Part shown: piece after piece, positions 1 through 64,000 of the stretch
Position numbering within the stretch: position 1 is the stretch's first letter
How the letters are laid out: the number at the start of each line of letters is the position of its first letter
Virus record (IMG/VR): IMGVR_UViG_3300026484_000390
Location: 4,491-68,490 of that record
Source of the DNA: a virus
Reading direction: 5' to 3' (one strand)
Length of the DNA stretch: 64,000 nucleotides
Position numbers and translations under genes: made by a program
Notes under the pieces: model-generated
The model's database searches: none
What the model saw: the letters and a program-made list of their open reading frames with translations, nothing else
Told to the model about the DNA's origin: nothing

Positions 1-5
1 GCCTT

Positions 6-455
6 ATGGCTTCAAGTAGAACTACTTTAGCAACTTCAGGAGGAACATATATGTATATTAAACAAATAGCAGAAGAATGTCACGGCTTTGCAAAAAAATA
101 TGACTTACCAGTTATTTCAGCAGCACAACTTAACAGAAGTGCATTTGGAAATACCGAGGTTGGTATGGAAAGTATTTCAGAATCTATTGGACTTGCGGCA
201 ACAGCAGATACTATGATTGCTATGATAGCAACAGATGCTATGAGAGATCTTAATCAAGTTTTAATAAAATTTCTTAAAAACAGAAATACTGGTATGTTAG
301 ATAGTGTTATGTTAGAAAGTGATTATCCAAAAATGCGTTATACGGACTATCAAGGGGATGATTACAACGAATACGAATCTCAAGAGTCGATAAATACTAA
401 ACCAGCGGAAACAGTTGGCAAAAACGATCTTGATTTTGGCTCTATAAGGTTCTAA
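6..455 (+). CDS. 41: Replicative helicase (T4 gp41/DnaB-like), C-terminal part; gene starts before the window
   Basis: PVISAAQLNR, SESIGLAATAD and KNR motifs of the DnaB/gp41 RecA fold. Confidence 0.9.
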   Translation: MASSRTTLATSGGTYMYIKQIAEECHGFAKKYDLPVISAAQLNRSAFGNTEVGMESISESIGLAATADTMIAMIATDAMRDLNQVLIKFLKNRNTGMLDSVMLESDYPKMRYTDYQGDDYNEYESQESINTKPAETVGKNDLDFGSIRF

Positions 456-464
456 ACAGAAAGA

Positions 465-486
465 TTAAGTTCTTTTCTGTTATAAT
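465..486 (+). promoter_or_regulatory. sigma70-type early promoter (TTAAG..TGTTATAAT) for the polymerase gene
   Basis: attaagttcttttctgttataat; the same motif recurs about 20 times before genes in this window. Confidence 0.7.
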
Positions 487-555
487 ATAATTACTAACTA
501 TTTAAAGACAACACTTCCAAATGCGGATACAAGTGGCAAAACTTAAAGGAAAACA

Positions 556-2982
556 ATGGCAAAACAATACGAATATGTCTTCAAGGCAAAAAATAACCTA
601 TACACACGAGAATATGATACAGTAACTAAACAAACTGAACTAAAAGTTGTTAAGCATATACCTGAAATTTATATTCCTTCAAAAGAAAAATCAAAATATG
701 TATCATTACCAGAGAGAAATTTTCTTAAAAGAGTACCTTTTAAGACATTGAGTGAATATAAAGATCAAACTAAATTGTTTGAAAGTAATAATATTCCTAT
801 GTACGGTTTAAAGTCCGAACCTTTTGGGTATATAAGAGATAATTATGGTGACCCAGTTTCTAACAACCACGATTTTCAAACTCAATTCTTTGATATTGAA
901 ACAGCAGTTCTAGATAAAACAGTTGAGAAAGATGTATCTAAAAATGACTGGAAGCCAACAGGACACGAAAGAGCGGCGATGGCTACTATCACTTCTATTC
1001 AAATGTACGATACAAAATTTAAACAATTTTATATATTAGGATTGGCAAAAGATTGGAATAACGATGATAATTTCTCTTCTGAGTACGGTGAAATTAAATA
1101 TATTAAATGTGAAACAGAACGAGATTTACTAATTAAATATTTGACTATTATGGAAAGAACAAAACCACTAATTTTAAGTGGGTGGAACTCTGAAGGATAT
1201 GATATTCCTTATATTACAAATAGAATAATCAGAGTACTAGATGGTAGAGATGACTTATACGAGTTTGACGATAAAAAGAAAAGATGGTTATTTAATAGAA
1301 GTTGTCTAGATGGTGAATATGTAAAACAATTATCCCCAGTAAATATGATTACACATAGAGAAGTTGAAAATAACTTTGGATTTCAAGATGAGTTTCAATG
1401 GGCCGGATTAATTTTAGAAGATTACAAAGGACTTTATCACAAATATACTTTTGAAGTATTAACTTCTTATAGTTTGGATTCAGTTGCTAGTCACGAACTA
1501 GGAGCAAATAAAGTAGAGCACGATGAATATGCTGACTTTGCTGAATTTTACGAGAAAGACTTTGACCGTTTCATTAGATATGGCATTATCGATGTCCAAC
1601 TATTGATTGAAATAGATAACAAACTCAACCTTATTAACTTGGCTAAATCAATAGCATATATTTGTGGCGTTTCTATGCCGGATATTAGAGGTACAGTGCG
1701 ACAATGGAATCAATATATGTTTAATAACTATGCCGATAAAGGATTTATGCTTCCACTAAAAGGTAAATTTGGTAAAAATGATACTGTTATTTTAGAACAT
1801 GCAAATAATATGGAGAACTTATCTCTAGAAAGAAAAAGGACTTTTTCTAGACTTTTAGCCAATCCTGAGTTACACGGACAAAAGTTCGCTGGTGGTATTA
1901 CAAGAGGAACAGCTAAGTTTTGGAGAGAAGTATTTTCACTAGACTTTGGTTCACTTTACCCGTCTTGTATCCAATGGGCCAATATCGGTATGGAAACTTT
2001 AATTCAGCCTAAAGACTTACATAAAGACTTATTAGATTTAAGAGCAAAATATGCTATATATTATGAAAAAGAAGTACCAAGTAAAGATTTAATTCAATTT
2101 GACTTTGCTTATAGTAAAAATGTCCTTAACTATCCTGAAGCGTTAAAAGAAATGGAAGAAGTACTTACTAGACATAATGTTTCTATGACGCCAAATGGTA
2201 TGTTTTTTAGAAAAGATAAAAGAAGTATTTTATCACAAACAATGGAAGATATTATTACACAAAGAAAAGTGCATAAAAGTGAAATGAAAGAACATTTTAA
2301 AACTATGCAAAAGATTAAAGATGTCAAAGCACAAGGTTGGGAAGATGAATATTACAGAGTTAGTGCTTTAGCAGATGGTTCAAATGTTATGCAAATGGCC
2401 TTAAAAATTCTTGTAAACTCAGCATATGGGGCTTTATCAAATGAGGCTACGACTTTTGCTGGAGATAAAGAATACTTTTCTGGAGCCGTTACAAGTTCTG
2501 CTAGGATAGCTAATTTACTTGCTGGTCAAGTTAATTCTAAAAAAGTAGATCAAATTGCTGGTATAAATGCTAAAGAAGTACAATACGGAATTAACTCGTT
2601 TCATGATTGGATTCCTCAAATTGATACAGATAGTGTGGTGGGGGATAGTATAGTATATATAGATGGTGAAAAAATAAAAATAGAAGATTTATATGAAAAT
2701 ACCAAAGGCAGAATAGAAAAAAGAGATAAAAATAATTATATTAAGCATATAGATAAAGAAATATATACTTTAAGTCTTAATAAAGAAAAATATATAGTAG
2801 AAAATAAAAAAATAAAATATATAATGGCTCATAAAGTTAAAAAAAGAATGTTTAAAATAAAACATAAAGACACTGAAGTCATAGTTACTGAAGACCATAG
2901 TGTTATAGTCAAAAGAAATAATGAATTTCTTGATGTTAAACCCAAAGATATAATTCAAGGTGACAAAATTATTAAAATATAA
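556..2982 (+). CDS. 43: Family B DNA polymerase (gp43-like), N-terminal fragment fused to the N-half of a split intein
   Basis: ExoI FFDIET, ExoII GWNSEGYDIPY, ExoIII YGIID, motif A SLDFGSLYPS, motif B KILVNSAYG; motif C IDTD is followed directly by intein block A. Confidence 0.95.
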   Translation: MAKQYEYVFKAKNNLYTREYDTVTKQTELKVVKHIPEIYIPSKEKSKYVSLPERNFLKRVPFKTLSEYKDQTKLFESNNIPMYGLKSEPFGYIRDNYGDPVSNNHDFQTQFFDIETAVLDKTVEKDVSKNDWKPTGHERAAMATITSIQMYDTKFKQFYILGLAKDWNNDDNFSSEYGEIKYIKCETERDLLIKYLTIMERTKPLILSGWNSEGYDIPYITNRIIRVLDGRDDLYEFDDKKKRWLFNRSCLDGEYVKQLSPVNMITHREVENNFGFQDEFQWAGLILEDYKGLYHKYTFEVLTSYSLDSVASHELGANKVEHDEYADFAEFYEKDFDRFIRYGIIDVQLLIEIDNKLNLINLAKSIAYICGVSMPDIRGTVRQWNQYMFNNYADKGFMLPLKGKFGKNDTVILEHANNMENLSLERKRTFSRLLANPELHGQKFAGGITRGTAKFWREVFSLDFGSLYPSCIQWANIGMETLIQPKDLHKDLLDLRAKYAIYYEKEVPSKDLIQFDFAYSKNVLNYPEALKEMEEVLTRHNVSMTPNGMFFRKDKRSILSQTMEDIITQRKVHKSEMKEHFKTMQKIKDVKAQGWEDEYYRVSALADGSNVMQMALKILVNSAYGALSNEATTFAGDKEYFSGAVTSSARIANLLAGQVNSKKVDQIAGINAKEVQYGINSFHDWIPQIDTDSVVGDSIVYIDGEKIKIEDLYENTKGRIEKRDKNNYIKHIDKEIYTLSLNKEKYIVENKKIKYIMAHKVKKRMFKIKHKDTEVIVTEDHSVIVKRNNEFLDVKPKDIIQGDKIIKI
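2632..2979 (+). mobile_element. Split intein N-fragment (116 aa, Ser1, no Cys)
   Basis: SVVGDSIVYIDG (block A) and VIVTEDHS (block B TxxH) inserted at DTD|S. Confidence 0.93.
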
Positions 2983-2998
2983 CAACAGGATACTGGTT

Positions 2999-3006
2999 TA
3001 TAAATA
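2999..3006 (+). promoter_or_regulatory. T4-type late promoter TATAAATA upstream of the endonuclease
   Basis: Exact TATAAATA about 20 nt before the ATG at 3028. Confidence 0.65.
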
Positions 3007-3027
3007 ATATTAAAGAGAGGTTAAAAT

Positions 3028-4077
3028 ATGACTGAATGCATTATTTGTAAAGAAGATATTTTTAAGAATGTACCAAAAACATCAAAAGGAACTTATATAG
3101 TAGGTAAGTTGAAGAAGTTTCATAAAGAAATTTTAGATAACAATATTAAAGTGAAACCTAAAATGTGCTATAATTGTGCTGAAAATAAAATAGGCCATAA
3201 AATAATGAGAAGTCTATCTAATAAAGAAAGAAGTATAATTTATGATATTCCTTTAGAACAAACTAAAGGAATGACCAAAAATGGTTATTCTCTCAAAAAA
3301 GCAATTGAATTGCATGGAGTAGAAACAGGCACCAGAATGTTTGAAGAATACAAAGAAAAACAAGCATATACCAATACATTAAAATACAAACAAGAAAAAT
3401 ATGGTATGACCGAAGAAGAGTTTAAGGACTACAATAATTCAAGAGCCGTTACATTGAAGAATCAGACCAAAAAATACGGAGTGAAAGAAGGCACAGAAAG
3501 ATTTGAAAAATATAAGAATAAACAAAAAGAAACTGGTTGTTCATTAAACTATTTTCAAGATAAATATGGTCAGGATGACGGCAAAACATTCTATGGAGAA
3601 TTAAACAATAGAAAAGCAAATACCTTAAATAACTTTATTTTAAGACATGGTAATGAATTAGGGATAGAGAAATTTGAAAAATATATTCAAACTGAAAAAG
3701 GATTTTATTCTAAGGAGTCAATTCGGTTTTTTGAGGAAGAATTAAGTAATATTATTATAAAATATAAAGTATATTATAAAGACAAAGAATTTGGACTAAT
3801 GGACATAGAAAATAATACCTATTATAAGTATGATTTAGTTATTCCGGAATTAAAATTATGTGTTGAATATAACGGTGATTTATTTCATGCCAACCCCAAA
3901 ATGTTTGAAAGCAAAGATAGACCAAATCCTTTTAATCGAGAACTAACTTCTGAAGATATATGGTTAAAAGATAAGAATAAGCTGGATTTAATAAAATCTA
4001 AAGGATATAAAGTATTAGTTATATGGGCAAGTGATAAAAATAAAGAGCAAAAAATAAAAGAGTTTATAAAGGAATAA
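3028..4077 (+). CDS. Free-standing homing endonuclease (Vsr-like PD-(D/E)xK) between the split-intein halves
   Basis: Repeated KYG/HG..EG..F helical units; C-terminal YDLVIPELKLCVEYNGDLFHANP...GYKVLVIW. Confidence 0.85.
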   Translation: MTECIICKEDIFKNVPKTSKGTYIVGKLKKFHKEILDNNIKVKPKMCYNCAENKIGHKIMRSLSNKERSIIYDIPLEQTKGMTKNGYSLKKAIELHGVETGTRMFEEYKEKQAYTNTLKYKQEKYGMTEEEFKDYNNSRAVTLKNQTKKYGVKEGTERFEKYKNKQKETGCSLNYFQDKYGQDDGKTFYGELNNRKANTLNNFILRHGNELGIEKFEKYIQTEKGFYSKESIRFFEEELSNIIIKYKVYYKDKEFGLMDIENNTYYKYDLVIPELKLCVEYNGDLFHANPKMFESKDRPNPFNRELTSEDIWLKDKNKLDLIKSKGYKVLVIWASDKNKEQKIKEFIKE

Positions 4078-4078
4078 A

Positions 4079-4195
4079 ATGATAGAAACAGAAGAATTTA
4101 TAGTTGAAGATATGGGTGTACAAGAACAATGGGTTTATGATATTGAGGTTGAGGATAATCATAACTTTTTTGCTAATGATATATGTGTTCATAAT
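4079..4195 (+). mobile_element. Split intein C-fragment (blocks F and G, ends HN, +1 Ser)
   Basis: MIETEEF...VYDIEV..NHNFFANDICVHN followed by Ser at 4196. Confidence 0.93.
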
Positions 4196-5053
4196 AGTAA
4201 TTATGTAAGTATTGAACCAGTTGTTAAAAAGAAATTTGGAACTGATTATTTAAAAACAACAGAAAGAATAAGAATTACAGAATTTATTGAAAACTATATC
4301 AACAAAGTTTCGTTACCTTTAACTTATGATGCTCTTAATAATATTTTAAGCAAATCTCATAATGCATATTTACCAGAAAAACTGGTTGAAGACCCTGAAG
4401 TAATTTGTGATAACTTTATATCGATTGCTCCTAAAATGTACTTCGCTAGAAAGTGGTGGGATGAAGGATTAACCTTAAGTGCACCTAAGTTAAAAATTAC
4501 TGGATTAAGCACAATTAGAAGTACTACCCCAAAATATTATAGAAAAGAACTTGCTTCAGCTATGGATATTTTAATAGATGGTGATATTCCTAAAGTGATT
4601 GAATACATAGAAACAGTTAGAGAAGGAACTATGACACAAGCACCTGAAGATATTGCAATTAACCAAGGTGTATCTAGTTTGGATTATACCTGGGATGAAA
4701 ATATTAAAAAATTCAGAAGATGGACAGGAGAGAAATACTTAGGAGCACCAGTAAATTCTAGAGCTTGTCTTACTCATAATCTGTATATTGAAAAAAATAA
4801 ATTAACTATTAAAGATATTGAACCAGGAGATAAAATTTCTTTTTTATATATGAAAACTCCTAATCCTACCTTTAATTCAAGTAACGCTTTTGGATTTAGA
4901 GATACGAAAGTATTTGATGGAGAACTTAGAAAATACATAGATCGCAATTTAATGTTTGAAAAAGGCTTTGAGACACCAATTAGACTTATAACAGATCCGT
5001 TAAACTGGGATTTAACTCCTAAAGACGAACAAATTGATGACGATGAATGGTAG
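4079..5053 (+). CDS. 43: Split intein C-fragment (39 aa) plus DNA polymerase B C-terminal fragment
   Basis: VYDIEVEDNHNFFANDICVHN|S then PKMY, KITGL..RSTTP thumb motifs. Confidence 0.95.
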   Translation: MIETEEFIVEDMGVQEQWVYDIEVEDNHNFFANDICVHNSNYVSIEPVVKKKFGTDYLKTTERIRITEFIENYINKVSLPLTYDALNNILSKSHNAYLPEKLVEDPEVICDNFISIAPKMYFARKWWDEGLTLSAPKLKITGLSTIRSTTPKYYRKELASAMDILIDGDIPKVIEYIETVREGTMTQAPEDIAINQGVSSLDYTWDENIKKFRRWTGEKYLGAPVNSRACLTHNLYIEKNKLTIKDIEPGDKISFLYMKTPNPTFNSSNAFGFRDTKVFDGELRKYIDRNLMFEKGFETPIRLITDPLNWDLTPKDEQIDDDEW

Positions 5054-5056
5054 ACT

Positions 5057-5064
5057 TATAAATA
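5057..5064 (+). promoter_or_regulatory. Late promoter TATAAATA
   Basis: Exact match followed by AGAGGA RBS and ATG at 5083. Confidence 0.7.
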
Positions 5065-5082
5065 TTCATAAAGAGGAATAAA

Positions 5083-6588
5083 ATGATTAATGAAGCATCA
5101 ATAACAGGAAGTAACACTTATGGTCCGGGCCATAAGTTAGTCCTTAAAGAATCACCAGTTAATTCTGCCAATAAAGAATTAACAAATATGGGCTATTCAA
5201 TTAATAGTGATTTCGAAATATCTAAAGAAGTAAACGACTATATTGAAATCGGACAGGGTAAAGAAACTATTTATATTAAGGAAATGACAACAAATAGAAC
5301 TTTTAAAATTAACGGAAGCAGAAGTTTTCTAAATAATATTTTTAATCACGCTAATATTAATAAGAGAGTTTTACCTAAGGGAGTAAACCCCACAAATTTC
5401 TTAGAAACTTTTGCTACTTTGGGTGTTATGGGTATTAAAACTTTTGAAGAAGCTTTATCTTATAATAATGAAGAGTTGCAAATAGATCTCAAGAAGTTTT
5501 CAAATACAGATAAAGAAACAATAGACGAGGCAGAAAAATTACTTAAAGGAGGCAACAAGAGTCCATTTAAGAAACCAGATTCTTTTATTCATAAAAATAT
5601 TAAGGATTATTATAGAGCTTTGGAAAAATATGAGAATATTAAAAAAGCTGTGAAAGATAATACTTCAGATGTTGTTTTTATTTACGGTGGTAGCCCTAAG
5701 GATTTATTCAATAATTTAAAATCAAATATCCCCAATCAATTCGATAAAGAAACAGGTCTTATCACACTAGGTAACATTTCTTTTTTTCAAGTGTCCCTCA
5801 AAAAAGGTGCCGATAAAGCAAGACTAGGAAGGATAACTACTCTAATCAGACAAACATATGATATTAACGAAGGATTGCTGGATAGAATTAAAAATGTGGG
5901 AACTTTAGGTTTTAAGGCGTTTAGCTTTATTAAATCAAAAGTACAGAAATTTCTTACTATACTTACTGAAACCTTTGCGACTAAGAAATTGGAATTAGAA
6001 CTAGAAAAATTTACAAAGAAGTATTTAAAAAAACATAAATTCCTAGTTGAAAATAACGAAACGGAAAATATAGTTAATTCTATTAATAACTCTTTCGCTG
6101 AAATTAGCAGAGTAAAGGGGATTAAAACAAAGATTATTCAAACAGACCTTAAAGAGTGTAAAACCAAAAGTGAAACTAACCTACTTATCTGTAATGATAT
6201 TTCACTTTCTTATCTTAATAAGATCTTACTAGATATTTCAAAATCTGATGCGCCTAAATATATTGCCAAAACTATAGAATTAATGAGAAAAGGAGAAACT
6301 AACTTACCAGTTGTAATGATGTATGGAGATGGCTCAACTGATGTTTTAGTTTCCGTAGATGCTGTTGTACCCAGTGGTGGGCAGATACCTACTGTAATTT
6401 TGAGCATCACACCAGCAAAAAGCGCATCATATTACGTTATATCACTTTATTACCTAGTGGGAATAGACGCTAATCCTGAACTAAGTAAGTATATATTAAT
6501 TCAGTTTAATAATGCGGGTGGAGCTTCCAAAATAGCTTGGAAAGTAGAAGGAAATTCAGTAAAAACTCTTAAACAAATAAAGATTTAA
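5083..6588 (+). CDS. Late protein, probably head-internal, with a PD-(D/E)xK-like motif
   Basis: Late promoter; MINEA and internal INEG (gp21-type cleavage sites); NTSDVVF...QVSLKK resembles a restriction-fold active site. Confidence 0.5.
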   Translation: MINEASITGSNTYGPGHKLVLKESPVNSANKELTNMGYSINSDFEISKEVNDYIEIGQGKETIYIKEMTTNRTFKINGSRSFLNNIFNHANINKRVLPKGVNPTNFLETFATLGVMGIKTFEEALSYNNEELQIDLKKFSNTDKETIDEAEKLLKGGNKSPFKKPDSFIHKNIKDYYRALEKYENIKKAVKDNTSDVVFIYGGSPKDLFNNLKSNIPNQFDKETGLITLGNISFFQVSLKKGADKARLGRITTLIRQTYDINEGLLDRIKNVGTLGFKAFSFIKSKVQKFLTILTETFATKKLELELEKFTKKYLKKHKFLVENNETENIVNSINNSFAEISRVKGIKTKIIQTDLKECKTKSETNLLICNDISLSYLNKILLDISKSDAPKYIAKTIELMRKGETNLPVVMMYGDGSTDVLVSVDAVVPSGGQIPTVILSITPAKSASYYVISLYYLVGIDANPELSKYILIQFNNAGGASKIAWKVEGNSVKTLKQIKI

Positions 6589-6642
6589 TATTTATTTAAA
6601 GTTTATTATGTTATAATAATACATAGAAGAAAAAGGACATAG

Positions 6643-7185
6643 ATGAAAACTTGGTTTATATCAGATACGCATTTTTTACATGAAAATATAAAAAAGTATT
6701 GTAATAGAAGAGATGAATATAACAAAACTATTATTAAAAACTGGAATGATTTAATCCAACCAGAAGATACAGTTTTTCATCTAGGAGACTTAACAGCGGG
6801 GGTTGGAAAAGTTCAAGATGGATATAGTAAACTTAAAAAAATAATGGGTATGCTTAATGGTAATATAGTACTTATTAAAGGCAATCATGATCACTACACA
6901 AATGAGCAATATAAAAATGATTTAAATATTAAAGCCGTTACAGAATATCATATTCAAGGTGAGTATTTTTTATGCCATTATCCACTTATAATTGATTCTT
7001 TCACCAAAGAAAAAATGATACCAGTTTTTACAGAACTTAAAAAATTATTTAAGGATTCTGGTTGTAAGTATTTACTTCACGGACATAGTCATTTAACCAA
7101 ATTTGGTGGTAAAAGAATTAACTTATCAGTAGATTTAACAGATTTTAAACCAGTTGAATATAATGATTTACTTAAACATATTTAA
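6643..7185 (+). CDS. Calcineurin-like metallophosphoesterase
   Basis: SDTHFLH, LGDL, GNHD, HYP and HGHSH motifs. Confidence 0.9.
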   Translation: MKTWFISDTHFLHENIKKYCNRRDEYNKTIIKNWNDLIQPEDTVFHLGDLTAGVGKVQDGYSKLKKIMGMLNGNIVLIKGNHDHYTNEQYKNDLNIKAVTEYHIQGEYFLCHYPLIIDSFTKEKMIPVFTELKKLFKDSGCKYLLHGHSHLTKFGGKRINLSVDLTDFKPVEYNDLLKHI

Positions 7186-7189
7186 AGTA

Positions 7190-7197
7190 TATAAATA
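7190..7197 (+). promoter_or_regulatory. Late promoter TATAAATA
   Basis: Exact match before GAGG RBS and ATG at 7219. Confidence 0.7.
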
Positions 7198-7218
7198 ATT
7201 AAAAAAAGAGGTGGAAAA

Positions 7219-7563
7219 ATGAGAAGTTTTAGAGAGATGGCTGAAGAACAAGTTAATGAAGGTGTTTTAAAAAATGCTTATAAATGGTTATTAACAAAAT
7301 CAAGAGTATTAAGAAAAATAGAAATAGATAATGAAAAACAATATGGTTACCGATTACCAGTTAAAGTAATTGAAATTGAATTCTTATCAGGTGATGAAGT
7401 AGCAGAAGGTTATGCTTTAAGTTATATCAGTTCCAAAGAAAAAGGTAGAATGCTTTGTATTCATGAAGAAGAAATATTAAAAGGTGACAAAGTTAAAATT
7501 GCTGGACCTATTAAAAGTCTTAGTAATGAAAAATTTGATATTTTCATAGCTAAAAAGGTATAG
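7219..7563 (+). CDS. Putative internal head protein with capsid-targeting leader
   Basis: MRSFREMAEEQVNEG leader resembles T4 IP leader MKTYQEFIAE; late promoter. Confidence 0.6.
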   Translation: MRSFREMAEEQVNEGVLKNAYKWLLTKSRVLRKIEIDNEKQYGYRLPVKVIEIEFLSGDEVAEGYALSYISSKEKGRMLCIHEEEILKGDKVKIAGPIKSLSNEKFDIFIAKKV

Positions 7564-7572
7564 AGGTTTAAA

Positions 7573-7992
7573 ATGAGAGGTTTTAGAGAGATGACTGAAG
7601 CACAGGTTAATGAGGGAATATTATCAAAATTTAATAGTTGGTTTAAAAATTTAGAATTAATTAAAATAATAAGAGAGGATAAAATACAAGATGAATATAA
7701 TCATACTGTTAAACTTTTTCCTATTAGCATTACATTTTCAAGAGAAGAAAATGGTTACGATTTTTATATTATAGAATCTAATAAAGAAAATAGCTTAAAA
7801 GCAAGCAAGAATAACCAACATTTATGTTTTATGAGTTCGAATGATAAAGATGTTATGGAAAACTTCCAAAAACAAATAGATAAGAGAAAAGAAGGTTCAT
7901 TTTGGTTTACATTAGGCGAAGTAAAAAGTATGACTCAAAATAATATAACGCCTTATTTTATTCAAGAAATGTCAATTGACGAAAACAAATAG
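7573..7992 (+). CDS. Putative internal head protein with capsid-targeting leader
   Basis: MRGFREMTEAQVNEG, nearly identical leader to the previous gene but unrelated body. Confidence 0.6.
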   Translation: MRGFREMTEAQVNEGILSKFNSWFKNLELIKIIREDKIQDEYNHTVKLFPISITFSREENGYDFYIIESNKENSLKASKNNQHLCFMSSNDKDVMENFQKQIDKRKEGSFWFTLGEVKSMTQNNITPYFIQEMSIDENK

Positions 7993-8001
7993 GATATAAT
8001 T

Positions 8002-9240
8002 ATGGGCGGAAATGTAACAGGAATAAACAAAAAAACTGGTGAAGAAATTAAAGCACAAAAAATTGATTTGAAAAAAGCCGGAAGAAAGGAATTTGTAAAT
8101 AAATTCACAGAAGCTTTTAAAAAATTAAACAAGCTTTATAAAAGTAAATTTAAAGAACCTTTATGGGTAAAAGAGTCGAGACTTGACACCAATGAACTGT
8201 ATAATGGAAGCACAAGTTATATAATGGATGCAAGAATTTCGGATGAAGAATTACTCCAACATAAAGAATCTGCTGGTGATTTAGATATTATTGTACCTAA
8301 ACATACTAAAGAAAATCTTTGGACTCTACTTGATGATTTAGAGGGTAAAGAAATTATTAAAGGAGTTACTTATCATGGTTCAAATAAAGCAACAGTTTCT
8401 TCAATTGGAGATCAAATAAATTCTCTTTTTATTGTAGAATTTGGTGATTATAAAGCACTTGCACAAGTTGATTTTGAATTTCTTGAAGTATCAGAAGATG
8501 GTGTTCCATCAGAATTATCAAAATTTACTCATAGTTCTTCTTTTGAAGATGCTAAAAATAAAGTAAAAGCAGTTCATCATAAATTTTTAATATTTGCTAT
8601 TAGTGGATCTATGGATGTTAGAGAAGACATCGCATTAGCAACTCCAGCAAGTACACCTGAAAAGTTAAGAATTTCTGGCAAAAAAGGTTCAGATGTTATA
8701 AGAATGCTTAAATTTGATTTAAATAAAGGTATTAGTGTTGGATATGAAAGAATGGTTGATGGCAATGGTGAGTATATGCAAACAGAAGATGGAAAAGATA
8801 TTTATAAAGAAATTCCAACTAAAAATAGAAAAGATCCTGCTAATACCGTAAGACAAATGTATCAATTATGTTTTGATAGAATTGAAGGAAATGAGCAAGA
8901 TGAAAAATTATTTTGGTCTTTTATGGGAATGGTCGAGTTACTTAAAAAATATGTTAAAGATAAGAAAACACTAGAAAAAATACATAACAGATATTTTGAA
9001 AAATTATTTGCAATAAAAGGTCAACCTGGTCAAATTTTAGAAGTTGGAGATCCAGAATTAGATTATCAAGTTAAAATTTCGGGGTATAAAAGATTTTGTA
9101 AAGAATTTGGGTTAAAAGAAAGAACAAAAGAAATACAAGCTTATTATGATAATTTTGAAAATATGAGAGGTGGAAAACTTAGAGAAAGTTGTAATATTAA
9201 TGAATTTGCAAATTTTATTAACGAGTTTATTAATAGATAA
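8002..9240 (+). CDS. Pol-beta-superfamily nucleotidyltransferase-like protein
   Basis: NGS...SAGDLDIIV (GS/DxD) and a third acidic residue in QVDF. Confidence 0.6.
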   Translation: MGGNVTGINKKTGEEIKAQKIDLKKAGRKEFVNKFTEAFKKLNKLYKSKFKEPLWVKESRLDTNELYNGSTSYIMDARISDEELLQHKESAGDLDIIVPKHTKENLWTLLDDLEGKEIIKGVTYHGSNKATVSSIGDQINSLFIVEFGDYKALAQVDFEFLEVSEDGVPSELSKFTHSSSFEDAKNKVKAVHHKFLIFAISGSMDVREDIALATPASTPEKLRISGKKGSDVIRMLKFDLNKGISVGYERMVDGNGEYMQTEDGKDIYKEIPTKNRKDPANTVRQMYQLCFDRIEGNEQDEKLFWSFMGMVELLKKYVKDKKTLEKIHNRYFEKLFAIKGQPGQILEVGDPELDYQVKISGYKRFCKEFGLKERTKEIQAYYDNFENMRGGKLRESCNINEFANFINEFINR

Positions 9241-9289
9241 TAAATTTCTATTTATATAGGATTATATAAAAAATACTAAATATAAATAA

Positions 9290-9635
9290 ATAAGTTATAT
9301 AAATGCTAAAAAAGTAAAAGAAATAATAGGTATTGCAGGTTAAACTTTAAAAAACTACAGAAGAAAAGATAAAGTAGTAGGAATTTCTTATATGATATAG
9401 ATGGTCTAATGCTTACAAAACCTAAGGTTAAAAAGACAAGTTATTTTCTAGGGTAAGTAATGCTAAACAAAAAGAAGACTTAGAAGCAAGAAAATATTAA
9501 GGGAATTTACTACTTCTAAAGGTATTATAGTATATAAAGACATAGCTTCTGGAATGAAAGAAGATAGAAAAGGATTAAATAAGTGCAAAATAGTAATATA
9601 ACTTATAAAGGTAGACTTACTAGGTTTGGATATAA
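9290..9635 (+). pseudogene. Degraded IS607-family TnpA (serine recombinase) remnant
   Basis: Broken frames read NAKKVKEIIGI, FSRVSNAKQKEDLE, YKDIASGMKEDRKGLNK, ITYKGRLTRFGY. Confidence 0.8.
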
Positions 9636-9637
9636 TT

Positions 9638-10174
9638 ATGTTTAGAGAATTAGTTTATTTACAAGAATCAGATAAAATTAGAGATATTTTATTTGAAGAA
9701 AGTATATTTGTTTTAGTTATTGGTGGCTCAGCATCAGGTAAAAATTATATTTATGATTTAAATTTTAAAAATATAGAATTAGTTGATAATGATCAAATAA
9801 CAAAAGAACTTTCTGGTGGAGATTTTGAGAAAGCAAGAAAGTTAATTTCAAAAGCAACTTCAATAGCAAATAAAAGATTAGAAAAAGCATTTAAAGATAA
9901 CACAAGCATTGGACAAGTTTCGACTGGTAGTAATCAAAAAGGTGTTGAAAATAAACTTATTAAAGCAAAATCATTTAATATGAAAACTGCACTTATTTTA
10001 ATTGATACAAATGTTAAAAAAGCAATTAAAAGAAATGAAGAAAGAGCAGAAGAAGGCTTACAAGGATTAATTCCGGAATGGAAAGTAGAAAAATCAAATG
10101 AAAAAGCACGAGAAACTTTTAACAGTTTGAAAAAATTAGATATAGTAGACTATAATATAGTAATTAAAAATTAA
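9638..10174 (+). CDS. P-loop kinase (AAA_33/zeta-toxin-like); likely start at ATG 9638
   Basis: IGGSASGKN Walker A; AIKRNEER lid; MFRELVYLQES leader. Confidence 0.7.
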   Translation: MFRELVYLQESDKIRDILFEESIFVLVIGGSASGKNYIYDLNFKNIELVDNDQITKELSGGDFEKARKLISKATSIANKRLEKAFKDNTSIGQVSTGSNQKGVENKLIKAKSFNMKTALILIDTNVKKAIKRNEERAEEGLQGLIPEWKVEKSNEKARETFNSLKKLDIVDYNIVIKN

Positions 10175-10211
10175 GGTTATTTAAATTATTTTATGTTATA
10201 ATTAAAAACAA

Positions 10212-11753
10212 ATGGAGAAACAAATGAAAAAATATAGTGATTTAATCTTTGAAGCAGCAAATAAAACAAAATTGGATATTAGTATTCAAGCAGCAGGAAA
10301 ATTTTTAACTTCAAATAAAAGAATAGAAGATTTTTTTAATGCTGATGTTATTGTTGAACACAAGACAGATGGTGTAAAAATTACAGCAATGAAAATAGCA
10401 AGTAATGGAACTTTAGATGATTGGATTATTGCTTATAAGGGTAATATTTTATATGAGGGTGAATTTGAATTTGCACCAAAAACAAATGTAAAGAAAAGAT
10501 CAATTGGAGCTAGTCAATTTAGTTTTGTTGTTGAACACTTTGCCGATATTGCTAAAGATACTAAAAAAATCCCAGTAGGTACAGAATTGTTTGTTGAATT
10601 CCTTATGAATAAACCAACATTAAGTTCTAATTATACAAGAAAACACGGTATGATTTTAATCGCTCATACCAAATCTTCTTATAAAGTTAAAAATGGTTTA
10701 TTATTAACAAAACCAGGAATTTTTGATATTTCACATAGAGATGAATACGCTAAAATGGCAAATTTAGATGTACCAGCATTATTATTTAAAGGTAGAATGG
10801 GAACACAAAAAGATTTTGAAAGCGGAATTATTAATACAAAACTTAAGAGTCTATTTAACGAACGAAGTAATGCTATGAATTGGATCACAGTTGAGATTTT
10901 ACTTGATGATATAAGAGAGTTATTTCTTGATGTCGAGAGCCGGTATGGCGGGAAAGAAGAAGGCGTCGTAATTAAATATGATAATGTTATACTTAAATTT
11001 CAACAGGATTATCAATTGGATCAAGAAGCAAGAAGACAAATTAAACTTAAATATCAAGACGAAAATCCAGAAGTTGAAACTCAATATTGGAATAATGTTA
11101 GGCTAGCTGCAATGGAAATTACAGGTGAGATTCAAGTAAAACCAAAATCTGATTTAAAAGATTTAGTAAAAGAATTATCTCAAGGCTTAAAAGATTATAA
11201 ATTAAACTTTAAACATCCCAAAAAAGATAAAACAAATATCGAAGATGATATTCAACTTACTGCTAAACAAATTATTATGAGAAAACTTAAGGGAAACAAT
11301 AATGCTTTAGTTCTTGGAAAATTTAGAATCTTAACAAAGGCGCATGCTGGTATAATTAAAGAAGGTTTGAAAAAATTTGATGGTGTTGTAGTGGCATTAA
11401 TTAGTTCAAAAGAAACAAAAAGTACAAAAGAACTTAGAAGAAAAATGTTGGAATTAACATTCGGTGATAAAATTGAAATATTTGAAGCTACTTCAGGTAA
11501 TCTTATGACACTTATGAATAGAACAAATGAAAATATTAACTGGATTATGGCTGGTTCTGATAGGGTTAAAGCTTATGAAAAAATGTTAGAAAGAAATAAA
11601 GATGTTAAGGTATATGAAATACCGAGGACAGATGAAGATATTTCAGCTTCAAAAGTTATAGCAGACATTACAAATGAAGCTTATTTTAAAAAAAATACAC
11701 CTAAAGAAATACATTCATTATATAATGAAATATTAGAAGTCTATAAAGATTAA
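10212..11753 (+). CDS. Fusion of ATP-dependent ligase-type adenylyltransferase domain and HxGH-like cytidylyltransferase domain
   Basis: EHKTDG (motif I), FVEF, EEGVVIK, LKF; C-terminal GKFRILTKAH, AGSDR, ISASKV. Confidence 0.7.
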   Translation: MEKQMKKYSDLIFEAANKTKLDISIQAAGKFLTSNKRIEDFFNADVIVEHKTDGVKITAMKIASNGTLDDWIIAYKGNILYEGEFEFAPKTNVKKRSIGASQFSFVVEHFADIAKDTKKIPVGTELFVEFLMNKPTLSSNYTRKHGMILIAHTKSSYKVKNGLLLTKPGIFDISHRDEYAKMANLDVPALLFKGRMGTQKDFESGIINTKLKSLFNERSNAMNWITVEILLDDIRELFLDVESRYGGKEEGVVIKYDNVILKFQQDYQLDQEARRQIKLKYQDENPEVETQYWNNVRLAAMEITGEIQVKPKSDLKDLVKELSQGLKDYKLNFKHPKKDKTNIEDDIQLTAKQIIMRKLKGNNNALVLGKFRILTKAHAGIIKEGLKKFDGVVVALISSKETKSTKELRRKMLELTFGDKIEIFEATSGNLMTLMNRTNENINWIMAGSDRVKAYEKMLERNKDVKVYEIPRTDEDISASKVIADITNEAYFKKNTPKEIHSLYNEILEVYKD

Positions 11754-11831
11754 CAAAAGAAGGTCAAAGTTTGCTATCTATTAAAAAAAGAAAAATTTGT
11801 TCCTTTTGGGAAATTATATTAGGAGATTAAA

Positions 11832-12584
11832 ATGAAATTTAAAGATTATTTAAACGAAAAAACTGCGATGACAGGTTTTAAACTAAGTAGATTAATTGGT
11901 TCTTTATCTATCCCTGTCAGTACAAATATGATGGATAGATTAGGATATAGTTACGAAGATGAAGCTTATCATGTTACTGATATTCAATATTTAGACAGTC
12001 TTGTTAAGTTACAGGGTAAAAAGAAACAAATTTCTGCTTTCACTAAAGGCGGAAGTGAATTGATGAGACTGCCTTCTAATCCTACAGTTTTAGTTAAACT
12101 TGAAGGCAATATTGTAATTGATTCCGCAAGTGATATGTGGACCTTATTAGATAAACAAGGTAGGAGATGGATAACATTAGCCGATAAATCAGATGATATT
12201 GGAACAGAATATAGTGAAAAGTTAAAGTTTTTTATTAAGGGAATATTAAATAAAATAGTTAAAAAATTAGGTTATAATGAACTAGAGGCTCAAACATCAT
12301 ATGATTCAGAATTATCTAAAATGGCAAAAAAAGATAGAGCTATTTTGTATAAAGAATATATAAAAGAAATCGAAAAATATCTTGAAAAGGATGGTTATAA
12401 ATTACTTAATAAACATTTAAAAGAAAATATTTCTTATAGTTATAATGAAGTTGTGCTTAATAATTTTAAGATATTGGGAGCATTTTCGTTGGATAACGAT
12501 TATAAAAAACAAGAAATTAAGGATTCGGGAATTAATTATCTCGGAGTAATGTCTAGACTAGACTTGGCAAATATAGGGAAATAA
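11832..12584 (+). CDS. Putative head-packaged protein, possible ADP-ribosyltransferase fold
   Basis: MKFKDYLNEK leader; AYHVT...ISAFT...YNEVVL spaced like the ART H-S-E triad. Confidence 0.4.
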   Translation: MKFKDYLNEKTAMTGFKLSRLIGSLSIPVSTNMMDRLGYSYEDEAYHVTDIQYLDSLVKLQGKKKQISAFTKGGSELMRLPSNPTVLVKLEGNIVIDSASDMWTLLDKQGRRWITLADKSDDIGTEYSEKLKFFIKGILNKIVKKLGYNELEAQTSYDSELSKMAKKDRAILYKEYIKEIEKYLEKDGYKLLNKHLKENISYSYNEVVLNNFKILGAFSLDNDYKKQEIKDSGINYLGVMSRLDLANIGK

Positions 12585-12593
12585 ATCCTATAT

Positions 12594-13844
12594 TTAAAAC
12601 CTATAGCTAAAAACAATTTTAGTTATTTCAGTTTTTTTCCTTTGTATTCCAATATATTCTTCTTGTGATAATGAAGAACCTACACCACCAATTTGTAGTG
12701 CTTCTTTAGACTCAAGATAGGCATAATTTATTTGCATAAAAGTACTTTTACCAAGTCTGTAACCATAATTAATAAAATAGCTATTATTTCTAATATCGAA
12801 TAATTGTGTACAATTTCCTGTATAAGGTGCCCCCACATTACTAGACAACCATCCTCCTTTAGTGTGAAACCATTCGAAATTAATAAAACTTTCATTCCCA
12901 AATGTTTCAAAATCTTTTCTAATTCCCAATAAATTTGCTGCACTTAGTTGTATCTTACCAGTACCGAAATTAAAACTACTTGGTGCTGTTTTTACCATCT
13001 TTGGGTCAATTTCAGAGTCGGCTAACATTTCAAATTTGGCATTATTTGATAAATTCTTAATTCTCGAAAAACCTATACTATCATAAATACTCCATCCTGA
13101 AAATTCTGAGTCATCATATACAATCCCAAATCCAATAGTGTTACTCTCTGCTATTTTATGTTTAGTATAATAAGTATTAGCATAAATATATTCTGTTGTA
13201 GCGTGAATCTTTCCTTTAGAAAACTTATGAATAACTGCCATACCTTTAGTATTATCAATTAAATGTGGAATGGCATGCATCCCGCTTGGAATGTTCAAAG
13301 TATTAGTTTGAGAAAAATTTACAAGTATTTTATGATTTTCATTTATTTTAAATTTAAAAAATATACCCAAAGGGTCTATATCACTCAGGATACTTAATCC
13401 TTCTCCGTCACTCATATAGTCTTTTGTATATTCCATAGGAAAACCATTACCCATAGGCACTATTCCCATTCCCACTAAAATCTTTGGTGATAAATTATAA
13501 GATATATATAAACCCCTAAAAAATAAATCCTGGCTGTTAAAAAGTTTATGAAAATTGGCATTTTCATTATTTCTACTTGATTTTGTACCTGTTTTATAGG
13601 CATAAGGGACGGCATTAAATCTGAAATTTTTATAATGATATTTTATTTTCATTTCAAGACTTATATAGTTCCCTGTTTCTTCGTAGCTTTTTTTATTTAA
13701 TAAAGTTTTTTTAATATTAAATATTTTATCATTAAATTCGCCAGAAAGTCTCCAGTTATTTTGTTCTTTGATTTCATTAGCATTTAATCCACTTAATATA
13801 CTTAATGTTAATATTATTCCTAATATTTTACTTTTAAAATTCAT
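12594..13844 (-). CDS. Outer-membrane beta-barrel/porin-like protein
   Basis: Cleavable signal peptide (..LSGLNA|NE), amphipathic aromatic-rich strands, C-terminal FSYRF BAM signal. Confidence 0.75.
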   Translation of the reverse strand: MNFKSKILGIILTLSILSGLNANEIKEQNNWRLSGEFNDKIFNIKKTLLNKKSYEETGNYISLEMKIKYHYKNFRFNAVPYAYKTGTKSSRNNENANFHKLFNSQDLFFRGLYISYNLSPKILVGMGIVPMGNGFPMEYTKDYMSDGEGLSILSDIDPLGIFFKFKINENHKILVNFSQTNTLNIPSGMHAIPHLIDNTKGMAVIHKFSKGKIHATTEYIYANTYYTKHKIAESNTIGFGIVYDDSEFSGWSIYDSIGFSRIKNLSNNAKFEMLADSEIDPKMVKTAPSSFNFGTGKIQLSAANLLGIRKDFETFGNESFINFEWFHTKGGWLSSNVGAPYTGNCTQLFDIRNNSYFINYGYRLGKSTFMQINYAYLESKEALQIGGVGSSLSQEEYIGIQRKKTEITKIVFSYRF

Positions 13845-14140
13845 TATTCTATACCTCTTTCATATTTAATGGTTTTGTTTTGATATTTTTTTCTAAAGAA
13901 GTTCAAAATCATTTTTCTTTCTTCATAATTTATAACAAAATTATAATCTTTAGTTTTTTCTTTTGAATTGAAAACCCTTATCCAACCTTTATAAGACTTA
14001 GTGTCAATATCCATTTTATTTTCTCTAAAAATTCTAACAACTTTGTTATAAGTAAAAAATTCCAATTCTTTCGGTATGGCAGTAGTTTGAAGGAAGATTA
14101 TTATAATTAATATAATTGGTATTTTATTTATTTTTTTCAT
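13844..14140 (-). CDS. Small exported or membrane-anchored protein
   Basis: MKKINKIPIILIIIIFLQTTA signal-like N-terminus; translationally coupled to the porin gene. Confidence 0.65.
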   Translation of the reverse strand: MKKINKIPIILIIIIFLQTTAIPKELEFFTYNKVVRIFRENKMDIDTKSYKGWIRVFNSKEKTKDYNFVINYEERKMILNFFRKKYQNKTIKYERGIE

Positions 14141-14150
14141 ATCTCCTCCA

Positions 14151-15428
14151 TTATTTTATTAATATTGGCAACCTTAATTCAATTGTAGTTCCTTTATTGC
14201 TTGAGGAAATCAATTCAATTTCTCCGCCAGCATTATTAATAATAAGTTTATTCAAATACATACCGTTACCTCTTATACCACTATCTGATTTTTTTGTACT
14301 AAAATTAGCCGAAAAAATCTTCTTTTGTACTTTTAACGGTATCCCTTTACCATTATCTATAATTCTAAAATATAATGTATTATCTTCTACTTTATTAAAT
14401 AAAATAAAAATTTTAGAAGCATTTGCCTCAAGTGAATTTTTAAAATGATTTAATAAAATGCTAAGAAGATCGGCATTCTTAAGTTTGTCAGTTCCTATTT
14501 TATAATTATCTAATTTTTGGTCAATCTTATATTCAAAATTTGTATTACTAATATTTATAATTTTAAAACCTCCATCAATAATATTTTTAAGAGATTTATT
14601 TCCATTACTATACCTAAGATGTTTAAAACCTTTCATCTTTTCAAGAACGGCGTATATTTGTTCTGATGAAGTTTTAATAAATTCAAAATCCTTATTTAAT
14701 TTTACTAATCGTTTATTTCTTTGAATCCTCTCTTCAGGCAGAGTAGTTATTTCTTCAGTTATTATATATTCCTCTATTAAAAAGGTACTTAATTCATTAT
14801 GTATTTTTTCTATTTTATTATCAATTACTTCTAAAGGGGTATTTAATTCATGATGTATATTTTCGGTTATATTAATCATACTTTTGTTAGCTAATAAGGC
14901 TTCAGAACCAGCATTTATTAAGATTGATTCTTCTTTTTCTTTTTTAATAGCGTTAAATAACGGCCCTAAATATATTATTATTAAAAAGGGCAACAAAAAT
15001 GCCATAGTTTTTAGATATTCCGTAATGTTTTTCCTTGTGTTTAAAGCATAATAAGATTTAGAAGTATTGTTATAAATATTTAATTCATATTTATCGTTTA
15101 TATAAAGAACTTTAGTAAGTTTAGAAAAAATATTGGTATTTCGAGAACCCACTTTAAGGTGGCCTTTTTCATCCGGAATAAATTGTTTATTATTAAAAAT
15201 ATTAGTAACTTTAGTACAAGCAACTATTTTACATAATTGCTCTCTATCGATTTCTCCATATTCTTTAATATTATTGTCTATTTGATTATTTATATAATAA
15301 GCGTGATCGTTAAAAGCCATAGCAAAACTGGCAAAAGCAACAGCATTTATTAAAAATAAAAAGATTAAAATATTTAGAATATACTTTCTAATTATTGAGA
15401 AAGCATCCTTTAGATTGATATCATTCAT
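14151..15428 (-). CDS. Membrane sensor histidine kinase
   Basis: Two TM helices flanking a periplasmic domain; H-box IHHELNTPL, N-box NHFKNSLEA, G1 DNGKGIP, F-box IFSANFSTK, G2 GNGMYL. Confidence 0.93.
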   Translation of the reverse strand: MNDINLKDAFSIIRKYILNILIFLFLINAVAFASFAMAFNDHAYYINNQIDNNIKEYGEIDREQLCKIVACTKVTNIFNNKQFIPDEKGHLKVGSRNTNIFSKLTKVLYINDKYELNIYNNTSKSYYALNTRKNITEYLKTMAFLLPFLIIIYLGPLFNAIKKEKEESILINAGSEALLANKSMINITENIHHELNTPLEVIDNKIEKIHNELSTFLIEEYIITEEITTLPEERIQRNKRLVKLNKDFEFIKTSSEQIYAVLEKMKGFKHLRYSNGNKSLKNIIDGGFKIINISNTNFEYKIDQKLDNYKIGTDKLKNADLLSILLNHFKNSLEANASKIFILFNKVEDNTLYFRIIDNGKGIPLKVQKKIFSANFSTKKSDSGIRGNGMYLNKLIINNAGGEIELISSSNKGTTIELRLPILIK

Positions 15429-15505
15429 TAGTGTTCTGTCCTTACATTTAAATATAACATAATCACTAATGAAAAAACTACTATACTACGGAACATTTTT
15501 TTCAT
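15428..15505 (-). CDS. Unannotated 25-aa hydrophobic peptide MKKMFRSIVVFSLVIMLYLNVRTEH
   Basis: AAGGAG RBS, late promoter 20 nt upstream, stop overlaps the kinase ATG (TAATG). Confidence 0.7.
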   Translation of the reverse strand: MKKMFRSIVVFSLVIMLYLNVRTEH

Positions 15506-15524
15506 AAATAACTCCTTTTGTAAA

Positions 15525-15532
15525 TATTTATA
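15525..15532 (-). promoter_or_regulatory. Late promoter TATAAATA for the peptide-kinase-porin operon
   Basis: TATTTATA on the plus strand. Confidence 0.65.
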
Positions 15533-15545
15533 ATTAAGGCTTTTC

Positions 15546-15570
15546 TTAAATACTGCTATGCAGTATTTAA
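15546..15570. terminator. Perfect 11-bp hairpin between the receiver gene and kinase operon
   Basis: TTAAATACTGC-TAT-GCAGTATTTAA. Confidence 0.55.
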
Positions 15571-15588
15571 AAATAGAATTAAAAAGTT

Positions 15589-16266
15589 TTACTTCTTAAA
15601 TATGCATTTTAAAATATAATCCCGTCTTGTTTTTATATCCATGCTAGTTTTAAATAATATTTTCTTTTTAATATCACCACCAGTTATTTTCTTAAATTGA
15701 TTAATCAATTTTTCATTAGACTTAATATAGGGATTTAAGTTATTACCCGTATAAAACAAATATTCTAAATCCGGATTATTACTATACATCATATTAAATG
15801 CATCAACACCCGTATATTTAATATTTCCTTTTTCAGTCATTTTAGAACCGCCTAATGTAATATCAATAATAGCCCATTTAATATTTAAATTAGATAATTT
15901 CTCATATAATAATTTAAGAGTAAAAGCAGCATGAACCCCACTAATTGTTAAAAGATTAACTTCTTTTAAGTTAATTATGCCTTCTTCGCTAAAGTATTCC
16001 ATATCATCTTTAAGAAAACTTACCATTCCTTCATTATCATCTATTATTAAAATAGTATCTAATTTTGGATTATATTCTGGAAGTTCAATCGCATTTTCAC
16101 ATTCATGAACAAATTGACCCTTTTTACTACATAATTTTCTTAATGGACATTCATTACAATTAACATCAATAGTAATTTTATCATCTCCAAATAAAGCATC
16201 CGCAGTCATTTCTTCATCCACTAATTTTTCTTCTTTCTTAAACACATTTTTTAAAAATTTAAACAT
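15589..16266 (-). CDS. Response-regulator receiver protein with N-terminal Cys cluster and no DNA-binding output domain
   Basis: ILIIDDNEG, WAIIDITL (phospho-Asp), FYTG, ILFK; CNECPLRKLC...HEC. Confidence 0.8.
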   Translation of the reverse strand: MFKFLKNVFKKEEKLVDEEMTADALFGDDKITIDVNCNECPLRKLCSKKGQFVHECENAIELPEYNPKLDTILIIDDNEGMVSFLKDDMEYFSEEGIINLKEVNLLTISGVHAAFTLKLLYEKLSNLNIKWAIIDITLGGSKMTEKGNIKYTGVDAFNMMYSNNPDLEYLFYTGNNLNPYIKSNEKLINQFKKITGGDIKKKILFKTSMDIKTRRDYILKCIFKK

Positions 16267-16277
16267 CTGTTTTCTCC

Positions 16278-16739
16278 TTATAATAATTTTGATAGTTCTT
16301 TGATTATTTCAATAAACATATCTGGAGCCAATACAGCCCCAGCTGCTAATGTGATAACTGCCAGCGCTGTTAATATCATTTTTACATTTTTCATAATGTA
16401 ACCAGTACTTTTAACTTTTTCCCATATTGTCATATTATCAAAAGTGTCAGTTTTAATTTCCTTTTCTTCTATTAATTTTTGAACTAACGTTAGTTTGTTT
16501 CTGATTGATTCATTAAAAGAGTCAATAACAATCTCAGCAAATATTGTTTGATTAGTTTCCAACTTATCATTAATAAAAACCATAAATTGCAATAATTCTT
16601 TATGATCTGGATATTTAGCACTTAAATCTATTATTGTATTATGAAATTCCTTAGTATTTGTACCAAGTGCTTCAAGCTGGGTATTAAAATCTTTATGTAA
16701 TTGTTCTAATGATATTTCCATTCTTTTAAAATCTTTCAC
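16278..16739 (-). CDS. Coiled-coil protein with a C-terminal transmembrane helix
   Basis: ILTALAVITLAAGAVLAP; GGAGG RBS; late promoter at 16759. Confidence 0.65.
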   Translation of the reverse strand: MKDFKRMEISLEQLHKDFNTQLEALGTNTKEFHNTIIDLSAKYPDHKELLQFMVFINDKLETNQTIFAEIVIDSFNESIRNKLTLVQKLIEEKEIKTDTFDNMTIWEKVKSTGYIMKNVKMILTALAVITLAAGAVLAPDMFIEIIKELSKLL

Positions 16740-16758
16740 ATTAGCCTCCTTTTAAAGT

Positions 16759-16766
16759 TATTTATA
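16759..16766 (-). promoter_or_regulatory. Late promoter TATAAATA
   Basis: TATTTATA on the plus strand, 20 nt upstream of the 16739 start. Confidence 0.65.
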
Positions 16767-16822
16767 TATAGAAATTAAGTAAAAATATTATATAATATAT
16801 AATAAAAATAAAGGGATAGAGA

Positions 16823-17998
16823 ATGATAAAGAGTGATTTGCCAAAATGTGATTTTTGTAATAGTGCACAAACAATAGATAATAAGGTAATAGAGGCTGAA
16901 AGTCATGGCATTTGTCAAAGTTGTGCCGAAACAGCACTTTATTTGATGCAATCTCAAGAATTTATTGCAGATGTAAACGATGAAACTGAAGTTAGTGAAA
17001 ATAAAAATATTTCCCCGAAACAGTACAAAGAAGTTTTAGATATGTTTGTAATCGGTCAAACTAATGCCAAAAAAGTATTAAGTGTTGCCATTTTTAATCA
17101 CTTACAAAGGATTAAAAATCCAGATTTAAAAATAGACAAAAGTAACGTATTATTTATAGGACCCACAGGTTCAGGCAAAACCTATCTTGCAGAAACGATA
17201 GCAAAACATTTAGATATTCCATTGGCAATTGTCAATACTACAAGTTTAACAGCAGCAGGTTATATTGGTGAAGATGTTTCAAGTGTTTTAGAAAGGTTAT
17301 GGAAAGATGCTGGTGAAGATATTGAAAAGGCAGAAAGGGGAATTATATTTCTTGATGAAATAGACAAAAATGCAACAGCAGGTGGTGGCACAAAAAATAA
17401 AGATGTATCTGGTAAAGCAGTTCAACAAGAATTACTTAAAATACTTGAGGGCGATATTGTTAAAATTTATCCAGAAGGTTCTTCTAAAAACAGAAAAGCA
17501 GGCGCAGCTATTGAAATAAACACTAAGGATATTTTATTTATTGCGGGTGGTGCTTTTGTTGGGCTTAAAGATAAACCAGGTGTTCAACTGTCAGTACTTG
17601 GACAAGTTCGAAAAGATAGTAATACTACAAATATTCAAATGCAAGAAATGCTCAATAATTTTGGAATTATCCCAGAATTTTATGGACGATTTCCTAATAT
17701 AGTAGAACTTGAAGAATTAGATTTAAAAAGTATGGAAAATATTATGACTGTTCCAGAAGGCAATATAGTTCAGCAATATAAGGATTTATTTAGTCTAAGT
17801 GAAGTTGATTTAAGTTTTTCTAAAAAATTTATAGATACAGTAGCAAATGAAGCACTAAAAGTAAAAACAGGGGCAAGAGGTTTAAGAACTATAATGGAGG
17901 ATAAACTTAATAATGTTATGTTTAATATTGAGGATTATAAAGGTTGTAATATAACTTTAGATTATAAGTATAATAAGGTTAAGATTATTAAATCTTAA
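16823..17998 (+). CDS. clpX: ClpX-like AAA+ unfoldase
   Basis: C4 zinc domain CDFC..CQSC, IGPTGSGKT, GYIG pore loop, IIFLDEIDK, DVSG..VQQELLK, TGARGLR. Confidence 0.93.
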   Translation: MIKSDLPKCDFCNSAQTIDNKVIEAESHGICQSCAETALYLMQSQEFIADVNDETEVSENKNISPKQYKEVLDMFVIGQTNAKKVLSVAIFNHLQRIKNPDLKIDKSNVLFIGPTGSGKTYLAETIAKHLDIPLAIVNTTSLTAAGYIGEDVSSVLERLWKDAGEDIEKAERGIIFLDEIDKNATAGGGTKNKDVSGKAVQQELLKILEGDIVKIYPEGSSKNRKAGAAIEINTKDILFIAGGAFVGLKDKPGVQLSVLGQVRKDSNTTNIQMQEMLNNFGIIPEFYGRFPNIVELEELDLKSMENIMTVPEGNIVQQYKDLFSLSEVDLSFSKKFIDTVANEALKVKTGARGLRTIMEDKLNNVMFNIEDYKGCNITLDYKYNKVKIIKS

Positions 17999-18165
17999 TA
18001 GTATATGTTTGTCTTTAAGATTATAGTAACCTTTTGTTAAGTCATGTGATTGTATATTGTTTCAAATAACTTAGTTTAAATATTAAAAAATAAATCTCTA
18101 ATTTAAATTTGATTTAAGATTAATCTGTTATAATTATATTAACAAAATTAATTAGAGGAAAAATA

Positions 18166-18540
18166 ATGAAAATAAATATCTTAAGAGCAGTTTATGCTGG
18201 AGCTGGTGTTGTACATAAATTAAACAAGTTAATTAATACTTCTCATTACCCTGAACAAGAAGACATTATTAATTATAAATATTATTGTAAGGATGAAATA
18301 AATGTTTTAGTATATGACTATACACCTATTGCTAGGGGTAATATTTTAATAAAATTTCCTAATAAAAACTGGGAGATTCTAAAAATGAATACCAGAATTT
18401 TTAAGGATATTTCTAAATTGGTAACTAAAAAAACGCCTCATATCAGTAGTAAAAGTAATTGGCTATCTTCTATCAGAAGTTCCTCTTTAAATTCAGTAGA
18501 AATTGAAATACCTATTAAAACTACAAGGGATTTAAGATAA
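18166..18540 (+). CDS. Hypothetical early protein
   Basis: Early promoter and GAGGA RBS. Confidence 0.6.
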   Translation: MKINILRAVYAGAGVVHKLNKLINTSHYPEQEDIINYKYYCKDEINVLVYDYTPIARGNILIKFPNKNWEILKMNTRIFKDISKLVTKKTPHISSKSNWLSSIRSSSLNSVEIEIPIKTTRDLR

Positions 18541-18745
18541 TTGCTCTTTACAAAAATATAGACGATAATAAAGAGTTCCATATCGGAACTCTTTTAACCT
18601 CAATAGAAAAAGCACTTTATTGTGATGTTATTCCGTTAGGCTATATAGAGACGAGTAAATTAGATTGGAAAACCGTCATATTCAAGAAGTTAGTGTAAAA
18701 TTATATTAGCAATAGCTAATAGCAGAGAGGCGCTTGAAAAAGTAA
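18541..18745 (+). pseudogene. Degenerate copy of the 19236-19475 gene
   Basis: Shared blocks tagaaaaagcactttattgtgatgt, ttagattggaaaa and cagagaggcgcttgaaaaag, with frameshifts. Confidence 0.8.
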
Positions 18746-18927
18746 ACCTTTATCTTTACAAATTTGTTTTAATTCTCCATTGCATTCATAAATTAACTCA
18801 TTTTTATCATTGAGACTGTAAGTATAGCATATTATTACAAAAAAATTTAAAAGGGAGAGTTAATTTAAAGTTGTTTTAAAGTTAATATGTTATAATTATA
18901 TAAACAAATTAACATTAGGATAACAAA

Positions 18928-19236
18928 ATGGCAAAAACTCCAAAAATATTTAAAATAGAAAGCACAAGAAGAGGAAGAACTTCAGAAACAGTTGGGACAA
19001 TAGCAGAATTAACACAAGCATTTAGTTATACATTAGAATGTGGTAAAAGTTATGAATGGGAAAAAGGTAATAAAAAGATTAACATAGCTCCTAAAGGTAT
19101 TAAAAGTTTAGTTAAAAATATTGACAATGCAGCAAATAACTCAGCGGTAAATGGTTGGTCAGATACAAGTTACTCTGAAGGTACAATTACTGAAGCTGAT
19201 AAAATAAAATATACAGCTGAATTAGAAGCTGTATAA
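18928..19236 (+). CDS. Hypothetical early protein
   Basis: Early promoter and AGGA RBS. Confidence 0.7.
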   Translation: MAKTPKIFKIESTRRGRTSETVGTIAELTQAFSYTLECGKSYEWEKGNKKINIAPKGIKSLVKNIDNAANNSAVNGWSDTSYSEGTITEADKIKYTAELEAV

Positions 19237-19475
19237 TGATAGTTTTATATAAAAATAAAGATGACAGTATGAAAATTCATACTGGAACACTTATGACAGA
19301 TATCAGAAAATTAGAAAAAGCACTTTATTGTGATGTCATTCCATTAGGAAATGTAGTAAATGGCGAATTAGATTGGAAAAATCGTCATATTCAAGATGTT
19401 GGAATGGAATTTATATTGGCGATAGCCAATAACAGAGAGGCGCTTGAAAAAGGTATGCCTGAATATTTTTTATAA
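19236..19475 (+). CDS. Small hypothetical protein ending PEYFL
   Basis: TAATG coupling to the upstream gene. Confidence 0.7.
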   Translation: MIVLYKNKDDSMKIHTGTLMTDIRKLEKALYCDVIPLGNVVNGELDWKNRHIQDVGMEFILAIANNREALEKGMPEYFL

Positions 19476-19702
19476 GGAAAATATATGAAAACTTTAATAA
19501 CAAAATACACAGAAGAAATTATAAAATTAAAAAACATTTGATAAATATAGTATAGAAGGTTTCATTGAAGGTGCAGATATTACAGAAGCAAAAATTAAGG
19601 TATTAACAAATGTTATAAACGATATGGAACAATTTTAATTCCAATTGATAATACAAAAAAACTTCAACTATTGAATATTTTAAAGGAAAAGATGGATATT
19701 TT

Positions 19703-20008
19703 TTGAAAAAATATGCTGAATTATGTCTTAAATATGATTTTTATGATATTGATCTAGATAAATTAGACAAAGATTCATTAGAACAATGTGAAGTTAATTA
19801 TCAAGAATGGTTAATAGAAAATAATATAAGAGAAAATTCTAAAACTTATACAGTAAATGACTATTTAATGACAAGTATTGATGCTGAAACCATTTCGAGC
19901 GCCACAAGTTCAAATCTTATAAAATATATCGATAGTATTGTACTGCCATTTTGGTATTATTTAAATGGTTCAGTTAGTGAAAACTTTAGAAAAATAAGTG
20001 AGAAATAA
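19703..20008 (+). CDS. Hypothetical protein
   Basis: ORF within an early-gene run. Confidence 0.5.
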   Translation: MKKYAELCLKYDFYDIDLDKLDKDSLEQCEVNYQEWLIENNIRENSKTYTVNDYLMTSIDAETISSATSSNLIKYIDSIVLPFWYYLNGSVSENFRKISEK

Positions 20009-20017
20009 AGGTATAAA

Positions 20018-20419
20018 ATGTTGGATAAATACAGGCTAGAAAGTTATTTAAAAAATAATTTATTTAAAGAAGCAATTAGTAAAATGAATTATTTAAATCT
20101 TTATAATGCGGATGCTAATGATAAATCTAATACTGTTTTAATTAGTAATCAAGATTCAGATAGGGAAGTTCATTCAGAGGAAAAAATACAAGTTTTTAAA
20201 GATGTTCTTCAAATTCAATTCTGGGATGATGAGAATAACATAGGAAAATTCCTTGTTCATTGTGCAGTCGGACAAAGTAGAAGTACTGGCATGGGATGTG
20301 CAGTTGAATGTATTGTTAATTTCAATGGAAGCAGATATGATTATGGAACTGGTTCAAGTGATGTTAAACGACTTGAAAGATATAACCTAAATTTAGCAGT
20401 ATTTGATGCTATTAAGTAA
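20018..20419 (+). CDS. Cys-based (PTP/DSP-like) phosphatase
   Basis: LVHCAVGQSRS HCx5R loop. Confidence 0.8.
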   Translation: MLDKYRLESYLKNNLFKEAISKMNYLNLYNADANDKSNTVLISNQDSDREVHSEEKIQVFKDVLQIQFWDDENNIGKFLVHCAVGQSRSTGMGCAVECIVNFNGSRYDYGTGSSDVKRLERYNLNLAVFDAIK

Positions 20420-20672
20420 ACTAAAAGCCGGAGATATATTTTTATATCAGAAAGATTTGGGATTTGCTATTGATGTATTAATAGTTGAATACATTGCCAG
20501 ATATCCGGACGGAAAGCATGTTGGAAAATTATATCACAGTGAACCTTTTCAATTATTTGAAGATGGGTTAATATGTTATTTTAGTTATGAAAAACTAAAA
20601 GAATTAAATCTAAGAACTAACTCGGATTTACGAGCATATGCAGAAAAAATAAAACCAGAATGTTTTATATAA
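20403..20672 (+). CDS. Small hypothetical protein ending PECFI
   Basis: ORF in early run. Confidence 0.6.
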   Translation: MMLLSKLKAGDIFLYQKDLGFAIDVLIVEYIARYPDGKHVGKLYHSEPFQLFEDGLICYFSYEKLKELNLRTNSDLRAYAEKIKPECFI

Positions 20673-20741
20673 CATTTTCTTTTAAACTCGATTTAATATT
20701 AATCTGTTATAATTATATTAACAAAAACATAAAGGAAACAA

Positions 20742-21038
20742 ATGATAATTATCCAAACAAACGCAGCATTAGGTTATGCAGAATATGCTTCTTTTATAAA
20801 AATACCAAATGGGAAAAATAAATTTTTATGTATTTTTACAAATGAAAAAAGGGGTTATGATAACTGTTATAAACCTGGTGAAATTAAAGAATTTACTTAT
20901 ACATATGACTATAAAATTATTCCTAAAAGTAAATATGATTTAGTTCTTAACGAAAGTCCTTTAAAAGGAACATATTTATATGAAGAATTTTTAAAAAATT
21001 TAAAAGAAAACAAGGAAAATAATGATAAAAATATATAA
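20742..21038 (+). CDS. Hypothetical early protein
   Basis: Early promoter and AAGGA RBS. Confidence 0.65.
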   Translation: MIIIQTNAALGYAEYASFIKIPNGKNKFLCIFTNEKRGYDNCYKPGEIKEFTYTYDYKIIPKSKYDLVLNESPLKGTYLYEEFLKNLKENKENNDKNI

Positions 21039-21666
21039 TTTAGAAATGGCAATTCATTTTTTAGAAAGAAATGATGACAGAAGTTTATTTGCTTGTGGTT
21101 TATATCAAAATAATGAAATGGAATTAACTTATAAAGATTTGGACAAGTTAAGAAAATTAAAAGAAGATAAAGAGAATTCTTGGATGTATCAATATTATAC
21201 TCAAAATCTTGGCGGAAATAAATGGGAAAAGTATGCAGAGTTAGATGTTTTTACTGTTAAAAAAGACAGGTTTGGTAAAAATCCTGGTTGGAATTCTGAA
21301 AGCGAGTTTTTATATATAGGTTATAGTTCTGTGGTATGTGGTCTTCAGGAAAAAATCCAAAATCTCGAATCTCAGTTTAAAAGGGAGCAGGAAGAGAATC
21401 AAAGATTTTTTGGGGAAAATACAAAATACACAGGTATGATTTTAAATATGGCTGACGATTTTGAAAATGATTGCCCGTCTGAAATTAAGGAAAAATTAGT
21501 GGCAGAATATGATAACTGTAAAGATAAATATAAGAGTGATTTCCATATTCTACCTAATATTGTCGCTGCTAAACACATTAAAAACCAACTAGATGAATGG
21601 GCATTTATAGCAGAAGAAACAGACGTTATTGATGGATGGTATGCTGTTTGGTCAATAGGAGATTAA
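21022..21666 (+). CDS. Hypothetical protein
   Basis: AAGGA RBS, 214-aa ORF. Confidence 0.7.
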   Translation: MIKIYNLEMAIHFLERNDDRSLFACGLYQNNEMELTYKDLDKLRKLKEDKENSWMYQYYTQNLGGNKWEKYAELDVFTVKKDRFGKNPGWNSESEFLYIGYSSVVCGLQEKIQNLESQFKREQEENQRFFGENTKYTGMILNMADDFENDCPSEIKEKLVAEYDNCKDKYKSDFHILPNIVAAKHIKNQLDEWAFIAEETDVIDGWYAVWSIGD

Positions 21667-21668
21667 AA

Positions 21669-22007
21669 ATGGATCTTCATAATTTTTCGGGAGTTTCCTC
21701 AATCGAAAATAAAGTAATGAGAAAAGAAGTATTTAGGTCAACGGAAATGAAATATTTTTTTGAAGACATAACACCAGAAATTTATGTATATACATTAAAA
21801 GAGGAGAAATATGAAAATTATCAAGAATTAATTAATAAGGTATTTGCTGGATATTCTGATATTAATGGTAATAATTTTAATTATGATTTAGAAAAAATGT
21901 ATATAAAAATAAATAATAATTATTGTAACCGCACCATATATTTTGTAAATATTAATAAAAATTATTTCAAAAGAAGAATACTTAAAAGAATTTCAAAAGG
22001 AAAATAA
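21669..22007 (+). CDS. Hypothetical protein (likely start MDLHN)
   Basis: AGGAG RBS before ATG 21669. Confidence 0.6.
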   Translation: MDLHNFSGVSSIENKVMRKEVFRSTEMKYFFEDITPEIYVYTLKEEKYENYQELINKVFAGYSDINGNNFNYDLEKMYIKINNNYCNRTIYFVNINKNYFKRRILKRISKGK

Positions 22008-22031
22008 TGGAAGAGTGGGAATTAAGTGGGA

Positions 22032-22240
22032 TATGTAGAAGTACTAAGAATATTAATTCTTATAAGATTCTAATCTATTAAGTTATATAATCTATTAAAT
22101 TTTCTTCTATAAAGATTGTACTAAAATTAGTTACTTACTTTAAGACGAAAAAGTTTAAAGCTTATCTTTATGAGTTCATAACCGACTCTATATCAACTGG
22201 TTCTAAGGTTTTCTTAGAACATCAACGACTACATTTTTAT
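22032..22240 (-). mobile_element. Remnant of a TnpB-bearing IS 3' end (copy 2)
   Basis: Reverse complement matches 34760-34978, including a 36-bp identical block (22089-22124 vs 34881-34916). Confidence 0.75.
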
Positions 22241-22278
22241 ACGGAATCATTACATAATTTTAAAACAGGAAAATATTT

Positions 22279-22482
22279 ATGAAAACAGGTTATGTTCTAT
22301 ACGAACGATTTGGTAAACTAGAAATCTCTTTTGTTAAAGAGGAAGTAAAAAATGAAATTTACTCAAAGTCAATTGGAGTTTGTTCTGAAACTGTTATCGT
22401 CAATTCAGACGATACAGTGATAATTGACTTTAAATCCACCCAAGAAGAAGTAGAAAAAGATAACGCCGAGTACTTTATTTAA
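22279..22482 (+). CDS. Small hypothetical protein ending AEYFI
   Basis: AGGA RBS. Confidence 0.6.
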   Translation: MKTGYVLYERFGKLEISFVKEEVKNEIYSKSIGVCSETVIVNSDDTVIIDFKSTQEEVEKDNAEYFI

Positions 22483-22897
22483 GGTTGTTCTAAGTATAAT
22501 ATGTTATAATTATACATAAACAAAAAGGAATTAAAATGGACTTTATTTTAACTGATGTACAAAAAGCTATAACAGGTTTAACATTAACATTTATAGTTTT
22601 ACCAGGAATAGCACTATTTATTATCTCTAAAATAGTTAGTATAATTCCTGAAAAAATATTAGAAAAAGTTCTATAATGACAAAATTAGATAGGATAATTT
22701 TAACAATAATTGATATTAACCAAAATAGTTCTTTAATTACTAAGGTTTCAACTAAAGATATACATAAATTTATTAAAGATAATAAATTAAAATGGTTGAT
22801 AGAAGATATTGGTAGATCACAAAAAATAGATTTAATTAAAAGTATAATTAAACATAATTTGGAATTTAAGAAAAACCTTAAATGTGAAGGCAATTAA

Positions 22898-23119
22898 ATG
22901 AAAAAATATAAAACTTATTTTGTAACTTGTTCTGAAAATAGTGAGGGAGTTCAAATTCATACTGATTTAAATTTTGATTTAAAAAGAGACGATTTATTTA
23001 TTAATCCAGAAACAGAAACATTAATTATTAATTATGTTTTTGGACAGAAACTTGATAATACTAGAACATTATGTGATATTGAGTTTAATGAAATTCAGAT
23101 TGAAGAATTAAAAGAGTAA
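22898..23119 (+). CDS. Hypothetical protein
   Basis: ORF in early run. Confidence 0.55.
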   Translation: MKKYKTYFVTCSENSEGVQIHTDLNFDLKRDDLFINPETETLIINYVFGQKLDNTRTLCDIEFNEIQIEELKE

Positions 23120-23181
23120 ATTTAATCTTATCTTAAAGTTATTATACTATAAATTATACTATATAAAAAGAAGGATAGAAA

Positions 23182-23715
23182 ATGATTTTGCAAACATCAA
23201 ATATAAACAAACTTAAAGAATTTCAAAGAATCTTACCAGGCCTACAAAGTGAAAAAGGTAAAGACTTAAAAGAAGTTCAGGGTACAATGAATGAAGTAAT
23301 AATTTATAAGTCGCTTGAAGCAGGAAAAGGTATTATTGTAGAAGATACTATTCTTATTGTAGACGGTGAAGAAATTGTAGATATTAGATGGAAAATAGAT
23401 AGCTTAACTACAACTTCAGATATTAGATGGATTGTATCTTTAGGATACAATGACGGTAAATCAATTAAAGTTTATAGAGGAATTATTGATGGTAACTTAG
23501 TTAAAACTGATAAAGAAGGTTTTGGTTTTGACCCTTATTTTATTCCGAATGGAACAGATTTATCATTACAAGAATTAACTGAATTAAACCAAAAAGACAA
23601 ATATAGTGCTAGAAATATTGCTTTAATTAACTTAAAAAACAAAAAATTTACTAAGAAAATTAGAGTTAAAGATGTTCCTGTTTGGACTGGAAAATATCAA
23701 AACGAAGAAGTTTAA
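23182..23715 (+). CDS. Ham1/ITPase non-canonical purine NTP pyrophosphatase
   Basis: TSNINKLKEF, VEDT, GFGFDPYF, SAR motifs. Confidence 0.9.
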   Translation: MILQTSNINKLKEFQRILPGLQSEKGKDLKEVQGTMNEVIIYKSLEAGKGIIVEDTILIVDGEEIVDIRWKIDSLTTTSDIRWIVSLGYNDGKSIKVYRGIIDGNLVKTDKEGFGFDPYFIPNGTDLSLQELTELNQKDKYSARNIALINLKNKKFTKKIRVKDVPVWTGKYQNEEV

Positions 23716-23978
23716 TAATGTATGTATTAGAAGAACGGGATTGTGGTGGATGTGGTAGCACAGTTGTTACTTGGGTAACTCAAATGGAACCGAATCTCAA
23801 GAAGATTTATTACAAAGTGTGAAGCAAAGTGGTTAAGAGTTCCGGGTAATACAGAAATATATGAAACTATGAAAAAGGTTTTATAATGCAAGATGAGATT
23901 TTTTGGAAAACAGCACATATTAACTTTATCTTAAGGTTATTATACTATAATTATACTATATAAAAAGAAGGATAAAAA

Positions 23979-24299
23979 ATGAAATATTATAAGACACTAG
24001 AAACAAAAGCCAAACATATTGAATATTATCTTGATCATAAATGTAATCAAGATAATTTAAAAAAAATTATAGAAAACTCTGGTTATAATTTTTCTGATTT
24101 TAATATTATTAACACAAGAGGTTATGATATGAAACAAGTGCTTAGACTTAAGAAATCAAAAATTAAGAAGGATATAGTTTTATTAGAGCAATTAAAAGTA
24201 TTTTTTATAACTGAGAAAATTTATAATTCACTTAAGATAAATGAAAAAATGTATTATCCAAATTTAGAAAATATTACACCTGAATTAATTTTATCTTAA
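23979..24299 (+). CDS. Hypothetical early protein
   Basis: Promoter and RBS cassette near-identical to that of the ITPase gene. Confidence 0.65.
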   Translation: MKYYKTLETKAKHIEYYLDHKCNQDNLKKIIENSGYNFSDFNIINTRGYDMKQVLRLKKSKIKKDIVLLEQLKVFFITEKIYNSLKINEKMYYPNLENITPELILS

Positions 24300-24342
24300 A
24301 GTATGTTGTGTTATAATTAAAATATAAAAAGAAGGAAAGAAT

Positions 24343-25503
24343 ATGAAATATTATTTAAAAACAATAGAAGAGGTTGAAGCAATCTGTAAAAGAAATGAAT
24401 CTTTTTACATTAAAGAAACTGAAATTGAAGGATCTAGAGTTAAAATAGCCGACTATAGATTAGCTTCAATAACAGATTTTATTCAAGATGAAGCACAAGA
24501 ACTAAGAGGTATTTGTTTTGTTGAACAGGCAGACGGTTCTTGGAAAAGAAATCTACTTATGAATAAATTTCATAATCTTAACGAGACTAAATTTAATGAT
24601 GAAATATCTTGGATGTATGAAGATGTTAAACATAAGAAAGTTATAAGCGTACAAGATAAACTTGATGGGAGTATTTGTAGTCCCGTAAAATATCCAAATG
24701 GTGCAATAAGAATGAAATCCAAAACTTCATTTATTTCCGATCAAGCAGTAATGGCACAAGAGTTTTTTAATAAAAAAAGTATAATGCAAGAAGAAGTTGA
24801 TAAATTATTAGAAAAAGGGAAAACGCCAATTTTTGAACTAATATCAGCAGAAAATCAAATAGTTTTATCTTATAAAAATACAGAATTAATACTACTACAA
24901 ATAAGAAATGAAGATGGTACTTATATGTCTTGTGAAGATATAAAATATTATTCAATTATTATGGGAGTTAAGCAAGCAAAGGTTTACGATAAATCATTTA
25001 ATGATTTGAATAAATTGTTAAAACTTAAAGAAACAGAAGAAAATATCGAAGGTTATGTGGTAACACTAGAAGATGGTCAAATGTTAAAAATTAAATGTAA
25101 TTGGTATTTACAATTACATAGATTAGTTTCACCAAACCAATTTCAAGAAAATCATCTAATTGAAGCAATTTTAGATGGTAATTTTGATGATATCATATCT
25201 CAATTAAACGAAGGGCCAAAAAAAGAAAAATTTATTGAGTTAGAACATTTAATTTCACATAAATTTAATGAATTAGTTCAAGAATTTATAGATTTAAGAG
25301 GCGAATATTTTAACAAATATCAAGAAAACAGAAAAGAATTTGCATTAGCTAATGCTAAAAAACCATTATTTGGTTCAATAATGAAATCTTTAAATACATC
25401 TTTCAGAGATGTAGAGAAAACTGCTGAACAAAGTGTAACTGATTTTATATTAAGACAATGTAAAACTTTGGGTTCTGCTAAAGAGTTCGTAGAAGGATTA
25501 TAA
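24343..25503 (+). CDS. rnlA: RNA ligase 1 (T4 Rnl1 family)
   Basis: ELRG, KFHNLNE, KLDGS, FELIS..NQIV, EGYV, LKIK..WY. Confidence 0.9.
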   Translation: MKYYLKTIEEVEAICKRNESFYIKETEIEGSRVKIADYRLASITDFIQDEAQELRGICFVEQADGSWKRNLLMNKFHNLNETKFNDEISWMYEDVKHKKVISVQDKLDGSICSPVKYPNGAIRMKSKTSFISDQAVMAQEFFNKKSIMQEEVDKLLEKGKTPIFELISAENQIVLSYKNTELILLQIRNEDGTYMSCEDIKYYSIIMGVKQAKVYDKSFNDLNKLLKLKETEENIEGYVVTLEDGQMLKIKCNWYLQLHRLVSPNQFQENHLIEAILDGNFDDIISQLNEGPKKEKFIELEHLISHKFNELVQEFIDLRGEYFNKYQENRKEFALANAKKPLFGSIMKSLNTSFRDVEKTAEQSVTDFILRQCKTLGSAKEFVEGL

Positions 25504-25661
25504 AATGAAAAGAGTTGTTCTTTTAAACAAAGTTGAAGAAGTTAGTGTATTGAAGAAAAATAAAAAATCAATAGCGGCATATAAAAGAAATGGTTGGGTT
25601 CAAATTTATGAAGGTAAATTTGGCTTAACTTTACAAAAAACCGTTAAGAAAGGAATATAAA

Positions 25662-25919
25662 ATGAGAAATATTTTGGATGGAATTAATCCAAAATATTTT
25701 GATGAAGTTTTTGATAGAGTTCAAAAAGAAGCTATTAAAAAGGAAAGGAAATTAACTGAAAGATTAAAACATTATAAAAAAATGCAAGAAAAACATATTT
25801 TTCTTACTAAAAAAGGTTATAAAATTTCAACATTAGGTGGAGGATATGAAAGTAATATAAAAAATACTCAATATTGGCTTGACAAACATATTGAAAAAAA
25901 TATTGAGTTACTTATTTAA
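25662..25919 (+). CDS. Small hypothetical protein ending IELLI
   Basis: AAGGA RBS. Confidence 0.65.
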   Translation: MRNILDGINPKYFDEVFDRVQKEAIKKERKLTERLKHYKKMQEKHIFLTKKGYKISTLGGGYESNIKNTQYWLDKHIEKNIELLI

Positions 25920-26014
25920 TTAGAAGGAAAGAATTTGAAAACTCTTATAAATATTACTAATATTAATGTTTTGTCATTTTTAAGTATTGTATTTAATACT
26001 TTTGGGATATAGTA

Positions 26015-26257
26015 ATGGAATATGAAATAATAGAGGCACAAGAACTTCAAGAAGTGGTAGAAGAAGTTAAAATATGGATTAAATCAGGTTGGAAGCCACA
26101 AGGCGGGATAACTGCAATTTGTGTAGAAAATGAAATTAAAAACGGGCATGATTCTAATTACAGTGGGGTTTTTAGAGGCTTACAACCAAAGAAATTTAAG
26201 TATATGCAGGCAATGGTAAAAGAAATAGAACCAATTAAAATAAAAAAGGAAATATAA
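26015..26257 (+). CDS. Small protein, DUF1737-like
   Basis: YEII...V...IKSGWKPQGG...YMQAMVK pattern. Confidence 0.6.
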   Translation: MEYEIIEAQELQEVVEEVKIWIKSGWKPQGGITAICVENEIKNGHDSNYSGVFRGLQPKKFKYMQAMVKEIEPIKIKKEI

Positions 26258-26710
26258 TTGAAAAAATTAAAAATATTACTGCTTATTATGTTAAGCACAA
26301 GTCTATTCTCAAGGGAAATAATTTATCAGGATTTTGCTATTAGAAATATTGTTTCAGTCTATGATGGAGATACATTTAGAGTTAATTTGCTTTGTAAAGA
26401 ACCTTTATTATGTAGTAATATTCCAATTAGAATATTTGGAATTAATACACCTGAAAGACGAGGCGGTTCTGGAACAGATACAGAAAAGAGAAAAGCAAAA
26501 ATAGCACAAAAATATACTTATAAATTTCTTAAAAATTCAAGAGTCAGATTAGTGAATTGTTTTAGAGGAAAATATTTTAGATTAGTTTGTAATGTTAAAA
26601 GTGAATTAAACGAAGATATAAGTGATTATTTAATTAATACAGGTTATGCAGTACCATATTTTGGTGGAACAAAGACCAAAGATTGGTCAGATGAAAATGA
26701 TGGTTTATAG
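26258..26710 (+). CDS. Secreted thermonuclease (SNase family)
   Basis: Signal peptide; VYDGDT, IRIFGINTPE, GKYFRLV, GYAVPY. Confidence 0.88.
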   Translation: MKKLKILLLIMLSTSLFSREIIYQDFAIRNIVSVYDGDTFRVNLLCKEPLLCSNIPIRIFGINTPERRGGSGTDTEKRKAKIAQKYTYKFLKNSRVRLVNCFRGKYFRLVCNVKSELNEDISDYLINTGYAVPYFGGTKTKDWSDENDGL

Positions 26711-26719
26711 GAGTAAATA

Positions 26720-26947
26720 ATGAGTCAAACTTTAATGGTAAAAAATTATCAGGCAGGGGAAAATTTGGATATTGAAGGTGATATTCAAGATAGTATTTTA
26801 GAAATTCAAGATGAAAATGAGATTGATGAATATGGAGATTATAAAGGTTATATTAAAGTGACAGTTCAATATATTCCAGAAGATAGTTGTGAATGTATTG
26901 GTTTTCAACATAGTACTGGATGTAAGCATTGGATAATGAGTTATTAA
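26720..26947 (+). CDS. Acidic hypothetical protein
   Basis: AGGAG RBS. Confidence 0.6.
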   Translation: MSQTLMVKNYQAGENLDIEGDIQDSILEIQDENEIDEYGDYKGYIKVTVQYIPEDSCECIGFQHSTGCKHWIMSY

Positions 26948-26986
26948 GGAAAAATATAGTATATTATAAAGAAAGAAGGACGGAAA

Positions 26987-27343
26987 ATGGCACAATTAAA
27001 TGAAAGATTAGCAACACAACAGGAAATTACACAAGAGCAACGAGGTAATCTAGATTTATTATATGAAGAAATGGACATCTTATTTCGAACTGAAAAAGAA
27101 GATCCAAATATTAAAGTAACTGGTCAGTATTATGCTGAAGATATGAAAAAATTAGAGTTTAAATTACAAGAAAATTGGAACTTTCCTCAAGATGAATTAT
27201 ACCATACTTGGTGGAATAAATTTAGTAATTGTAAATGTCCTAAATTGGACAATGACGAAAGATTTGGTAGACCAAAAATAATTACTTGTGATTGTCCATT
27301 GCATAAGCATATCTGCCTTGAAGAAGAAAAGGAAAACCCTTAA
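26987..27343 (+). CDS. Hypothetical protein with Cys/His zinc motif
   Basis: HTWW..CKCPKLDN...CPLH. Confidence 0.7.
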   Translation: MAQLNERLATQQEITQEQRGNLDLLYEEMDILFRTEKEDPNIKVTGQYYAEDMKKLEFKLQENWNFPQDELYHTWWNKFSNCKCPKLDNDERFGRPKIITCDCPLHKHICLEEEKENP

Positions 27344-27783
27344 TGAGAACTTTAACAGTAACAGGTACAAGCAATAATTTTAGTAATAGAGAAAACGGTA
27401 TAAATGCAGCTAAAGATAATGCTACATTTAAATTTTCTGAAAGCCTAAATAATAACGAAGTGATAATAGAAGTTAATCATATTAACAATTATTTCTCTCA
27501 CAATTCTCGTAAGGGAACTTCGGAGTCAAGTTGTATAATAGGTACACTTAAAGAAAAATTACTCTATAAACAAAATGAAATAGCTCTAAAAATTGAAAAA
27601 GCTAAATTAATGAACTTTGAAAAGGAATTGACAATAGATAGTAATAATAAACATTTATTGCTTTATTTAGTTGATAAATATGGAATAGAAAAAATGACCG
27701 AATTACTTCAAATATTTAAAGAAGTAGAACCACCATTAAGAGAAAAAGAAGTTCAAAATAATAAACTAAAGAAATATTTATAA
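27343..27783 (+). CDS. Hypothetical protein
   Basis: TAATG coupling. Confidence 0.6.
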   Translation: MRTLTVTGTSNNFSNRENGINAAKDNATFKFSESLNNNEVIIEVNHINNYFSHNSRKGTSESSCIIGTLKEKLLYKQNEIALKIEKAKLMNFEKELTIDSNNKHLLLYLVDKYGIEKMTELLQIFKEVEPPLREKEVQNNKLKKYL

Positions 27784-27791
27784 GGAATAAT

Positions 27792-28421
27792 ATGAAATAT
27801 TTAAAGAATTATTTTAATAGATTTAAAATATTCGACCCTATCACAGAATTCAGAATAATTAATACAATATTTGTAGCAATGGGAATGGCATTATTAGTTC
27901 CTGTTATAATCTCACTTAAAGGGATTTATTTTGCAGCTTGGTTAATTGGTACGTTTTCAATAATTCAAACTTTAACAGTTAAAAGCAATAGTTATATTGT
28001 TGAAAAAGTCTCAATAAGAGCAATGTTTAGACTAGGAATATATATCCATTTTGCTTATATTGGAATGAGTTTATTTTATTTTATATCACCAGAAATTATG
28101 TTATGGACAGATAGCATTTTAGGTATAGTTGAAGTAGCATTATTTAGTGCATTTTCAATAAGCCTTAATAACTATATTACAGATGAACATCCGAGAGATA
28201 TGAGTAAGTTCCAAATTATTAGAAATTCTGTTTGGGCAGATGGATATTTAATTGGATTATTTACAGTAACTTTAGTTACTTACTTTGGAACTATTGGACA
28301 AGCAGTCATATTATTTATTATATTTAATGTTTTATTTAATATATGGATGATAAAAAACTGGAACATTTACAATGATAATGAATATTGTTGTGATTCATTA
28401 TTAAATAAGGACATAAAATGA
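27792..28421 (+). CDS. Polytopic membrane protein (about 6 TM helices)
   Basis: Multiple hydrophobic segments. Confidence 0.75.
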   Translation: MKYLKNYFNRFKIFDPITEFRIINTIFVAMGMALLVPVIISLKGIYFAAWLIGTFSIIQTLTVKSNSYIVEKVSIRAMFRLGIYIHFAYIGMSLFYFISPEIMLWTDSILGIVEVALFSAFSISLNNYITDEHPRDMSKFQIIRNSVWADGYLIGLFTVTLVTYFGTIGQAVILFIIFNVLFNIWMIKNWNIYNDNEYCCDSLLNKDIK

Positions 28422-29059
28422 AAATAACGGTAGAATATTTAGTTAATTTCTTAATTAGTTTTAATAGTAAGAAATATGCACATGAAGATTATATTAATTT
28501 ATATAATAAACAGTTAGAAGTTATTCTTGAAATTCTCAATATTAAAGATTTAATTACTTTTGATAAATCAGATGAGAAAAACCCCAAATTTATTTTCAAA
28601 AGATTATTTCCAGAATATATTAGAGGTAATATAATGCAGGGAATGGAATATGAAAGTTTAAAAAAGACTGAAGAAGTAATTAATTGGACTATTAATGACT
28701 CTTTAGAAAAAATAAATGTTTCAAGAAATATTAGAAATAGCGGCCAGTTGACTACTTTCAATGATATGGAAATGGTTCATAAAGTACTTAATACAAGACA
28801 AAAAGATTATGCAATTGATATTTTAAATAAAAGTATTAAGGAATTATACAAAGAGCAAATTATTGAAGCATTAAGAATGTTATATACGGCAGATTCTCTT
28901 TATAAGAAAAAATTAAAAGATATACAAAAGGATGAAGACCCAGAATGGGATCTTGCAAGTTTAAAAAGAGTACAAAAATCCTGGAGTATTAACAATTCTG
29001 CATCCGAAGAACAAACTGAAATACTTAAAAATAATATTTGTGATTGGGATTATGTGTAA
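28418..29059 (+). CDS. Hypothetical protein
   Basis: ATGA overlap, AAGGA RBS. Confidence 0.65.
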   Translation: MKITVEYLVNFLISFNSKKYAHEDYINLYNKQLEVILEILNIKDLITFDKSDEKNPKFIFKRLFPEYIRGNIMQGMEYESLKKTEEVINWTINDSLEKINVSRNIRNSGQLTTFNDMEMVHKVLNTRQKDYAIDILNKSIKELYKEQIIEALRMLYTADSLYKKKLKDIQKDEDPEWDLASLKRVQKSWSINNSASEEQTEILKNNICDWDYV

Positions 29060-29085
29060 ACTAGGATTAATTTCCTAGTTTTTAT
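29058..29085 (+). terminator. Intrinsic terminator
   Basis: AAACTAGGA-TTAATT-TCCTAGTTT followed by T-run. Confidence 0.7.
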
Positions 29086-29670
29086 TCCTTTTGTAATATC
29101 TTGCTATTAGAAATATAACGTATTTTTACGCTACTTTTATCATAATTTGAGGAATCAATCATATGAACTCAACAACATCCTTCTTTTTTTTAACATCTCC
29201 TATACAAACTTTATTATTTTCAAAAATTATTTCTTTAAAACTATCAGCAAAATTTTTTTATTTTATTCCTAATAAATAAATATGTTCGCTTTTTCAAGTG
29301 TACTTAAAATTGCAATTCCTTCATTTTTTTTGAGAATATTAATAAGCATTATTTTCTAGTTGGTTATGTAAAATATAAACTTTCCTTTAATATGAGCCTA
29401 AGGTTTAATGTGTTATAATTATATAAAGGATAAATAATTCATTTTACTAATAAAAAGCCATTAAAATCTTTGAATTAGAAATACTCTTGAAATTGTCGAA
29501 AATCCAGAGGAAATATTTATAGTTATAAGTATTTTCAAAAAATATAATGGTAATGACTTTCTAGAAGCAAAATATGTTGAAAACTTAAATGAATCACAAC
29601 AAAGTAGAACGACAAATATGTTAGTACAAGACTTTTTTATTACAAGGATTTATTATAAGTAAGAGAAATT

Positions 29671-29970
29671 ATGAAATATTTACACAGAATTATATTTTTT
29701 GGAGGATTGTTTATTATGTTTAAAAATTATACAGTGGGAAGTTTTAAAGTAGAAATAGCATTTTGGGTTCTTGGTTTAGTAACATTAAGTAAATTTGCAT
29801 CAGCCGGAACAGTTTTACAAATAATGGGTGCTACAGATTTACCTTTTCTATTCAACTTAAATGATGGGTTTGTATTATTTTTAAGTATGATAGGAACTTT
29901 TAGATTAATGTATGCCACTACTAAATACTTTAATATTACTCCAAAAATAAAGGAAGATAATGGCAAATAA
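29671..29970 (+). CDS. Small membrane protein
   Basis: Three hydrophobic segments. Confidence 0.55.
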   Translation: MKYLHRIIFFGGLFIMFKNYTVGSFKVEIAFWVLGLVTLSKFASAGTVLQIMGATDLPFLFNLNDGFVLFLSMIGTFRLMYATTKYFNITPKIKEDNGK

Positions 29971-30021
29971 ATTAGAAATTAAAAACTGCATTTTACCCAA
30001 AACAAATGGAGATTCAATATA

Positions 30022-30231
30022 ATGAGTTGGAATTCAATGGAAAATCAAGAGAAGAGAGCAAAAGAGTGTGAAACAAGACTTATAGAAAAAATAGAACTTC
30101 TTAAAAAATCTCAAGAAAGCTATAATATATGGAATGGTTTTAGAACAGATAATGGGTACAAAGAGTCAATAGAACAGTTGGAAATACAACTTACAGATTT
30201 TCAAATAAAAAATGTTGATTTATTAATATAA
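30022..30231 (+). CDS. Small hypothetical protein ending VDLLI
   Basis: ORF in early run. Confidence 0.55.
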   Translation: MSWNSMENQEKRAKECETRLIEKIELLKKSQESYNIWNGFRTDNGYKESIEQLEIQLTDFQIKNVDLLI

Positions 30232-30424
30232 AGGAAATTAAATGGAAATTAAAAAAACAGAGAAAGAAATTCTAGAAACAGAATATAAAAAAAATAAACA
30301 AAGAGAACAAAATGCCAAATTGATGCCGAATCTTAAAACAGCACATAAACTGTACAAAATTCAAACTGAAAACGCTAAACGAAAATTAGAAAAATGCATT
30401 TCTGAAAATATAAAGGAAATTTGA

Positions 30425-30787
30425 ATGACAGCAGGTAAATATTTTACAACACCAATTGCAAGGTTTGCAACAAGACCAGGTGGAGGAGGATTAGACAAAT
30501 ATAAAGAAGGAACTCCAGAAAATGAAAAACTTCCTAATGAGACACCAGATTTAATTATGGGAACTCTTATGCAAAGTGGTGCTCATTTATTAAAAAGTGA
30601 TTGGATTTATGAAATGGTTATGAATGAAATGACTGGTGTTATCGAACTTAGAGAAGTCGGAAGAAGTGTAATAGGTAAAAAATGGTTTATGGAATATCAT
30701 ACAATTCCTTTATATCACGGAAACAGAGTTTGGTTAAGTAGAGATGAATTAAAAGATTTAGAAGAACAAGAAAGAGAGGAAGCATAA
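30425..30787 (+). CDS. Hypothetical protein
   Basis: AAGGA RBS. Confidence 0.65.
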   Translation: MTAGKYFTTPIARFATRPGGGGLDKYKEGTPENEKLPNETPDLIMGTLMQSGAHLLKSDWIYEMVMNEMTGVIELREVGRSVIGKKWFMEYHTIPLYHGNRVWLSRDELKDLEEQEREEA

Positions 30788-31158
30788 TGTCAGGTTATGA
30801 ATTATTACAACAAGGACTAAAAAATCTTGACAGAGAAGAAGCAAGGAAATATTATAATGCGTATAAACAATGGGGTATGGGTGAGCATAAGAGTCCAGTT
30901 GATGCCATTTTCGATTTAATTGAAAAATCAGAAGAAACAATTTATAAGATTAAAATAATTAGAAAAGACACTGATACTCAATATAAGAAAAAGATTTATG
31001 AAACCTTTAACAAATATATAAAATACGGGAAGGATTTTCATAAAAGGTTTCATAATATAAAACACTATAATAACTTAGAAACCTATGTTGAACACTATAA
31101 GATGATTACTGGCAAATGGATAAAGATAGATATACCAGAAGAATTTAGGGAGAATTAA
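30787..31158 (+). CDS. Hypothetical protein
   Basis: TAATG coupling. Confidence 0.6.
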   Translation: MSGYELLQQGLKNLDREEARKYYNAYKQWGMGEHKSPVDAIFDLIEKSEETIYKIKIIRKDTDTQYKKKIYETFNKYIKYGKDFHKRFHNIKHYNNLETYVEHYKMITGKWIKIDIPEEFREN

Positions 31159-31337
31159 AAAGTCAGATTACAAAATGCTTAAAGGGAAACTTGGACTAAC
31201 AGAACTATTAAAAGAAGAAATTGCTAAAGATTTTAGACAATTATTCAGACTTAGAAGAACTTCTTTATAAATAGGAAGTTTTAAGTCCCTTTTAAGAGTT
31301 TTTTTGTTATAATTATTTATATAAAAGGATATAAAAA

Positions 31338-32804
31338 ATGAATAAATATTTTAGAGATATAAAAGACCCCAGTATAAATGAGCTTATTTATTGGTTTATG
31401 GTTGAATACACAGAGTTAGTTGATGATATGCAAGAAAGTTATCATGCAGTAACAACAAATGAGCCTAATCCATATCATACAGGTGATAACTCAATTTGGA
31501 CGCACACTATGTTGGTTTGCCAAAGAGCAGAAATATTTGATGTTCAAAAAATAAATAAGATTTGTGCTTTATTGCATGATATCGGGAAACCAATGGCACG
31601 AGAAGTTATCCCTTTTGAGGCAAAAAAACCGATTCACTCAGATTTAAATGAGTTAAGAAAAGATTCTGGAATGAATAGGGTAATGCCAAAGTCAGGATTG
31701 AAGAGCCACTTTAGAGGCCACGAGGGACTTTCTTTTTATCTAGCTATTGAACCTTTAAATAGACTAAAAGATTTAGGCGTACTTACAAGAAAAGAAGTAG
31801 AACAATGTTTAATTATTATAAGCAAGCATGGTCAATTATTTAATTACATAACTGATGATGGTGAAATGAGAAAACCCGAAAAATTATTTTCTCATTTTAT
31901 AAGTGAGGAAAAGATAATAAATTACAAAACAGAAGTTCTTGAAAATTATACATTACTTAAAAGAGAAGTTGAAGAATATTTTAAAGACGAGATGTTTCTT
32001 TTTAATGCTTTAGTAACTCAAGTAAAATGTGACAGTCTTGGAAGATTCTTTTCATCCTCTGACGGTAGAAAAAACAAAGCTTTTAGATTAGGAACTGAAA
32101 TTTTTACTAATGCTCAATTTATTGAATATATTATTACTAAATTAAGAAAACCAAGAAAACGAGTTTTACAAAAAGCAGAATTAATGGTTTTAGTTGGTGT
32201 TCCAGGTTCAGGAAAAAGTTCATTTTTAGAAATATTAGCACAAGATGGAATTTTAGATGGATATGCAGTTTTATCAAGAGACAATGTTTTAATGGAATAT
32301 GCCAAAGCAAATGAAATTATAGGTAAAAAAATTAAATGTGATAACTGTAACTTAAATGAAGAAGTTATTGATTATGCTTTAGATGGTGTTAGAAAAGAAG
32401 ATATTAATCTTGGGAAATGTCAAGCTAAAGGTTGTAAAGATGGATACAAAATTGTTGAAAATTATTCGGATGTTTGGAAGCAGCTAACTGATGAAGATCA
32501 AAAAGAAATTGATAAAATTCTTGAAGGTACTTTTAAAGAAGCATTTGATAAAAAAGAAAATATGATTATAGATATGACGAATATGAGCAACAAAGGTCAA
32601 AGAAAATGGGTTAATAAATGTGGTAACAAATACAGAGCAAAAGCTATAGTATTTGCAACTGGATTTAAAGAGGTCAAAAGACGATTAGTTAAAAGACGAG
32701 ACGAAACAGGTAAATGGATTAATCCAACAGTAATTAACAATATGATGAAAGGTTTTGGGATGCCAGTTAGAACAAACTTTACAGAAGTGGAGTTTGTACA
32801 TTAA
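31338..32804 (+). CDS. HD-domain phosphohydrolase fused to polynucleotide kinase (HD-Pnk-like)
   Basis: YH..SIWTHT, LLHDIGKP, FRGHE, D..GR; LVGVPGSGKS, LSRD, IIDMTN; Cys-rich insert in the kinase. Confidence 0.85.
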   Translation: MNKYFRDIKDPSINELIYWFMVEYTELVDDMQESYHAVTTNEPNPYHTGDNSIWTHTMLVCQRAEIFDVQKINKICALLHDIGKPMAREVIPFEAKKPIHSDLNELRKDSGMNRVMPKSGLKSHFRGHEGLSFYLAIEPLNRLKDLGVLTRKEVEQCLIIISKHGQLFNYITDDGEMRKPEKLFSHFISEEKIINYKTEVLENYTLLKREVEEYFKDEMFLFNALVTQVKCDSLGRFFSSSDGRKNKAFRLGTEIFTNAQFIEYIITKLRKPRKRVLQKAELMVLVGVPGSGKSSFLEILAQDGILDGYAVLSRDNVLMEYAKANEIIGKKIKCDNCNLNEEVIDYALDGVRKEDINLGKCQAKGCKDGYKIVENYSDVWKQLTDEDQKEIDKILEGTFKEAFDKKENMIIDMTNMSNKGQRKWVNKCGNKYRAKAIVFATGFKEVKRRLVKRRDETGKWINPTVINNMMKGFGMPVRTNFTEVEFVH

Positions 32805-33055
32805 TGGGTAAAAAGAAATTCTATAGAGAATTAACTATTGATGGTAAAATTTATCAATATCATATAGGTGAACATTATATTAAAATTAAAAATTTTGGTT
32901 CTCAAATGTTCACTAAAAAAGATATTGGTTACGTTTGGAATGAAGGATGGAATCAAATTTGTGTAACACCTGGAATGATAGCAAATATGATAAAAGAAGT
33001 AAATAAATATCCTCAAAAATTTCCAAATTTGGGTAAAGTTTGGCCAGAAGTTTAG
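32804..33055 (+). CDS. Hypothetical protein
   Basis: TAATG coupling. Confidence 0.6.
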   Translation: MGKKKFYRELTIDGKIYQYHIGEHYIKIKNFGSQMFTKKDIGYVWNEGWNQICVTPGMIANMIKEVNKYPQKFPNLGKVWPEV

Positions 33056-33121
33056 TACTTAAAGTTATCTTAATGTTAATATGTTATAATTATATAAACA
33101 AACACATATTAGGATAACAAG

Positions 33122-33637
33122 ATGATAACAAGTACAGAAATTACACCAGAGTTTACAAGAGTTTTAAAAATATTTACACCAGACATAACAGAAGGTAGAT
33201 TAAATGAAAACCCATTTCAACCAGAATTAACCAGTTTAGATTTTGGTTTATATGAAGATGGTAGATTTAGATACACAGTGGAAAACGATAAAACCGTTTA
33301 TGAAAGATTGACAGCTAGTTTTGATGAGAATGAAAACAAAATTATTAAAACAGAGAAAATGATAATTGTTGATTTGCCTCTTTTAGCTTTATCTTTAGTT
33401 ATTGAAAAAGATACAGATTTAGAGGGTGCTTTGAAATTAATTAAATCATATGACCACTATACAGGTGCTATTGATGATGGTGCTCAGTACAGAGATGCAA
33501 ATAATAGCAATAAAAGAAAACTTAAAGATTTACTTGCAATGGGCGTTAAAGAAATTATTTGGAAAGATATTACATTAATGTTTAGTACTCCACAAGATTT
33601 AAGATTTAATCTTGTTAAAATAAATGAAGGAAAATAA
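33122..33637 (+). CDS. Hypothetical early protein
   Basis: Early promoter and AGGA RBS. Confidence 0.7.
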   Translation: MITSTEITPEFTRVLKIFTPDITEGRLNENPFQPELTSLDFGLYEDGRFRYTVENDKTVYERLTASFDENENKIIKTEKMIIVDLPLLALSLVIEKDTDLEGALKLIKSYDHYTGAIDDGAQYRDANNSNKRKLKDLLAMGVKEIIWKDITLMFSTPQDLRFNLVKINEGK

Positions 33638-33914
33638 CATGAAATTTACAACATTAGATAAAAATAATATAATGGCAGAAATAATTTTTAAGACTTTAAG
33701 ATTTTTTGCTTATGGTTCTACCAAACAAAAAGCAGGTAGTAAATGTATAAGCGAAATGCAAGAATACATTGACTCTATGCAAGAAAAACTAAATGAAAAT
33801 TTAGTTTAGTAGTATAAACAAAACAAAAGAAAAATAAATGCAAGCAGTAATAGGTACAATAGCAGGTTTATCAGGGATAATAGGAATAATTGATTCGATA
33901 ATTTCAATGAGATT

Positions 33915-34097
33915 TTGGGTAAAATAACATTAGTAGTAATGACAATTTTAAAATTATTAGGAGTTATAACAGTGGCTTGGTTTGCAGGACCATTTACAGT
34001 AGGTGCAGTTAGTACTGGATTATGGATGTTAGTTGGTGGTTTAATTATGTTAGGAACAAGTATAGTAGTAGCAGCAGTTGGTAATGCTTTAATATAA
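33915..34097 (+). CDS. Small two-TM membrane protein
   Basis: LKLLGVITVAW pattern and hydrophobicity. Confidence 0.5.
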   Translation: MGKITLVVMTILKLLGVITVAWFAGPFTVGAVSTGLWMLVGGLIMLGTSIVVAAVGNALI

Positions 34098-34117
34098 AAA
34101 ATTAAAAAGGGGAGAAT

Positions 34118-34507
34118 TTGTACATTTATGATATACAAATAGGTACAGAAAGAAATGAGTTAATTTCAGAAGAGGAATTAAGTAAAGTTAAATTAGTAGA
34201 ACAATTTATTACCGAAAAAGATTTGGATTCTTTTTACGAAAATCCCAAGGAATTTATTGATAAAAAATGTATTTTAAACACTCGAGAAGGTTGCAAAAGT
34301 CTATACTTAATATTAACAGACCAAAGTGGTTGGGACACTTATGACTCTGCAATTTATTGTGCATATACAGAGAAACAAGCAATTCAATTATCGGAGGAAA
34401 AAATGGGGGGTTCATATCAACGTTATACTAACACAGCAAAGATAATCGGAACTGCAGAAGATTTTGTACAAACCGGAGATGTTGTTTCATCTTTTAATGC
34501 CGGATAG
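34118..34507 (+). CDS. Hypothetical protein
   Basis: GGGGAG RBS; WDTYDSA...SSFNAG C-terminus. Confidence 0.65.
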   Translation: MYIYDIQIGTERNELISEEELSKVKLVEQFITEKDLDSFYENPKEFIDKKCILNTREGCKSLYLILTDQSGWDTYDSAIYCAYTEKQAIQLSEEKMGGSYQRYTNTAKIIGTAEDFVQTGDVVSSFNAG

Positions 34508-34509
34508 GT

Positions 34510-34620
34510 AATAGAATACGAACACTATAAAATTATACTTTATAGTAGATAAATGTACGATACAGGAAAATGAGATTTGTGTTTTGGGTAGTTTGTTATA
34601 GGGATTTCAATAGAAAATAT
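34510..34620 (+). pseudogene. Degenerate copy of the 35947-36120 gene
   Basis: aacactataaa...tatagtagataaatgta.gataca.gaaaa.gagatttg shared. Confidence 0.7.
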
Positions 34621-34689
34621 GTAGTATATTTAACACAGCATACAGATTCTTGGTATAATTTAACAACAGAATAGGAAATTAATACTTGG

Positions 34690-34978
34690 AAAAAGTAATA
34701 AAGGTATAATACTTAATTCAGACATCAATGGTTCCTTAAACATCTATAGAAAGTTTCTAAATAAAAATGTAGTCGGTGATGTTCTAAGAAAAACTTTAGA
34801 GCCAGTCAATATAGGGTTAGTTGATGAACCCAATAAAGATAAACTTAAAAATTTCTTTGTCTAAAAGTTGAGTACTAACCTTAGTACAATCTTTATAGAA
34901 GAAAATTTAATAGATTTTGCATCTTAATAGAATATATAAGGACTAAATATTCTTATATAATTTAGTGTTTTCTACATA
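34690..34978 (+). mobile_element. TnpB C-terminal remnant plus IS right end (copy 1)
   Basis: Reads KSNKGIILNSDINGSLNIYRK (TnpB RuvC-III NxDxNxxxNI); downstream hairpins; second copy at 22 kb. Confidence 0.75.
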
Positions 34979-35063
34979 ATATAAAAGATTATGGTTTAAG
35001 CTATTTGCAATCCTCTTAGTTATAAAAGTAGTATGACTGGGAATTGCATAAAACAGATAGAAA

Positions 35064-35071
35064 TATAAATA
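35064..35071 (+). promoter_or_regulatory. Late promoter TATAAATA
   Basis: Exact match 20 nt before ATG 35091. Confidence 0.7.
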
Positions 35072-35090
35072 CTTATAAAGAAGTAATACA

Positions 35091-35390
35091 ATGCAAAAGT
35101 TTAGTGAATACATTCAAGAGGGATTTTTAAATAAGATAAAAAATATTTTAAAAAATAAAACACCGGAAGAAAAAGAAATTGTATTTCTAGATTCAATTAA
35201 GAAGAATAAAAAAGGAAATTTTGTTTATTGGCTTTCTACTGAAGATTATAAAAAATATGTAGAAAATAAAGATTTTAAATTACAACATTCATATTCATCA
35301 GTAGGTAATTTGTTTGTTTCGAAATTTAATTACAAAGAAATATTTAAAAAAACTGGTTTAGTTGTAAAATCATTTGGTTTAAAGGAGTAA
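35091..35390 (+). CDS. Putative internal head protein
   Basis: MQKFSEYIQEG capsid-targeting-like leader. Confidence 0.65.
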   Translation: MQKFSEYIQEGFLNKIKNILKNKTPEEKEIVFLDSIKKNKKGNFVYWLSTEDYKKYVENKDFKLQHSYSSVGNLFVSKFNYKEIFKKTGLVVKSFGLKE

Positions 35391-35394
35391 TACA

Positions 35395-35937
35395 ATGCAA
35401 AAGTTTAGTGAATACATTCAAGAAGGATTTTTTAGTAGATTAAAAAATAAAATAAAAAACGCAGGTACAGATTTATATGAAGGAGCTCAATTTCTTAAAG
35501 GAGATGGTTTTCCGGAATATTTAATTAATATAACTAAAGTTGATAAAGCTGAAGATATTATTGAATACACTCAAGAAGATACTAAGGGAAAAATCACTAA
35601 AGAAACTTGTAAGTTTCAAGATTGGTTTGACTTTAATGATGTTTCTTGGTCTGATCCAGTTGATGAACCAAAAGGTTCAGGTGAAAAAGTTTGGAGAATG
35701 ATGATTGATAACAAAACTTCTAATATTGAAATTACTTTTGATAAAGGAACAAAATTAGAAGGTACTGGCGATAATGATTCTGATTTAAAACTTAAAAAAC
35801 CAAAAACATTTTTTATTAAAACTCAAAAAAGAAGAGACAATAATCACGATTGTTATGTTTACTCTTCAAAAGAATTTAAAAATGATGAAAAATATGATGT
35901 TTGGCCTTTTTCAATAACAGGTTATAAGAAAATTTAA
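35395..35937 (+). CDS. Putative internal head protein
   Basis: Identical MQKFSEYIQEGF leader with unrelated body. Confidence 0.65.
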   Translation: MQKFSEYIQEGFFSRLKNKIKNAGTDLYEGAQFLKGDGFPEYLINITKVDKAEDIIEYTQEDTKGKITKETCKFQDWFDFNDVSWSDPVDEPKGSGEKVWRMMIDNKTSNIEITFDKGTKLEGTGDNDSDLKLKKPKTFFIKTQKRRDNNHDCYVYSSKEFKNDEKYDVWPFSITGYKKI

Positions 35938-35946
35938 AGGATTAAA

Positions 35947-36120
35947 GTGATATATCAACACTATAAAAATCACAAATCATATATTATAGTAGATAAATGT
36001 ATGATACAAGAAAACGAGATTTGGGTTCTTGGTATTAGATATAAAGAATTTAATGGGGATATTTTCTTTGTTCGTTCAGAACAAGAATTCAATAAAAAAT
36101 TTAAAAGAAAGGTTATATAA
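35947..36120 (+). CDS. 57-aa DUF1653-like protein (absent from ORF track)
   Basis: GTG start after AAGGA; IYQHYKNHKSY...FFVRSEQEFNKKF; TAATG coupling to the phosphatase. Confidence 0.7.
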   Translation: MIYQHYKNHKSYIIVDKCMIQENEIWVLGIRYKEFNGDIFFVRSEQEFNKKFKRKVI

Positions 36121-36950
36121 TGAAATGGATAATCGGAGATGTACACGGATGTCTAAAAACATTACTAGCACTTATGGATAAAGTTGAAAGCCAAGATTCA
36201 GAAGCAGAGTTTATATTCTGTGGTGATTTTGTAGACCGTGGTCCAAGAAGTGCTGAAGTTGTAGATTTTATACTTAAAGGTGTAAAAGCAAAAGAATTTA
36301 AAGCAGTTAAGGGAAATCATGAAGGATTGATGTACAGTTATTTTCAGTCAAAATTTGAAAGTAATTGGACATCCAGAAATGGTGGCCCACAAACAATTCG
36401 TTCTTATAGAAATTATTATCCGGAAATGGATAACGAGGAACTAGAATTAAAAATGGAAGAAGATGCCGAATTTTTATACTCTCTTCCCCTATATTTAATT
36501 TTAGATGATGTTGATGATAGAAGAAGAAAATTACTTGTATCCCACGCACCTTGTCTGGATTTTATTGATGATTATTTAAGTTTATATGGGCTTAACGCTG
36601 CACCAGACGCTTCTGAAAAATATGAGGATAAGTTTGGGCTTCATGCTAGATGCCAAATAACAAAAATGGAAGAACTTTTTGATTGGAATAGACAACTGCC
36701 GGCTAATAAATCAGAAAAATATTTTAATATTACTGGACATAACATCACTGGACATTTACTTGAAAGAAATGGAAAAATTGAAGGATATGATTCAGAAACA
36801 GAAGTTATAATTAATATTGATAAAGGTTACGCTTGTATAGATACAGGTGCTTTTGTTAATTATGAATATAGTGAAACTTATGGTGGTAAAATGACAGCTA
36901 TTAGCTTTCCAAATAAAGAAATTATACAGCAAGAAAATATTGAGGTATAA
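36120..36950 (+). CDS. Ser/Thr protein phosphatase (PPP/NinI-like)
   Basis: IGDVHG, GDFVDRG, GNHE, SHA, TGH, IDTGA. Confidence 0.9.
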   Translation: MKWIIGDVHGCLKTLLALMDKVESQDSEAEFIFCGDFVDRGPRSAEVVDFILKGVKAKEFKAVKGNHEGLMYSYFQSKFESNWTSRNGGPQTIRSYRNYYPEMDNEELELKMEEDAEFLYSLPLYLILDDVDDRRRKLLVSHAPCLDFIDDYLSLYGLNAAPDASEKYEDKFGLHARCQITKMEELFDWNRQLPANKSEKYFNITGHNITGHLLERNGKIEGYDSETEVIINIDKGYACIDTGAFVNYEYSETYGGKMTAISFPNKEIIQQENIEV

Positions 36951-37085
36951 TATATAAAAACAAGGAGAAAAAAATTTAAAGATTTATTTCATCAGAGATA
37001 CTGCCTGCATTAGAAGGTAAGAATAGAGAATATACAGATATTACATATGAGTTGCCTTATAACACAAAATTGTCCGATATAAAAC

Positions 37086-37142
37086 AAAAAATATTTTAAT
37101 ATTACTGGACATAACATCACTGGCCATTTACTCGAAAGAAAT
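37086..37142 (+). repeat. About 56-bp direct repeat of phosphatase coding sequence 36715-36770
   Basis: aaaaatattttaatattactggacataacatcactgg.catttact.gaaagaaat. Confidence 0.85.
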
Positions 37143-37375
37143 AAGAATATTGAAGGATGTAAGATGACAAAAAGACATGAAAAAGAATTAGTTAAATTCC
37201 ATTATATAAAGAAAAAGATAGACAGTCTTATTGGATATAAGAGGTGTTCAAGATTTATAAAAAACCAAATTTATCGTTTATCAAATAAAGAACAATTAGT
37301 AAAAACAAGAAGATTTTCTTTATGGGAATCAATGCATTTTGATAGAGAATTATTTAAATTAGCAAGGAAATCAAG

Positions 37376-37639
37376 ATGCCAATAAAAGAAATAGAAGTAT
37401 TTTTCAAAATAGATACTTTAAATTTAGAAGAAGAACTACAAGATTTATATATATATCAAGATATTATAAAGGGAGTTTATGAAATATACTATAACAACGA
37501 AATTAAATTTCCAGTGAATTTGGAGAAAGCATTTTGGAAAAAGTACGGAAAAGTTAAGTGTTATTTTAGTATAATAAAGGACATAAAGGCCCAGTTTAAT
37601 CTTAAAGAAAATTTAATTAAACTTACATATTTTATATGA
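37376..37639 (+). CDS. Small hypothetical protein ending TYFI
   Basis: AAGGA RBS. Confidence 0.6.
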   Translation: MPIKEIEVFFKIDTLNLEEELQDLYIYQDIIKGVYEIYYNNEIKFPVNLEKAFWKKYGKVKCYFSIIKDIKAQFNLKENLIKLTYFI

Positions 37640-37808
37640 AGGCTAAAAAATGATAATAAATGTTTCCATAGAAGAATTTAAAAAACGATGGTACATAGCA
37701 GACTACGGTGAAGATACTTATACTGATGGAACAATCTATGGAATAATTATTTATGAAGATAATAATTATTTTGTAATAAAACTATCATCAAAACATTAAA
37801 GGAAAAAA

Positions 37809-38430
37809 ATGAAGAAAATAGAAGATCAACACAAGGAGACCGAGCACCTCGATAAAAAATGTTTACACATCAATATCTTTGGTGCTCCTTAATTCAGGCT
37901 CAGGAAAATCGACAATGAGAAGTAGGCTGTTTTATGAACTTAAGAAACAACAATTAAAAGTTGAAGAAGTAGTAGAATATGCAAAAGAATTAACATATGG
38001 AGAAGACAGCATAAAATTATCAGACCAAATACTATTGTTTGGAAAACAAAGACATCCTCACTTTGTTCTTGATAAAAAAGTAGATTATGTTATTACAGAT
38101 AGCCCCTTTATTATGGGGTTTACTTATGTTGATAGTGCTGTTGATTATAAAGATGAATTAAAGGCACTTATGCTTAAGGTTCATAATTCTTATAATACTT
38201 TAAATATTTTTATCAATAGAAATCATAAGTATCAAGAATATGGAAGAAGCCAAACAGCAGAACTATCGGATAAAAAAGCATTCGATATTAAAGCACTGTT
38301 AAATGAATGCGGCATCGAATATCATGAAATGAAATCAGGCGAAGAAACAATTAAACAAACCCTTAAGCTAATTAATAAACTGGAGAAAAAAGATAATGAA
38401 AAAAACTTTAATATTAATAAATGGTTATAA
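37809..38430 (+). CDS. NadR/AAA_28-like P-loop kinase, frame disrupted inside Walker A
   Basis: ATG 37809 reads ..HINIFGAP-stop; the +1 frame continues GSGKST...EYAKEL..ITDSP..GRSQ. Confidence 0.7.
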
Positions 38431-39001
38431 ACGGAGTGGTAAAGATTATACTGGTGAGTTAATTACTAACTTAATCGGAAGAAAGAAATGTAATATAGTT
38501 TCATTTGCCGAGCCCATTAAGAAAATTATAGCTTGTACTTTTGATATCTCTTTAAATGAATTGGAAAAATATAAGAATACAACCGAATCTTTTGGTATTG
38601 AAACTAAAGTTTATTCAAAATGCCAACCATCAGAGACTTTAGCATTTACAAATTTTAGAGCTATTTTACAGAAATTTGGTACTGAAGCTATGAAGCCTCA
38701 ATTTGGTAATAATGTTTGGGCTAAATTATGTATTAAAAAAGTTAGAAAGTCGAAGAAGAAAATAAATTTAATTACTGATTTTAGATTTTTAACAGAATTT
38801 GAAGAAGCCAAAAAATACTCTAATAAAGGAAAATATAAATTAATTACAATTAATGTCTTTAATAATGACATCGATAATACAGATATGCACGCTAGTGAAT
38901 CTGAATTAAAAGATAATAAATTTAAATTTGATTTTTATATAGATAATACTAGTCAACCTGATATTACTAAAAAAGTGGAAGAAATACTTAACTCTTTATA
39001 A
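38396..39001 (+). CDS. Deoxynucleoside monophosphate kinase (T4 gp1-like)
   Basis: NGYKRSGKD, SFAEPIK, RAILQKFGTE, ITDFRF..E, HASE. Confidence 0.88.
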   Translation: MKKTLILINGYKRSGKDYTGELITNLIGRKKCNIVSFAEPIKKIIACTFDISLNELEKYKNTTESFGIETKVYSKCQPSETLAFTNFRAILQKFGTEAMKPQFGNNVWAKLCIKKVRKSKKKINLITDFRFLTEFEEAKKYSNKGKYKLITINVFNNDIDNTDMHASESELKDNKFKFDFYIDNTSQPDITKKVEEILNSL

Positions 39002-39023
39002 ATATTAATAAACGGAGTTATAA

Positions 39024-39518
39024 ATGGCTACACTACTCAAGCAAGGTAAACAAATTGCTAATAGTAAAATATATGAAGATATTGATTTAGGTCAACAGAA
39101 TCAAAATAGGGACTATATTGCAAAAGATGCTACAACATTAGAGCAAGATTTAAATGTAATTAGATCTATCTTAACTGATATACACGGTGAAGAAAAATGG
39201 ACAGATGCTCCTAAAATTACTTTACAAGAGTTAGACGCTTTTGTACTAGCTCATAATAAAATGTTCCACCACGATAGAGATGAAAAAATAAAACTATTTT
39301 TTGATTACAATGAAATACTAACTGATATTAAAACTTACGGAGCTGAAAATTTACTACTGGTTCATACCTCTTTCGGATACTTAGAAGATGTGCTAAGTGT
39401 AATTGAAAAAATTACTTATACCACTGACGGTTCGAATATTTTCCAACATATTAAGAAAACTTTTGTTTATGATGACGGTAACAATTTAGAAAAAATTGTT
39501 AATGAAAAAATAGTATGA
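39024..39518 (+). CDS. Late protein, probably structural
   Basis: TATAAATA at 38997-39004. Confidence 0.6.
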   Translation: MATLLKQGKQIANSKIYEDIDLGQQNQNRDYIAKDATTLEQDLNVIRSILTDIHGEEKWTDAPKITLQELDAFVLAHNKMFHHDRDEKIKLFFDYNEILTDIKTYGAENLLLVHTSFGYLEDVLSVIEKITYTTDGSNIFQHIKKTFVYDDGNNLEKIVNEKIV

Positions 39519-39736
39519 TTATAGAAGATAAACCCACTTTTGATAAAGAGTTGAGAACATTTACAACTTCCAAAGAAATAGAAACTTCAGACGATATAGT
39601 TATTTCAGTTAATGGTATGTGGTCAATTTATGATAATGATATTACCCTATTGGATAATTTTACAATAGAAGTTTCTGAATTATGTAATATAGATTGGGAA
39701 GAAGATGAATTGGCAGTAATTTATACTGCCAAATAA
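39515..39736 (+). CDS. Small late beta-rich protein
   Basis: ISVNG motif; similar pattern to 40735-40971 and the N-terminus of 41017. Confidence 0.55.
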   Translation: MIIEDKPTFDKELRTFTTSKEIETSDDIVISVNGMWSIYDNDITLLDNFTIEVSELCNIDWEEDELAVIYTAK

Positions 39737-39815
39737 TTAGTTAATTTACATAGTCAACTTATATTCAGATTTTTCTTGTAGTGCTATTTCTCTAAAACTT
39801 TTCGTTTAATTACTC

Positions 39816-40712
39816 CTAGTTAAAAATTTGAAGATCTGATAAATCAACATTGTATTTTCCAAGAAAGCCTGATACACCATTTCCACCATTATAATATTTT
39901 TTATCTAATGGATTAATTGCCATACCTGTTCTATCCATTACAAAATAAATTGGTTCACCAGTTTCTGAGTTAATTGCTTCCACCCATTTTGTCATATAAG
40001 GAGAATAAATGGTACTACCTTTAGAGATGCCGTTCCCTTTGATGCCGAAAATTATTGAATCAGTACCATTATTTTGATGAGTATAATCAATATAATAATC
40101 AACACTAGCTATTCTTCCTAAATAAGAAGGGCTATTATCATTTTCACCTGCTCTAGCACTATCTCCCAATGTCCCTGCTAGTAAAGAAGCAACATTTGAA
40201 CTAACAATTGCCCAAGCCTGTGGGCTTCTATTATCTGAAATTGGTAAATCACAAGTACCTTTATTGACTGCAATTGCTATACTTTGGCCGACTGCCCATA
40301 AATTGGCATCATAGTCTTCACCACTGAATGTCAAAGTATCCTTTGTTTCTGCCCTTTCTTTGACCATTGCTAAAAAATCATTATCTATTTTATAAACTAT
40401 TTCATCTGAAATATAAGTTGCTAGTACTTCATAAAAACTTTCACCATATATACTCTGCATATCTTGAATAGCTTCTACTGTAAACTCTGTTCTTATTTTT
40501 CTAGTTATAGCAGTAATATCTGCTTTTGCTATTGTTAATTTATCTTCTGTTTTATCCCATTCTGCACCTGAAATTATTCCAACAGGCCCTTTTAATGGCT
40601 GAATGTCAGATACTCTTCTTGCTATACTTTTTTTAACAAGAATTTTATCAATAGCCCCTATTAACTCTGCCTGATTAATCATTTCATTTTCATTAATACT
40701 TTGTTCTGCCAT
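39816..40712 (-). CDS. Short gp23/gp24-family capsid protein paralogue (vertex-like)
   Basis: IQPLKGPVG, RKIRTEFTVEAIQDM, EI..KID, YSPY; late promoter at 40732-40739. Confidence 0.8.
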   Translation of the reverse strand: MAEQSINENEMINQAELIGAIDKILVKKSIARRVSDIQPLKGPVGIISGAEWDKTEDKLTIAKADITAITRKIRTEFTVEAIQDMQSIYGESFYEVLATYISDEIVYKIDNDFLAMVKERAETKDTLTFSGEDYDANLWAVGQSIAIAVNKGTCDLPISDNRSPQAWAIVSSNVASLLAGTLGDSARAGENDNSPSYLGRIASVDYYIDYTHQNNGTDSIIFGIKGNGISKGSTIYSPYMTKWVEAINSETGEPIYFVMDRTGMAINPLDKKYYNGGNGVSGFLGKYNVDLSDLQIFN

Positions 40713-40734
40713 TTTTAATCTCCTTTTAAGTTAT

Positions 40735-40971
40735 TTATATTTCTACATAATATATTACAGAAATTACATCTTTAGACGATATTTCCACTTCATTTTGAAG
40801 AAAAATTACATTTTCTTTAACTTCTGATATATTATTATTACTCAGAATTATAGCATTATTTAAACTAATACTAATGTCTTCATTGGAATTGATGTTGTAT
40901 TCGGTTGATAAAGTTTTTTTATCTATATTTAGCTTTGGGTAATTATCAATTACCAAATCACTTATATTCAT
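40735..40971 (-). CDS. Small late protein
   Basis: AAGGAG RBS and late promoter. Confidence 0.6.
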   Translation of the reverse strand: MNISDLVIDNYPKLNIDKKTLSTEYNINSNEDISISLNNAIILSNNNISEVKENVIFLQNEVEISSKDVISVIYYVEI

Positions 40972-40980
40972 AATACTATA

Positions 40981-41010
40981 CTCCTTTCTTTATAAATATT
41001 TATAAAGGAG
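40981..41010. promoter_or_regulatory. Palindromic bidirectional late promoter with mirrored RBSs
   Basis: CTCCTTTC-TTTATAAATATTTATAAA-GGAG gives TATAAATA on both strands. Confidence 0.75.
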
Positions 41011-41016
41011 CAAATT

Positions 41017-41463
41017 ATGATTAAAAGATTTATGCCCAAACAACCTAATGGTAATACACTATTTAACCTACCTGATGATTACAAGGGCGGAAGCATTACG
41101 ATTTTTATTAATGGACAGATGATTCATAGTGAAGACGACAAGTCACACCCTTACGGTTATACCCTAGATCAGAAAAATAAGACTTTTAATTTTTTTGTTG
41201 CTCCTGATGACGATGATTCACTTTATGTACTATATGAGTATAGCTTTCGTTTATCTTTTGAGAATATAGATTGGACAAAAAAAATAAGAAGTATGGACTT
41301 TAGTTTTTCAGTGCAAAAAAGTGTTTGGGAAAATAAACCCATTAAAGCAGTTTGGGAAGTAGGCAAAAATCCAATAGTTTGGGAAAGTAAATTATTTTTA
41401 ATAGTCTGGGAACAAATTGTTAAAAAACAATTTTTTAATACCAAAGTCTGTTCTAAAATATAA
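41017..41463 (+). CDS. Late protein, probably structural
   Basis: PNGNTLF...IFING..F..AP beta-sandwich-like pattern; Trp-repeat C-terminus. Confidence 0.6.
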   Translation: MIKRFMPKQPNGNTLFNLPDDYKGGSITIFINGQMIHSEDDKSHPYGYTLDQKNKTFNFFVAPDDDDSLYVLYEYSFRLSFENIDWTKKIRSMDFSFSVQKSVWENKPIKAVWEVGKNPIVWESKLFLIVWEQIVKKQFFNTKVCSKI

Positions 41464-41486
41464 ATAGTAATAAAGAGGAGAATTGG

Positions 41487-42119
41487 ATGGAAGAGATAGA
41501 ACTTATAATTGGAGATAGTTCAAGTATTTGGGAATTCAGCAACAAACAAATAGATCGTTTGGATAAATTTTGGGAGGGTTCTTGGACAGTTGCTTCTAAA
41601 TTAGGTGAAACCCCTTTAATACAAGGTAGCTTATTAAAAAACCAAAATATTCTAAATGATGACTCATTAGAAGAAGAAGAGTTTAGAAAAACTTTTAAAG
41701 TTTTTGAACCTAAAAAAGAAGAAATAATAGAATTTAATGATGATGTAATTGTAGACAAAAAATGCACAGTATCGGGAAAGATATACACCAAAGGAAATGA
41801 TAATACTGAAATTCCGTCTGAAGGAAGATATATTACTATTACAATTAAAGGAATCTTTAGCGGAAATAAAAGAGATATGCAAATTAAAACAGATGCACAA
41901 GGTAAGTTTGCTTGTGATTTTAATATAGGTAAAACTGTTAAGACTCCTGCTGACAGCTTCTTCCTTTTTCAAATTACACCTATGGAATCCCAAGAATTAG
42001 AAGTTGGCACTTACATATTGTCAGTAGAAATAAGACAATTATCAGATCAAGGAGTAGTGGAGTTCAGACGAGAGGTACTGCACGCTAAATTAAAAATGAA
42101 AGCACAAGGAGTAAAATAA
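41487..42119 (+). CDS. Late protein, probably structural
   Basis: TATAAATA at 41459-41466; GAGGAG RBS. Confidence 0.6.
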   Translation: MEEIELIIGDSSSIWEFSNKQIDRLDKFWEGSWTVASKLGETPLIQGSLLKNQNILNDDSLEEEEFRKTFKVFEPKKEEIIEFNDDVIVDKKCTVSGKIYTKGNDNTEIPSEGRYITITIKGIFSGNKRDMQIKTDAQGKFACDFNIGKTVKTPADSFFLFQITPMESQELEVGTYILSVEIRQLSDQGVVEFRREVLHAKLKMKAQGVK

Positions 42120-42391
42120 TGAAAACTTTTGAAGAAATAGCACTAATAATGCAAAATAAAATTAACGAAAAAAAGATGAAATCAACTGACAGGTTAAAAG
42201 CGGCTAAAGCCCTTAAAATAAGAAAGAAAACTTCTGAGTTTAAACGGAATAAAAAGAAACAAGATATTTGCAATAAAAAAATTAAACCGGGATCTAACAA
42301 ATCGTGTGCTATAGGGGACACTATACCCACAAAAATAGACAAAAAAAGAAGCAAGGCTTCTAAAATAGGTGCTAAAAGTAGACACCATTGA
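42119..42391 (+). CDS. Basic head-core-like protein
   Basis: MKTFEEI..INE leader; very Lys/Arg-rich. Confidence 0.55.
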   Translation: MKTFEEIALIMQNKINEKKMKSTDRLKAAKALKIRKKTSEFKRNKKKQDICNKKIKPGSNKSCAIGDTIPTKIDKKRSKASKIGAKSRHH

Positions 42392-42759
42392 AAAATAGAA
42401 AAATTAAACAAAATATGTTGAATCAAATAACTAAAGGGAATCTTTTCGTGAGTATGGATAAATTGATGACGGAAATGAACAATAGCATTAAAACAACAGA
42501 GATTAAAACAATCTATGATATGAGTGCGGTGAAAGATAAAGTTAAACAAACTTTTAAGGAAATTTTGTCTCTTATAGATAATAGTAGAGAATTCAATACA
42601 GATGCTTTAAAAGTAATACACAATGCATGTGTTCTAGATTTTCATATCAGAATGGCAGAAGGAAATGGATTAGATTTATTTCAACTATTGGACTTCTTGG
42701 GGGATTACCATTCTGATGAATTTAGTAAGGCACAAGACAATAATCCATTTGCAAAATAG
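42388..42759 (+). CDS. Hypothetical protein
   Basis: Overlap-coupled ORF. Confidence 0.55.
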   Translation: MKNRKIKQNMLNQITKGNLFVSMDKLMTEMNNSIKTTEIKTIYDMSAVKDKVKQTFKEILSLIDNSREFNTDALKVIHNACVLDFHIRMAEGNGLDLFQLLDFLGDYHSDEFSKAQDNNPFAK

Positions 42760-42876
42760 TAGAATTTTTTAGCAATCTAATGTTATCTTAAGGTTAATAT
42801 GTTATAATTATTTTAGTTGCTTAAAAGTGTAACTATGACTAACGACTTAACTGTCTAAAAAATAAGGATTATATAA

Positions 42877-43341
42877 ATGTTAGAAAATTATGTACTAGGG
42901 GCAGAAGTAGCCAAGAAAGGCAGGTTCCATATTGCCAATATAAGTATGCTGCTAAAAGAATTTGGCTTAATAGAAGGAATAGATTATTTGAAATTTGGTG
43001 GAATAACTCTACTAAACAAGAAATCTCTAAGATGTCCAAAATATATTTATAAGTTAATGTGGGACAAATCTATGACTAAAATGGACGACTTGGTGCCTTT
43101 AACTTTCTTTAGAGAGACTCTCGAAAATACAACAAAGCTAATAGAAAAAGATTATGAGGTACTTAAAATTGAAGGTAAGCAGTTTGTAAAAATAACTGGT
43201 AAAGAATTGAATACAATATTTATGAATGAACAGATAGTTAAGTCAGTAGTAGCAAATGATGAAATACCTGATTTGGAAGCAGGTAAGCTTATAGATGGGT
43301 ATATTAAACTGTCAAATAAAAAGTCTCTATGTTGGTATTAA
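42877..43341 (+). CDS. Hypothetical early protein
   Basis: Early promoter near 42790-42808; AAGGA RBS. Confidence 0.7.
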   Translation: MLENYVLGAEVAKKGRFHIANISMLLKEFGLIEGIDYLKFGGITLLNKKSLRCPKYIYKLMWDKSMTKMDDLVPLTFFRETLENTTKLIEKDYEVLKIEGKQFVKITGKELNTIFMNEQIVKSVVANDEIPDLEAGKLIDGYIKLSNKKSLCWY

Positions 43342-43359
43342 TCAAAATTATTTAATTAA

Positions 43360-44253
43360 ATGCATAAAATAAATAAAGAAAGCAATAACCCCACAAAAGA
43401 ATACATAGAGAAAAATTTCTTTAGAGTAGACGGAGCACTCAATAACCATAAAGTTAAAGCTTCGGGACTCTCCATAGAGTCTATTTTTAACATATATCAC
43501 AACACTAAAACTCCGTTATGTAAATGTGGTAATAAACTTAGTTTACACTCATTTAAAATAGGTTATAGGCAGTTTTGTTCTTCTAAGTGTAGTAATGCAG
43601 ATAAGAAAAAGATACAAAAAGGCATAGATTCAACAGACTATGCTGCTAGAAAAGAAACAACAATTAAATCTCTTAGTTTAAAAGATAAAAGTTACTGGGA
43701 TAACATCATTAATAAAAGGAAGGCTTCCAATTTAATAAGGTTTGGTTTTGAAAGCCATCAAAGTTCACCAGAGTATCAACTTAAAATGAAAAAATATTAT
43801 TTGAAAACTTATGGAGCAGAGACTTATCTGAATTCTGAAATAGGGAAAAAAGCGTCACAACAGACTAAGCTTGAAAAATACGGAAATATTAACTATAACA
43901 ACCCTAAGAAAATTAAAAAGAACGAAAGATTAACAAAAGTAAGTCTGGGTATATGGATAGACGAAGAAGACAAGGAAGACTATGCTTTATATAGAGAAAC
44001 GGTAGTTAAACAAACTGAAGTCAATTATAAAAAATATTACAAAGTTATAAACGAAAATAACCTTAATAGGTCTTATAGAGAATTCCATTTAGATCATAGA
44101 TATAGCATTATAAGTGGTTTTAATAACAATATACCCACTTATATAATAGCATCCCATCATAATTTAGAAATGTTGTTTTGTTTGGACAACATTTCTAAAG
44201 GTGGAAAATGTAGTATATCATTAGATTATTTATTAAGTAATTTTTTTGTATAA
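43360..44253 (+). CDS. Putative HNH-type homing endonuclease upstream of gene 32
   Basis: CKCG..FCSSKC zinc motif, KYG repeats, HLDHRYSI...NLEML..NISK. Confidence 0.75.
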   Translation: MHKINKESNNPTKEYIEKNFFRVDGALNNHKVKASGLSIESIFNIYHNTKTPLCKCGNKLSLHSFKIGYRQFCSSKCSNADKKKIQKGIDSTDYAARKETTIKSLSLKDKSYWDNIINKRKASNLIRFGFESHQSSPEYQLKMKKYYLKTYGAETYLNSEIGKKASQQTKLEKYGNINYNNPKKIKKNERLTKVSLGIWIDEEDKEDYALYRETVVKQTEVNYKKYYKVINENNLNRSYREFHLDHRYSIISGFNNNIPTYIIASHHNLEMLFCLDNISKGGKCSISLDYLLSNFFV

Positions 44254-44343
44254 TACTTTATATTAAAATAAGACCAATAACATTTAAGTCTATAAACTAT
44301 ATGAAATTAAAATAAGCGTTAAAAAACGATAAGAGGAAACACA

Positions 44344-45354
44344 ATGAGTTTAGATTTCAATACAGCAGGGTCAATGGACTGGAGTTCATTAGAGAAAAAT
44401 TTAGGGGCTAATGTAACAGCACAAAAGAAAAATTATGCAGATGACAGATTTTGGACATTGGCCAGAGATGAGAATGACAATGGTGGGGCAATAATTAGAT
44501 TACTTCCGGATCCGGAAGGAACACCGTTTATACAACTTTTTAATCATGCATTTCAATCATTCGATAATGTAAACAAGAAAAAAAGATGGTATATTAACAA
44601 CTCTCCGCAAACAGTAGGTGCAGAATGTCCAGCAAGTGATTTATGGAGTGCATTATTTAATGAGGGCTCTGAAGAAGGAAAACTAGAAGCTAAAAACTTC
44701 TCAAGAAAGATTCAGTTCTATACAAACATTAAAGTGATTAAAGATCCAAGTAATCCAGCAAATGACGGTAAAATTTTCGTATGGAAATTTGGCACAAAGT
44801 TAAAAGATAAAATTATGGCGGCTTTACAACCATCAGATACAGATATTGCAATGGGTGAGGAACCTAAACAATTATTTAATCCAATCACTGGATGTAATAT
44901 TAAGTTAAAAATTCAAAAAGCAGCAGGTTTTTTAAACTACGATGCTACAACTATTGAAGGTGTAAGTTCAATTTACCCAGATGGTGAAACAGCAAAAGCA
45001 GATATTATAGAAAATGCGCACAAATTAAGTGAATTTAATTCGCCAGATGCGTTTGAGACTTATGAAGAATTGTTAAAGAAAATGAAATATGTTTTAGAAT
45101 GTTATTCACCTAAAAACTTAACTGCAGAAAGATTTGCACAAGTAGTTAATCCAATTATTAATGTGGCACCTACAGCAACCGCTCAAGCAGCACCAGTACA
45201 AGCTGTACAAGAAGTTACTCCTGTAACACAAGCAGCACCAGTACAAGAAGTAGCACCAGAAGTTGCTCCTGTAACACCAACAGCACCAGTAGTTGCAACA
45301 CCAGCACCAACTGCAGGAAATGAAGGTGATCTCAGCTTTCTTGATGATTTGTAA
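44344..45354 (+). CDS. 32: Single-stranded DNA-binding protein (T4 gp32)
   Basis: DDRFW..D..G.AIIRLLP, WYINN, NIKVIKDP.NP.NDGK.F, acidic tail DLSFLDDL. Confidence 0.95.
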   Translation: MSLDFNTAGSMDWSSLEKNLGANVTAQKKNYADDRFWTLARDENDNGGAIIRLLPDPEGTPFIQLFNHAFQSFDNVNKKKRWYINNSPQTVGAECPASDLWSALFNEGSEEGKLEAKNFSRKIQFYTNIKVIKDPSNPANDGKIFVWKFGTKLKDKIMAALQPSDTDIAMGEEPKQLFNPITGCNIKLKIQKAAGFLNYDATTIEGVSSIYPDGETAKADIIENAHKLSEFNSPDAFETYEELLKKMKYVLECYSPKNLTAERFAQVVNPIINVAPTATAQAAPVQAVQEVTPVTQAAPVQEVAPEVAPVTPTAPVVATPAPTAGNEGDLSFLDDL

Positions 45355-45360
45355 GATATA

Positions 45361-45381
45361 ATAACTCTATAAAGGAGTTAT
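45361..45381 (+). promoter_or_regulatory. Hairpin sequestering the RBS of the HNH gene (may also act as gene 32 terminator)
   Basis: ATAACTC-TATAAAG-GAGTTAT overlaps AGGAG just before ATG 45384. Confidence 0.55.
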
Positions 45382-45383
45382 TT

Positions 45384-45830
45384 ATGAAAATAAACATAGA
45401 AACATTTAAAAACTATAAGGTAGTTGATAAGAAAAAATTAGGGGAGTATATAGATTTATGCTCCTCTAAAAAAGATAACAAAAAGATTAAATTTAAGACT
45501 GAACTTCATCACATTCTACCAAAAGCACTATTTCCTATTTTTAGTGATTTAAAGGAAAATATTTGGAATGGAGTTTATTTAACTTATAAAGACCATTATG
45601 TAGCTCATGCTTTACTCGCAGAAGCTCTTGATAACTTAAGTATGACTGCAGCCTGGTGGGAAATAAACAATCTTTATCAAAAATCAGAAAAGCTAAGTGA
45701 ACCTAAAGAAATTATAGGTTCAGAAAGATATAATATACTAAGGGAACAGGCTATTAGAGAAATAATTTTTCAATTTCCAAAAAAGGATTTTGATAAAAAC
45801 AGCTCAAAGGATACGCTTCCGATACAGTAA
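45384..45830 (+). CDS. HNH homing endonuclease, probably truncated
   Basis: ELHHILPK...VYLTYKDHYVAHALL; paralogous to the N-terminus of 52012. Confidence 0.8.
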   Translation: MKINIETFKNYKVVDKKKLGEYIDLCSSKKDNKKIKFKTELHHILPKALFPIFSDLKENIWNGVYLTYKDHYVAHALLAEALDNLSMTAAWWEINNLYQKSEKLSEPKEIIGSERYNILREQAIREIIFQFPKKDFDKNSSKDTLPIQ

Positions 45831-46040
45831 CAGATATAAACTTTATAACTAATGAGTTAATTAGGTCTCCAAGGAGGAATTTAATAATACACTTTTTATT
45901 GGAGTTGCTAATTCCAATTTCTTTCTTATAGACAGTAATCTACTTAGGAGTAGAGATGCAGAACTATGTCTGAAACCAAAAGTTATAAAAGTAGCATTCA
46001 TAACTTTATAGGATTAAAAAATAAACAAAAAAGGACTAAA

Positions 46041-47285
46041 ATGAAACCATTGATAGTAGTAGATTTTAGTCATCTTTTTTCAAGAAACCTTTTTGTGGCG
46101 ATAAACCAAGCAAAACCCAAAAAAGTAAAAGGTAAATTTATAACAGCAGAAATTAAACCATATTTCTTGCACTTATTATTTAACTCTTTGCAATATAATA
46201 AAAACAAATTCAAAGGTGAAATGATTTTAGCATTAGATGCTAGACATAACTGGCGTAAGGATTTTTATAAAGATTATAAAGGGACAAGAGCTAAAGGAAA
46301 AGAAGAAAGTGACTTAAATTGGGATGAAATATACCAAATAATAGACGAAACTATAGAAACAATAAAAGAGAACTTTCCTTTTAAGGTAATTAAAGTAGAA
46401 AAAGCAGAAGCAGATGATATTGGAGGTGTATTAGCACAGACCTTTGGGGATGAACGAGAAGTTATTTTGATAACTTCGGACCATGACTGGTTACAAAATG
46501 TTACGCACGGGAAGAAAGTAAAAATGTACGATCCAATTAAAATGGAATACAGCAATTTGACTGACTTTGAACACACTTTAATCAACACACCAGTAGGAAA
46601 AATGAGTAGGTTTACTGCTATGCATTCCTTACTAGGAGATAGTGGAGATAATGTGCCCAATCTTACTTTTGAAACAAAATTTAGTGACAACTTTTTAAGT
46701 TATTTAAAAAGTAATGAAATAACTTCTGAAAATGTAGATGAAGTCAGATCAATGTCAATTTATGATGAATTACTAGAAAAATATGATGTACTTGCTATAG
46801 TTAAAAGTGGCAATAGAAAAGGTTTGCCCCAATTTAATTATAGAGTATTTTATAGATTAACTGAAAGTCAAGAATTAATATCAAAAGATGAATATACGAA
46901 AAATCAATTGACAGAGGAATACGAAGTTGAAAATGTATTTGAAAAAGATGTTTTTAAGAAAGTTATTTTTGGGCCTAAAAAAGCAACAGCGGCAGTACAG
47001 TCAGAAGATACACTTAATGAAGTACTTAAAACGCATCCGAAATATTTAAAAAATTTCAAGTTTAGTAATACTTTAGTAGATTTTGCTAAAATACCTGATT
47101 ACTTAAAAACAAACATCTTAAATGAATTTAAAGAAGTTAAAGTTAATTATAACCAAAACGGAATATTAGAATATTTTATGGCTGAAGGATTGGGCAAGCA
47201 AGTTAATCAAGTTACTAAATTTTATGATCCAAGTTATGCTTCACAAGTTACTACAAGTTTGGATGATTTTTTTGCTGATTTTTAA
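46041..47285 (+). CDS. rnh: T4-type RNase H / 5'-3' exonuclease (start MKPLIVVD)
   Basis: IVVDFS, WRKDFY..YKGTR, EADD, TSDHDW, GDSGDNVP. Confidence 0.93.
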   Translation: MKPLIVVDFSHLFSRNLFVAINQAKPKKVKGKFITAEIKPYFLHLLFNSLQYNKNKFKGEMILALDARHNWRKDFYKDYKGTRAKGKEESDLNWDEIYQIIDETIETIKENFPFKVIKVEKAEADDIGGVLAQTFGDEREVILITSDHDWLQNVTHGKKVKMYDPIKMEYSNLTDFEHTLINTPVGKMSRFTAMHSLLGDSGDNVPNLTFETKFSDNFLSYLKSNEITSENVDEVRSMSIYDELLEKYDVLAIVKSGNRKGLPQFNYRVFYRLTESQELISKDEYTKNQLTEEYEVENVFEKDVFKKVIFGPKKATAAVQSEDTLNEVLKTHPKYLKNFKFSNTLVDFAKIPDYLKTNILNEFKEVKVNYNQNGILEYFMAEGLGKQVNQVTKFYDPSYASQVTTSLDDFFADF

Positions 47286-47545
47286 GAAAGAGCAATTTTA
47301 GCAAAAGACATATTTTGCCACTCTAAAGATTTATCGTTAGTTGTTTTTAAAAAAGAAGCCAATCTCTCAGGGTATTTGTATTTATTAATACTCTTAAAAC
47401 TGGCTTCGTCTAGTTTATCTTGAACTTGAACTTTTTTGGAACCTAAAATAACTAAAGAGTTTAATAACATTTGGACCGCTTCACTTTCAGTATGATTTTC
47501 TTTTACTTTTTCAAATACATCTTTTATAGATTGATTGTTTATCAT
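47282..47545 (-). CDS. Small late hypothetical protein
   Basis: AGGAG RBS; TATAAATA at 47568-47575 on the minus strand. Confidence 0.6.
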   Translation of the reverse strand: MINNQSIKDVFEKVKENHTESEAVQMLLNSLVILGSKKVQVQDKLDEASFKSINKYKYPERLASFLKTTNDKSLEWQNMSFAKIALS

Positions 47546-47673
47546 TATTGACTCCTATTTTTATATTTATTTATAAAAGTTATAAATTTAACCCGAGATG
47601 CCTTAAATTTAAGGTTACAATAAGGATAATAAGTTATAATTATACATATTTAATTTAACACTAGGAACATAAA

Positions 47674-48603
47674 ATGACTGGATTAACACAAGCAAAAGAA
47701 GCATTCGAAAGAGTTGAAGGAAATACAATAGTTTTACGAAATAGTAAGGGTTTGTATAAAAGAAAACTTAAAAATAAAGAAGGCGTTTTAACATTTCCGT
47801 TTAATGGTGTGAAATACGCTTACAATCACGACACTAAAGAAATAGAAAGTGTAGAGACTGGAGAAAAAGCTACAGTAAGTACAGCCCCTGTTCAGTCAGA
47901 GTTTAATATAAATGAAAGATTCGAGTTTTTGGGTAACTTTACTAATATGGTAATTAAAAATGTAACAGCATCCTTATTAGTATCAGGAGAGGGTGGATTA
48001 GGTAAAACTCACACTATTAAAGAAAAGATAGCAGAAGCAGGTTTGGTTGAGGACCAAGATTATGTTATAATTAAAGGTTATAGCACACCAAAAGCTTTAT
48101 ATGCAACTCTATATGAGAATCAAGACAAATTAGTTATTTTTGACGACTGTGATATTGTTTTAAAAGATGTAACTTCTTTAAACATTTTAAAAGGTGCCTT
48201 AGATAATTACGATGAGAGAATTATTAGTTGGTTATCAAGAGGTTTTGTGTCGGATGACTTACCGAGTTCGTTTAAATTTACCGGAAGAGTAATTTTTATT
48301 AGTAACTTAGCTTTAAATAAGGTAGATGGTGCAGTTAAATCTAGAACTTTAAGCGTAGATTTAAGTATGACTTCACAAGATAAAATAGATAGAATGAGAG
48401 CGATAATTGAAAAAATTGAACCAGACTACGCTTTAGAAGTAAAAGAAAAAGTACTTAATTTCTTAGACGAAAATAAAGAAAAAGCAAAAGAACTTAATAT
48501 GAGAACTTTTGAAAAAGCAATTAAAGTATTGGCTTACTACATTGAAATGGATATAGAAGACCAAGGGATGGAAGCAATTAAATATTTACTTCTTTGTATA
48601 TAA
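47674..48603 (+). CDS. AAA+ ATPase, early
   Basis: GEGGLGKT, IFDDCD, GRVIFISN, AVKSR. Confidence 0.85.
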   Translation: MTGLTQAKEAFERVEGNTIVLRNSKGLYKRKLKNKEGVLTFPFNGVKYAYNHDTKEIESVETGEKATVSTAPVQSEFNINERFEFLGNFTNMVIKNVTASLLVSGEGGLGKTHTIKEKIAEAGLVEDQDYVIIKGYSTPKALYATLYENQDKLVIFDDCDIVLKDVTSLNILKGALDNYDERIISWLSRGFVSDDLPSSFKFTGRVIFISNLALNKVDGAVKSRTLSVDLSMTSQDKIDRMRAIIEKIEPDYALEVKEKVLNFLDENKEKAKELNMRTFEKAIKVLAYYIEMDIEDQGMEAIKYLLLCI

Positions 48604-48727
48604 ATAATAGTATATAAGAAGTTTATTACTGAGACTTCAATTCTCATAAGCCAACTATGGTTGGGTCTTAGAAATTTTAGTGAAGGATATAGTTGGCACT
48701 TAAACTCTTATAAGATAAAGGGAAATA

Positions 48728-49723
48728 ATGACTAAATATAGTGAACGGCTAAAAACTCAAGGAAACTACGAAATTTCTTTTGAACCTAATAGTATATGGA
48801 AATATAAAAAAAATAAAATTCTTGAAAAATTATGTGAAACTGAATACACCAAAGAGCAAAAAACTAAAAGGACTGGAGACTGGGTAAAGGCTGGGCCAGG
48901 AGGTCATTTTTCAGGGTGGAATAAGGAATACAATAAAAGAATAATTGAATTTTGGACTGCAAAAGGTGATACAATATTAGATCCTTTTGCAGGACATTCC
49001 TCTTCTTTTATGCCTTATTTAATGGAAAGGAATTTTATAGGGTTTGAGATAACTACAAAACGATATAATATACAAGTAGAACATATAGCAAAGCTGAAAA
49101 ATAAATATGGTTTTAAATCTGAAATCTTTTTATATAATAAATCTAGTGAGCATATAACAGACAATTTAATAGGCAAAAAGGTAGATGCCATTATAACAGA
49201 TCCACCTTTCTGGGATTTGGAAAAATATGAAGCCCCTATTTCAGGTACGCAGTTATCAGATATTAAAAAGCTAGATGATTTTAATAAAAAGTTAAAAGAT
49301 ATTCTATCTTTAAGTGTTAAATACCTTAAAGATGGAGGGTATATGATAGTTAAAGTAGCGAATATGAGAAGAGAAGGTAAACTCGTAAAACTTAAAGTGA
49401 TGTGGGAAGAAATGATAGAAAAAATGGGTATGGAATTAGTAGACGAAATTATTTTGGAGCTATCTCCAGTAAAACGACACCCTTTATATGCTCAAGCCAT
49501 TACTAATTTGAATATGCTAAAAGTGCATGAATATGCCTTAGTATTTAGAAAGAAAGATAAAAATGTTTTAATAAGTAACCATATTAATTTTTCTAGGCCT
49601 TTAGTTAAAGATGTGTACAACAACGAAGACCGGTTGTTTTGGAGTGAAGAGCGAGGGAAGAAGGACCATATTACAGAATCTTTGGAACGCACAAAAGAAT
49701 CCTTCGACGAAAGTGAGTGGTAA
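48728..49723 (+). CDS. SAM-dependent amino (N6A/N4C-type) DNA methyltransferase-like protein
   Basis: ILDPFAGHSS (variant motif I), GFEI, ITDPPFW, HEYALVFRK. Confidence 0.8.
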   Translation: MTKYSERLKTQGNYEISFEPNSIWKYKKNKILEKLCETEYTKEQKTKRTGDWVKAGPGGHFSGWNKEYNKRIIEFWTAKGDTILDPFAGHSSSFMPYLMERNFIGFEITTKRYNIQVEHIAKLKNKYGFKSEIFLYNKSSEHITDNLIGKKVDAIITDPPFWDLEKYEAPISGTQLSDIKKLDDFNKKLKDILSLSVKYLKDGGYMIVKVANMRREGKLVKLKVMWEEMIEKMGMELVDEIILELSPVKRHPLYAQAITNLNMLKVHEYALVFRKKDKNVLISNHINFSRPLVKDVYNNEDRLFWSEERGKKDHITESLERTKESFDESEW

Positions 49724-49724
49724 T

Positions 49725-50924
49725 ATGACGTTAGAAACAGTAGACATGGACTATTTTATTCAAGTACACGAAGAAATAGGTTCTATCTCAGCAGTAGATG
49801 TAGCGGTTTCTTGTCCTCATTGCCGAGAAGGAAGATCTTGGGGTAGGAAACATAGATTACATCTTTACATTAAACCAGGATATGACACTGCTGCTATTAA
49901 TTGTTTTAACTGTGGACTTTCAACTAATATGTATGGTTATCTTAAAGAGTTTCATCCTAATGAATTTGTTTCATATAGAAAAGCAGTAGCTGGTAGAGGA
50001 TTTGCCGAGTTACGAATGGCACACGAAAAAGAAGACCTCCTAAAAACAGAAGAGTTAGATTTTAGTAATGTGGACATTGGTATAGACTTGAACACCCCTT
50101 TAGAAAAAAAAGTAATTGAACCTAAGAAAACTTTATTACCCACAGACGGTTTTGAAGAGGGCGAAGTCCCAATGGATATGAGTACTATTAGAGGAATGGA
50201 TTTTGGATTTGATATAAGTACGACTCCAACAATTAAAGAAAAAACTAAATTAGTTGCACCATTAGTTGTTAATCCTAATTTGCCCAATTTAGTAACGCCT
50301 GTTTCTAATCTTACTAAATTACCTGATGAAGCTGTTACTTACATCAATAACCGTGGGTTGGAAGTACAAGAGCACTGGTTGTATTCTGGGAAAAATAATA
50401 AAATTAGATTTAATAATACTGATATTGTTTTATCAGAATACATTATTGTTCCTTTAAGGATGGGTGATAAGTGGTATGGTTTCCAAGCATTAGCGTGGAA
50501 ACAAAAGAAATTTTTTGTTTATTTGGTAACTGGTAATACTTCATGGAAAGTTGAAAACTGGAGTGCAATTGATAAAGAGAAACCAGTTTTCATTTTTGAG
50601 AGTGTGTATGACAGGTTAAGTTCAGGATTTCAAAATTCTATTGCAGTACTTGGTTCCAATTTACACGATGATAGATTAAAACAATTAAAAGAACCAATTT
50701 TTTGTCTTGATAATCAGAATGTGGATGAAAAATCTATTGAAGAGAGTATGAAATATCTTAAACAAGGTTATAAATGCTTTTTGTGGCCTAGCGGGTCTGA
50801 TAAATTTAAAGATACAAACGATTTAAGAAAAAAAAATGTGCCTTATGAGAAGATCCAGACAATGATAAATAATAATACTTACCACGGAATAAAGGGCATT
50901 TTAAAATTAAAGTTCTATAACTAA
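49725..50924 (+). CDS. 61: DNA primase (T4 gp61-like); likely start ATG 49725
   Basis: CPHC...CFNC zinc finger; TOPRIM IFESVYD, CLDN, KDTND. Confidence 0.88.
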   Translation: MTLETVDMDYFIQVHEEIGSISAVDVAVSCPHCREGRSWGRKHRLHLYIKPGYDTAAINCFNCGLSTNMYGYLKEFHPNEFVSYRKAVAGRGFAELRMAHEKEDLLKTEELDFSNVDIGIDLNTPLEKKVIEPKKTLLPTDGFEEGEVPMDMSTIRGMDFGFDISTTPTIKEKTKLVAPLVVNPNLPNLVTPVSNLTKLPDEAVTYINNRGLEVQEHWLYSGKNNKIRFNNTDIVLSEYIIVPLRMGDKWYGFQALAWKQKKFFVYLVTGNTSWKVENWSAIDKEKPVFIFESVYDRLSSGFQNSIAVLGSNLHDDRLKQLKEPIFCLDNQNVDEKSIEESMKYLKQGYKCFLWPSGSDKFKDTNDLRKKNVPYEKIQTMINNNTYHGIKGILKLKFYN

Positions 50925-50971
50925 CTTATTTAAGTAAAAAATAGTTATAATATTCAAACAAAGGAAGAAAA

Positions 50972-51787
50972 ATGGCAATACCAATAGACGAAATATTTGG
51001 TGATAACAATCAAGCGAGTAATGGCGGAGGAACACTCCAAGGAGAAGGATTACGAATGGGCATTCCTAGTATCTTTATTAGAACTGGAGGATGCAATTTA
51101 ACTTGTTCAGGATTTGGTTGTACAATTAAATCGGCATTAGATAAAGAAACAATTATAACCGGGTGCGATTCTATACATGCAGTGAATGTGAAGCATTTTA
51201 AGCATACTTGGACTTATTACGATACTGCGTCTGATTTAGTTCAGGCTATTCTTAAACATTATAAAATTAGACCAGAAGGGAATTCCGAAAAGCCTGATTT
51301 AGTTTTTACTGGTGGAGAACCTCTTATTCATCACAGTGACCCTTCTTTAATAGGTGCTTTAGAATATTTCATATCTAGAGGGCATAAAATCTATTTTGAA
51401 ACAAACGGTACCATTCAAATAGATTTTGAGAAATATCCGATTTTTAAAAGAGTTTCTTTTAGTATGTCCGTAAAAATGAGTGCATCGGGGGAAAATAAAA
51501 GTAAAAGATGGAAACCTGAAGTTGTTAATCAATATTTGCTTAATACAGAGGGCTCCTATTTTAAATTTGTTTTAAGTAAAGTATCTATAGAAACAGAAAA
51601 GGCAGAAGTGTTTGAATTTCTTAATCAGGTTCCTACTTTTGGGATAGTTTACTGTATGCCTTTAGGTGAGACTTCTAAAGAAGTACAAGTTAATGCAAAA
51701 GCGGTTTACAACTTTGCCGCAGAACATGGTTTCAGATATTCAGATAGATTACATATTAGAATTTTTGAGGATTTGCGAGGAGTTTAA
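50972..51787 (+). CDS. queE: 7-carboxy-7-deazaguanine synthase (radical SAM)
   Basis: TLQGEG..G.P.IFIRTGGCNLTC...CDS, FTGGEP, ETNGT, RLH. Confidence 0.92.
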   Translation: MAIPIDEIFGDNNQASNGGGTLQGEGLRMGIPSIFIRTGGCNLTCSGFGCTIKSALDKETIITGCDSIHAVNVKHFKHTWTYYDTASDLVQAILKHYKIRPEGNSEKPDLVFTGGEPLIHHSDPSLIGALEYFISRGHKIYFETNGTIQIDFEKYPIFKRVSFSMSVKMSASGENKSKRWKPEVVNQYLLNTEGSYFKFVLSKVSIETEKAEVFEFLNQVPTFGIVYCMPLGETSKEVQVNAKAVYNFAAEHGFRYSDRLHIRIFEDLRGV

Positions 51788-52011
51788 TAAATTTGGTGTA
51801 TATGTAATTATAACAGAAAAAAATATAGACAAGAAGATATGATGTATAAAGTACTAAAAGAATGGCAGTTCCAAGATGCCCAAGAAGAGCAAAATATTAT
51901 AGAAAACTATAAAAACTATGGGAATACTCCCCTAAGGGGAAATTCATCTGAGTTAAGGACAGAAGATATCTTGTTCTTAAAAGAAAAATACTATTCAATA
52001 AGGTTTTACTT

Positions 52012-53289
52012 ATGAAAGATGAGAATTTTTTCAAGTCCGAATTATCTAAAAGAAAAGTTAAGGACGCAAATAAAATACTAGAATACATATTTTTTTGTAT
52101 TTCTAAAAAAGATCTAAAAACTAACAAGTATATTAAAGGAGTTACTGAACATCATCATATTTTACCCTCTTCCCTCTACCCAGAATATAGTAATCTCAAA
52201 AAGAACGCGTGGAACGGTGTACATCTAACATATGAAGACCATTATAAAACTCACAGTATTTTGGTAGAAGCCCTATCAGATAACAAAATGCTAATGGCTT
52301 GGTTCAATATGGGTAATATTAAAGATTTACATAAAGAAGGATGCTATAAAGAAAGTAAAGAGCGTGCCTTGGAATATTTAAGTAAAACTGTTGTGGCTAG
52401 GCCATTAGGATCATCAGAAAAATATAGAAGAATACTTTTAGAAGATTTTTACAAAGGTAAGTGGGAAATACCCACAGCCAATATGGTACCAGTTTCAAAC
52501 AAAGAAGGACTTAGATTTTCTGTACATAAAGATTATTACCACATCAATAAACACAACCTAAGCCCTTTTATAGGCACAAAAATGCCTGTTCGGGAAGTTG
52601 GGACAGATAAAAAGTTATCTGTATCTTCAGAAGAATTCAAATCAGGCAGATATATAGCTTTATCTAAAGATAGGGTGGGAGCTATAGCAGAAGATGGTTC
52701 TAGGGCTATTGTATCTTCTGAAGAATATGCTAATGGAAATTACTCTCATGCTAATTCTGGAAAAACATCTTGCTTAGATTTAGAAGGTAACAAAGTAACA
52801 GTATCAACAGATGAATACAGAAAAAACAGAAACAAATATATTCATCCTAATGAAGGCAAGATATCAGTCTACAAAAGGGACACATTAGATCAAGTGTTTA
52901 TTACTACCGAAGAATATATCAAAAACAAGAGCAAATACAAAATACCAACTGAAGGAACGCTTACAGCTTATAACGATAAAGGCATAAAAACCAGAATTAC
53001 TAAAGAGGAATATTACAGCAGAGGATACTCTCATTCCAACTCCCTTTTATTGACAGCTAGAGATATCTTAGGAGAAAGTAAAGCGATTCAAGTTACTAGG
53101 GAATTTTATCTGGCGAACAGAAACTACATCCAAAATTCTTCCAAATATGTGTATCTCTATAACGGTCAATATTATAGGTCGGCAGATTTAGTAGAGCTCT
53201 CAGGAAAAGTAAATGTTCCCAGAAAATATAAAAAAGTTAAAATATCAATAAAAGAATATACCGCTATATTAAGTAAGAAAACAGTATAA
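52012..53289 (+). CDS. HNH homing endonuclease with tandem C-terminal DNA-binding repeats
   Basis: EHHHILP..VHLTYEDHYKTH; repeated ..VS.EEY..Y.H.N.GK units. Confidence 0.85.
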   Translation: MKDENFFKSELSKRKVKDANKILEYIFFCISKKDLKTNKYIKGVTEHHHILPSSLYPEYSNLKKNAWNGVHLTYEDHYKTHSILVEALSDNKMLMAWFNMGNIKDLHKEGCYKESKERALEYLSKTVVARPLGSSEKYRRILLEDFYKGKWEIPTANMVPVSNKEGLRFSVHKDYYHINKHNLSPFIGTKMPVREVGTDKKLSVSSEEFKSGRYIALSKDRVGAIAEDGSRAIVSSEEYANGNYSHANSGKTSCLDLEGNKVTVSTDEYRKNRNKYIHPNEGKISVYKRDTLDQVFITTEEYIKNKSKYKIPTEGTLTAYNDKGIKTRITKEEYYSRGYSHSNSLLLTARDILGESKAIQVTREFYLANRNYIQNSSKYVYLYNGQYYRSADLVELSGKVNVPRKYKKVKISIKEYTAILSKKTV

Positions 53290-53319
53290 TCTTTATATTA
53301 GAAATTATAAAGGAAATAA

Positions 53320-55083
53320 ATGAACAATACCAAACACAAATTAAAATTGACCTATATCAGCTCTGCTATTACATCATTCGCGAGAGCGTCTGGAATTGCA
53401 GAATCAGGGAAGAAAATAGGTATGGAAAAAGAATATCGTAGTTTGATGCAAGATTTACTATATCGAATAGATGGTTACAGCGTTAATTGTGACCACGGCA
53501 CTCTATGGAATGCTCTTACAGAAAAAGGCCATAAAAAAATATTAAAAGGGTTAAACGACCCCCAACGAAAACAGATGATTGTTATGGCCGATTCTGGAGG
53601 TCTCCAACAAATTACCTTAGGTATTAATGTGACAGATGAAGGAAGAAAGGAAATCTTTAGGCGACAAGCGGAATTTAGTACGCACGCTATGAACTTTGAC
53701 GAGATGCCAGTTTTGGTAAATGAAGCTCTTCGAGACAAATTCGCATCACAAGGAAACGGTGATCAAGGACTTAAGCTAAATCATAGTATCAAATATTTTA
53801 TTAAAGAGTTGAGATATGACAGAGGAAGAGAGTCAGGTTTTAACATTAAAGAGCAAATTGATATCATTATAGATTTTAAGAAAAATAACCCAGAAAAAGA
53901 AGTAACTAAAGTTTTAACAATTATACAAGGTTGGGATATCGAAGATTATAATGAATATGCTAGAGGGGTTTATTCGGTTTTTAACGAAATGGAAGAAGCA
54001 GAGAGAGAAAAATATTATGAACATATTGGTGGGATTTCACTAGGAACTTCAGGTATCATTTCTTACTTTAGAATGTTTGATTTATATTGTAGGGCACCTA
54101 TGGATTTAACTAACGTACCTGAAAGATTTAGAAGTTTTATTCATATTCTAGGATTAGGCGGCAATAATAAAAGTGGAGTTTTATTTGCTTTACAAGATAA
54201 TTTTTTCGGAAAAGAAGTTCATTATACTTATGACTCAACATCTCTAACAGCCGCGAGCACTTTTGGTAAACATATAATTTTAGAAGAGAAAACAACTTAC
54301 AAAAAAGGTGAGCAAATAACTTTTATGAATCAGAGATCGCAACAATTAGGAAGAGATATTAGTGATAAGACTGTAGATTTTATGAAAGAAGTTCAAGACG
54401 AATATGCTGATTTATTACAATTACACTTAGGTGATAGTAAAATGAGTGCAGATGATTTTAGAAATAAATATAGCCCCTGGAGAGATGACGGTTGTGCCGG
54501 ATTAAAATCTTTTGAAGATAAATTTGATGGGAAAGACGGATTAATAGCTAGAGAACAATACAATAATGCAATTTCTTTAAATGCATATTTGCATTTTGCT
54601 TTAGAAGCAAAAACTTTTATGAGATTATTGGACGATATGAAAAGAGGGGATTTTAATTCTATTTCAGATAATGAGTACAGAAAAGCAATGGAAAAATTAT
54701 TTACAATTAAAACTTATGACGAATATATGAAAAGAAGAGGGGAATTTAAAGCTATCCTTGGATATATCCCAAATCCGGGTTCTGAAGAAGCTGAATGGTA
54801 TGAGAAGACAAATCGCCCTTTAGAAAATAGTAACGAGAAAAGAAAGAGTACTATGACATATTGCCAAACAGTTGAAGAATTTAATGAAATTTGCAGAAGC
54901 TCTGTTATAGACCCTTTAGACGATTTTATGGGAGATGAAGATCCTACAGAAAATATAGAAAAAATAACTAGGGAGTATGAAAATAGTATTGATATTCCAG
55001 TTAAATTGACAGCTTCTCAACGGGTTAAAGCTGCGGCAGATATTATTTTAAGTAGACACAATTTAGACCCAGAGGAGTGGTAA
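53320..55083 (+). CDS. TGT-fold base-exchange enzyme, DpdA-like (paralogue 1)
   Basis: ADSGGLQ, MNFDEMP, IIQG, GISLG, IHILGLG, YDSTS in TGT order. Confidence 0.75.
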   Translation: MNNTKHKLKLTYISSAITSFARASGIAESGKKIGMEKEYRSLMQDLLYRIDGYSVNCDHGTLWNALTEKGHKKILKGLNDPQRKQMIVMADSGGLQQITLGINVTDEGRKEIFRRQAEFSTHAMNFDEMPVLVNEALRDKFASQGNGDQGLKLNHSIKYFIKELRYDRGRESGFNIKEQIDIIIDFKKNNPEKEVTKVLTIIQGWDIEDYNEYARGVYSVFNEMEEAEREKYYEHIGGISLGTSGIISYFRMFDLYCRAPMDLTNVPERFRSFIHILGLGGNNKSGVLFALQDNFFGKEVHYTYDSTSLTAASTFGKHIILEEKTTYKKGEQITFMNQRSQQLGRDISDKTVDFMKEVQDEYADLLQLHLGDSKMSADDFRNKYSPWRDDGCAGLKSFEDKFDGKDGLIAREQYNNAISLNAYLHFALEAKTFMRLLDDMKRGDFNSISDNEYRKAMEKLFTIKTYDEYMKRRGEFKAILGYIPNPGSEEAEWYEKTNRPLENSNEKRKSTMTYCQTVEEFNEICRSSVIDPLDDFMGDEDPTENIEKITREYENSIDIPVKLTASQRVKAAADIILSRHNLDPEEW

Positions 55084-55084
55084 A

Positions 55085-56101
55085 ATGCACAAAATAGTTA
55101 GAAGTAAAGCACCTTTACGATTAGGTTTTGGAGGTGGAGGGACAGATGTCTCTCCTTTTAGTGACACCCACGGAGGATATGTTCTAAATGCTACTATAAA
55201 CAAATACAGCTATTGTACAATAGAAGAAAACATAAAAGATAATAAAACTTATTTTGAAGCTACAGATATTGGCGAGACTAATGAATGCAATGAAAAAGGT
55301 AAGAGTATAAATGATAAATGTTTACTTTTAACCGGAGTATATAACTCTTTAATAAAGCGCAATCTCATAAAATATACACCACTAAAAATTAGTACTTATT
55401 CTGATGTTCAAGGTGGTTCAGGATTGGGTTCTAGTTCTACAATGGTAGTAGCTATTTTGCAATCTTTTATAGAATATTTCAATATCCCATTGGGAGAATA
55501 CGACATAGCAGAATTAGCTTGGGAAATAGAAAGAAAAGAATTATTATTGCAAGGCGGAAAACAAGATCAATTTTGTGCTACTTTTGGAGGATGGAATTTT
55601 ATGGAATTTAATAAGGATAATACAATAGTTAATCCTTTAAGAATAAAATCAAATTTTTTAAATGAATTATCTGCTAGTTTACTTATTTGTTTTGTGGGAA
55701 AAAGTAGAAACTCTGGAGATGTAATAGCTGAGCAAATTAAATCACAAGGCAAGTCTGAGAGTTCACTAATGAATTTAAAGCAGTCAGCTTTAGATATGAA
55801 AGAAGCTGTACTAAAATGTGATATAAAATCTTTTGGTATAATTTTAAATAAATCTTGGGAAGCCAAGAAAAAAACCTCTCAAAATATATCAAACGAGTAT
55901 ATAGATAAAATATACAATACAGCCATTAAACACGGTGCATTTTCAAGTAAACTTTCAGGTGCCGGGGCATCGGGGTTTATGATGTTTTTAGTAGCGCCTG
56001 AAAAGAAAGTTAATGTTAAGCGAGTACTTAAAGATGAATTTGGACTAAAAGCCGAGGATATACAGTTTTCTAAGGAAGGTGTAGTTTCTTGGCAGGTTTA
56101 A
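55085..56101 (+). CDS. hddA: D-glycero-alpha-D-manno-heptose 7-phosphate kinase
   Basis: RSKAPLRLGFGGGGTD, GSGLGSSS, GGKQDQ, KLSGAGASGF (GHMP). Confidence 0.92.
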   Translation: MHKIVRSKAPLRLGFGGGGTDVSPFSDTHGGYVLNATINKYSYCTIEENIKDNKTYFEATDIGETNECNEKGKSINDKCLLLTGVYNSLIKRNLIKYTPLKISTYSDVQGGSGLGSSSTMVVAILQSFIEYFNIPLGEYDIAELAWEIERKELLLQGGKQDQFCATFGGWNFMEFNKDNTIVNPLRIKSNFLNELSASLLICFVGKSRNSGDVIAEQIKSQGKSESSLMNLKQSALDMKEAVLKCDIKSFGIILNKSWEAKKKTSQNISNEYIDKIYNTAIKHGAFSSKLSGAGASGFMMFLVAPEKKVNVKRVLKDEFGLKAEDIQFSKEGVVSWQV

Positions 56102-56280
56102 GCGACAAAATAGACAAGAATTAAAAACTTCAACTAACTTATAGATAATAAGTGTTTAATGGAACTAAGAGCACATATCTTCTTACTACCAGTATAATTA
56201 AAAACGGTACCTGCAAGAGGTACTGTCTTTTATATAGCTTTAAGGAAAATTCAGTTATAATATAATATAAAGGATAAAAA

Positions 56281-56841
56281 ATGAATACAGATATTATTAA
56301 CCACATAAAGGCATTATCGTCATTAGATAAAGAAACTTTAACTTATTATAAATCAATTGTTAAAACAGCAATTAAACAAAGAAGAACAATTTTTACAGCC
56401 GGCAACGGTGGGAGTGCATCAGATAGTGCACATTTAACTGGAGAAATAGTAGGGAAATTTTTAATTGACCGACCAGGATATCCTGCAGTTGATTTATCAG
56501 CCAATAATACAGTTATAACAGCTATAGGGAACGATTTCGGATACGAAAAGATTTTTAGTAGACAATTAGAATCCGCTGCCAACCAGGGAGATGTGTTTAT
56601 CGGTTTTACAACTTCAGGAAATTCTAAAAATATTTTAGAAGGTGCTAAACAGGCTAAAAAGATGGGATTAGAAGTGTTAATTATATCAGGAAGAGATGGG
56701 GGAGAGATTGCTAAAGAAGGATTTAAGTCTTTAATTGTAAATAGTAACTCTACTCCAGTTATACAGATAGTGCACGGATTTATTTTACATCAAATTGCCT
56801 ATGTAACTGATGAAGTTTTCCGAGAACAAGATGACATCTAA
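56281..56841 (+). CDS. gmhA: Sedoheptulose 7-phosphate isomerase
   Basis: GNGGSA.D.AH..E, TAIGNDFG...FSRQ, TTSGNS.N, IQ..H. Confidence 0.95.
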   Translation: MNTDIINHIKALSSLDKETLTYYKSIVKTAIKQRRTIFTAGNGGSASDSAHLTGEIVGKFLIDRPGYPAVDLSANNTVITAIGNDFGYEKIFSRQLESAANQGDVFIGFTTSGNSKNILEGAKQAKKMGLEVLIISGRDGGEIAKEGFKSLIVNSNSTPVIQIVHGFILHQIAYVTDEVFREQDDI

Positions 56842-57478
56842 ATCTGAAATCTTAGAAAATATACCCGTATTGATATTAGCAGGAGGAAGAGGAACTAGAT
56901 TGCAGTCAGAAGTATCAGATAGAGCCAAACCAATGGCTGATATAAACGGTAGGCCGTTTATGGATTTATTATTAGAGAAATATAAAAAACACAAAATTTA
57001 TATTTCTGTAGGATACAAAAAAGAATCTATTATAAATGCGTATAAAGATAAATATGAATATATTATAGAAAATGAGGCTTTAGGAACTGGTGGTGCTATT
57101 AAAAAGGCATTTACTGAGACTAAAGTTAATAAAATGATAGTCTTAAACGGAGATACTTATACAGATCTTAATATTACTTTAAGAAAAGAGAGTGTTGTTA
57201 TTAATACAGTTTATCAAGAAAACTGTCACAGATACGGGCTTGTAACTTCTGTAAACGGAAAAATTCACTTTAAAGAAAAGGGTTACAACGGTGAGGGTTG
57301 CATCAATTCTGGAGTTTATATTATAGATAAAAAAGTGCTGGCAGATGAACCAGATATTTTTAGTTTTGAAGACTTTTTAACAAAATATGATGATATTGGT
57401 ATTATAGAACATAAAGCTAGTTTTATAGATATTGGAGTTCCTGAAGATTATAGGAAGGCGGTAAAACAATTTGGATAA
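56831..57478 (+). CDS. hddC: Heptose 1-phosphate guanylyltransferase
   Basis: ILAGGRGTRL, KPMA, LGTGGAI, LNGDT, FIDIGVPEDY; next to hddA, gmhA and gmhB. Confidence 0.88.
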   Translation: MTSKSEILENIPVLILAGGRGTRLQSEVSDRAKPMADINGRPFMDLLLEKYKKHKIYISVGYKKESIINAYKDKYEYIIENEALGTGGAIKKAFTETKVNKMIVLNGDTYTDLNITLRKESVVINTVYQENCHRYGLVTSVNGKIHFKEKGYNGEGCINSGVYIIDKKVLADEPDIFSFEDFLTKYDDIGIIEHKASFIDIGVPEDYRKAVKQFG

Positions 57479-57941
57479 AATATTATTTTTAGATAGAGAT
57501 GGGGTCATCAACAAAGACCCAAACGGATACACTTATGATTATAACACTTTGGAATATAATAAAGACTTAATAGAATATATTAGTAGAAATTTTAACGATT
57601 ATATTAAGATAATAGTGACCAATCAGTCGGGAATAGCACGAGGAAAATATACTAAGAACGATTTTTTAGAATTAAGTGCCTATATAATAAATGATTTAAA
57701 AAAGTTTGAAATAATAATTGATGAAATATATTATGCTCCTTATTTGCCTGATAGCAATCACTTTGATAGAAAACCTAACCCGGGTATGATTATTAAGGGA
57801 TTAATGAAATATAAAATTAATCCCAAAAACTGTATAATGATAGGTGATAAGGAAACGGATAGAGAGGCAGCGAAACACGCTGGAATTGATAACTTTATAA
57901 TGTATAAGGAAGGATTATATTATGATAAGGATAATTGGTAA
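57471..57941 (+). CDS. gmhB: Heptose 1,7-bisphosphate phosphatase (HAD)
   Basis: FLDRDGVIN, VTNQSGIARG, RKPNPGM, MIGDKETD. Confidence 0.95.
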   Translation: MDKILFLDRDGVINKDPNGYTYDYNTLEYNKDLIEYISRNFNDYIKIIVTNQSGIARGKYTKNDFLELSAYIINDLKKFEIIIDEIYYAPYLPDSNHFDRKPNPGMIIKGLMKYKINPKNCIMIGDKETDREAAKHAGIDNFIMYKEGLYYDKDNW

Positions 57942-58647
57942 CGGTGCAATAGGTAAATATTTACTGACTGATAATAGTTTTGAGATGTTTCCTAGGTTCT
58001 CTTTGGAAAACTATATTTCTAGTAAGGAAAATATTTTAAGTTATGGTAAAGGTAATACTTTTATATTTACAGCAGGAATGAGTAAACCTCAAGACTGTGA
58101 AGAAAATTTTGTATTATTGGGAAAGATAGTTAATGGAACAATAAAAGCTATTAAGGATATAGCTATTCATAATAAAGTACTTTTTTTGAGCTCAGATGTT
58201 GTAAAAGGTAGAAGTACATCGTATTCTTGGAGTAAAAAAGAAATAGAAAAGAATCTTTTGGAAATTAATAATGTTAAAGTAGCCAGACTGTCTTATGTAT
58301 TCTCGGATGTAAAAGGATTTGAAGACCCTTTTACTAAATATGCTATACAAGAAGAAAAAGCAATAGAAGTTTATGCAGACCTTAAACGAAATATAATTCA
58401 TATTAAAGATGTTAAAGACGGAATTATCGAAATATGCAGTAATTTTAAAAAAGCACCTGATATTATTAGCTTAACTGGCAAAAACTGTATAGACAAAAGC
58501 ACTCTATTGCAGTATATTAAGTGTGAATATAATATAATAACAGACACTAAGGCGATAGAAAAGTTTTTTAAAAATAGAGATAAATATATTTCTGTTGAAC
58601 CAAACTTTTATATGCCTAAAATCGATTTAACCAAAGGAAGAGAATGA
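57922..58647 (+). CDS. RmlD-like NAD(P)-dependent 4-keto sugar-nucleotide reductase
   Basis: IIGNGAIG, FLSSD, YSWSK (YxxxK), ARLSYV. Confidence 0.75.
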   Translation: MIRIIGNGAIGKYLLTDNSFEMFPRFSLENYISSKENILSYGKGNTFIFTAGMSKPQDCEENFVLLGKIVNGTIKAIKDIAIHNKVLFLSSDVVKGRSTSYSWSKKEIEKNLLEINNVKVARLSYVFSDVKGFEDPFTKYAIQEEKAIEVYADLKRNIIHIKDVKDGIIEICSNFKKAPDIISLTGKNCIDKSTLLQYIKCEYNIITDTKAIEKFFKNRDKYISVEPNFYMPKIDLTKGRE

Positions 58648-59705
58648 GCAATACAAAAATTAAAAAAGTATTATTAACAGGCATAACAGGACAAGTGGCA
58701 TCGATATACGCCGATTTTTTATTAGCAAATACTGATGTTGATATTATAGGATCACTTAGGTGGCAAGAACCTATAGATAATATTAGACATTTAACCGATA
58801 GAATAAACAAAAAAGATAGAATCCTTACAGAGTTCGCAGATTTGAATGATTATAGCAGCTTTGAAAGATTAATTAAAAAGCATAAACCAGATGTGATTGT
58901 TTCACTTGCAGCTGAGAGCTACCCTACAACAAGTTTTTCAAATCCATTAATAACTATGCAAACAAACATTTTGGGTACTAATAATATTCTAGAAATTGTT
59001 AGAATTATGAAAGAAGAAGAAGGATATAATCCACTAATACACATAGTAAGCTCTTCTGAAGTTTATGGGAAAGCTAGTTCCAATAAAGATGGTAAAGACT
59101 TATTAATAGGCGAGGAAACAAAGTTTCACGGTGCAAGTCCATACTCTATTTCTAAAATAGCTACAGACTATTTAGGTCAATTTTATGGTGAAGCTTATAA
59201 TATGAACACAGTAGTAACAAGGTTAGGCACTCATACAGGAGCTAGAAGAGGTTCTGTATTTGTAGAATCGGTAATGGCTAGAAAACTGGTCGAAATTGAG
59301 ATGGGCTTACACAAACCAGAAATCCTAATGGGTAATTTGGAAAGTATTAGGACATTTCAAAATGCTAGGGATGCAGTTAGGGCTTACTGGTTGCTTACTT
59401 TAGAAATGGAAAAAGGTAATATTAAGAAAGGTGACTATTTTAATATAGCAGGAAATGAAAAATTTAAACTATCTGATTTATTAGAAACTATGAAGCAGAA
59501 AATAAATTATAAAAATAAAATATCAGTAGGTATAGACCCAGATAGACTTAGAGTAATTGATGCTGATTATCAACTTTTTGAATGTGATAAAATTAAAAAA
59601 GTTATAGATTGGGAACCTGAAATTTCTATGGATGATACTATTGATGAACTTTTAGATTATTGGAGAACTGAATACAAAGAAGGCCGAGTCCCTTTAGACA
59701 GATGA
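58644..59705 (+). CDS. dmhA: GDP-D-manno-heptose 4,6-dehydratase (DmhA/WcbK-like)
   Basis: LTGITGQV, RWQEP.DNI.HL.DRINKKDRI, LAAESYP.TSF, SSSEVYG, SPYSISK; recalled as closely resembling Campylobacter DmhA. Confidence 0.88.
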   Translation: MSNTKIKKVLLTGITGQVASIYADFLLANTDVDIIGSLRWQEPIDNIRHLTDRINKKDRILTEFADLNDYSSFERLIKKHKPDVIVSLAAESYPTTSFSNPLITMQTNILGTNNILEIVRIMKEEEGYNPLIHIVSSSEVYGKASSNKDGKDLLIGEETKFHGASPYSISKIATDYLGQFYGEAYNMNTVVTRLGTHTGARRGSVFVESVMARKLVEIEMGLHKPEILMGNLESIRTFQNARDAVRAYWLLTLEMEKGNIKKGDYFNIAGNEKFKLSDLLETMKQKINYKNKISVGIDPDRLRVIDADYQLFECDKIKKVIDWEPEISMDDTIDELLDYWRTEYKEGRVPLDR

Positions 59706-60017
59706 GTTACAAAAAGTAAATAAAACTGAAAGAATCCAATAATTAAGTAAAAAATTCTTAATGATATAGTTTTTCTGAGTTCTAAATATATAATAACATT
59801 ACTTAATATAAATAAATATAAGAGGAAATAAATGAGAAATATAAATACCAAAAAGAAAAGGGATATATTATGTTAAAAAGAGATAATCAAGATTATCATT
59901 ACAATACTCATTATAATAAAGAGAAGAGAACCCACTTTTTAGGGCCTAAATCTTATGAAATGTTGAGCATAGAAAAATTCGATTTATACAAATGTAGAGT
60001 GGACGAAGATAGATAAA

Positions 60018-61496
60018 ATGGTATTCAGATATATAGTGGCAGGATTTGCCTCAGGTGCTCAATTTACTTTAGCGAATAAAATGTACCCTGAATTTACAAA
60101 AGCGATAATGAATAAGATACACCCAAACTCTTTAAATCTAAGTCTGGGAGTATTGAGTAATGCTTATACAGAGAAAAGAGAGCTTAAAGCTTTATTTGAG
60201 CAGTTACCTGATATACCAAAATATAGTGACTCAGGTGCTCTTCAAGTCCTCACAAGGGGTCTTGAATTTGATGAAAAAATGAGGAAAGAAGTTTATACAA
60301 GACAAATAGAAGAATCAGATTATTGTATGAGTTTTGATGAAATGGCTACAGAAATTTTAGACGAAACAACTGACTTTGGAGTAGCAACTTCTCTAAGCAC
60401 ACGAGGTAGATTTTTTGTAGATAATAAATTTCAAGAAGCGGGTAAAATATCTGCTATGAATATTTTTAAACAGATACAAGTTTTTAAAGAAAACAGTACA
60501 ACACCCAAAGACAAAATTCTTATTATACTGCACGGTAGAAGTTTTGAAACCTACAGAGAATACGCTTGGTTTCTATTTAAGGAACTAAAAATTCTATGCC
60601 CTAATTATTTAGATTACTGTAAAGGACTAGCAATAGGTTCATCTGCAGGTGCGGGATTAGGAAACTACTTTGACTTTATGATGAGATTTCAGCATGAGAT
60701 GGAATTTGTTCCTCTAAAACTTAGGCAGTATTTGCATATTTTGGGGGCTGGTGGTGTTACAAAAATAGCTCCTTTGTTTATGATTCCCAAATCTTATTGG
60801 CTCAAAGATACAATTATTAGCTCAGACAGTACTAGACAAAGCAAAGCTATTAAATTTGGTAATTTTGTGGGATATGATAAAAATAGTTTTAAACGAGAAG
60901 AAATAATGACCAACGGAATATACGACGGCCCTAGGACTCAAAGTATTCTTACTAAGATTTATGACGAATTTAAAACAGAACTTAAAATTATAAATTGCAA
61001 TAGTTATACAGATTTTCAAGAAAACTTTACGCAATACAACTCAGAAAGGAAACGGGTTAAATCTGATTTTGAAACAGATGACTCTTATCATAATGCAGTA
61101 AATATATTCTCTTTTTTATGGGCTAGTAAAATGATTATTGACCTATTTAGTCACTTAGAAGCCAGTTCATCTGTAAATACTAATGAATTACAAACTCTTA
61201 CAAAGTGGCCAAGCAATCTCATAAATCTTATAAAAAATTGTAATAAGCATTCTGATTATATTACAGAAACAATCTCGGGGCATCCCTACAAAGGAACCCA
61301 AGCAACAGATAAAATATCAGATGGCGAACTCAGTAGAGAAATCTTTAGTTATCAGAACGGCCATAGGACCGTTGCAGTAGATGGTTCTGTAAGAAGCATT
61401 CTTTTATCTTCTTTAACAGGCCTTAAACAAAAAACTATCAAAAGAAATACAGATTCTACCAGTTTATTAGAGGAATTCAACGACGAAGAGTGGTAA
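60018..61496 (+). CDS. TGT-fold base-exchange enzyme, DpdA-like (paralogue 2)
   Basis: SDSGALQ, MSFDEMA, ILHG, GLAIG, LHILGAG, SDSTR. Confidence 0.72.
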   Translation: MVFRYIVAGFASGAQFTLANKMYPEFTKAIMNKIHPNSLNLSLGVLSNAYTEKRELKALFEQLPDIPKYSDSGALQVLTRGLEFDEKMRKEVYTRQIEESDYCMSFDEMATEILDETTDFGVATSLSTRGRFFVDNKFQEAGKISAMNIFKQIQVFKENSTTPKDKILIILHGRSFETYREYAWFLFKELKILCPNYLDYCKGLAIGSSAGAGLGNYFDFMMRFQHEMEFVPLKLRQYLHILGAGGVTKIAPLFMIPKSYWLKDTIISSDSTRQSKAIKFGNFVGYDKNSFKREEIMTNGIYDGPRTQSILTKIYDEFKTELKIINCNSYTDFQENFTQYNSERKRVKSDFETDDSYHNAVNIFSFLWASKMIIDLFSHLEASSSVNTNELQTLTKWPSNLINLIKNCNKHSDYITETISGHPYKGTQATDKISDGELSREIFSYQNGHRTVAVDGSVRSILLSSLTGLKQKTIKRNTDSTSLLEEFNDEEW

Positions 61497-61743
61497 GTTA
61501 AGGTTTCTTATGTAATTATATTCTATTTTAACTTTAGAACTTACTTTCGTCTCTATAGTTTGATAAAAAGTTTTAACTAAAACAAACGGAGTAAGTTAAA
61601 CGACATTATAGACCTTAAAGCATTAGATAAGTTTTAAGGGCATATATATTTGACTAGTAATTCACTTTTAAAAGAGCGATCTTTTCTAGAAAAATATTAA
61701 GTAGTTTTCTACTATAATATATAAACAAAACAAAGGAGACTTT

Positions 61744-62109
61744 ATGTCAAAAACAATTAAGAAAGAGGTTTTTTGCTCCCTAAGCATAGACGGAATACAC
61801 AGATGGGCTAATTGCCCCATTGAAGAGGTCTCTTATTTAAGAGATGATCATAGGCATATGTTTGGAATTAAATGCTATTCAGAAGTAACTCATAATGATA
61901 GAGATATAGAATTTATAGAGCTAAAACACAAAATTTTAGACTATATGAAAGAAAAATATTACGATGATGCTTTGAGAAGTCATTACTTTGGTAGTTCAAG
62001 CTGTGAAATGATTGCTGAAGAACTTATCAACAAATTTAATTTAACAGCTTGTGAAGTAAATGAAGACGGCGAAAATGGTTCTATTTTAAAGGTAGTACAG
62101 AATGACTAA
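61744..62109 (+). CDS. QueD/PTPS-like T-fold protein
   Basis: GIHRW, HRH.F, DRDIEF, SCE.IA, EDGENG; near queE. Confidence 0.75.
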   Translation: MSKTIKKEVFCSLSIDGIHRWANCPIEEVSYLRDDHRHMFGIKCYSEVTHNDRDIEFIELKHKILDYMKEKYYDDALRSHYFGSSSCEMIAEELINKFNLTACEVNEDGENGSILKVVQND

Positions 62110-63112
62110 AACAATTTGGGTAGTAGATATTGAGTTACTTACCAATAGATATACTGGACAATGGAGAGAAAATGTACCTGAAATTTTCTCTAAAGAAACT
62201 GGACTAGTTATTAAAACAATTTCAGGAACTGATTATGAAGGAACCACTTCAGGTGGATTTTTTGATTTCACTAAAACAATGAAATACAAAGCAGAACAAC
62301 AAATTAAAATATCAGAGATGTTATCTGATGGTACAATCAAAGATGGAGATTATATATTTTATACCGATGCTTTTACTCCAACAGTAATGGCCACTCAATA
62401 TATGATTAATATGACTGATAGACGAGTGAAGCAATATGGATATATTCACACCAATTCTTATGATTCATCAGATATTTTGGGTATTAAAGGAAATAATCAT
62501 TGGGCAAAACATTTTGAGACAAGTATGTTTGAATGTTTGGAAGAAATTTATGTCGCAACTAATTATCACTTAGACCATCTATTAGTTAATTTCCCCCAAT
62601 ACAAAAATAAATTTAAAGTATCAGGATGTCCTACTAATTTAACAGAATTAGAACAATATGTTTCTACAAATAAAGAAAAAATTATAGTTTTTCCTCATAG
62701 AATTAATGAAGATAAACAACCACATTTATTTGAAGCGATGAAAGAACACTTTCCAGACTATGATTTTATTTATACTCAAGGTGAAAAAAGAACAAAGGAA
62801 GAATATTATACTTTATTAGGAAAGGCAGAAATTGTAATGAGTTTTGCTTTACACGAGAATTATGGAATCGCGACATTAGAGAGCTTACATCTAGGTGCTA
62901 AGGTAATTATGCCTAAAGACAAAAGTTATACAGAAATGTACTCGGGAGGCCTTTTATATGATAGAGAACTAGAGAAAGATATACCTGCACTTGCACTCAG
63001 AATAAAAGAAATTTTGGATGACGATAAATTGCAGGATTATTTAGATTACAGCAAAAAAAATATAGCTGAAAACTATTGTTCCTTTAAAAAAGCTTGTTCT
63101 TTATTAAATTAG
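62102..63112 (+). CDS. GT-B (GT4-like) glycosyltransferase
   Basis: IVFPHR...KQP, ENYGIATLES (Ex7E); overlaps the QueD-like gene. Confidence 0.85.
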   Translation: MTKTIWVVDIELLTNRYTGQWRENVPEIFSKETGLVIKTISGTDYEGTTSGGFFDFTKTMKYKAEQQIKISEMLSDGTIKDGDYIFYTDAFTPTVMATQYMINMTDRRVKQYGYIHTNSYDSSDILGIKGNNHWAKHFETSMFECLEEIYVATNYHLDHLLVNFPQYKNKFKVSGCPTNLTELEQYVSTNKEKIIVFPHRINEDKQPHLFEAMKEHFPDYDFIYTQGEKRTKEEYYTLLGKAEIVMSFALHENYGIATLESLHLGAKVIMPKDKSYTEMYSGGLLYDRELEKDIPALALRIKEILDDDKLQDYLDYSKKNIAENYCSFKKACSLLN

Positions 63113-63113
63113 A

Positions 63114-64000
63114 ATGAAAAACTCTACATCAGAAAAAATAGAACAAGCTCTAAAAAATAGAAATATAAGTCACATAGTGCTCTCCAAGGAAACTGTGAGT
63201 ACCATGCTTAAAGAAGCCTGTTTTATATGTTCTAGGCATGGTTATTTCAAAGCTAAACCTAAATCTGTAATAAATGCCAAATGGTCAGGTTGCAAGAAAT
63301 GTGACAGTATATATCTAAAAGAATATGTATCTGTAATAAATAAAAAAGCCTTTATACAGTCTATAAATGACAGGTACCCAAATATGTTTAATACAGGCTG
63401 GGACAATGTACTCTATACATCAGGAGATAGCCTTGTGGAGATGCAGTGCTATAAGCACGGTTTAATTATATTGAAAAAAAGTAATTTTTTGGGCGGAGGG
63501 TGCAAACAATGTAACAGAGAAGCTTTTTTTCGTAATAAACTAGAGAAGTATATTAAAAATTTAGGAAAAGAAGGTTTTTCTTTTGAAAACAGCGTATGGT
63601 CAGGATGGCATAAAGATTTTAAGGTTTCTTGTGCAAAGCATGGAGAAATAGTCACCACTCCCGCTAGCTTAAAAGACTATGGATGCAAACAATGCAACGA
63701 TTCCAAAAGAGTATTCAGTGGGGTACGACCACCTGAATACTATAAAGATAGGCCTGTTATTTTGTATCTAATAGAAATAAAATTTTGTAATAAAAGTTAT
63801 TACAAAGTAGGATTAAGCGTCTCTACAACTAAGGCTAGATATTTACGAGAGGGAGCACAATTTGAATATAACATAATTAAAGAATGGCTTTACAAAGATG
63901 GTGAACGGGCTGCCCGTTTAGAGTATGAGGTGTTGCAAGATAGCATAGAATATCAAGTACACAATCATAAAATATCAGGTATTATACCTTCTGGTGGAGG
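63114..64000 (+). CDS. Homing endonuclease with three CxxHG..GCxxC zinc repeats and a GIY-YIG-like domain; runs off the window
   Basis: Manual translation: CSRHG..GCKKC, CYKHG..GCKQC, CAKHG..GCKQC, then ILYLIEI..YYKVGLS..KARY. Confidence 0.8.
   Translation, partial: MKNSTSEKIEQALKNRNISHIVLSKETVSTMLKEACFICSRHGYFKAKPKSVINAKWSGCKKCDSIYLKEYVSVINKKAFIQSINDRYPNMFNTGWDNVLYTSGDSLVEMQCYKHGLIILKKSNFLGGGCKQCNREAFFRNKLEKYIKNLGKEGFSFENSVWSGWHKDFKVSCAKHGEIVTTPASLKDYGCKQCNDSKRVFSGVRPPEYYKDRPVILYLIEIKFCNKSYYKVGLSVSTTKARYLREGAQFEYNIIKEWLYKDGERAARLEYEVLQDSIEYQVHNHKISGIIPSGG

Follow-up and report, generated by a model that had tools for sequence, protein, structure and literature searches.

A tryptophan-terminal tail shared by the DNA polymerase and three DNA-modifying enzymes of a phage: a probable variant of the T4 clamp-binding epitope

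The locus analysed here raises the question of why a phage DNA polymerase and three enzymes that modify DNA should end in the same short acidic peptide. In the window, a stretch of 64,000 nucleotides from a viral contig of 68,490 bases (68.5 kb; CheckV completeness 31%), the C-terminal pattern hydrophobic-[D/N]-x-x-E-W is common to the C-terminal fragment of the polymerase, an N6/N4 DNA methyltransferase and two DpdA/TGT-like paralogues (Table 1). An earlier note on this DNA had read the pattern as a clamp-docking motif through which the modification enzymes ride the sliding clamp, and had seen in it support for the view that the TGT-like proteins act on DNA. The results below lead us to regard the tail, with a probability of about 0.6, as the form that the T4 clamp-binding epitope takes in this lineage, ending in W and extended to DNA-modification enzymes.

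Table 1. Coordinates, assignments and C-terminal residues of the features discussed
Feature	Position	Strand	Assignment and C-terminus
Family-B (gp43-like) DNA polymerase, N-terminal fragment	556..2982	+	Pfam DNA_pol_B, DNA_pol_B_exo1; Intein_splicing residues 703-806
Same polymerase, C-terminal fragment	4079..5053	+	Starts with intein C-part; Pfam Intein_splicing residues 15-39; ends QIDDDEW
Polymerase tail	codons 5033-5050	+	I-D-D-D-E-W, end of the C-terminal fragment
gp32-type single-stranded-DNA-binding protein	44344..45354	+	Pfam gp32, E 1.6e-37; acidic C-terminus, ends L-S-F-L-D-D-L
RNase H / FEN-like 5'-3' exonuclease, 439 aa	45966..47285	+	Pfam 5_3_exonuc_N, RNaseH_C; C-terminal S-L-D-D-F-F-A-D-F
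Clamp-loader large-subunit-like protein	47674..48603	+	phrog_1250, phrog_168 "clamp loader of DNA polymerase"
N6/N4 DNA methyltransferase	48728..49723	+	Pfam N6_N4_Mtase (PF01555); ends SFDESEW (F-D-E-S-E-W, codons 49703-49720)
QueE-like radical SAM enzyme (7-deazaguanine precursor synthesis)	50972..51787	+	phrog_2076, E 1.9e-47
DpdA/TGT-like paralogue 1, 587 aa	53320..55083	+	phrog_10773, E 1.3e-38; ends NLDPEEW (L-D-P-E-E-W, codons 55063-55080)
HAD-family phosphatase	57471..57941	+	Pfam Hydrolase_like, HAD_2; ends YYDKDNW (Y-D-K-D-N-W)
DpdA/TGT-like paralogue 2, 492 aa	60018..61496	+	phrog_10773, E 3.9e-43; ends EFNDEEW (F-N-D-E-E-W, codons 61476-61493)

The four C-termini are as originally described. 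Each tail forms the final six residues ahead of a stop codon, in which position -6 is aliphatic or aromatic, acidic residues are present and tryptophan comes last, and the spacing is the same in all of them (hydrophobic-x4-W). The proteome scan proposed in the earlier note, run on 124 ORFs (40 aa or longer) chosen greedily across the entire contig, finds that exactly these four end in EW, in keeping with the claim that no other protein ends so; the frequency of the EW dipeptide (14 of 21,435 dipeptide positions) gives an expectation of 0.08, and the probability of four or more among 124 is 1.6e-6. The full pattern, [LIFVMYW][DN]xxEW, occurs five times across the ORFs of the contig, four times at the extreme C-terminus and once inside a 101-aa ORF (19703-20008), so that the six-residue definition holds. 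The only other of the 124 ORFs to end in W is the HAD phosphatase, a borderline variant that was left out of the EW finding. The canonical PIP box, Qxxhxxaa (PMC3012046), with its Gln, aliphatic residue at +3 and two aromatics at +6/+7, is fitted by none of the four tails, which carry one W rather than the F-F/L-F pair found in 68 of 77 T4-like polymerases.

It is hardly credible that the shared ending arose by chance, or that it survives without selected function as a neutral leftover of common ancestry or of module shuffling. As paralogues (25% identity), the two DpdA-like proteins have tails that are not fully independent; even with these counted once, however, the tail stands on three unrelated folds, and the four EW ends have a chance probability of about 2e-6. 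The linkers ahead of the tails are variable in length and unalignable, while the last residues of the DpdA-like proteins are kept at 33-38% overall identity; in the AF2 model of paralogue 2, an alternating beta/alpha core (residues 1-300) and a helical part (305-416) are followed by a low-confidence linker (pLDDT <50 for 418-492). The enrichment also spans whole families, since regular expressions find a canonical-like tail in 62 and an acidic-W tail in 12 of 150 DpdA-like cluster representatives (74/150), and either tail is present in 51 of the 89 close methyltransferase homologues. Among non-polymerase ORFs of the same kind of contig the corresponding background is 12/1036 for canonical-like and 0/1036 for acidic-W tails, so the motif is not equally common on unrelated proteins; nor are variants without the tail as frequent among close relatives.

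On the polymerase, the tail is found at a site of established function. The gene is split, the intein N-part forming the end of the N-terminal fragment according to Pfam, and intein splicing would yield a polymerase that bears the EW tail at the canonical clamp-binding position. A tblastn search with the C-terminal fragment leads to T4-like polymerases, the best being those of the Campylobacter phages F379 and CP220 (35% identity), which end in T-L-E-E-W; an unsplit IMG/VR relative (64% identity) ends in I-D-E-D-E-W, and the tail is thus kept among polymerase relatives at 35-64% identity. Judged by eye, all 77 IMG/VR T4-like polymerases with a complete end carry a hydrophobic-x-x-aromatic tail of the [S/T]-[L/I]-x-x-[F/L]-[F/L/Y] kind, most of them exactly, and a regular expression for the canonical tail matches 68 of them. 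In an alignment of 15 polymerase C-termini, I...EW of the window falls on L...FF of the T4-like polymerases, which, together with the 77 IMG/VR tails, shows it to occupy the place that the tail of gp43 has beyond the thumb domain.

The clamp-binding function of the gp43 tail is established for T4 and RB69 (PMC2988020, PMC3012046), and a structure of the RB69 clamp with the polymerase peptide is available (PDB 1b8h; PMC3012046). The window tail resembles this peptide in its extreme C-terminal site past the thumb, its hydrophobic and acidic character and its alignment position, but it has a single Trp after Glu and a more extended acidic stretch, and in the nearest cultured relatives the clamp is too divergent for the Pfam gp45 models to recognise. 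From this position on the polymerase we infer that the clamp is the partner of the tail; tethering to it would make modification co-replicative. In T4, gp33 and gp55 share the tail of gp43, the three tails being interchangeable (PMC2988020, PMC3012046), and the gp55 tail is likewise preceded by a linker (PMC2988020). The window is similar in that several unrelated proteins bear the polymerase tail behind a variable flexible linker; the T4 clients are, however, late-transcription proteins, whereas those of the window are DNA-modifying enzymes, joined in relatives by a GT1-like protein. The contig yielded no homologue of gp33 or gp55.

Curated family models fail to recognise the two DpdA-like paralogues. 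Neither matches Pfam PF01702 (TGT) or PF23859 (DpdA) at E up to 0.01, a profile from six DpdA-like homologues found nothing among PDB sequences, and Foldseek against the PDB with a DpdA-like model returned generic TIM barrels only (best E 1.4e-3). In the ESM Atlas, the structure rows give PF01702 TGT at TM 0.63 and 0.57, values that meet the bar for a name, and the comparison by features gives a TGT-bearing cluster at 0.94 and a DpdA cluster at 0.91. A (beta/alpha)8-barrel fold resembling TGT is accordingly predicted by the models. Both paralogues contain the invariant D-S-G-G stretch and the further invariant Asp columns of the family alignment, presumably the catalytic residues of TGT, and paralogue 1 keeps all invariant columns. 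The QueE-like gene, 40% identical to QueE of phage F379, lies 1.5 kb upstream of paralogue 1 and is the only 7-deazaguanine precursor gene on the incomplete contig; in six named phages, the DpdA-like homologues sit among queC/queD/queE/queF/folE genes. The window paralogues are thus similar, in their TGT/DpdA-resembling fold and their 7-deazaguanine gene neighbourhood, to the phage guanine transglycosylases DpdA1-4, which insert 7-deazaguanines into phage DNA (Cui, Hutinet et al., 10.1101/2023.04.13.536721). The queC/queD/queE/folE clusters and the resemblance to TGT and DpdA support the view that the TGT-like proteins act on DNA.

Three of the four closest DpdA-like homologues (33-38% identity) end in [D/E]-E-W. 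In a syntenic relative, L137, the DpdA-like protein ends in E-D-E-E-W and the adjoining GT1-like protein in Y-N-E-W, and a GT1-like gene directly upstream of a DpdA-like gene bears the tail in 43 loci. The methyltransferase scores 68.2 bits against Pfam N6_N4_Mtase (gathering cut-off 26.7), and the overlap of its ORF with that of the primase is only formal, an in-frame primase ATG lying at 49725, one base past the methyltransferase stop. Its homologues at 39-62% identity (n=89) end in a [S/T]-L-D-x-F-F-like tail in 50 cases and in an acidic-W tail in one, while regular expressions find the tail in 0 of 24 distant methyltransferases.

The type of tail follows the polymerase. In other T4-like phages, the homologous enzymes end in the [S/T]-L-[D/E]-x-[F/L]-F tail of their own polymerase, and the DpdA-like tail is of the subtype of the phage's own polymerase in ACP17, Moby, BUDD, BUCT-ZZ01, L151, L169, L145 and G010. 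When the last eight residues of the polymerase and of the DpdA-like protein are compared in 13 genomes, 3.62 are identical on average, against 2.42 +/- 0.28 after shuffling; none of 20,000 shuffles reached 3.62, a count that is not a true probability because the genomes are mutually related. The tails are therefore conserved in homologues and co-vary with the polymerase tail across phages, which supports the proposal that the polymerase and the modification enzymes share one docking peptide, and we regard the co-variation as the strongest evidence for it.

The same observations bear on a role unrelated to replisome docking, in which the tail would govern degradation or stability, direct localisation or packaging, or act as a handle for chaperones. 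Short C-terminal peptides do serve degradation, localisation or chaperone roles elsewhere, and in F379 the only other EW-ending ORF encodes a tail-fibre-like structural protein; about 0.17 such ends are expected there, and this one could be chance. We consider such a role very improbable, given that the carriers are limited to the polymerase and DNA-modifying enzymes, that the enzymes of different phages have the tail type of the respective polymerase, and that the tail is a known clamp-binding epitope in other lineages.

Turning to the clamp itself, no gp45-type gene was detected on the contig with Pfam PF09116 and PF02916, and neither a custom clamp HMM (best E 0.05) nor phmmer with the F379 clamp (0.08) did better. 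The clamp-loader gene, together with two gp62-like small-subunit ORFs upstream of the window, points to the use of a sliding clamp by the phage. The Pfam gp45 model matches all five FF/LF-type phages tested, four of them above the cut-off; the clamp of the EW-type Campylobacter phages F379 and CP220 is missed by Pfam and found only by the custom HMM (E 1.3e-10), and its only matches among PDB profiles are T4-family clamps (E 0.15). Clamp and tail thus appear to diverge together between FF/LF-type and EW-type phages, a point in favour of the clamp as partner.

As the 31%-complete contig has no clamp gene, the cognate pair could not serve, and we folded a surrogate complex composed of the CP220 clamp trimer and the last 45 residues of the CP220 polymerase. 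It scored 0.60 (runs of 0.58, 0.60 and 0.62; best of three controls 0.00), with at least 50% contact agreement between runs and a partner pLDDT of at least 42. Of 80 solved complexes 58 reach the mark that it passed, as do 2 of 110 mismatched pairs; scores up to 0.60, however, were given by only 7 of the 80 and by the two passing mismatches, and the pass may reflect likeness rather than binding because a like complex has been solved (PDB 1b8h). The fold weakly suggests that the EW-type polymerase tail binds the clamp. The docking claim of the earlier note thus stands as regards the location of the polymerase tail at the T4/RB69 clamp-peptide position, while the clamp as partner is a probable reading of that position.

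The RNase H of the window complicates this picture, since its tail is the canonical T4-type (FF) motif, unlike the EW tails. A canonical C-terminal tail likens it to the FEN-1 family nucleases with a C-terminal PIP box and sets it apart from T4 RNase H, whose PIP motif is N-terminal (PMC3012046). L137 shows the same arrangement, its RNase H ending in a canonical S-L-D-D-F-F tail beside the EW tails. A single shared pocket does not readily account for two tail classes side by side, and with the FF-type tail a second site or a different partner may be involved. It is therefore necessary to consider that the EW tail docks on a non-clamp replisome hub (gp32, helicase, clamp loader or an adaptor), the RNase H tail being the true clamp ligand; the gp32-type protein of the window is a candidate for such a hub. 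In its favour, two distinct tail classes coexist, the window and L137 having kept both; the EW tail, with its single terminal aromatic, also exceeds the canonical tails in acidity, and the surrogate clamp fold is weak (0.60, best control 0.00). In SSB-centred and T7 replisome interactions, basic pockets receive acidic tails with an aromatic end, of which the EW tail is reminiscent. Nevertheless, the polymerase EW tail occupies the clamp-tail position of 77/77 other T4-like polymerases, the same enzyme families bear the canonical clamp-type tail in canonical-tail phages, and the Campylobacter phages, whose polymerase ends in EW and whose RNase H is without an FF-type tail, encode a clamp and a clamp loader. 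Docking on such a hub thus seems unlikely to us, though it is the alternative to be taken most seriously. The RNase H proteins of Moby, BUCT-ZZ01, ACP17 and KVP40 are also without a C-terminal tail.

With the clamp as the partner, the methyltransferase and the two DpdA-like transglycosylases, in which a flexible, poorly conserved linker leads to the same peptide, would be held by clamps on nascent DNA and would modify that DNA at the fork or just behind. In the literature searched, we found no published report of a W-terminal clamp-type tail on phage DNA-modification enzymes. The concept of a DNA-modifying enzyme held at the fork by a sliding clamp has parallels in eukaryotic DNMT1, which is bound to PCNA via a PIP box, and in the interaction of T4 alpha-glucosyltransferase with gp45. 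The latter, reported earlier, was not reproduced in a 2025 preprint (10.64898/2025.12.06.692756), so that clamp-riding modification enzymes are contested in T4 itself. The evidence in the window is of a different kind, namely a linear motif of the phage's own polymerase tail on three to four enzyme families, whereas no such tail is claimed for alpha-glucosyltransferase. As for DpdA, the available part of the report describes modification as post-replicative, with the clamp unmentioned, and low insertion for DpdA2 (10.1101/2023.04.13.536721). Most metagenomic DpdA-like members have, like those of the window, a clamp-type tail, but the KVP40-type homologues lack it although the KVP40-type polymerase has one, and therefore tethering is not universal in the DpdA-like family. 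The KVP40-group homologue is probably the counterpart of DpdA2 of Vibrio phage nt-1, a phage that we take to belong to this group.

A wider reading, to which we give somewhat less than even odds as a whole, including its client list, co-replication and tail switch, is that the sliding clamp serves across T4-like phages as a tool-belt for DNA hypermodification. Its clients, bound via the C-terminal peptide of the polymerase, would be DpdA2-like transglycosylases, the adjoining GT1-like glycosyltransferase, the N6/N4 methyltransferase family and at least one FkbM-type methyltransferase. If this is true, the modifications would be co-replicative and tethering would set the completeness of genome modification, the tail-less KVP40-type DpdA2, with its low reported insertion, being an exception that fits the rule. 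The peptide of the window lineage would then have switched to the acidic, Trp-terminal form with a strongly diverged clamp, while RNase H kept the FF type, giving two ligand classes with separate sites or ranks on one clamp.

Exactly four of the 124 ORFs of the whole 68,490-base contig (G+C near 27%, CheckV completeness 31%) end in Glu-Trp, and they are the four listed in the earlier note: the C-fragment of the polymerase, a methyltransferase and two DpdA-like (TGT-like) paralogues. From the 14 EW dipeptides at 21,435 positions only 0.08 such ends are expected (P = 1.6e-6); the carriers are the polymerase and three modification enzymes. The pattern [LIFVMYW][DN]xxEW occurs five times in the contig ORFs, four times at the extreme C-terminus, and a hydrophobic-x4-W spacing is common to all four tails. 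The only further W-terminal ORF encodes a HAD phosphatase, ending DKDNW. We also considered the EW ends as a by-product of overlap with the start of the next gene, a reading that is rejected because the next starts fall 2 to 248 bases beyond the stop codons; the methyltransferase ORF formally overlaps a long primase ORF, which has an in-frame ATG at 49725. The coordinates are collected in the table below.

Coordinates and C-terminal residues of the features discussed
Contig or locus	Coordinates	Feature	C-terminus
Window	556-2982	Polymerase, N-fragment	
Window	556-5053	Polymerase gene split by an intein	
Window	4079-5053	Polymerase, C-fragment	QIDDDEW
Window	19236-19475	Small ORF, 79 aa	P-E-Y-F-L
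Window	20403-20672	Small ORF, 89 aa	P-E-C-F-I
Window	22279-22482	Small ORF, 67 aa	A-E-Y-F-I
Window	39816-40712 (minus)	298-aa ORF	
Window	43360-44253; 45384-45830; 52012-53289; 63114-63998	Homing-endonuclease/HNH-like ORFs	
Window	45966-47285	RNase H/FEN-like nuclease	S-L-D-D-F-F
Window	48728-49723	N6_N4_Mtase methyltransferase	SFDESEW
Window	53320-55083	DpdA-like paralogue 1	NLDPEEW
Window	55085-59705; 62102-63112	Nucleotide-sugar gene set	
Window	60018-61496	DpdA-like paralogue 2	EFNDEEW
L007	1457-1867 (minus)	ORF matching phrog_225	
L007	1956-2564 (plus)	ORF matching phrog_225	
L137	4052-5284	RNase H/FEN-like nuclease	S-L-D-D-F-F
L137	10343-11731	GT1-like/DpdA-like pair	
L143 (of L143-L216)	8634-9995 with 9992-11275	GT1-like/DpdA-like pair	
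L009	12-1355	GT1-like/DpdA-like pair	
L140	13154-14593	GT1-like/DpdA-like pair	
L140	5756-11407	Tandem DpdA-like paralogues with QueE	x-[S/T]-[D/N]-x-L-F
L142	8473-11392	Tandem DpdA-like paralogues with QueE	x-[S/T]-[D/N]-x-L-F
L016 (KVP40)	2498-3877	DpdA homologue	
L008 (6E35.1a)	1501-2877	DpdA homologue	

The polymerase is of the gp43-like family B and is split by an intein, the N- and C-parts of which lie on separate ORFs, with a 349-aa ORF of phrog_22677 (42% identical to F379_018) between the two fragments. The closest named relatives are Campylobacter phages (35% identity); the same split is present in F379 and CP21 and absent from CP220 and from L002, a collected relative of 64% identity. 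The arrangement resembles a mobile intein/endonuclease insertion, such as has been annotated before in Aeromonas phages. The polymerases of F379 and CP220 end in T-L-E-E-W, and that of the unsplit 64% relative in I-D-E-D-E-W. As described in two reviews, the gp43 tail, preceded by a variable linker, binds the sliding clamp gp45 in a hydrophobic pocket with two basic residues, PDB 1b8h (PMC2988020, PMC3012046). For a positional comparison, 79 further T4-like polymerase loci were collected from IMG/VR, 77 with a complete end. All 77 ends are by eye hydrophobic-x-x-aromatic, of the [S/T]-[L/I]-x-x-[F/L]-[F/L/Y] kind, most of them exactly so, and the regular expression for the canonical tail fits 68. 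When 15 polymerase C-termini are aligned with MAFFT, the I...EW of the window coincides with the L...FF of the others. An alternative is that the EW tail docks on another replisome hub, for which the SSB-type acidic tail offers only an analogy; as a family assignment, an SSB-type tail is rejected, because the tail carriers are enzymes and the acidic end of gp32 is a different one. We consider docking on another hub rather unlikely.

The key result is that the tails of DpdA-like homologues co-vary with those of the polymerases. In the eight T4-like phage genomes tabulated below, among them those of the cultured Stenotrophomonas phage Moby, Acidovorax phage ACP17 and Synechococcus phage BUCT-ZZ01, the DpdA-like protein ends in the tail subtype of its own polymerase; the match is partial in pf16 and L146 and absent in KVP40 and 6E35.1a. 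Over the last eight residues, 13 genomes give a mean of 3.62 identities vs 2.42 ± 0.28 for shuffled pairs, a value reached in 0 of 20,000 shuffles, which is not to be read as a probability because the genomes are related and the comparisons not independent.

C-terminal residues of polymerase and DpdA-like protein from the same genome
Genome	Polymerase	DpdA-like protein
ACP17	SLDDLFE	TLDELFE
Moby	SLEDLFGW	SLDDLFG
BUDD	SLESLFG	SLEELFG
BUCT-ZZ01	TLDDFFS	SLDSFFD
L151	TLSGLFG	SLRGLFG
L169	SLEDFFG	NLEDFFA
L145	NTLDF	NILDL
G010	VMDFFS	LMDFV

Counted with regular expressions, canonical-like and acidic-W tails are found, respectively, on 62 and 12 of 150 DpdA-like cluster representatives, 50 and 1 of 89 methyltransferase homologues (39-62% identity), 0 and 0 of 24 distant methyltransferases, and 12 and 0 of 1036 non-polymerase ORFs of the polymerase loci. 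Of the 76 DpdA-like representatives that fit neither expression, many visibly bear variants of the same tail, and the acidic-W forms are concentrated in the matches closest to the window. An FkbM-type methyltransferase adjoining a polymerase was also seen to bear the tail of that polymerase.

Among the carriers, the methyltransferase matches Pfam N6_N4_Mtase with 68.2 bits (cut-off 26.7). The two TGT-like proteins are paralogues at 25% identity, both in phrog_10773, and neither is reached by Pfam models. In six named phages tblastn finds relatives of theirs, every one located among queC, queD, queE, queF and folE genes and some annotated as queuine tRNA-ribosyltransferase, and a QueE-like gene adjoins paralogue 1. 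AF2 predicts an alternating beta/alpha core, and ESM Atlas gives structures with PF01702 (TGT) at TM 0.63 and 0.57 and a DpdA cluster at 0.91 by features; a profile of six homologues gave no match in the PDB, and Foldseek with the model returned only generic TIM barrels. On these predictions, the proteins are assigned to the TGT/DpdA superfamily, at superfamily rather than subfamily level, and are most likely DNA guanine transglycosylases. The shared tail was claimed in the earlier note as support for DNA as their substrate, and it does favor DNA over tRNA. Three of the four closest homologues (33-38% identity) end in [D/E]-E-W, the fourth having F-E-E-W about 40 residues before another acidic end. 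In paralogue 2 the tail is preceded by about 75 residues with pLDDT under 50.

The nucleotide-sugar genes between and beyond the paralogues encode a GHMP kinase, a SIS isomerase, a nucleotidyltransferase, a HAD phosphatase, a GDP-mannose-4,6-dehydratase-like enzyme and a GT1 glycosyltransferase, a set which we take to resemble heptose/6-deoxyheptose nucleotide synthesis and which suggests either that the DNA is hypermodified with a sugar or that the host surface is remodelled.

A GT1-like protein of about 450 aa forms a conserved pair with the DpdA-like protein, its gene lying directly upstream, and both have a clamp-type tail; by the strict motif the GT1-like tail is present in 43 loci. Its class follows the neighboring DpdA-like protein in BUCT-ZZ01, in L140 and in L137, a 21-kb contig syntenic with 42-56 kb of the window, which carries gp32, RNase H, clamp loader, primase, QueE, a DpdA-like gene (E-D-E-E-W) and then the GT1-like gene (Y-N-E-W). 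The large contigs L140 (224 kb) and L142 (306 kb) have two to three tandem DpdA-like paralogues, all in a third tail class that is also present on the closest homologues of the window methyltransferase (57-62% identity). PF00136 matched only polymerase fragments in these contigs, with no complete tail found, so this class has no polymerase partner for comparison.

Searches for close relatives gave little. An 18-kb megablast query found nothing in the phage collection, and tblastn of the methyltransferase against phages had no match either; related-loci searches with single proteins returned one relative for the polymerase and none for DpdA-like paralogue 2 or the methyltransferase. An alignment-based scan for the methyltransferase drew on a generic motif, and the matches listed were all distant methyltransferases, at most 30% identical, so that they gave no same-genome polymerase/methyltransferase pairs; five large IMG/VR records held no members of the methyltransferase family.

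Clamp-loader genes are present on the contig, and no clamp was found on it, 31% complete, by Pfam gp45 models or further HMM searches, nor named by PHROGs on 60 window and upstream ORFs. The Pfam models also give no match in F379, while all five FF/LF-type phages tested match (four over the cut-off). An HMM built from these five clamps finds F379_027 (E 1.3e-10), in agreement with a gp45 homologue reported for a Campylobacter phage in PMC3322345. The Campylobacter-phage clamp profile matches only T4-family clamps in the PDB (E 0.15), and alignment-based scans for this family return nothing from IMG/VR beyond the three Campylobacter phages and, from metagenomes, only three short contigs, none longer than 3 kb. 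The clamp of the window's phage is predicted to be gp45-like and of this Campylobacter-phage type. The clamp-peptide fold suggested in the earlier note was run on a surrogate, the CP220 clamp trimer with the last 45 residues of its own polymerase, and scores 0.60 (runs 0.58, 0.60 and 0.62) vs 0.00 for the best of three controls, the runs agreeing in at least 50% of contacts with a partner pLDDT of at least 42. Of 80 solved complexes 58 reach the mark, as do 2 of 110 mismatched pairs; scores of 0.60 or under include only 7 of those 80 together with both passing mismatches. The predicted complex weakly supports docking, and the pass may reflect likeness to the solved complex 1b8h rather than binding. 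Homologues of gp33 and gp55, sought for tail comparison, were not identified. In L007, upstream of the window, two divergent ORFs each have a match in phrog_225, the family of the small subunit of the clamp loader; they are followed by a DHH phosphoesterase-like ORF and a gp41-type helicase running into the window.

Several results stand against a simple reading. In both the window and L137, RNase H has a canonical end, so two tail classes are kept in one lineage, the polymerase being EW-type. These nucleases exceed by about 100-130 aa the 287-323-aa open frames found where RNase H matches in four T4-like phages. In four canonical phages RNase H has no such C-terminal tail; the PIP motif of T4 RNase H is N-terminal, according to PMC3012046. 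Besides the polymerase, one F379 protein ends in EW, a tail-fibre-like one, as chance or another role of the tail might produce; we give such explanations the smallest weight. The only phage modification enzyme for which clamp binding has been claimed in print is T4 alpha-glucosyltransferase; its interaction with gp45 was not reproduced in a recent preprint (10.64898/2025.12.06.692756) and is now contested. That study used C-terminal tags, by which a tail of this kind would be hidden. The DpdA homologues of the KVP40 group are without a clamp-type tail, which their polymerases have. For DpdA2, one paper reports very low insertion (10.1101/2023.04.13.536721), and a link between the missing tail and low modification in KVP40-type DpdA would be a guess.

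We infer that the EW tail is a clamp-docking peptide, with a probability of roughly 0.6, and that the modification is co-replicative. After trans-splicing, the polymerase would dock on the clamp through its I-D-D-D-E-W end, with the methyltransferase and both DpdA-like enzymes bearing the same handle at the end of flexible linkers. Clamps left behind on nascent DNA would offer sites for which these enzymes compete, or spare sites that they fill, and being held there they would modify DNA at or just behind the fork. We rate the T4 clamp-binding epitope as known; what we rate as new is its ending in Trp and its occurrence on DNA-modifying enzymes of several families. Full-text searches found no literature linking DpdA or phage 7-deazaguanine with a sliding clamp. 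The paper defining DpdA3 and DpdA4 describes 7-deazaguanine insertion as "post-replication", and reports efficiencies that differ widely, and without explanation, between DpdA subfamilies (10.1101/2023.04.13.536721). How phages achieve complete or near-complete base replacement or decoration after replication is an open question, which a polymerase-identical, co-varying handle on three to four modification-enzyme families makes directly testable. The motif is also a simple annotation marker for clamp clients, and the Trp-terminal variant together with a Pfam-invisible clamp would be a natural case of clamp/ligand co-evolution.

Some further features of the window are worth mentioning. Four homing-endonuclease/HNH-like ORFs lie within the replication/modification module. 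The three small ORFs of 79, 89 and 67 aa, with similar C-terminal peptides and no informative PHROGs match, are probably paralogues. The minus-strand 298-aa ORF stands alone among early-type genes; its match to phrog_138, the major head protein family, covers just the C-terminal half, and it shares 27% identity with the capsid protein of F379.

Follow-up and report, generated by a model that had tools for sequence, protein, structure and literature searches.

A phage-borne kinase, receiver and anchor-protein cassette with a probable role in late envelope sensing

A histidine kinase and a receiver encoded beside an outer-membrane porin, on a contig classed as viral, raise the question whether these genes form a signalling system of the phage itself and what such a system would control. 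The locus lies at 12594-16766 of the window, by which we mean the whole 64,000-nt stretch analyzed here (positions 4,491 to 68,490 of IMG/VR record IMGVR_UViG_3300026484_000390; source label, hydrothermal vent metagenome). It comprises six ORFs, all on the minus strand as the first-pass annotation had reported: cc153, REC225, pep25, HK425, sp98, and barrel416. We conclude with high confidence that the cassette is a genuine, functional phage two-component system; it represents a form of two-component signalling that is new and specific to phages. Late in infection, the cassette would probably monitor the cell envelope and perhaps govern the timing of lysis.

Components of the cassette

REC225 (225 aa; 15589..16266, minus strand) is a stand-alone, divergent receiver whose domain spans residues ~68 through 225. 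The DD/D/T/K residues, earlier described as intact, are D76, D77, D135, T173, and K206; they are invariant across all 47 aligned relatives and fall at the ends of strands 1, 3, 4, and 5 in an AlphaFold model with the receiver fold (mean pLDDT 84.5). Among the solved-structure matches listed for this model, the best are all receiver domains or receiver-containing fusions, and Spo0F, likewise a stand-alone receiver, comes first (E 2.2e-5, probability 1.00). The model shows a hairpin insertion after D135 and, judged together with the structure matches, no DNA-binding or enzymatic output domain; the N-terminal extension is variable and poorly modelled, with at least four Cys in this part of the protein in 37 of the 47 relatives. 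REC225 of the window has no Pfam match, PF00072 is matched by a single one of the 47 relatives (E 0.0028), and a sequence profile of the receiver recovers no receiver of solved structure; 84 receiver homologues are all environmental and have no Pfam domain. After the receiver stop lies a DNA hairpin (15548..15568, minus strand; 9-bp stem, 3-nt loop) that has no T run behind it and was not flagged by a terminator scan.

The kinase, HK425 (14151..15428, minus strand), matches HATPase_c at 58.2 bits (1.3e-15; cut-off 26.4) and has two transmembrane (TM) segments (TM1, residues 20 through 38; TM2, 143 through 161) with a periplasmic domain of ~100 aa between them, which bears out the description of a complete membrane histidine kinase. 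Its H-box, HHELNTP (H192/H193), fits the HisKA pattern H-E-x-x-T/N and recurs in 20 of the 21 kinases. The H, N, F, and G2 residues are kept in all eight kinases compared and G1 in seven, the exception being L005. Judged from its sequence, HK425 is a HisKA-like kinase with all catalytic boxes intact; its DHp region fails Pfam models. A profile built from eight kinase relatives matches solved kinase catalytic domains, with KinB (3d36) of the Bacillus sporulation phosphorelay best (9.2e-12) and entries for Thermotoga HK853 behind it (2.3e-8). The most conserved feature of the periplasmic domain is a cysteine pair, C66-x4-C71 in HK425 and CxxxxC in 19 of 21 kinases. In contrast to KinB-Spo0F and HK853-RR468, the phage receiver and DHp region are too divergent for Pfam models, REC225 carries its hairpin insertion and the family usually a Cys4 N-terminal extension, and only phages encode the cassette. 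No phosphotransferase acting downstream was found; in the anchor protein, His32 is not kept in every relative.

That anchor protein, cc153 (153 aa; 16278..16739, minus strand), is a tail-anchored helical protein whose GTG start is backed by alignment to 26 relatives. It had been annotated as TM-anchored and proposed for testing as a holin or antiholin. A single hydrophobic segment at residues 119 through 137 supports the anchoring, whereas searches of Pfam, PHROG, and NCBIfam gave no significant match to a holin, an antiholin, or any other family. Presumably ~115 residues are cytoplasmic, followed by a predicted C-terminal TM segment and a short amphipathic tail. Its homologues (n = 27) are all metagenomic, none with a Pfam domain. 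LiaFSR and BceRS-AB type systems also couple a small membrane-anchored protein genetically to a kinase-receiver pair; however, no homology to them was detected, and the cassette differs in that its anchor protein is encoded ahead of the receiver and comprises a large helical domain that is presumably cytoplasmic, its kinase has a real periplasmic domain, and its receiver lacks a DNA-binding domain.

The 25-aa hydrophobic ORF pep25 (15428..15505, minus strand) carries a Shine-Dalgarno sequence and ends in a stop codon that overlaps the start of the kinase gene (TAATG). The first-pass annotation counted it as part of the cassette, a view that comparison does not sustain: four related loci (L004, L005, L007, and L010) lack the space for it, and pep25 is therefore not a conserved component. 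It may serve as a leader ORF or encode a small membrane peptide.

Exported and outer-membrane proteins accompany the complete kinase-receiver pair, as had been claimed. The small exported protein sp98 (13844..14140, minus strand) has a hydrophobic N terminus (signal or anchor) at residues 4 through 22 and carries an invariant G52-W53-x-R55 motif. The outer-membrane porin-fold protein barrel416 (12594..13844, minus strand), annotated earlier as a signal-peptide β-barrel ending in YRF, does begin with a signal-like helix and end in YRF, and its model (pLDDT 91.8) has 16 long strands; the C-terminal F is at least 90% conserved in 70 barrel-family sequences. The model compares with the 16-strand porins OmpM1, VhChiP, and PorB at a VIA Z of 23.5, and its top fold matches include OprB, OprP, chitoporin, and Omp32. 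Across the 16-strand trimeric porins (OmpM1, PorB, VhChiP, Omp32, OmpF/C; Z 21-23.5 over ~280-300 residues), the C-terminal aromatic is shared and the constriction loop occupies the site at which a long conserved loop joins strands 5 and 6 of barrel416. Identity to these porins is, however, 7-12%, and barrel416 is phage-encoded and apparently co-transcribed with the kinase. The bacterial family DUF3373 is matched by 7 of the 70 barrel-family members, whereas barrel416 of the window matches neither DUF3373 nor a Pfam porin. Some barrel relatives sit in metagenome-assembled genomes (MAGs) labelled Campylobacterota, and other uncultured phages also hold porin-annotated proteins.

Distribution and origin

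A search for synteny in related phages, suggested earlier, recovered 23 viral loci in which gene order is conserved at 26-67% kinase identity. Kinase is present in 22 of these, receiver in 21, an anchor-type ORF in 20 (immediately ahead of the receiver; 14 identified with a profile, 6 from the same architecture), an sp98-type protein in 12, always immediately behind the kinase, and a barrel in 10, always behind the sp98-type protein. Kinase and receiver occur together in 20 of the 21 receiver-bearing loci; at the other locus the contig stops before a kinase could appear. The core is the trio of anchor protein, receiver, and kinase, with the porin and the small exported protein as optional extras beside it. 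The first-pass annotation had noticed neither this division nor the missing output domain of the receiver, nor that phages without the T4-type polymerase carry the cassette as well. At one locus (L042) kinase, sp98-type protein, and barrel occur without a detectable receiver, and at another (L040) two canonical receivers follow the kinase, so that outputs may differ between phages. Carriers, which are apparently virulent large phages, include complete genomes both with and without a T4-type polymerase; the cassette therefore moves between phage backbones. Clostridioides phage phiCDHM1 also carries a membrane histidine kinase, within agr quorum-sensing genes that are a host-like set in a temperate phage, whereas kinase, receiver, and anchor protein of the cassette are phage-only families in apparently virulent large phages.

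Could the block instead be host DNA joined to the contig by mis-assembly, or a recently captured host operon with no phage role? The resemblance of the HK425 catalytic domain to ordinary bacterial kinases, the Campylobacterota labels among barrel relatives, and the DUF3373 matches would fit such an origin. Contradicting it, contigs ~98.6% identical to the window, from a separately deposited run that possibly belongs to the same campaign, span both junctions: X3 covers 10838-15782 (4945 letters, 67 differences) and 16276-17109 (834 letters), and X2 covers 12402-13957 (1556 letters). The GC content of the cassette (0.24-0.28) is the same as in the rest of the window. The cassette is found only in phages; among 185,579 species genomes the receiver family has one match, on a 5.8-kb MAG contig with the same trio. 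Together with the synteny across viral loci, these results make an artefact or host capture barely credible, and the cassette is integral to the phage, as the first-pass annotation had proposed, and neither host DNA nor a chimera. Among 50,697 deposited phage records receiver and barrel have no match, and the kinase has three weak partial ones.

Late-promoter-like boxes and neighboring genes

An exact T4-type late-promoter-like box, TATAAATA, stands 19 nt before the GTG of cc153 (16759..16766, minus strand), and a second exact copy stands 19 nt before the ATG of pep25 (15525..15532, minus strand), in agreement with the earlier report of ~20 nt at both units. Counted with the box, the distance to both transcription units is 27 nt, and the same spacing precedes a head-protein-like gene (39816-40712, minus strand; phrog_138, 8.1e-28). 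Of 12 related loci, 6 have an exact copy 23-34 nt ahead of their first cassette gene or of the ORF that directly precedes that gene. DNA of 27% GC contains TATAAATA often by chance, and its count in the window shows no excess (32 against 24.6 expected; 32 was reached in 11 of 100 shuffles). Its placement is non-random: 11 of the 32 copies sit 26-33 nt ahead of a same-strand ORF start, the top result among 56 letter permutations of the word, with the runner-up at 8 of 37. Since the placement of the cassette boxes equals that before the head-protein-like gene, the cassette is apparently expressed late.

Neighboring genes were scanned at 12 loci, and at 3 of these the cassette is flanked by a holin, spanins, or an endolysin. 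At L024 a holin lies immediately upstream (PF11351, 3.5e-12; phrog_3427, 7.2e-29); at L025 this place is taken by a two-TM ORF together with an Rz-like i-spanin (1.6e-5) and an o-spanin-like lipoprotein ORF (0.0041); and at L040 an endolysin is two genes upstream (phrog_465, 4.7e-34). The remaining matched neighbors in the scanned loci are tail or virion-structural genes, so that the association with lysis could merely reflect a location in the late region.

What the cassette may control

In the reading that we prefer, HK425 would respond to a signal from the periplasm or envelope, such as the redox or thiol status of its CxxxxC pair or, alternatively, a solute let in by the phage-made pore, with the small exported protein possibly serving as a co-sensor. 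The kinase would phosphorylate D135 of the receiver, and the phospho-receiver would act by touching another protein at the inner membrane and not via transcription, the co-encoded anchor protein being its most plausible target; we consider such a non-transcriptional output at the envelope rather probable. The controlled step might be holin triggering or a delay resembling lysis inhibition. Lysis timing is our tentative choice of process because the cassette appears to be under late promoters, is placed among late genes, and is sometimes appended to holin, spanin, or endolysin genes. The first-pass annotation had also offered lysis timing, and the flanking lysis genes in other phages lend this support from gene context; in the window itself no lysis gene was found adjoining the cassette, its neighbors being a ClpX-like gene and an unknown gene. 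T4 lysis inhibition (holin T, antiholin RI, RIII), which works through direct protein binding in the periplasm with no phosphotransfer, offers an analogy, a late envelope sensor adjusting holin firing; no sequence or fold relationship to it was found, and the mechanism proposed here differs in using phosphotransfer. If lysis timing counts in it as no more than the leading guess, this explanation in its entirety stands just on the probable side.

Pore and sensor might instead form an auxiliary module that monitors or tunes solute uptake, envelope homeostasis, or host redox or energy state late in infection; it would maintain a productive cell and have no part in the timing of lysis. The general- and specific-porin folds among the barrel matches, the potential of the conserved cysteine pair as a redox or thiol sensor, the hydrothermal vent label, and the porin-annotated proteins of other phages all suit such a role, yet the trio persists where the pore (13 of 23 loci) or the small exported protein (11 of 23) is absent, one complete 194-kb carrier genome has no barrel anywhere, and the receiver has no DNA-binding domain with which to reprogramme host genes; we regard this as unlikely. 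The kinase could also detect envelope damage or a second phage, with an output that excludes the newcomer, and the phage-made outer-membrane protein may in addition change receptor availability. Envelope-located, apparently late-expressed components would fit, as would the movement of the cassette, like that of many conflict systems, between unrelated backbones that probably share hosts. Expression of classical exclusion genes, however, is usually early or from a prophage, and no nuclease, protease, or other effector domain was found in the cassette, which leaves superinfection sensing quite improbable. Phage-phage signalling, which the first-pass annotation had raised together with superinfection sensing, is likewise speculation.

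Two further readings concern the receiver. Like the ClpXP adaptors CpdR and RssB, REC225 lacks a DNA-binding domain, and under kinase control it might feed substrates to a phage ClpX-like unfoldase: a ClpX-like AAA+ ATPase gene (16823..17998, plus strand; AAA_2, 1.7e-22, with a weak ClpX zinc-finger match) lies divergent to the cassette, and the complete genome G001 holds ClpX- and ClpP-like genes. In G001, however, the ClpX-like gene is ~120 kb or more from the cassette; the complete genome G002 has the cassette and neither ClpX nor ClpP; and no ClpP was found in the window's contig, which is only ~31% of a genome. The adjacency is confined to the window, L004, L005, and L006, the four most closely related loci, and therefore probably reflects shared ancestry, so that we give the adaptor reading little credence. 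Still less probable, and very doubtful in our view, is a receiver that acts not in phosphotransfer but as a "cREC" phosphoesterase-like domain on nucleotides derived from NAD+ or ADP-ribose. One account links divergent receiver domains of jumbo phages to NAD+/ADPr enzymes and describes cREC as never found with histidine kinases (PMC7824862), whereas here a kinase accompanies the receiver in nearly every locus. On the side of the cREC reading, a protein with a cytidylyltransferase-like (NMNAT-like) domain is encoded two genes from the cassette (10212-11753), and its relatives occur near the cassette in L004 and L023.

The cassette within its phage

From a viral metagenome contig of 68.5 kb, rated ~31% complete, the window takes in 64 kb and is AT-rich throughout (GC 0.24-0.33). 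Its genes include those for a primase, RNA ligases and homing endonucleases, a head-protein-like gene, and one for a family-B DNA polymerase that shares ~30% identity with gp43 of Campylobacter myoviruses; on this content we assign it to a distant T4-like phage. Transcription of nearly all genes is from the plus strand; the cassette (12594-16766) forms a minus-strand island at which both GC and AT skew are reversed (13-17 kb). All the elements that the first-pass annotation had listed here are present: the membrane-anchored protein cc153, the receiver REC225, the 25-aa peptide pep25, the kinase HK425, the small exported protein sp98 and the β-barrel barrel416.

The view that this block is phage DNA, and neither host contamination nor a chimeric assembly, is borne out by contigs from two other runs, both labelled hydrothermal vent metagenome, which span the cassette and both of its junctions, and by a GC content that is unchanged across the island. 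Contig X3 covers 10838-15782 (4945 letters, 67 differences) and 16276-17109 (834 letters), and X2 covers 12402-13957 (1556 letters); the two runs may come from one sampling campaign. The cassette is real, integrated into the phage and conserved.

Kinase, receiver and membrane partner each represent a family found almost exclusively in viral contigs. Among 5.8 billion proteins the receiver has 84 relatives, which are all environmental and lack Pfam domains; 27 relatives were recovered for the anchor protein, and the barrel profile found 118 representatives in 1.8 billion proteins. When one genome for each of 185,579 species was searched with receiver patterns, the single match was on a 5.8-kb MAG contig, which is probably a mis-binned phage fragment because it carries anchor, receiver and kinase itself. 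Relatives of the receiver and barrel are absent from the 50,697 records of deposited phage genomes, in which the kinase has three weak partial matches only; the whole block gave no megablast match to deposited phages.

Both cassette units are preceded by the box TATAAATA, which, by analogy with T4, we take to be a putative T4-type late promoter. The window contains 32 copies against 24.6 expected, a number reached by 11 of 100 shuffles, so that there is no overall enrichment. Eleven of the 32 copies lie 26-33 nt ahead of an ORF (50 aa or longer) on their own strand, the highest such count among all 56 permutations of the box letters; their placement is thus non-random. The copy preceding pep25 has the identical spacing of 27 nt. 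Among the eleven is a copy ahead of the head-protein-like gene (39816-40712; phrog_138, 8.1e-28), at equal spacing, which provides an internal control for the name late promoter. Of 12 related loci examined, 6 also have an exact TATAAATA 23-34 nt ahead of the leading cassette gene or of the ORF that directly precedes it. The head-protein-like gene stands alone on the minus strand amid plus-strand genes (39816-41004), and within the 300 nt that separate it from the following plus-strand gene there are TATAAATA boxes at 40732-40739 (minus), 40991-40998 (plus) and 40997-41004 (minus).

Receiver, kinase and envelope proteins

REC225 (15589-16266, minus strand) lacks an output domain. Its AlphaFold model (47 relatives, pLDDT 84.5) has a five-stranded α/β domain from residue 70 on, with strands and helices in the order of the (βα)5 receiver fold, and the best Foldseek matches listed are receiver domains or receiver-containing fusions (Spo0F, RcsB, NtrC1, CheY, PorX and others; E 2.2e-5 to 7e-4, target-normalised TM up to 0.72). 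D76, D77, D135, T173 and K206 are invariant in 47/47 sequences. In the model the acidic pair (D76, D77) lies at the end of strand 1, the phospho-acceptor Asp (D135) at strand 3, the Thr/Ser position (T173) at strand 4 and the Lys (K206) after strand 5, each following the strand expected of a receiver. Based on the modelled fold and these five residues, we regard REC225 as a true but highly divergent receiver. Its divergence is evident from sequence searches: REC225 has no match to PF00072 at E up to 0.1, nor to PHROG or NCBIfam models, and one of its 47 relatives matches PF00072 (E 0.0028). Profiles of 8 or 47 relatives likewise found no significant receiver match by sequence among solved structures (0.18 for one response regulator). 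The model further shows a hairpin inserted behind D135. The N-terminal extension of ~65 residues is modelled poorly; it contains at least four cysteines in 37 of the 47 relatives and none in 7. Where a receiver is present it is accompanied by an adjacent kinase gene in 20 of 21 loci.

HK425 (14151-15428, minus strand) is a two-TM sensor histidine kinase. Its HATPase_c domain scores 58.2 bits against a PF02518 cut-off of 26.4, and the N, G1, F and G2 boxes are conserved in the family (invariant N327, D358, F372 and G387-G389). The H-box, HHELNTP at residues 192-198, recurs in 20 of 21 kinases; HK425 has no HisKA Pfam match at E up to 0.1, and alignments to WalK, RppB and PieS of NCBIfam run from residue ~186-190 on with scores far under the model cut-offs. 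Hydropathy peaks at 20-38 and 143-161 define the TM segments, and the domain of ~100 residues between them carries C66-x4-C71. This periplasmic CxxxxC pair is found in 19 of 21 kinases, irrespective of the presence of sp or barrel genes. Kinase identity among cassette carriers falls as low as 26%. The biochemical identity of the cassette as a two-component system is well supported: kinase and receiver active site are both intact, the genes are tightly linked and the promoter boxes are placed as for late genes.

The predicted model of barrel416 (12594-13844, minus strand; pLDDT 91.8) has 16 long strands and superposes on the 16-strand porins OmpM1, PorB, chitoporin, Omp32 and OmpF/C with Z of 21-23.5 (OmpM1: Z 23.5, rmsd 3.3, 281 residues aligned), in agreement with Foldseek. 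The most conserved block of the family falls within a long loop between strands 5 and 6, the place at which porins have their constriction loop. A signal-like N-terminal helix (residues 2-19, followed by ...LNA/NE) and a C-terminal aromatic residue, F416, that is at least 90% conserved give barrel416, on inspection of sequence and model, the signal peptide and C-terminal β-signal of a porin. The model therefore argues for a 16-strand porin-fold protein; by sequence, the barrel416 profile found nothing significant among solved structures. DUF3373 (PF11853) does not match the window protein and matches 7 of 70 aligned family members (best 6.2e-9). Together with the affinities of the polymerase and the MAG labels of barrel relatives, these matches hint at a host that is probably a member of the Campylobacterota.

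The remaining proteins are small. For cc153 (16278-16739, minus strand), a GTG start after AGGAGG is backed by the alignment of relatives; since its single hydrophobic segment sits at residues 119-137 of 153, it is predicted to be a tail-anchored helical protein. One-TM tail-anchored topology differs from that of T4 T and RI, and cc153 matches no PHROG lysis family or Pfam holin family that would tie it by homology to a described holin or antiholin. A role as an HPt or Spo0B-like phosphotransferase was rejected, as its one conserved His, H32, gives way to other residues in 3 of 27 relatives. The exported protein sp98 has a hydrophobic N terminus and an invariant GW-R motif. In the ESM Atlas, the leads for cc153 and sp98 all stayed below threshold, the best for sp98 being 0.90 to a 94-aa cluster whose commonest phylum is Campylobacterota; by sequence, both the anchor protein and sp98 appear to belong to no known family. 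The 25-aa peptide of the first-pass annotation survives as a real ORF and fails as a conserved element: no counterpart was found in relatives, and because the related loci leave no room for it, its significance is doubtful.

Conservation across loci

A synteny search in related phages recovered the cassette in 23 loci, the window included; they derive from the MAG contig and from four viral-contig scans, three of which yielded loci, and were scored by profiles. The kinase is present in 22 of 23 (the contig of L019 ends first) and the receiver in 21 (L030 is cut; L042 has none). An anchor-type ORF lies directly upstream of the receiver in 20 loci, 14 identified by profile and 6 by architecture alone (101-172 aa, one TM). 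The sp gene is found in 12 loci, always immediately 3′ of the kinase, and the barrel in 10, always after sp. From these counts, the core of the cassette is the trio of anchor protein, receiver and kinase, and the periplasmic protein and pore are an optional extension; some versions thereby stretch the sensing chain to the outer membrane.

Carrier phages range from 96 to about 220 kb. Among complete carriers, a genome of 194 kb has a weak T4-type polymerase match and no barrel anywhere, and genomes of 126 kb and 96 kb with terminal repeats have no match to the T4-type polymerase. As complete carriers exist both with and without such a match, the cassette crosses phage backbones.

Several loci depart from the common arrangement. 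L005 (7980-10596) encodes a kinase without a G1 box, visible as an alignment deletion, and a barrel in two ORFs (9463-9852 and 9862-10596), which reflects either cassette decay or sequencing error. In L008 (10395-13550), an array of 23 tRNA genes after the kinase and sp gene replaces the barrel; the window itself has zero tRNA genes. L040 has two canonical single-domain receivers directly after the kinase (6415-7219; PF00072, 2.1e-9 and 8.8e-5) as well as the divergent receiver upstream. In L042 (4396-7896) kinase, sp and barrel are present, no receiver or anchor protein was detected upstream, and a 185-aa proline- and threonine-rich ORF fills their place.

Candidate roles in late infection

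Sequence and models assign the cassette products to membrane, periplasm and outer membrane, and suggest a possible route for a signal. HK425 would sense a periplasmic or envelope cue, for which the thiol pair hints at redox or thiol chemistry; candidates for supplying or relaying a ligand are the pore and sp98. The kinase would then phosphorylate D135 of REC225 which, having no output domain, would act by binding a partner, the obvious candidate being the co-translated, membrane-anchored cc153.

What this circuit might control is suggested by its neighbours. Same-strand lysis genes precede the cassette in some other backbones: immediately upstream lies a holin in L024 (PF11351 at 47.4 bits, cut-off 24.8; phrog_3427, 7.2e-29) and, in L025, an ORF with two TM segments together with genes for an Rz-like i-spanin (1.6e-5) and for a lipoprotein weakly similar to o-spanins (0.0041); an endolysin (phrog_465, 4.7e-34) is two genes upstream in L040. 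This amounts to 3 of the 12 loci with scanned neighbours, the window counted among the 12; the remaining matched neighbours are tail or virion-structural proteins. L010 was not counted as lysis-adjacent, its adjoining membrane protein x205 being unlike the L024 holin. Because of this context and the presumed late timing, control of lysis timing is our leading guess, and a tentative one. A fuller version, which we advance as a possibility only, is a phage-private phosphorelay that decides when lysis occurs: porin and periplasmic protein would pass an external or periplasmic cue to the thiol-pair kinase, and the phage-only receiver, once phosphorylated, would gate the tail-anchored protein, which in turn would act on the holin. 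Such a relay would parallel T4 lysis inhibition by two-component means, the cassette being mobile among unrelated backbones.

Other readings draw on the same parts. It is rather doubtful that the cassette tunes host physiology or uptake, and unlikely that it senses superinfection, a role also put forward in the first-pass annotation. A ClpX-like AAA+ unfoldase gene with a weak ClpX zinc-finger match (16823-17998) is divergent from the cassette and raises the idea that REC225 is a ClpX adaptor; this adjacency is seen in 4 of 23 loci, namely the window and its closest relatives (L004, L005 and L006). The complete relative G001 has ClpX-like and ClpP-like genes, with the former far from the cassette, and the complete genome G002 has the cassette and lacks both ClpX and ClpP; no ClpP was found in the window contig, a fragment of ~31% of its genome. 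The steady co-occurrence with ClpX/ClpP that marks CpdR/RssB adaptors is thus missing, and we consider an adaptor role very unlikely. That REC225 is a cREC-type enzyme is more remote still, as cREC is reported never to accompany kinases (PMC7824862). Given the separately deposited contigs, an artefact is barely conceivable.

Virulent phages are generally held to follow a fixed programme, sensing little around them; among the known exceptions (T4 lysis inhibition, arbitrium, borrowed quorum-sensing receptors), none is known to use a complete phage-owned two-component system. The parts fall in known superfamilies (class I histidine kinase, CheY-like receiver, 16-strand porin), and receiver, DHp region of the kinase and barrel alike fail the Pfam models. 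New are a thiol-pair sensor in the periplasm, an extension by sp and porin, the spread beyond T4-type-polymerase backbones and the lysis-gene adjacency. Among the papers listed by full-text searches, which also covered vent viruses, none describes a comparable phage-owned cassette of kinase and receiver; in the main text of a Sulfurimonas phage paper, the terms kinase, two-component, response regulator, porin and outer membrane have zero occurrences (PMC11531552). If the cassette works as proposed, it would offer a testable handle on the late-infection decisions of uncultured large phages, as well as a compact receiver signalling independently of DNA binding and a phage-built pore.

Several other window genes are of note. 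The family-B polymerase is apparently split into two genes (556-5053): an 808-aa part (556-2982) corresponds to the N-terminal and middle regions of the polymerase profile and a 324-aa part (4079-5053) to its C-terminal region (phrog_262 positions 581-845). Between them lies an unrelated 349-aa ORF (3028-4077; phrog_22677, function unknown) preceded by a TATAAATA box. A 513-aa protein (10212-11753) belongs to the phage-only family phrog_27149 (1.1e-131) and has a C-terminal cytidylyltransferase-like (NMNAT-like) domain; its relatives are also found near the cassette in L004 and L023. Further along, an ORF resembling HNH or homing endonucleases occupies 52012-53289, and the unknown family phrog_10773 is represented by two paralogues, at 53320-55083 and 60018-61496.

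Follow-up and report, generated by a model that had tools for sequence, protein, structure and literature searches.

In T-even phage DNA, hydroxymethylcytosine is glucosylated with host UDP-glucose as the donor, and GDP-6-deoxy-heptose pathways serve the surface glycans of Campylobacter and Yersinia. The systems closest to the locus described here place 7-deazaguanines in phage DNA. The DNA of Vibrio phages nt-1 and VH7D has low levels of preQ0, preQ1 or G+ (Hutinet 2019, PMC6884629; Cui 2023, PMC10516641); their transglycosylase gene is clustered with queE and folE, and these phages also have QueC plus QueF or ArcS. The dDG system of Cellulophaga phage phiST consists of FolE, QueD, QueE, DpdL and DpdA3 (Cui 2023, PMC10516641). 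Addition of a sugar to a 7-deazaguanine already within a nucleic acid is described for queuosine in animal tRNA (PMC12518689). The acceptor in that case is a hydroxyl on a cyclopentenediol side chain that the pathway discussed below does not make, and the polymer is RNA, not DNA. We found no literature report of a glycosylated deazaguanine in DNA.

The window analysed here, 64,000 nt of a 68.5-kb contig that CheckV rates as 31% complete, represents part of the genome of a T4-like phage. Every gene of the co-oriented set named in the first-pass annotation was found, on the + strand at or within 50972-63112, and the N6/N4 methyltransferase (48728-49723) and primase (49611-50924) that it placed beside the set both lie directly upstream. 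Packing is operon-like: a single nucleotide separates the dpdA2a stop from the hddA start, neighbouring genes from gmhA to dmhA overlap by 4-32 nt, and dpdL overlaps the glycosyltransferase gene by 8 nt.

The island shares the transglycosylase family (phrog_10773, TGT fold) of the Vibrio phages but has no QueC in its visible part, and it adds DpdL, a second DpdA2 paralogue, a glycosyltransferase and a sugar-nucleotide pathway. With phiST it shares the DpdL motif LxxxHRHxF, the lack of QueC and a predicted end at 7-carboxy-7-deazaguanine (CDG) or 7-deazaguanine, whereas phiST has DpdA3 in place of DpdA2; the 9.3-kb phiST region that was viewed includes no annotated glycosyltransferase or sugar genes, and no Cellulophaga record appears among the 23 tblastn matches of the glycosyltransferase. 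The sugar genes give best family matches to the enzyme set of the bacterial GDP-6-deoxy-heptose pathways (GmhA/HddA/GmhB/HddC plus DmhA and a reductase), yet this cassette is phage-encoded, lies within a DNA-modification island, has a shortened reductase (241 aa) and shows no epimerase, as the first reading of the sequence had also remarked. The likeness to T-even phages is one of proposed logic, in that a phage GT-B enzyme would place a sugar on a non-canonical base and so evade nucleases; here the modified base would be a purine, and the phage itself would make the donor. The region is best explained as an island for DpdA2-type 7-deazaguanine modification of DNA that has acquired a sugar-donor pathway of its own.

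Deazaguanine genes and endonuclease ORFs

The first gene, at 50972..51787 (+), encodes a QueE-like radical-SAM enzyme, a 7-carboxy-7-deazaguanine synthase by its match to phrog_2076 (1.9e-47). It also matches Pfam Fer4_12 (2e-6) and five NCBIfam QueE models (1e-9 to 1e-12, every one far under its cut-off), and is 41% identical to QueE of a sister phage (L097/G001; see below). Between queE and dpdA2a sits an HNH/homing endonuclease ORF absent from the first-pass list (52012..53289, +; phrog_12434 2.3e-15, phrog_655 2.7e-12). It is an insertion outside the pathway; the sister phage lacks it at the matching site, where the gap from QueE to DpdA2 is 44 nt. At the other end, where the contig ends and the window stops 888 bases past the glycosyltransferase gene, an endonuclease-like ORF (63114..63998, +; phrog_681 5.8e-22) runs off the contig. 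This too is probably a mobile insertion outside the pathway, and in the sister phage folE takes its place after the glycosyltransferase.

The two predicted TGT/DpdA-like genes proved to be just that. DpdA2a (587 aa; 53320..55083, +) and DpdA2b (492 aa; 60018..61496, +) are TGT-superfamily DNA guanine transglycosylases of phrog_10773 (1.3e-38 and 3.9e-43) and paralogues of one another (28% identity, 4e-31). By tblastn, DpdA2a leads to the DpdA2 locus of Vibrio phage VH7D (1e-18), and DpdA2b to VH7D AGB06799.1, whose gene is flanked by folE and queF. The DpdA2a orthologue of the sister phage is 51% identical, and the AlphaFold model of DpdA2b (pLDDT 83.8) has a TGT fold, tRNA-guanine transglycosylases making up all 50 of the PDB matches listed by Foldseek.

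The small gene at 61744..62109 (+; 121 aa), first labelled queD-like, is DpdL, a QueD paralogue and proposed CDG decarboxylase. Its motif L32-xxx-H36-R-H38-x-F40 is the same in all 33 aligned homologues, the cysteine that is catalytic in QueD/PTPS is missing, and its Atlas lead is to PTPS-bearing clusters. The tblastn match in phiST is gp040 (37% identity), which adjoins MazG and is, by position, the DpdL of Cui et al. With DpdL in this place, one expects 7-deazaguanine or a CDG derivative as the base rather than preQ0. The activity of DpdL is itself a proposal; the dpdL and dpdA genes from ACP17 and phiST expressed in E. coli gave no dDG (Cui et al., PMC10516641). Pfam models for folE, queD and queC had no match anywhere in the 68.5-kb contig, the first-pass annotation likewise having seen no folE or queC in the window, and QueC was not found in the contig, the sister phage, ACP17 or BUCT-ZZ01.

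A heptose cassette inside the island

Between dpdA2a and dpdA2b lie six genes whose proposed identities held up. Four are named by best match, with all scores below the curated NCBIfam cut-offs: HddA, D-glycero-D-manno-heptose 7-phosphate kinase (55085..56101, +; NF049969 1.6e-107, full-length and scoring 359.9 bits where the cut-off is 600, with GHMP kinase N and C domains); GmhA, sedoheptulose 7-phosphate isomerase (56281..56841, +; TIGR00441 3.1e-44, 150.7 bits against 209; SIS_2 3.4e-19); HddC, heptose 1-phosphate guanylyltransferase (56810..57478, +; NF049965 7.7e-41, 140 bits against 300; NTP_transferase 3.4e-12); and GmhB, heptose 1,7-bisphosphate 7-phosphatase (57471..57941, +; NF050049 2.2e-33, PRK08942 4.7e-33, both under cut-off; HAD domains). 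The last gene encodes a DmhA-type GDP-D-glycero-D-manno-heptose 4,6-dehydratase (58644..59705, +), which matches PDB 7us5, a heptose 4,6-dehydratase of solved structure, at 9.1e-131, with a runner-up at only 3.6e-33, and Pfam GDP_Man_Dehyd at 2.4e-64. Just before it is a short SDR (241 aa; 57922..58647, +) with GxGxxG and YxxxK motifs (GNGAIG at residues 6-11, SS at 90-91, Y101-SWS-K105). Its direct matches are weak (phrog_540 0.004; 6vo6 0.6), its Atlas leads are to viral RmlD_sub_bind/Epimerase clusters (0.96-0.97), and orthologues occur in the sister phage (44% identity) and in cyanophage Bellamy. It is likely the C4 reductase acting on the 4-keto-6-deoxy-heptose.

The sister phage, the closest relative found, has the order QueE-DpdA2-HddA-GmhA-HddC-GmhB-SDR-DmhA-(706 aa)-DpdL-(160 aa)-GT-FolE-QueD-PRTase, with proteins 41-88% identical to those of the window and 41-66% across the cassette. 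Two diverged phages thus have the heptose cassette nested at the same place in 7-deazaguanine islands of the DpdA type. Such nesting of genes for a rare seven-carbon sugar, with a glycosyltransferase gene close by, suggests a sugar-decorated purine in DNA. The linkage of hddA and dmhA with dpdA, queE and the glycosyltransferase, which the first-pass annotation proposed as a check, is present in this closest relative but not in every phage. In the complete genome of Bellamy, HddA, HddC, the SDR and the dehydratase (6e-121) belong to a large multi-glycosyltransferase glycan cluster that also has a carbamoyltransferase and methyltransferases, and neither DpdL nor a member of the island glycosyltransferase family was found there, so the cassette is not tied everywhere to deazaguanine genes. 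HddA homologues occur in 16 phage records, and at the three of these loci that were examined there are no deazaguanine genes.

These observations lend some weight to an alternative in which two functions merely share one place: DpdA2, DpdL and the glycosyltransferase would use a common sugar nucleotide of the host to modify DNA, or else the glycosyltransferase would have some other task, while the cassette feeds a surface glycan, capsule/LOS or virion-protein glycosylation, as the homologous cassette of Bellamy may do. We consider this unlikely, though it is a serious competitor. The cassette lies between dpdA2a and the dpdL-glycosyltransferase pair with 1-nt and overlapping junctions, and its nesting has been kept while its proteins diverged. 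Moreover, no second Glycos_transf_1 or GT9 gene occurs in the 68 kb of the contig or the 105 kb of the sister phage, the sole GT2 match being sub-threshold and within HddC; as these genomes are about 31% and 61% complete, further glycosyltransferases, including the real user of the heptose, may lie outside the visible sequence.

The glycosyltransferase and a possible route to a glycosylated base

The glycosyltransferase gene (62102..63112, +) encodes a GT-B, GT4-like enzyme, an assignment that comes from its structure model (pLDDT 92.9): the top PDB matches in Foldseek are retaining GT-B enzymes (8e-12), and the best viral match is ACP17 gp124 (TM 0.87). Its score against Pfam Glycos_transf_1, 22.9 bits, falls under the 26.4 cut-off, and the T4 alpha- and beta-glucosyltransferases are absent among the 50 Foldseek matches listed in either library.

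For this set of genes we infer a route comprising every chemical step, the donor, the acceptor atom and the product in virion DNA. FolE, QueD and QueE would make CDG; folE and queD would lie past the contig end here, and in the sister phage both come after the glycosyltransferase gene. With QueC absent, DpdL would convert CDG, into 7-deazaguanine according to the published proposal, and one or both DpdA2 paralogues would exchange guanine in phage DNA for the 7-deazaguanine base. GmhA, HddA, GmhB and HddC would produce GDP-D-glycero-alpha-D-manno-heptose, which the DmhA-type dehydratase together with the short SDR would turn into a GDP-6-deoxyheptose. The dpdL-coupled GT-B enzyme would then move 6-deoxyheptose onto the deazaguanine, in DNA or before insertion, giving a bulky glycosylated purine that may shield the DNA against nucleases. 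That a base inserted by DpdA2 is glycosylated in DNA, here with phage-made GDP-6-deoxyheptose, is a reading we favour tentatively. The heptosylated deazaguanine first proposed for this locus is supported in part, by the gene identities, the nesting and the linkage described below; preQ0 is not the predicted base, and Bellamy has a similar cassette without DpdL. A further point against a glycosylated base is that 7-deazaguanine has no obvious acceptor hydroxyl, so the acceptor for a retaining GT4-like enzyme would have to be a nitrogen, a carbon or a carboxylate, unless an extra step intervenes.

It is also conceivable, if improbable, that the substrate of the glycosyltransferase is not DNA but RNA or a small molecule. 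Together with FolE and the PTPS-like T-fold protein it could attach a sugar to a pterin or to a deazapurine, or it could modify a tRNA deazaguanine. Cyanobacterial biopterin glucoside is a precedent for a glycosylated pterin. Tetrahydrobiopterin glucosyltransferases do appear in Foldseek, at ranks 21, 31, 46 and 47, but at TMq 0.49-0.56 against 0.64-0.71 for generic GT4 enzymes, and DpdL lacks the QueD/PTPS cysteine. HuiG of the huimycin pathway is reported to use UDP-GlcNAc to put a sugar on a 7-deazapurine that is a free base (bioRxiv 10.64898/2026.04.15.718813), and mannosyl- and galactosyl-queuosine occur in animal tRNA (PMC12518689). Free-base or nucleotide chemistry is likewise suggested by a PRTase gene in 55 of 81 islands; a DpdA-family transglycosylase, on the other hand, accompanies the glycosyltransferase in 74 of the 81, and the DpdA2 enzymes of VH7D and nt-1 were shown to insert deazaguanines into DNA (PMC10516641).

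Linkage across phages

The glycosyltransferase family is a regular component of DpdA/DpdL islands, which is new here. Among 80 IMG/VR loci retrieved with the glycosyltransferase profile, 76 have DpdL, mostly directly upstream, and 54 have QueE; counted from the DpdL side, 63 of 80 loci have the glycosyltransferase, but the two sets share at least six contigs and come mainly from related marine T4-like phages, so these are not independent events. Clustering of 81 loci gave DpdL in 77, an approximately 500-aa gene in 74, FolE in 67, and QueE, like the PRTase, in 55. The 500-aa family is DpdA-like (hhalign against the DpdA2 profile, 97.9%, E 6e-13).

The linkage of glycosyltransferase, DpdL, DpdA and QueE persists across differing gene orders and phage lineages. 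Acidovorax phage ACP17 (gp119-gp126), PA5oct and Synechococcus phage BUCT-ZZ01, all cultured, possess the module, the order being DpdA2-GT-DpdL-QueE in ACP17, DpdA2-DpdL-GT in BUCT-ZZ01 and FolE-DpdL-DpdA2-cupin-GT in locus L006; it is also seen in Phosso, BCSR5 and X1. No report of base chemistry in the three cultured phages was found in the literature passages covered.

Could the DNA carry plain 7-deazaguanine (dDG) only, with the glycosyltransferase and heptose genes serving targets other than nucleic acids and the DpdL linkage arising from early expression that the genes have in common near a conserved replication module? In phiST and its relatives DpdL occurs without the island glycosyltransferase and dDG reaches full replacement (PMC10516641), 17 of the 80 DpdL loci have no glycosyltransferase, and many of the loci with the glycosyltransferase belong to marine T4-like phages that are syntenic, with RNase H, QueE and FolE at fixed positions. 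Several of those 17, however, are short or cut contigs, and the glycosyltransferase-DpdL pair is kept in unrelated phages with varied gene orders and often overlapping reading frames. We regard this possibility as quite remote.

As to the donor, the ACP17 and BUCT-ZZ01 clusters, unlike the island, include no annotated heptose or other sugar-nucleotide genes, and few examined loci have a recognisable sugar gene near the glycosyltransferase, most neighbouring ORFs being without annotation. The usual donor is therefore probably a host sugar and heptose need not be the donor here, a point for the shared-place alternative. Against that alternative, unrelated sugar enzymes fill a similar place in other islands: L006 has a mannose-6-P-isomerase-type cupin, L064 has GFO/IDH/MocA and ADH-like oxidoreductases together with another GT-like gene, L129 has a GDP-mannose 4,6-dehydratase, and L122, L139 and L187 have dehydratase-like SDRs. 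Finally, the DNA of PA5oct, which carries the glycosyltransferase-DpdL pair, is reported to withstand restriction at several sites that contain G and to be attacked by modified-G-specific defences (PMC12191111); such G-modified behaviour argues for a target in DNA over a small molecule or RNA.

Gene layout and the heptose cassette

The modification island occupies the very end of the contig, and all of the genes listed for it in the first-pass annotation are present on the + strand, as judged by ORF calls and family matches. The identities given there stand, except that an HNH/homing endonuclease had been missed and the gene called queD-like is dpdL. Reading along the + strand, the island opens with queE (50972-51787), followed by the HNH/homing endonuclease (52012-53289; phrog_12434/655) and dpdA2a (53320-55083; phrog_10773). 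Then come hddA-gmhA-hddC-gmhB (55085 to 57941, named from their best NCBIfam models), a 241-aa SDR with GNGAIG, SS and YSWSK motifs (57922-58647), and a DmhA-type dehydratase matching PDB entry 7us5 (58644-59705). The distal part comprises dpdA2b (60018-61496; phrog_10773), the 121-aa dpdL with its LxxxHRHxF motif (61744-62109), a 336-aa glycosyltransferase (GT) of predicted GT-B fold (62102-63112), and an endonuclease-like ORF that runs off the contig (63114-63998; phrog_681). Packing is operon-like: a single nucleotide separates dpdA2a from hddA, the genes from gmhA to dmhA overlap by 4-32 nt, and dpdL and the GT gene overlap by 8 nt. Homing-endonuclease-like ORFs number three in the window, the third lying at 43360-44253 (phrog_3339); the two that flank or interrupt the island are both absent from the corresponding sites of L097, a locus on the record of a diverged second phage (G001).

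Each of the four heptose enzymes has its own named NCBIfam model as top match (HddA 1.6e-107, GmhA 3.1e-44, GmhB 2.2e-33, HddC 7.7e-41), and none reaches the curated cut-off (359.9 bits against 600, 150.7 against 209.45, 115.5 against 250 and 140.1 against 300, respectively). They are diverged phage versions, whose functions are read from best match and context. The dehydratase matches the solved GDP-D-glycero-D-manno-heptose 4,6-dehydratase (7us5) at 9.1e-131 and the best GDP-mannose 4,6-dehydratase at 4.1e-31, which places it, by sequence, nearer to the heptose than to the GDP-mannose enzymes.

A single-protein scan of IMG/VR with HddA found nothing, and one with the dehydratase found one locus, L097. 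This contig (105 kb, about 61% complete) carries QueE, DpdA2, HddA, GmhA, HddC, GmhB, SDR and dehydratase in the window's order, then a 706-aa ORF without assigned function, DpdL, a 160-aa ORF likewise unassigned, the GT, FolE, QueD and a phosphoribosyltransferase (PRTase). Its proteins are 41-88% identical to those of the window, so the nesting of the cassette has been kept over considerable divergence, and the linkage of heptose genes with dpdA/que genes predicted for related phages is borne out in the closest relative found. The 706-aa ORF stands in the place of DpdA2b; it matches no Pfam family and nothing in the window's own record. When the metagenomes were scanned with a clade-specific GT alignment, five loci were returned (one the L097 contig and one a 2.3-kb fragment), with no new heptose island among them.

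Island content at this position varies among related phages, as the layout of L004, a closer syntenic relative without GT or sugar genes, makes clear: its order is methyltransferase-QueC-QueE-DpdA2-FolE-PRTase. The methyltransferase there is of class I (Methyltransf_23) and, with QueC, lies directly before QueE-DpdA2 (7810-9197), with no DpdL or GT. Related phages seem to swap between deazaguanine end products at this site.

Other sugar genes occur beside the GT or DpdL elsewhere: a mannose-6-phosphate-isomerase-type cupin in locus L006, a GDP-mannose 4,6-dehydratase in the island of L129, and dehydratase-like SDRs in those of L122, L139 and L187. Three L129 ORFs were compared with the GT profile; two gave no match and one a weak match (probability 23.6%). 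Locus L064 (3970-14969) starts with QueD-QueE-DpdA2-FolE, followed by GFO/IDH/MocA and ADH-like oxidoreductases, GT, DNA polymerase and DpdL; overlapping its dpdL is another GT-like gene, a diverged one. The complete cyanophage Bellamy, however, is a counter-example, with HddA-HddC-SDR-dehydratase set in a large glycan cluster and neither DpdL nor a GT of the window type in the phage. This Synechococcus phage locus (L109, 6863-17134) encodes a phosphoheptose isomerase, an HddA-like kinase, a nucleotidyltransferase, an SDR and a heptose-type dehydratase (6e-121 to that of the window), along with several glycosyltransferases and a carbamoyltransferase, and no deazaguanine genes.

The deazaguanine enzymes

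DpdA2a and DpdA2b are paralogues (28% identity, 4e-31), both assigned to the same phrog; G001 has one DpdA2 copy where the window's record has two. Searches by tblastn with the two proteins matched 71 phage records, including Vibrio phage VH7D, whose AGB06799.1, encoded between folE and queF/queC, was matched by DpdA2b at 2e-11 and by DpdA2a at 1e-18. The VH7D DpdA2 is reported to put preQ1, preQ0 and CDG (7-carboxy-7-deazaguanine) into DNA (PMC10516641). A full HMMER scan brought the family to 399 representatives, and a single-protein scan of IMG/VR with DpdA2b found nothing. In all 99 aligned DpdA2 sequences, both window paralogues included, N48, D71, S72, G73, L75, Q76, Q96, F106, D107, H240, L242 and D270 of DST are invariant. 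In tRNA-guanine transglycosylases (TGTs), DSGG is the stretch with the catalytic Asp.

Kinship with TGTs is seen by fold only. Chance matches alone were returned when DpdA2a and DpdA2b were searched against PDB sequences with phmmer, and also when an HMM of the 99 sequences was used. The predicted DpdA2b model, built on those 99 sequences (pLDDT 83.8), gave 50 listed Foldseek matches in the PDB, every one a TGT (E from 3.8e-6, probability 1.00, TM 0.40/0.52), so that a TGT-like fold is predicted for the protein. A 224-kb viral contig (L125, 482-13279) has three DpdA2 paralogues (482-1858, 1862-3448 and 11783-13279) around a DpdL-GT pair.

In the 121-aa protein, the CxxxHGH of QueD is replaced by L32-RDD-H36-R-H38-M-F40, of which the L, the HRH and the F are kept by all 33 homologues in the alignment. 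The LxxxHRHxF motif has been described as the mark of DpdL, a QueD paralogue proposed to decarboxylate CDG to 7-deazaguanine (PMC10516641). A tblastn match links the window protein to gp040 of Cellulophaga phage phiST (36.9% identity over 89% of the query, 2e-13), which adjoins MazG after QueD-QueE-FolE, the published position of CGPG_00067 (PMC10516641). No PTPS match was found for the window DpdL in Pfam at E 0.01, phmmer against PDB sequences gave chance matches only, and the Atlas leads were clusters with PF01242 on 20-24% of members.

That this gene might be the phage's QueD was rejected because, besides the DpdL motif, a separate canonical PTPS/QueD is encoded by the cultured phages ACP17 and BUCT-ZZ01 and by loci L064 and L097. 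The partners of DpdL are QueE and DpdA2 in the window, with FolE and QueD following the GT in L097. QueC is missing from both incomplete records (the window's and G001) and likewise from the genomes of ACP17 and BUCT-ZZ01, which are complete. Together, the identity of DpdL and the lack of QueC predict a base derived from CDG, not from preQ0. When dpdL and dpdA of ACP17 were expressed in E. coli, dDG (the deoxynucleoside of 7-deazaguanine) was not obtained, and other enzymes may be needed (PMC10516641). The adjacent GT is an obvious candidate for such an enzyme.

The glycosyltransferase and a proposed modification

The predicted GT model (pLDDT 92.9) has the two Rossmann domains of a GT-B fold. 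Foldseek gave over 500 matches in the PDB (E <= 0.001), headed by glycogen synthase, MshA, BshA and GlgM, and on this modelled structure the protein is closest to retaining GT4 enzymes. Its best viral structural match, among 50 BFVD matches listed, is ACP17 gp124 (TM 0.87). Against Pfam Glycos_transf_1 the protein scores 22.9 bits, under the gathering score of 26.4, and its L097 orthologue 27.6 bits with neighbouring matches included; phmmer against PDB sequences yielded chance matches only. Neither the alpha- nor the beta-glucosyltransferase of T4 is among the 50 PDB and 50 BFVD matches listed, so the modelled enzyme may act like the T4 DNA glucosyltransferases but would not be a member of them. 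Relatives number 87 in the protein collection, and in IMG/VR at least 590 stretches match. No longer, fused form was found at 589-2000 aa, and the largest relative in a search of 184-588 aa has 395 aa. Apart from the DpdL-coupled gene, no Glycos_transf_1-type gene and no GT9 heptosyltransferase was found in the window's record or in G001; the single GT2 match, a weak one, lies within HddC.

The association of the GT with deazaguanine genes is extensive. By phmmer and HMM, DpdL is present in 76 of the 80 GT loci kept, usually directly upstream, with QueE in 54 and RNase H in 45, and loci anchored on DpdL contain the GT in 63 of 80 and DpdA in 55 of 80; these counts are not independent events, since the two locus sets have at least six contigs in common and include many related marine T4-like phages. 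When ORFs lying on the + strand no more than 8 kb from the GT were clustered for 81 GT loci, the neighbours were DpdL (77), a gene of about 500 aa (74), FolE (67), a PRTase (55), QueE (55) and a HIT protein (41). Aligned with the DpdA2 profile (hhalign 97.9%, E 6e-13), the family of about 500 aa lines up at the DSGGxQ, FD, LQG and HxLG motifs and, on this alignment, is a diverged DpdA. The GT-DpdL pairing is also found, in differing gene orders, in cultured phages of several unrelated groups. This linkage argues strongly that the GT belongs to the deazaguanine system, and with moderate force that it draws on the heptose cassette.

The PRTase, of hypoxanthine/xanthine-guanine type, lies beside FolE or QueD in these islands, as at L097 16697-17158, L004 12194-12625 and L096 3090-3551, and is found in 55 of the 81 GT loci. 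It might convert free deazaguanine base to the nucleotide, a hint of a pre-replicative route alongside DpdA.

The first-pass annotation had proposed that a seven-carbon sugar is attached to a deazaguanine, or to another exchanged base, in DNA. This reading is partly supported. What is shown comprises the genes present, their predicted folds and the ties of GT and cassette to dpdA/que genes; with DpdL in the island, the base would be derived from CDG and not of the preQ0 type. The chemistry would run as follows. FolE, QueD and QueE would make CDG, which DpdL would alter, to 7-deazaguanine according to the published proposal; DpdA2 would then exchange guanine in DNA for the DpdL product, and the GT would transfer to this base a deoxyheptose from GDP-6-deoxyheptose made by the six sugar genes. 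The acceptor is the weak point, as 7-deazaguanine has no hydroxyl. Either the product is an N-, C- or acyl-glycoside, or DpdL yields something other than plain 7-deazaguanine, or a conserved ORF adds a step; candidates for the last are families of 182, 81, 131 and 161 aa in the GT loci and the 706- and 160-aa ORFs of L097. By analogy with the T-even phages and with glycosylated queuosine, we lean slightly towards addition of the sugar after insertion into DNA rather than before.

A literature search produced no report of a deazaguanine in DNA that bears heptose or any other sugar, nor of any glycosylated purine there. We know of no earlier sugar-bearing purine in DNA. The words "glycosyl" and "sugar" do not occur in the main text of PMC10516641, and the 7-deazaguanine substituents named in the literature consulted are small (cyano, amido, aminomethyl, methyl, formyl, carboxy and hydrogen). 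Precedents lie outside DNA: the free 7-deazapurine base of huimycin is described as glycosylated (10.64898/2026.04.15.718813), as is queuosine in tRNA (PMC12518689). For the cultured phage PA5oct, which has the GT-DpdL pair, the passages of PMC12191111 on its DNA record a modified G and give no structure.

We tentatively propose, as something plausible though not yet probable, that glycosylated 7-deazaguanine is an as yet undescribed type of phage DNA hypermodification, widespread and produced by a module of DpdA, DpdL and GT-B that occurs in at least about 590 IMG/VR stretches and in the cultured phages ACP17, PA5oct and BUCT-ZZ01. If the DpdL-coupled GT does decorate the base, the known DNA bases would gain a new chemical class, and the acceptor chemistry, whether N-, C- or acyl-glycoside formation on a deazapurine, would be new as well. 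It could explain why dDG was not reconstituted with the ACP17 genes alone, what the modified G of PA5oct is, and what role a very common gene pair plays in marine T4-like phages. The sugar would vary by lineage, being 6-deoxyheptose in the window phage and GDP-mannose-derived or oxidised sugars elsewhere, in parallel with glycan diversification on hydroxymethylcytosine. The heptose cassette would exemplify a phage supplying a rare sugar donor for itself, with a bearing on how restriction, CRISPR, and modification-dependent nucleases or glycosylases are evaded. Because the module is present in cultured phages, the case is directly testable.

The phage and its other genes

By CheckV the record is about 31% complete, and the window forms the last 64 kb of its 68,490 bases, with a GC content of 24-33%. 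The gene content is that of a T4-like myovirus, with a two-piece family-B DNA polymerase, an RNA ligase, an SSB of gp32 type, dNMP kinase and RNase H, a clamp-loader-like protein and primase. Low GC and the heptose genes had raised the idea of a Campylobacter phage, which was dropped when tblastn with HddA, DpdA2b, DpdL and GT matched no Campylobacter phage record; the whole region, searched by megablast against phage records, matched none. No tRNA genes were found in the window, and a promoter/terminator scan of 47000-64000 was uninformative (76 promoter-like sites where 82.8 were expected).

The two polymerase ORFs (556-2982 and 4079-5053) both belong to phrog_262, and between them lies a 349-aa ORF (3028-4077; phrog_22677, of unknown function), so that 556-5053 resembles a split gene for the polymerase that carries an inserted element. 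On the - strand, a 298-aa ORF (39816-40712) has a match at 8e-28 to phrog_138, a family of major head proteins; its length is low for a capsid protein, and its neighbours are early/replication genes. Upstream of the island, an ORF for an N6/N4 DNA methyltransferase (48728-49723) overlaps the start of the listed primase ORF (49611-50924) by 113 nt, so the actual primase start probably lies further downstream. The methyltransferase points to another DNA modification in this phage, independent of the first.
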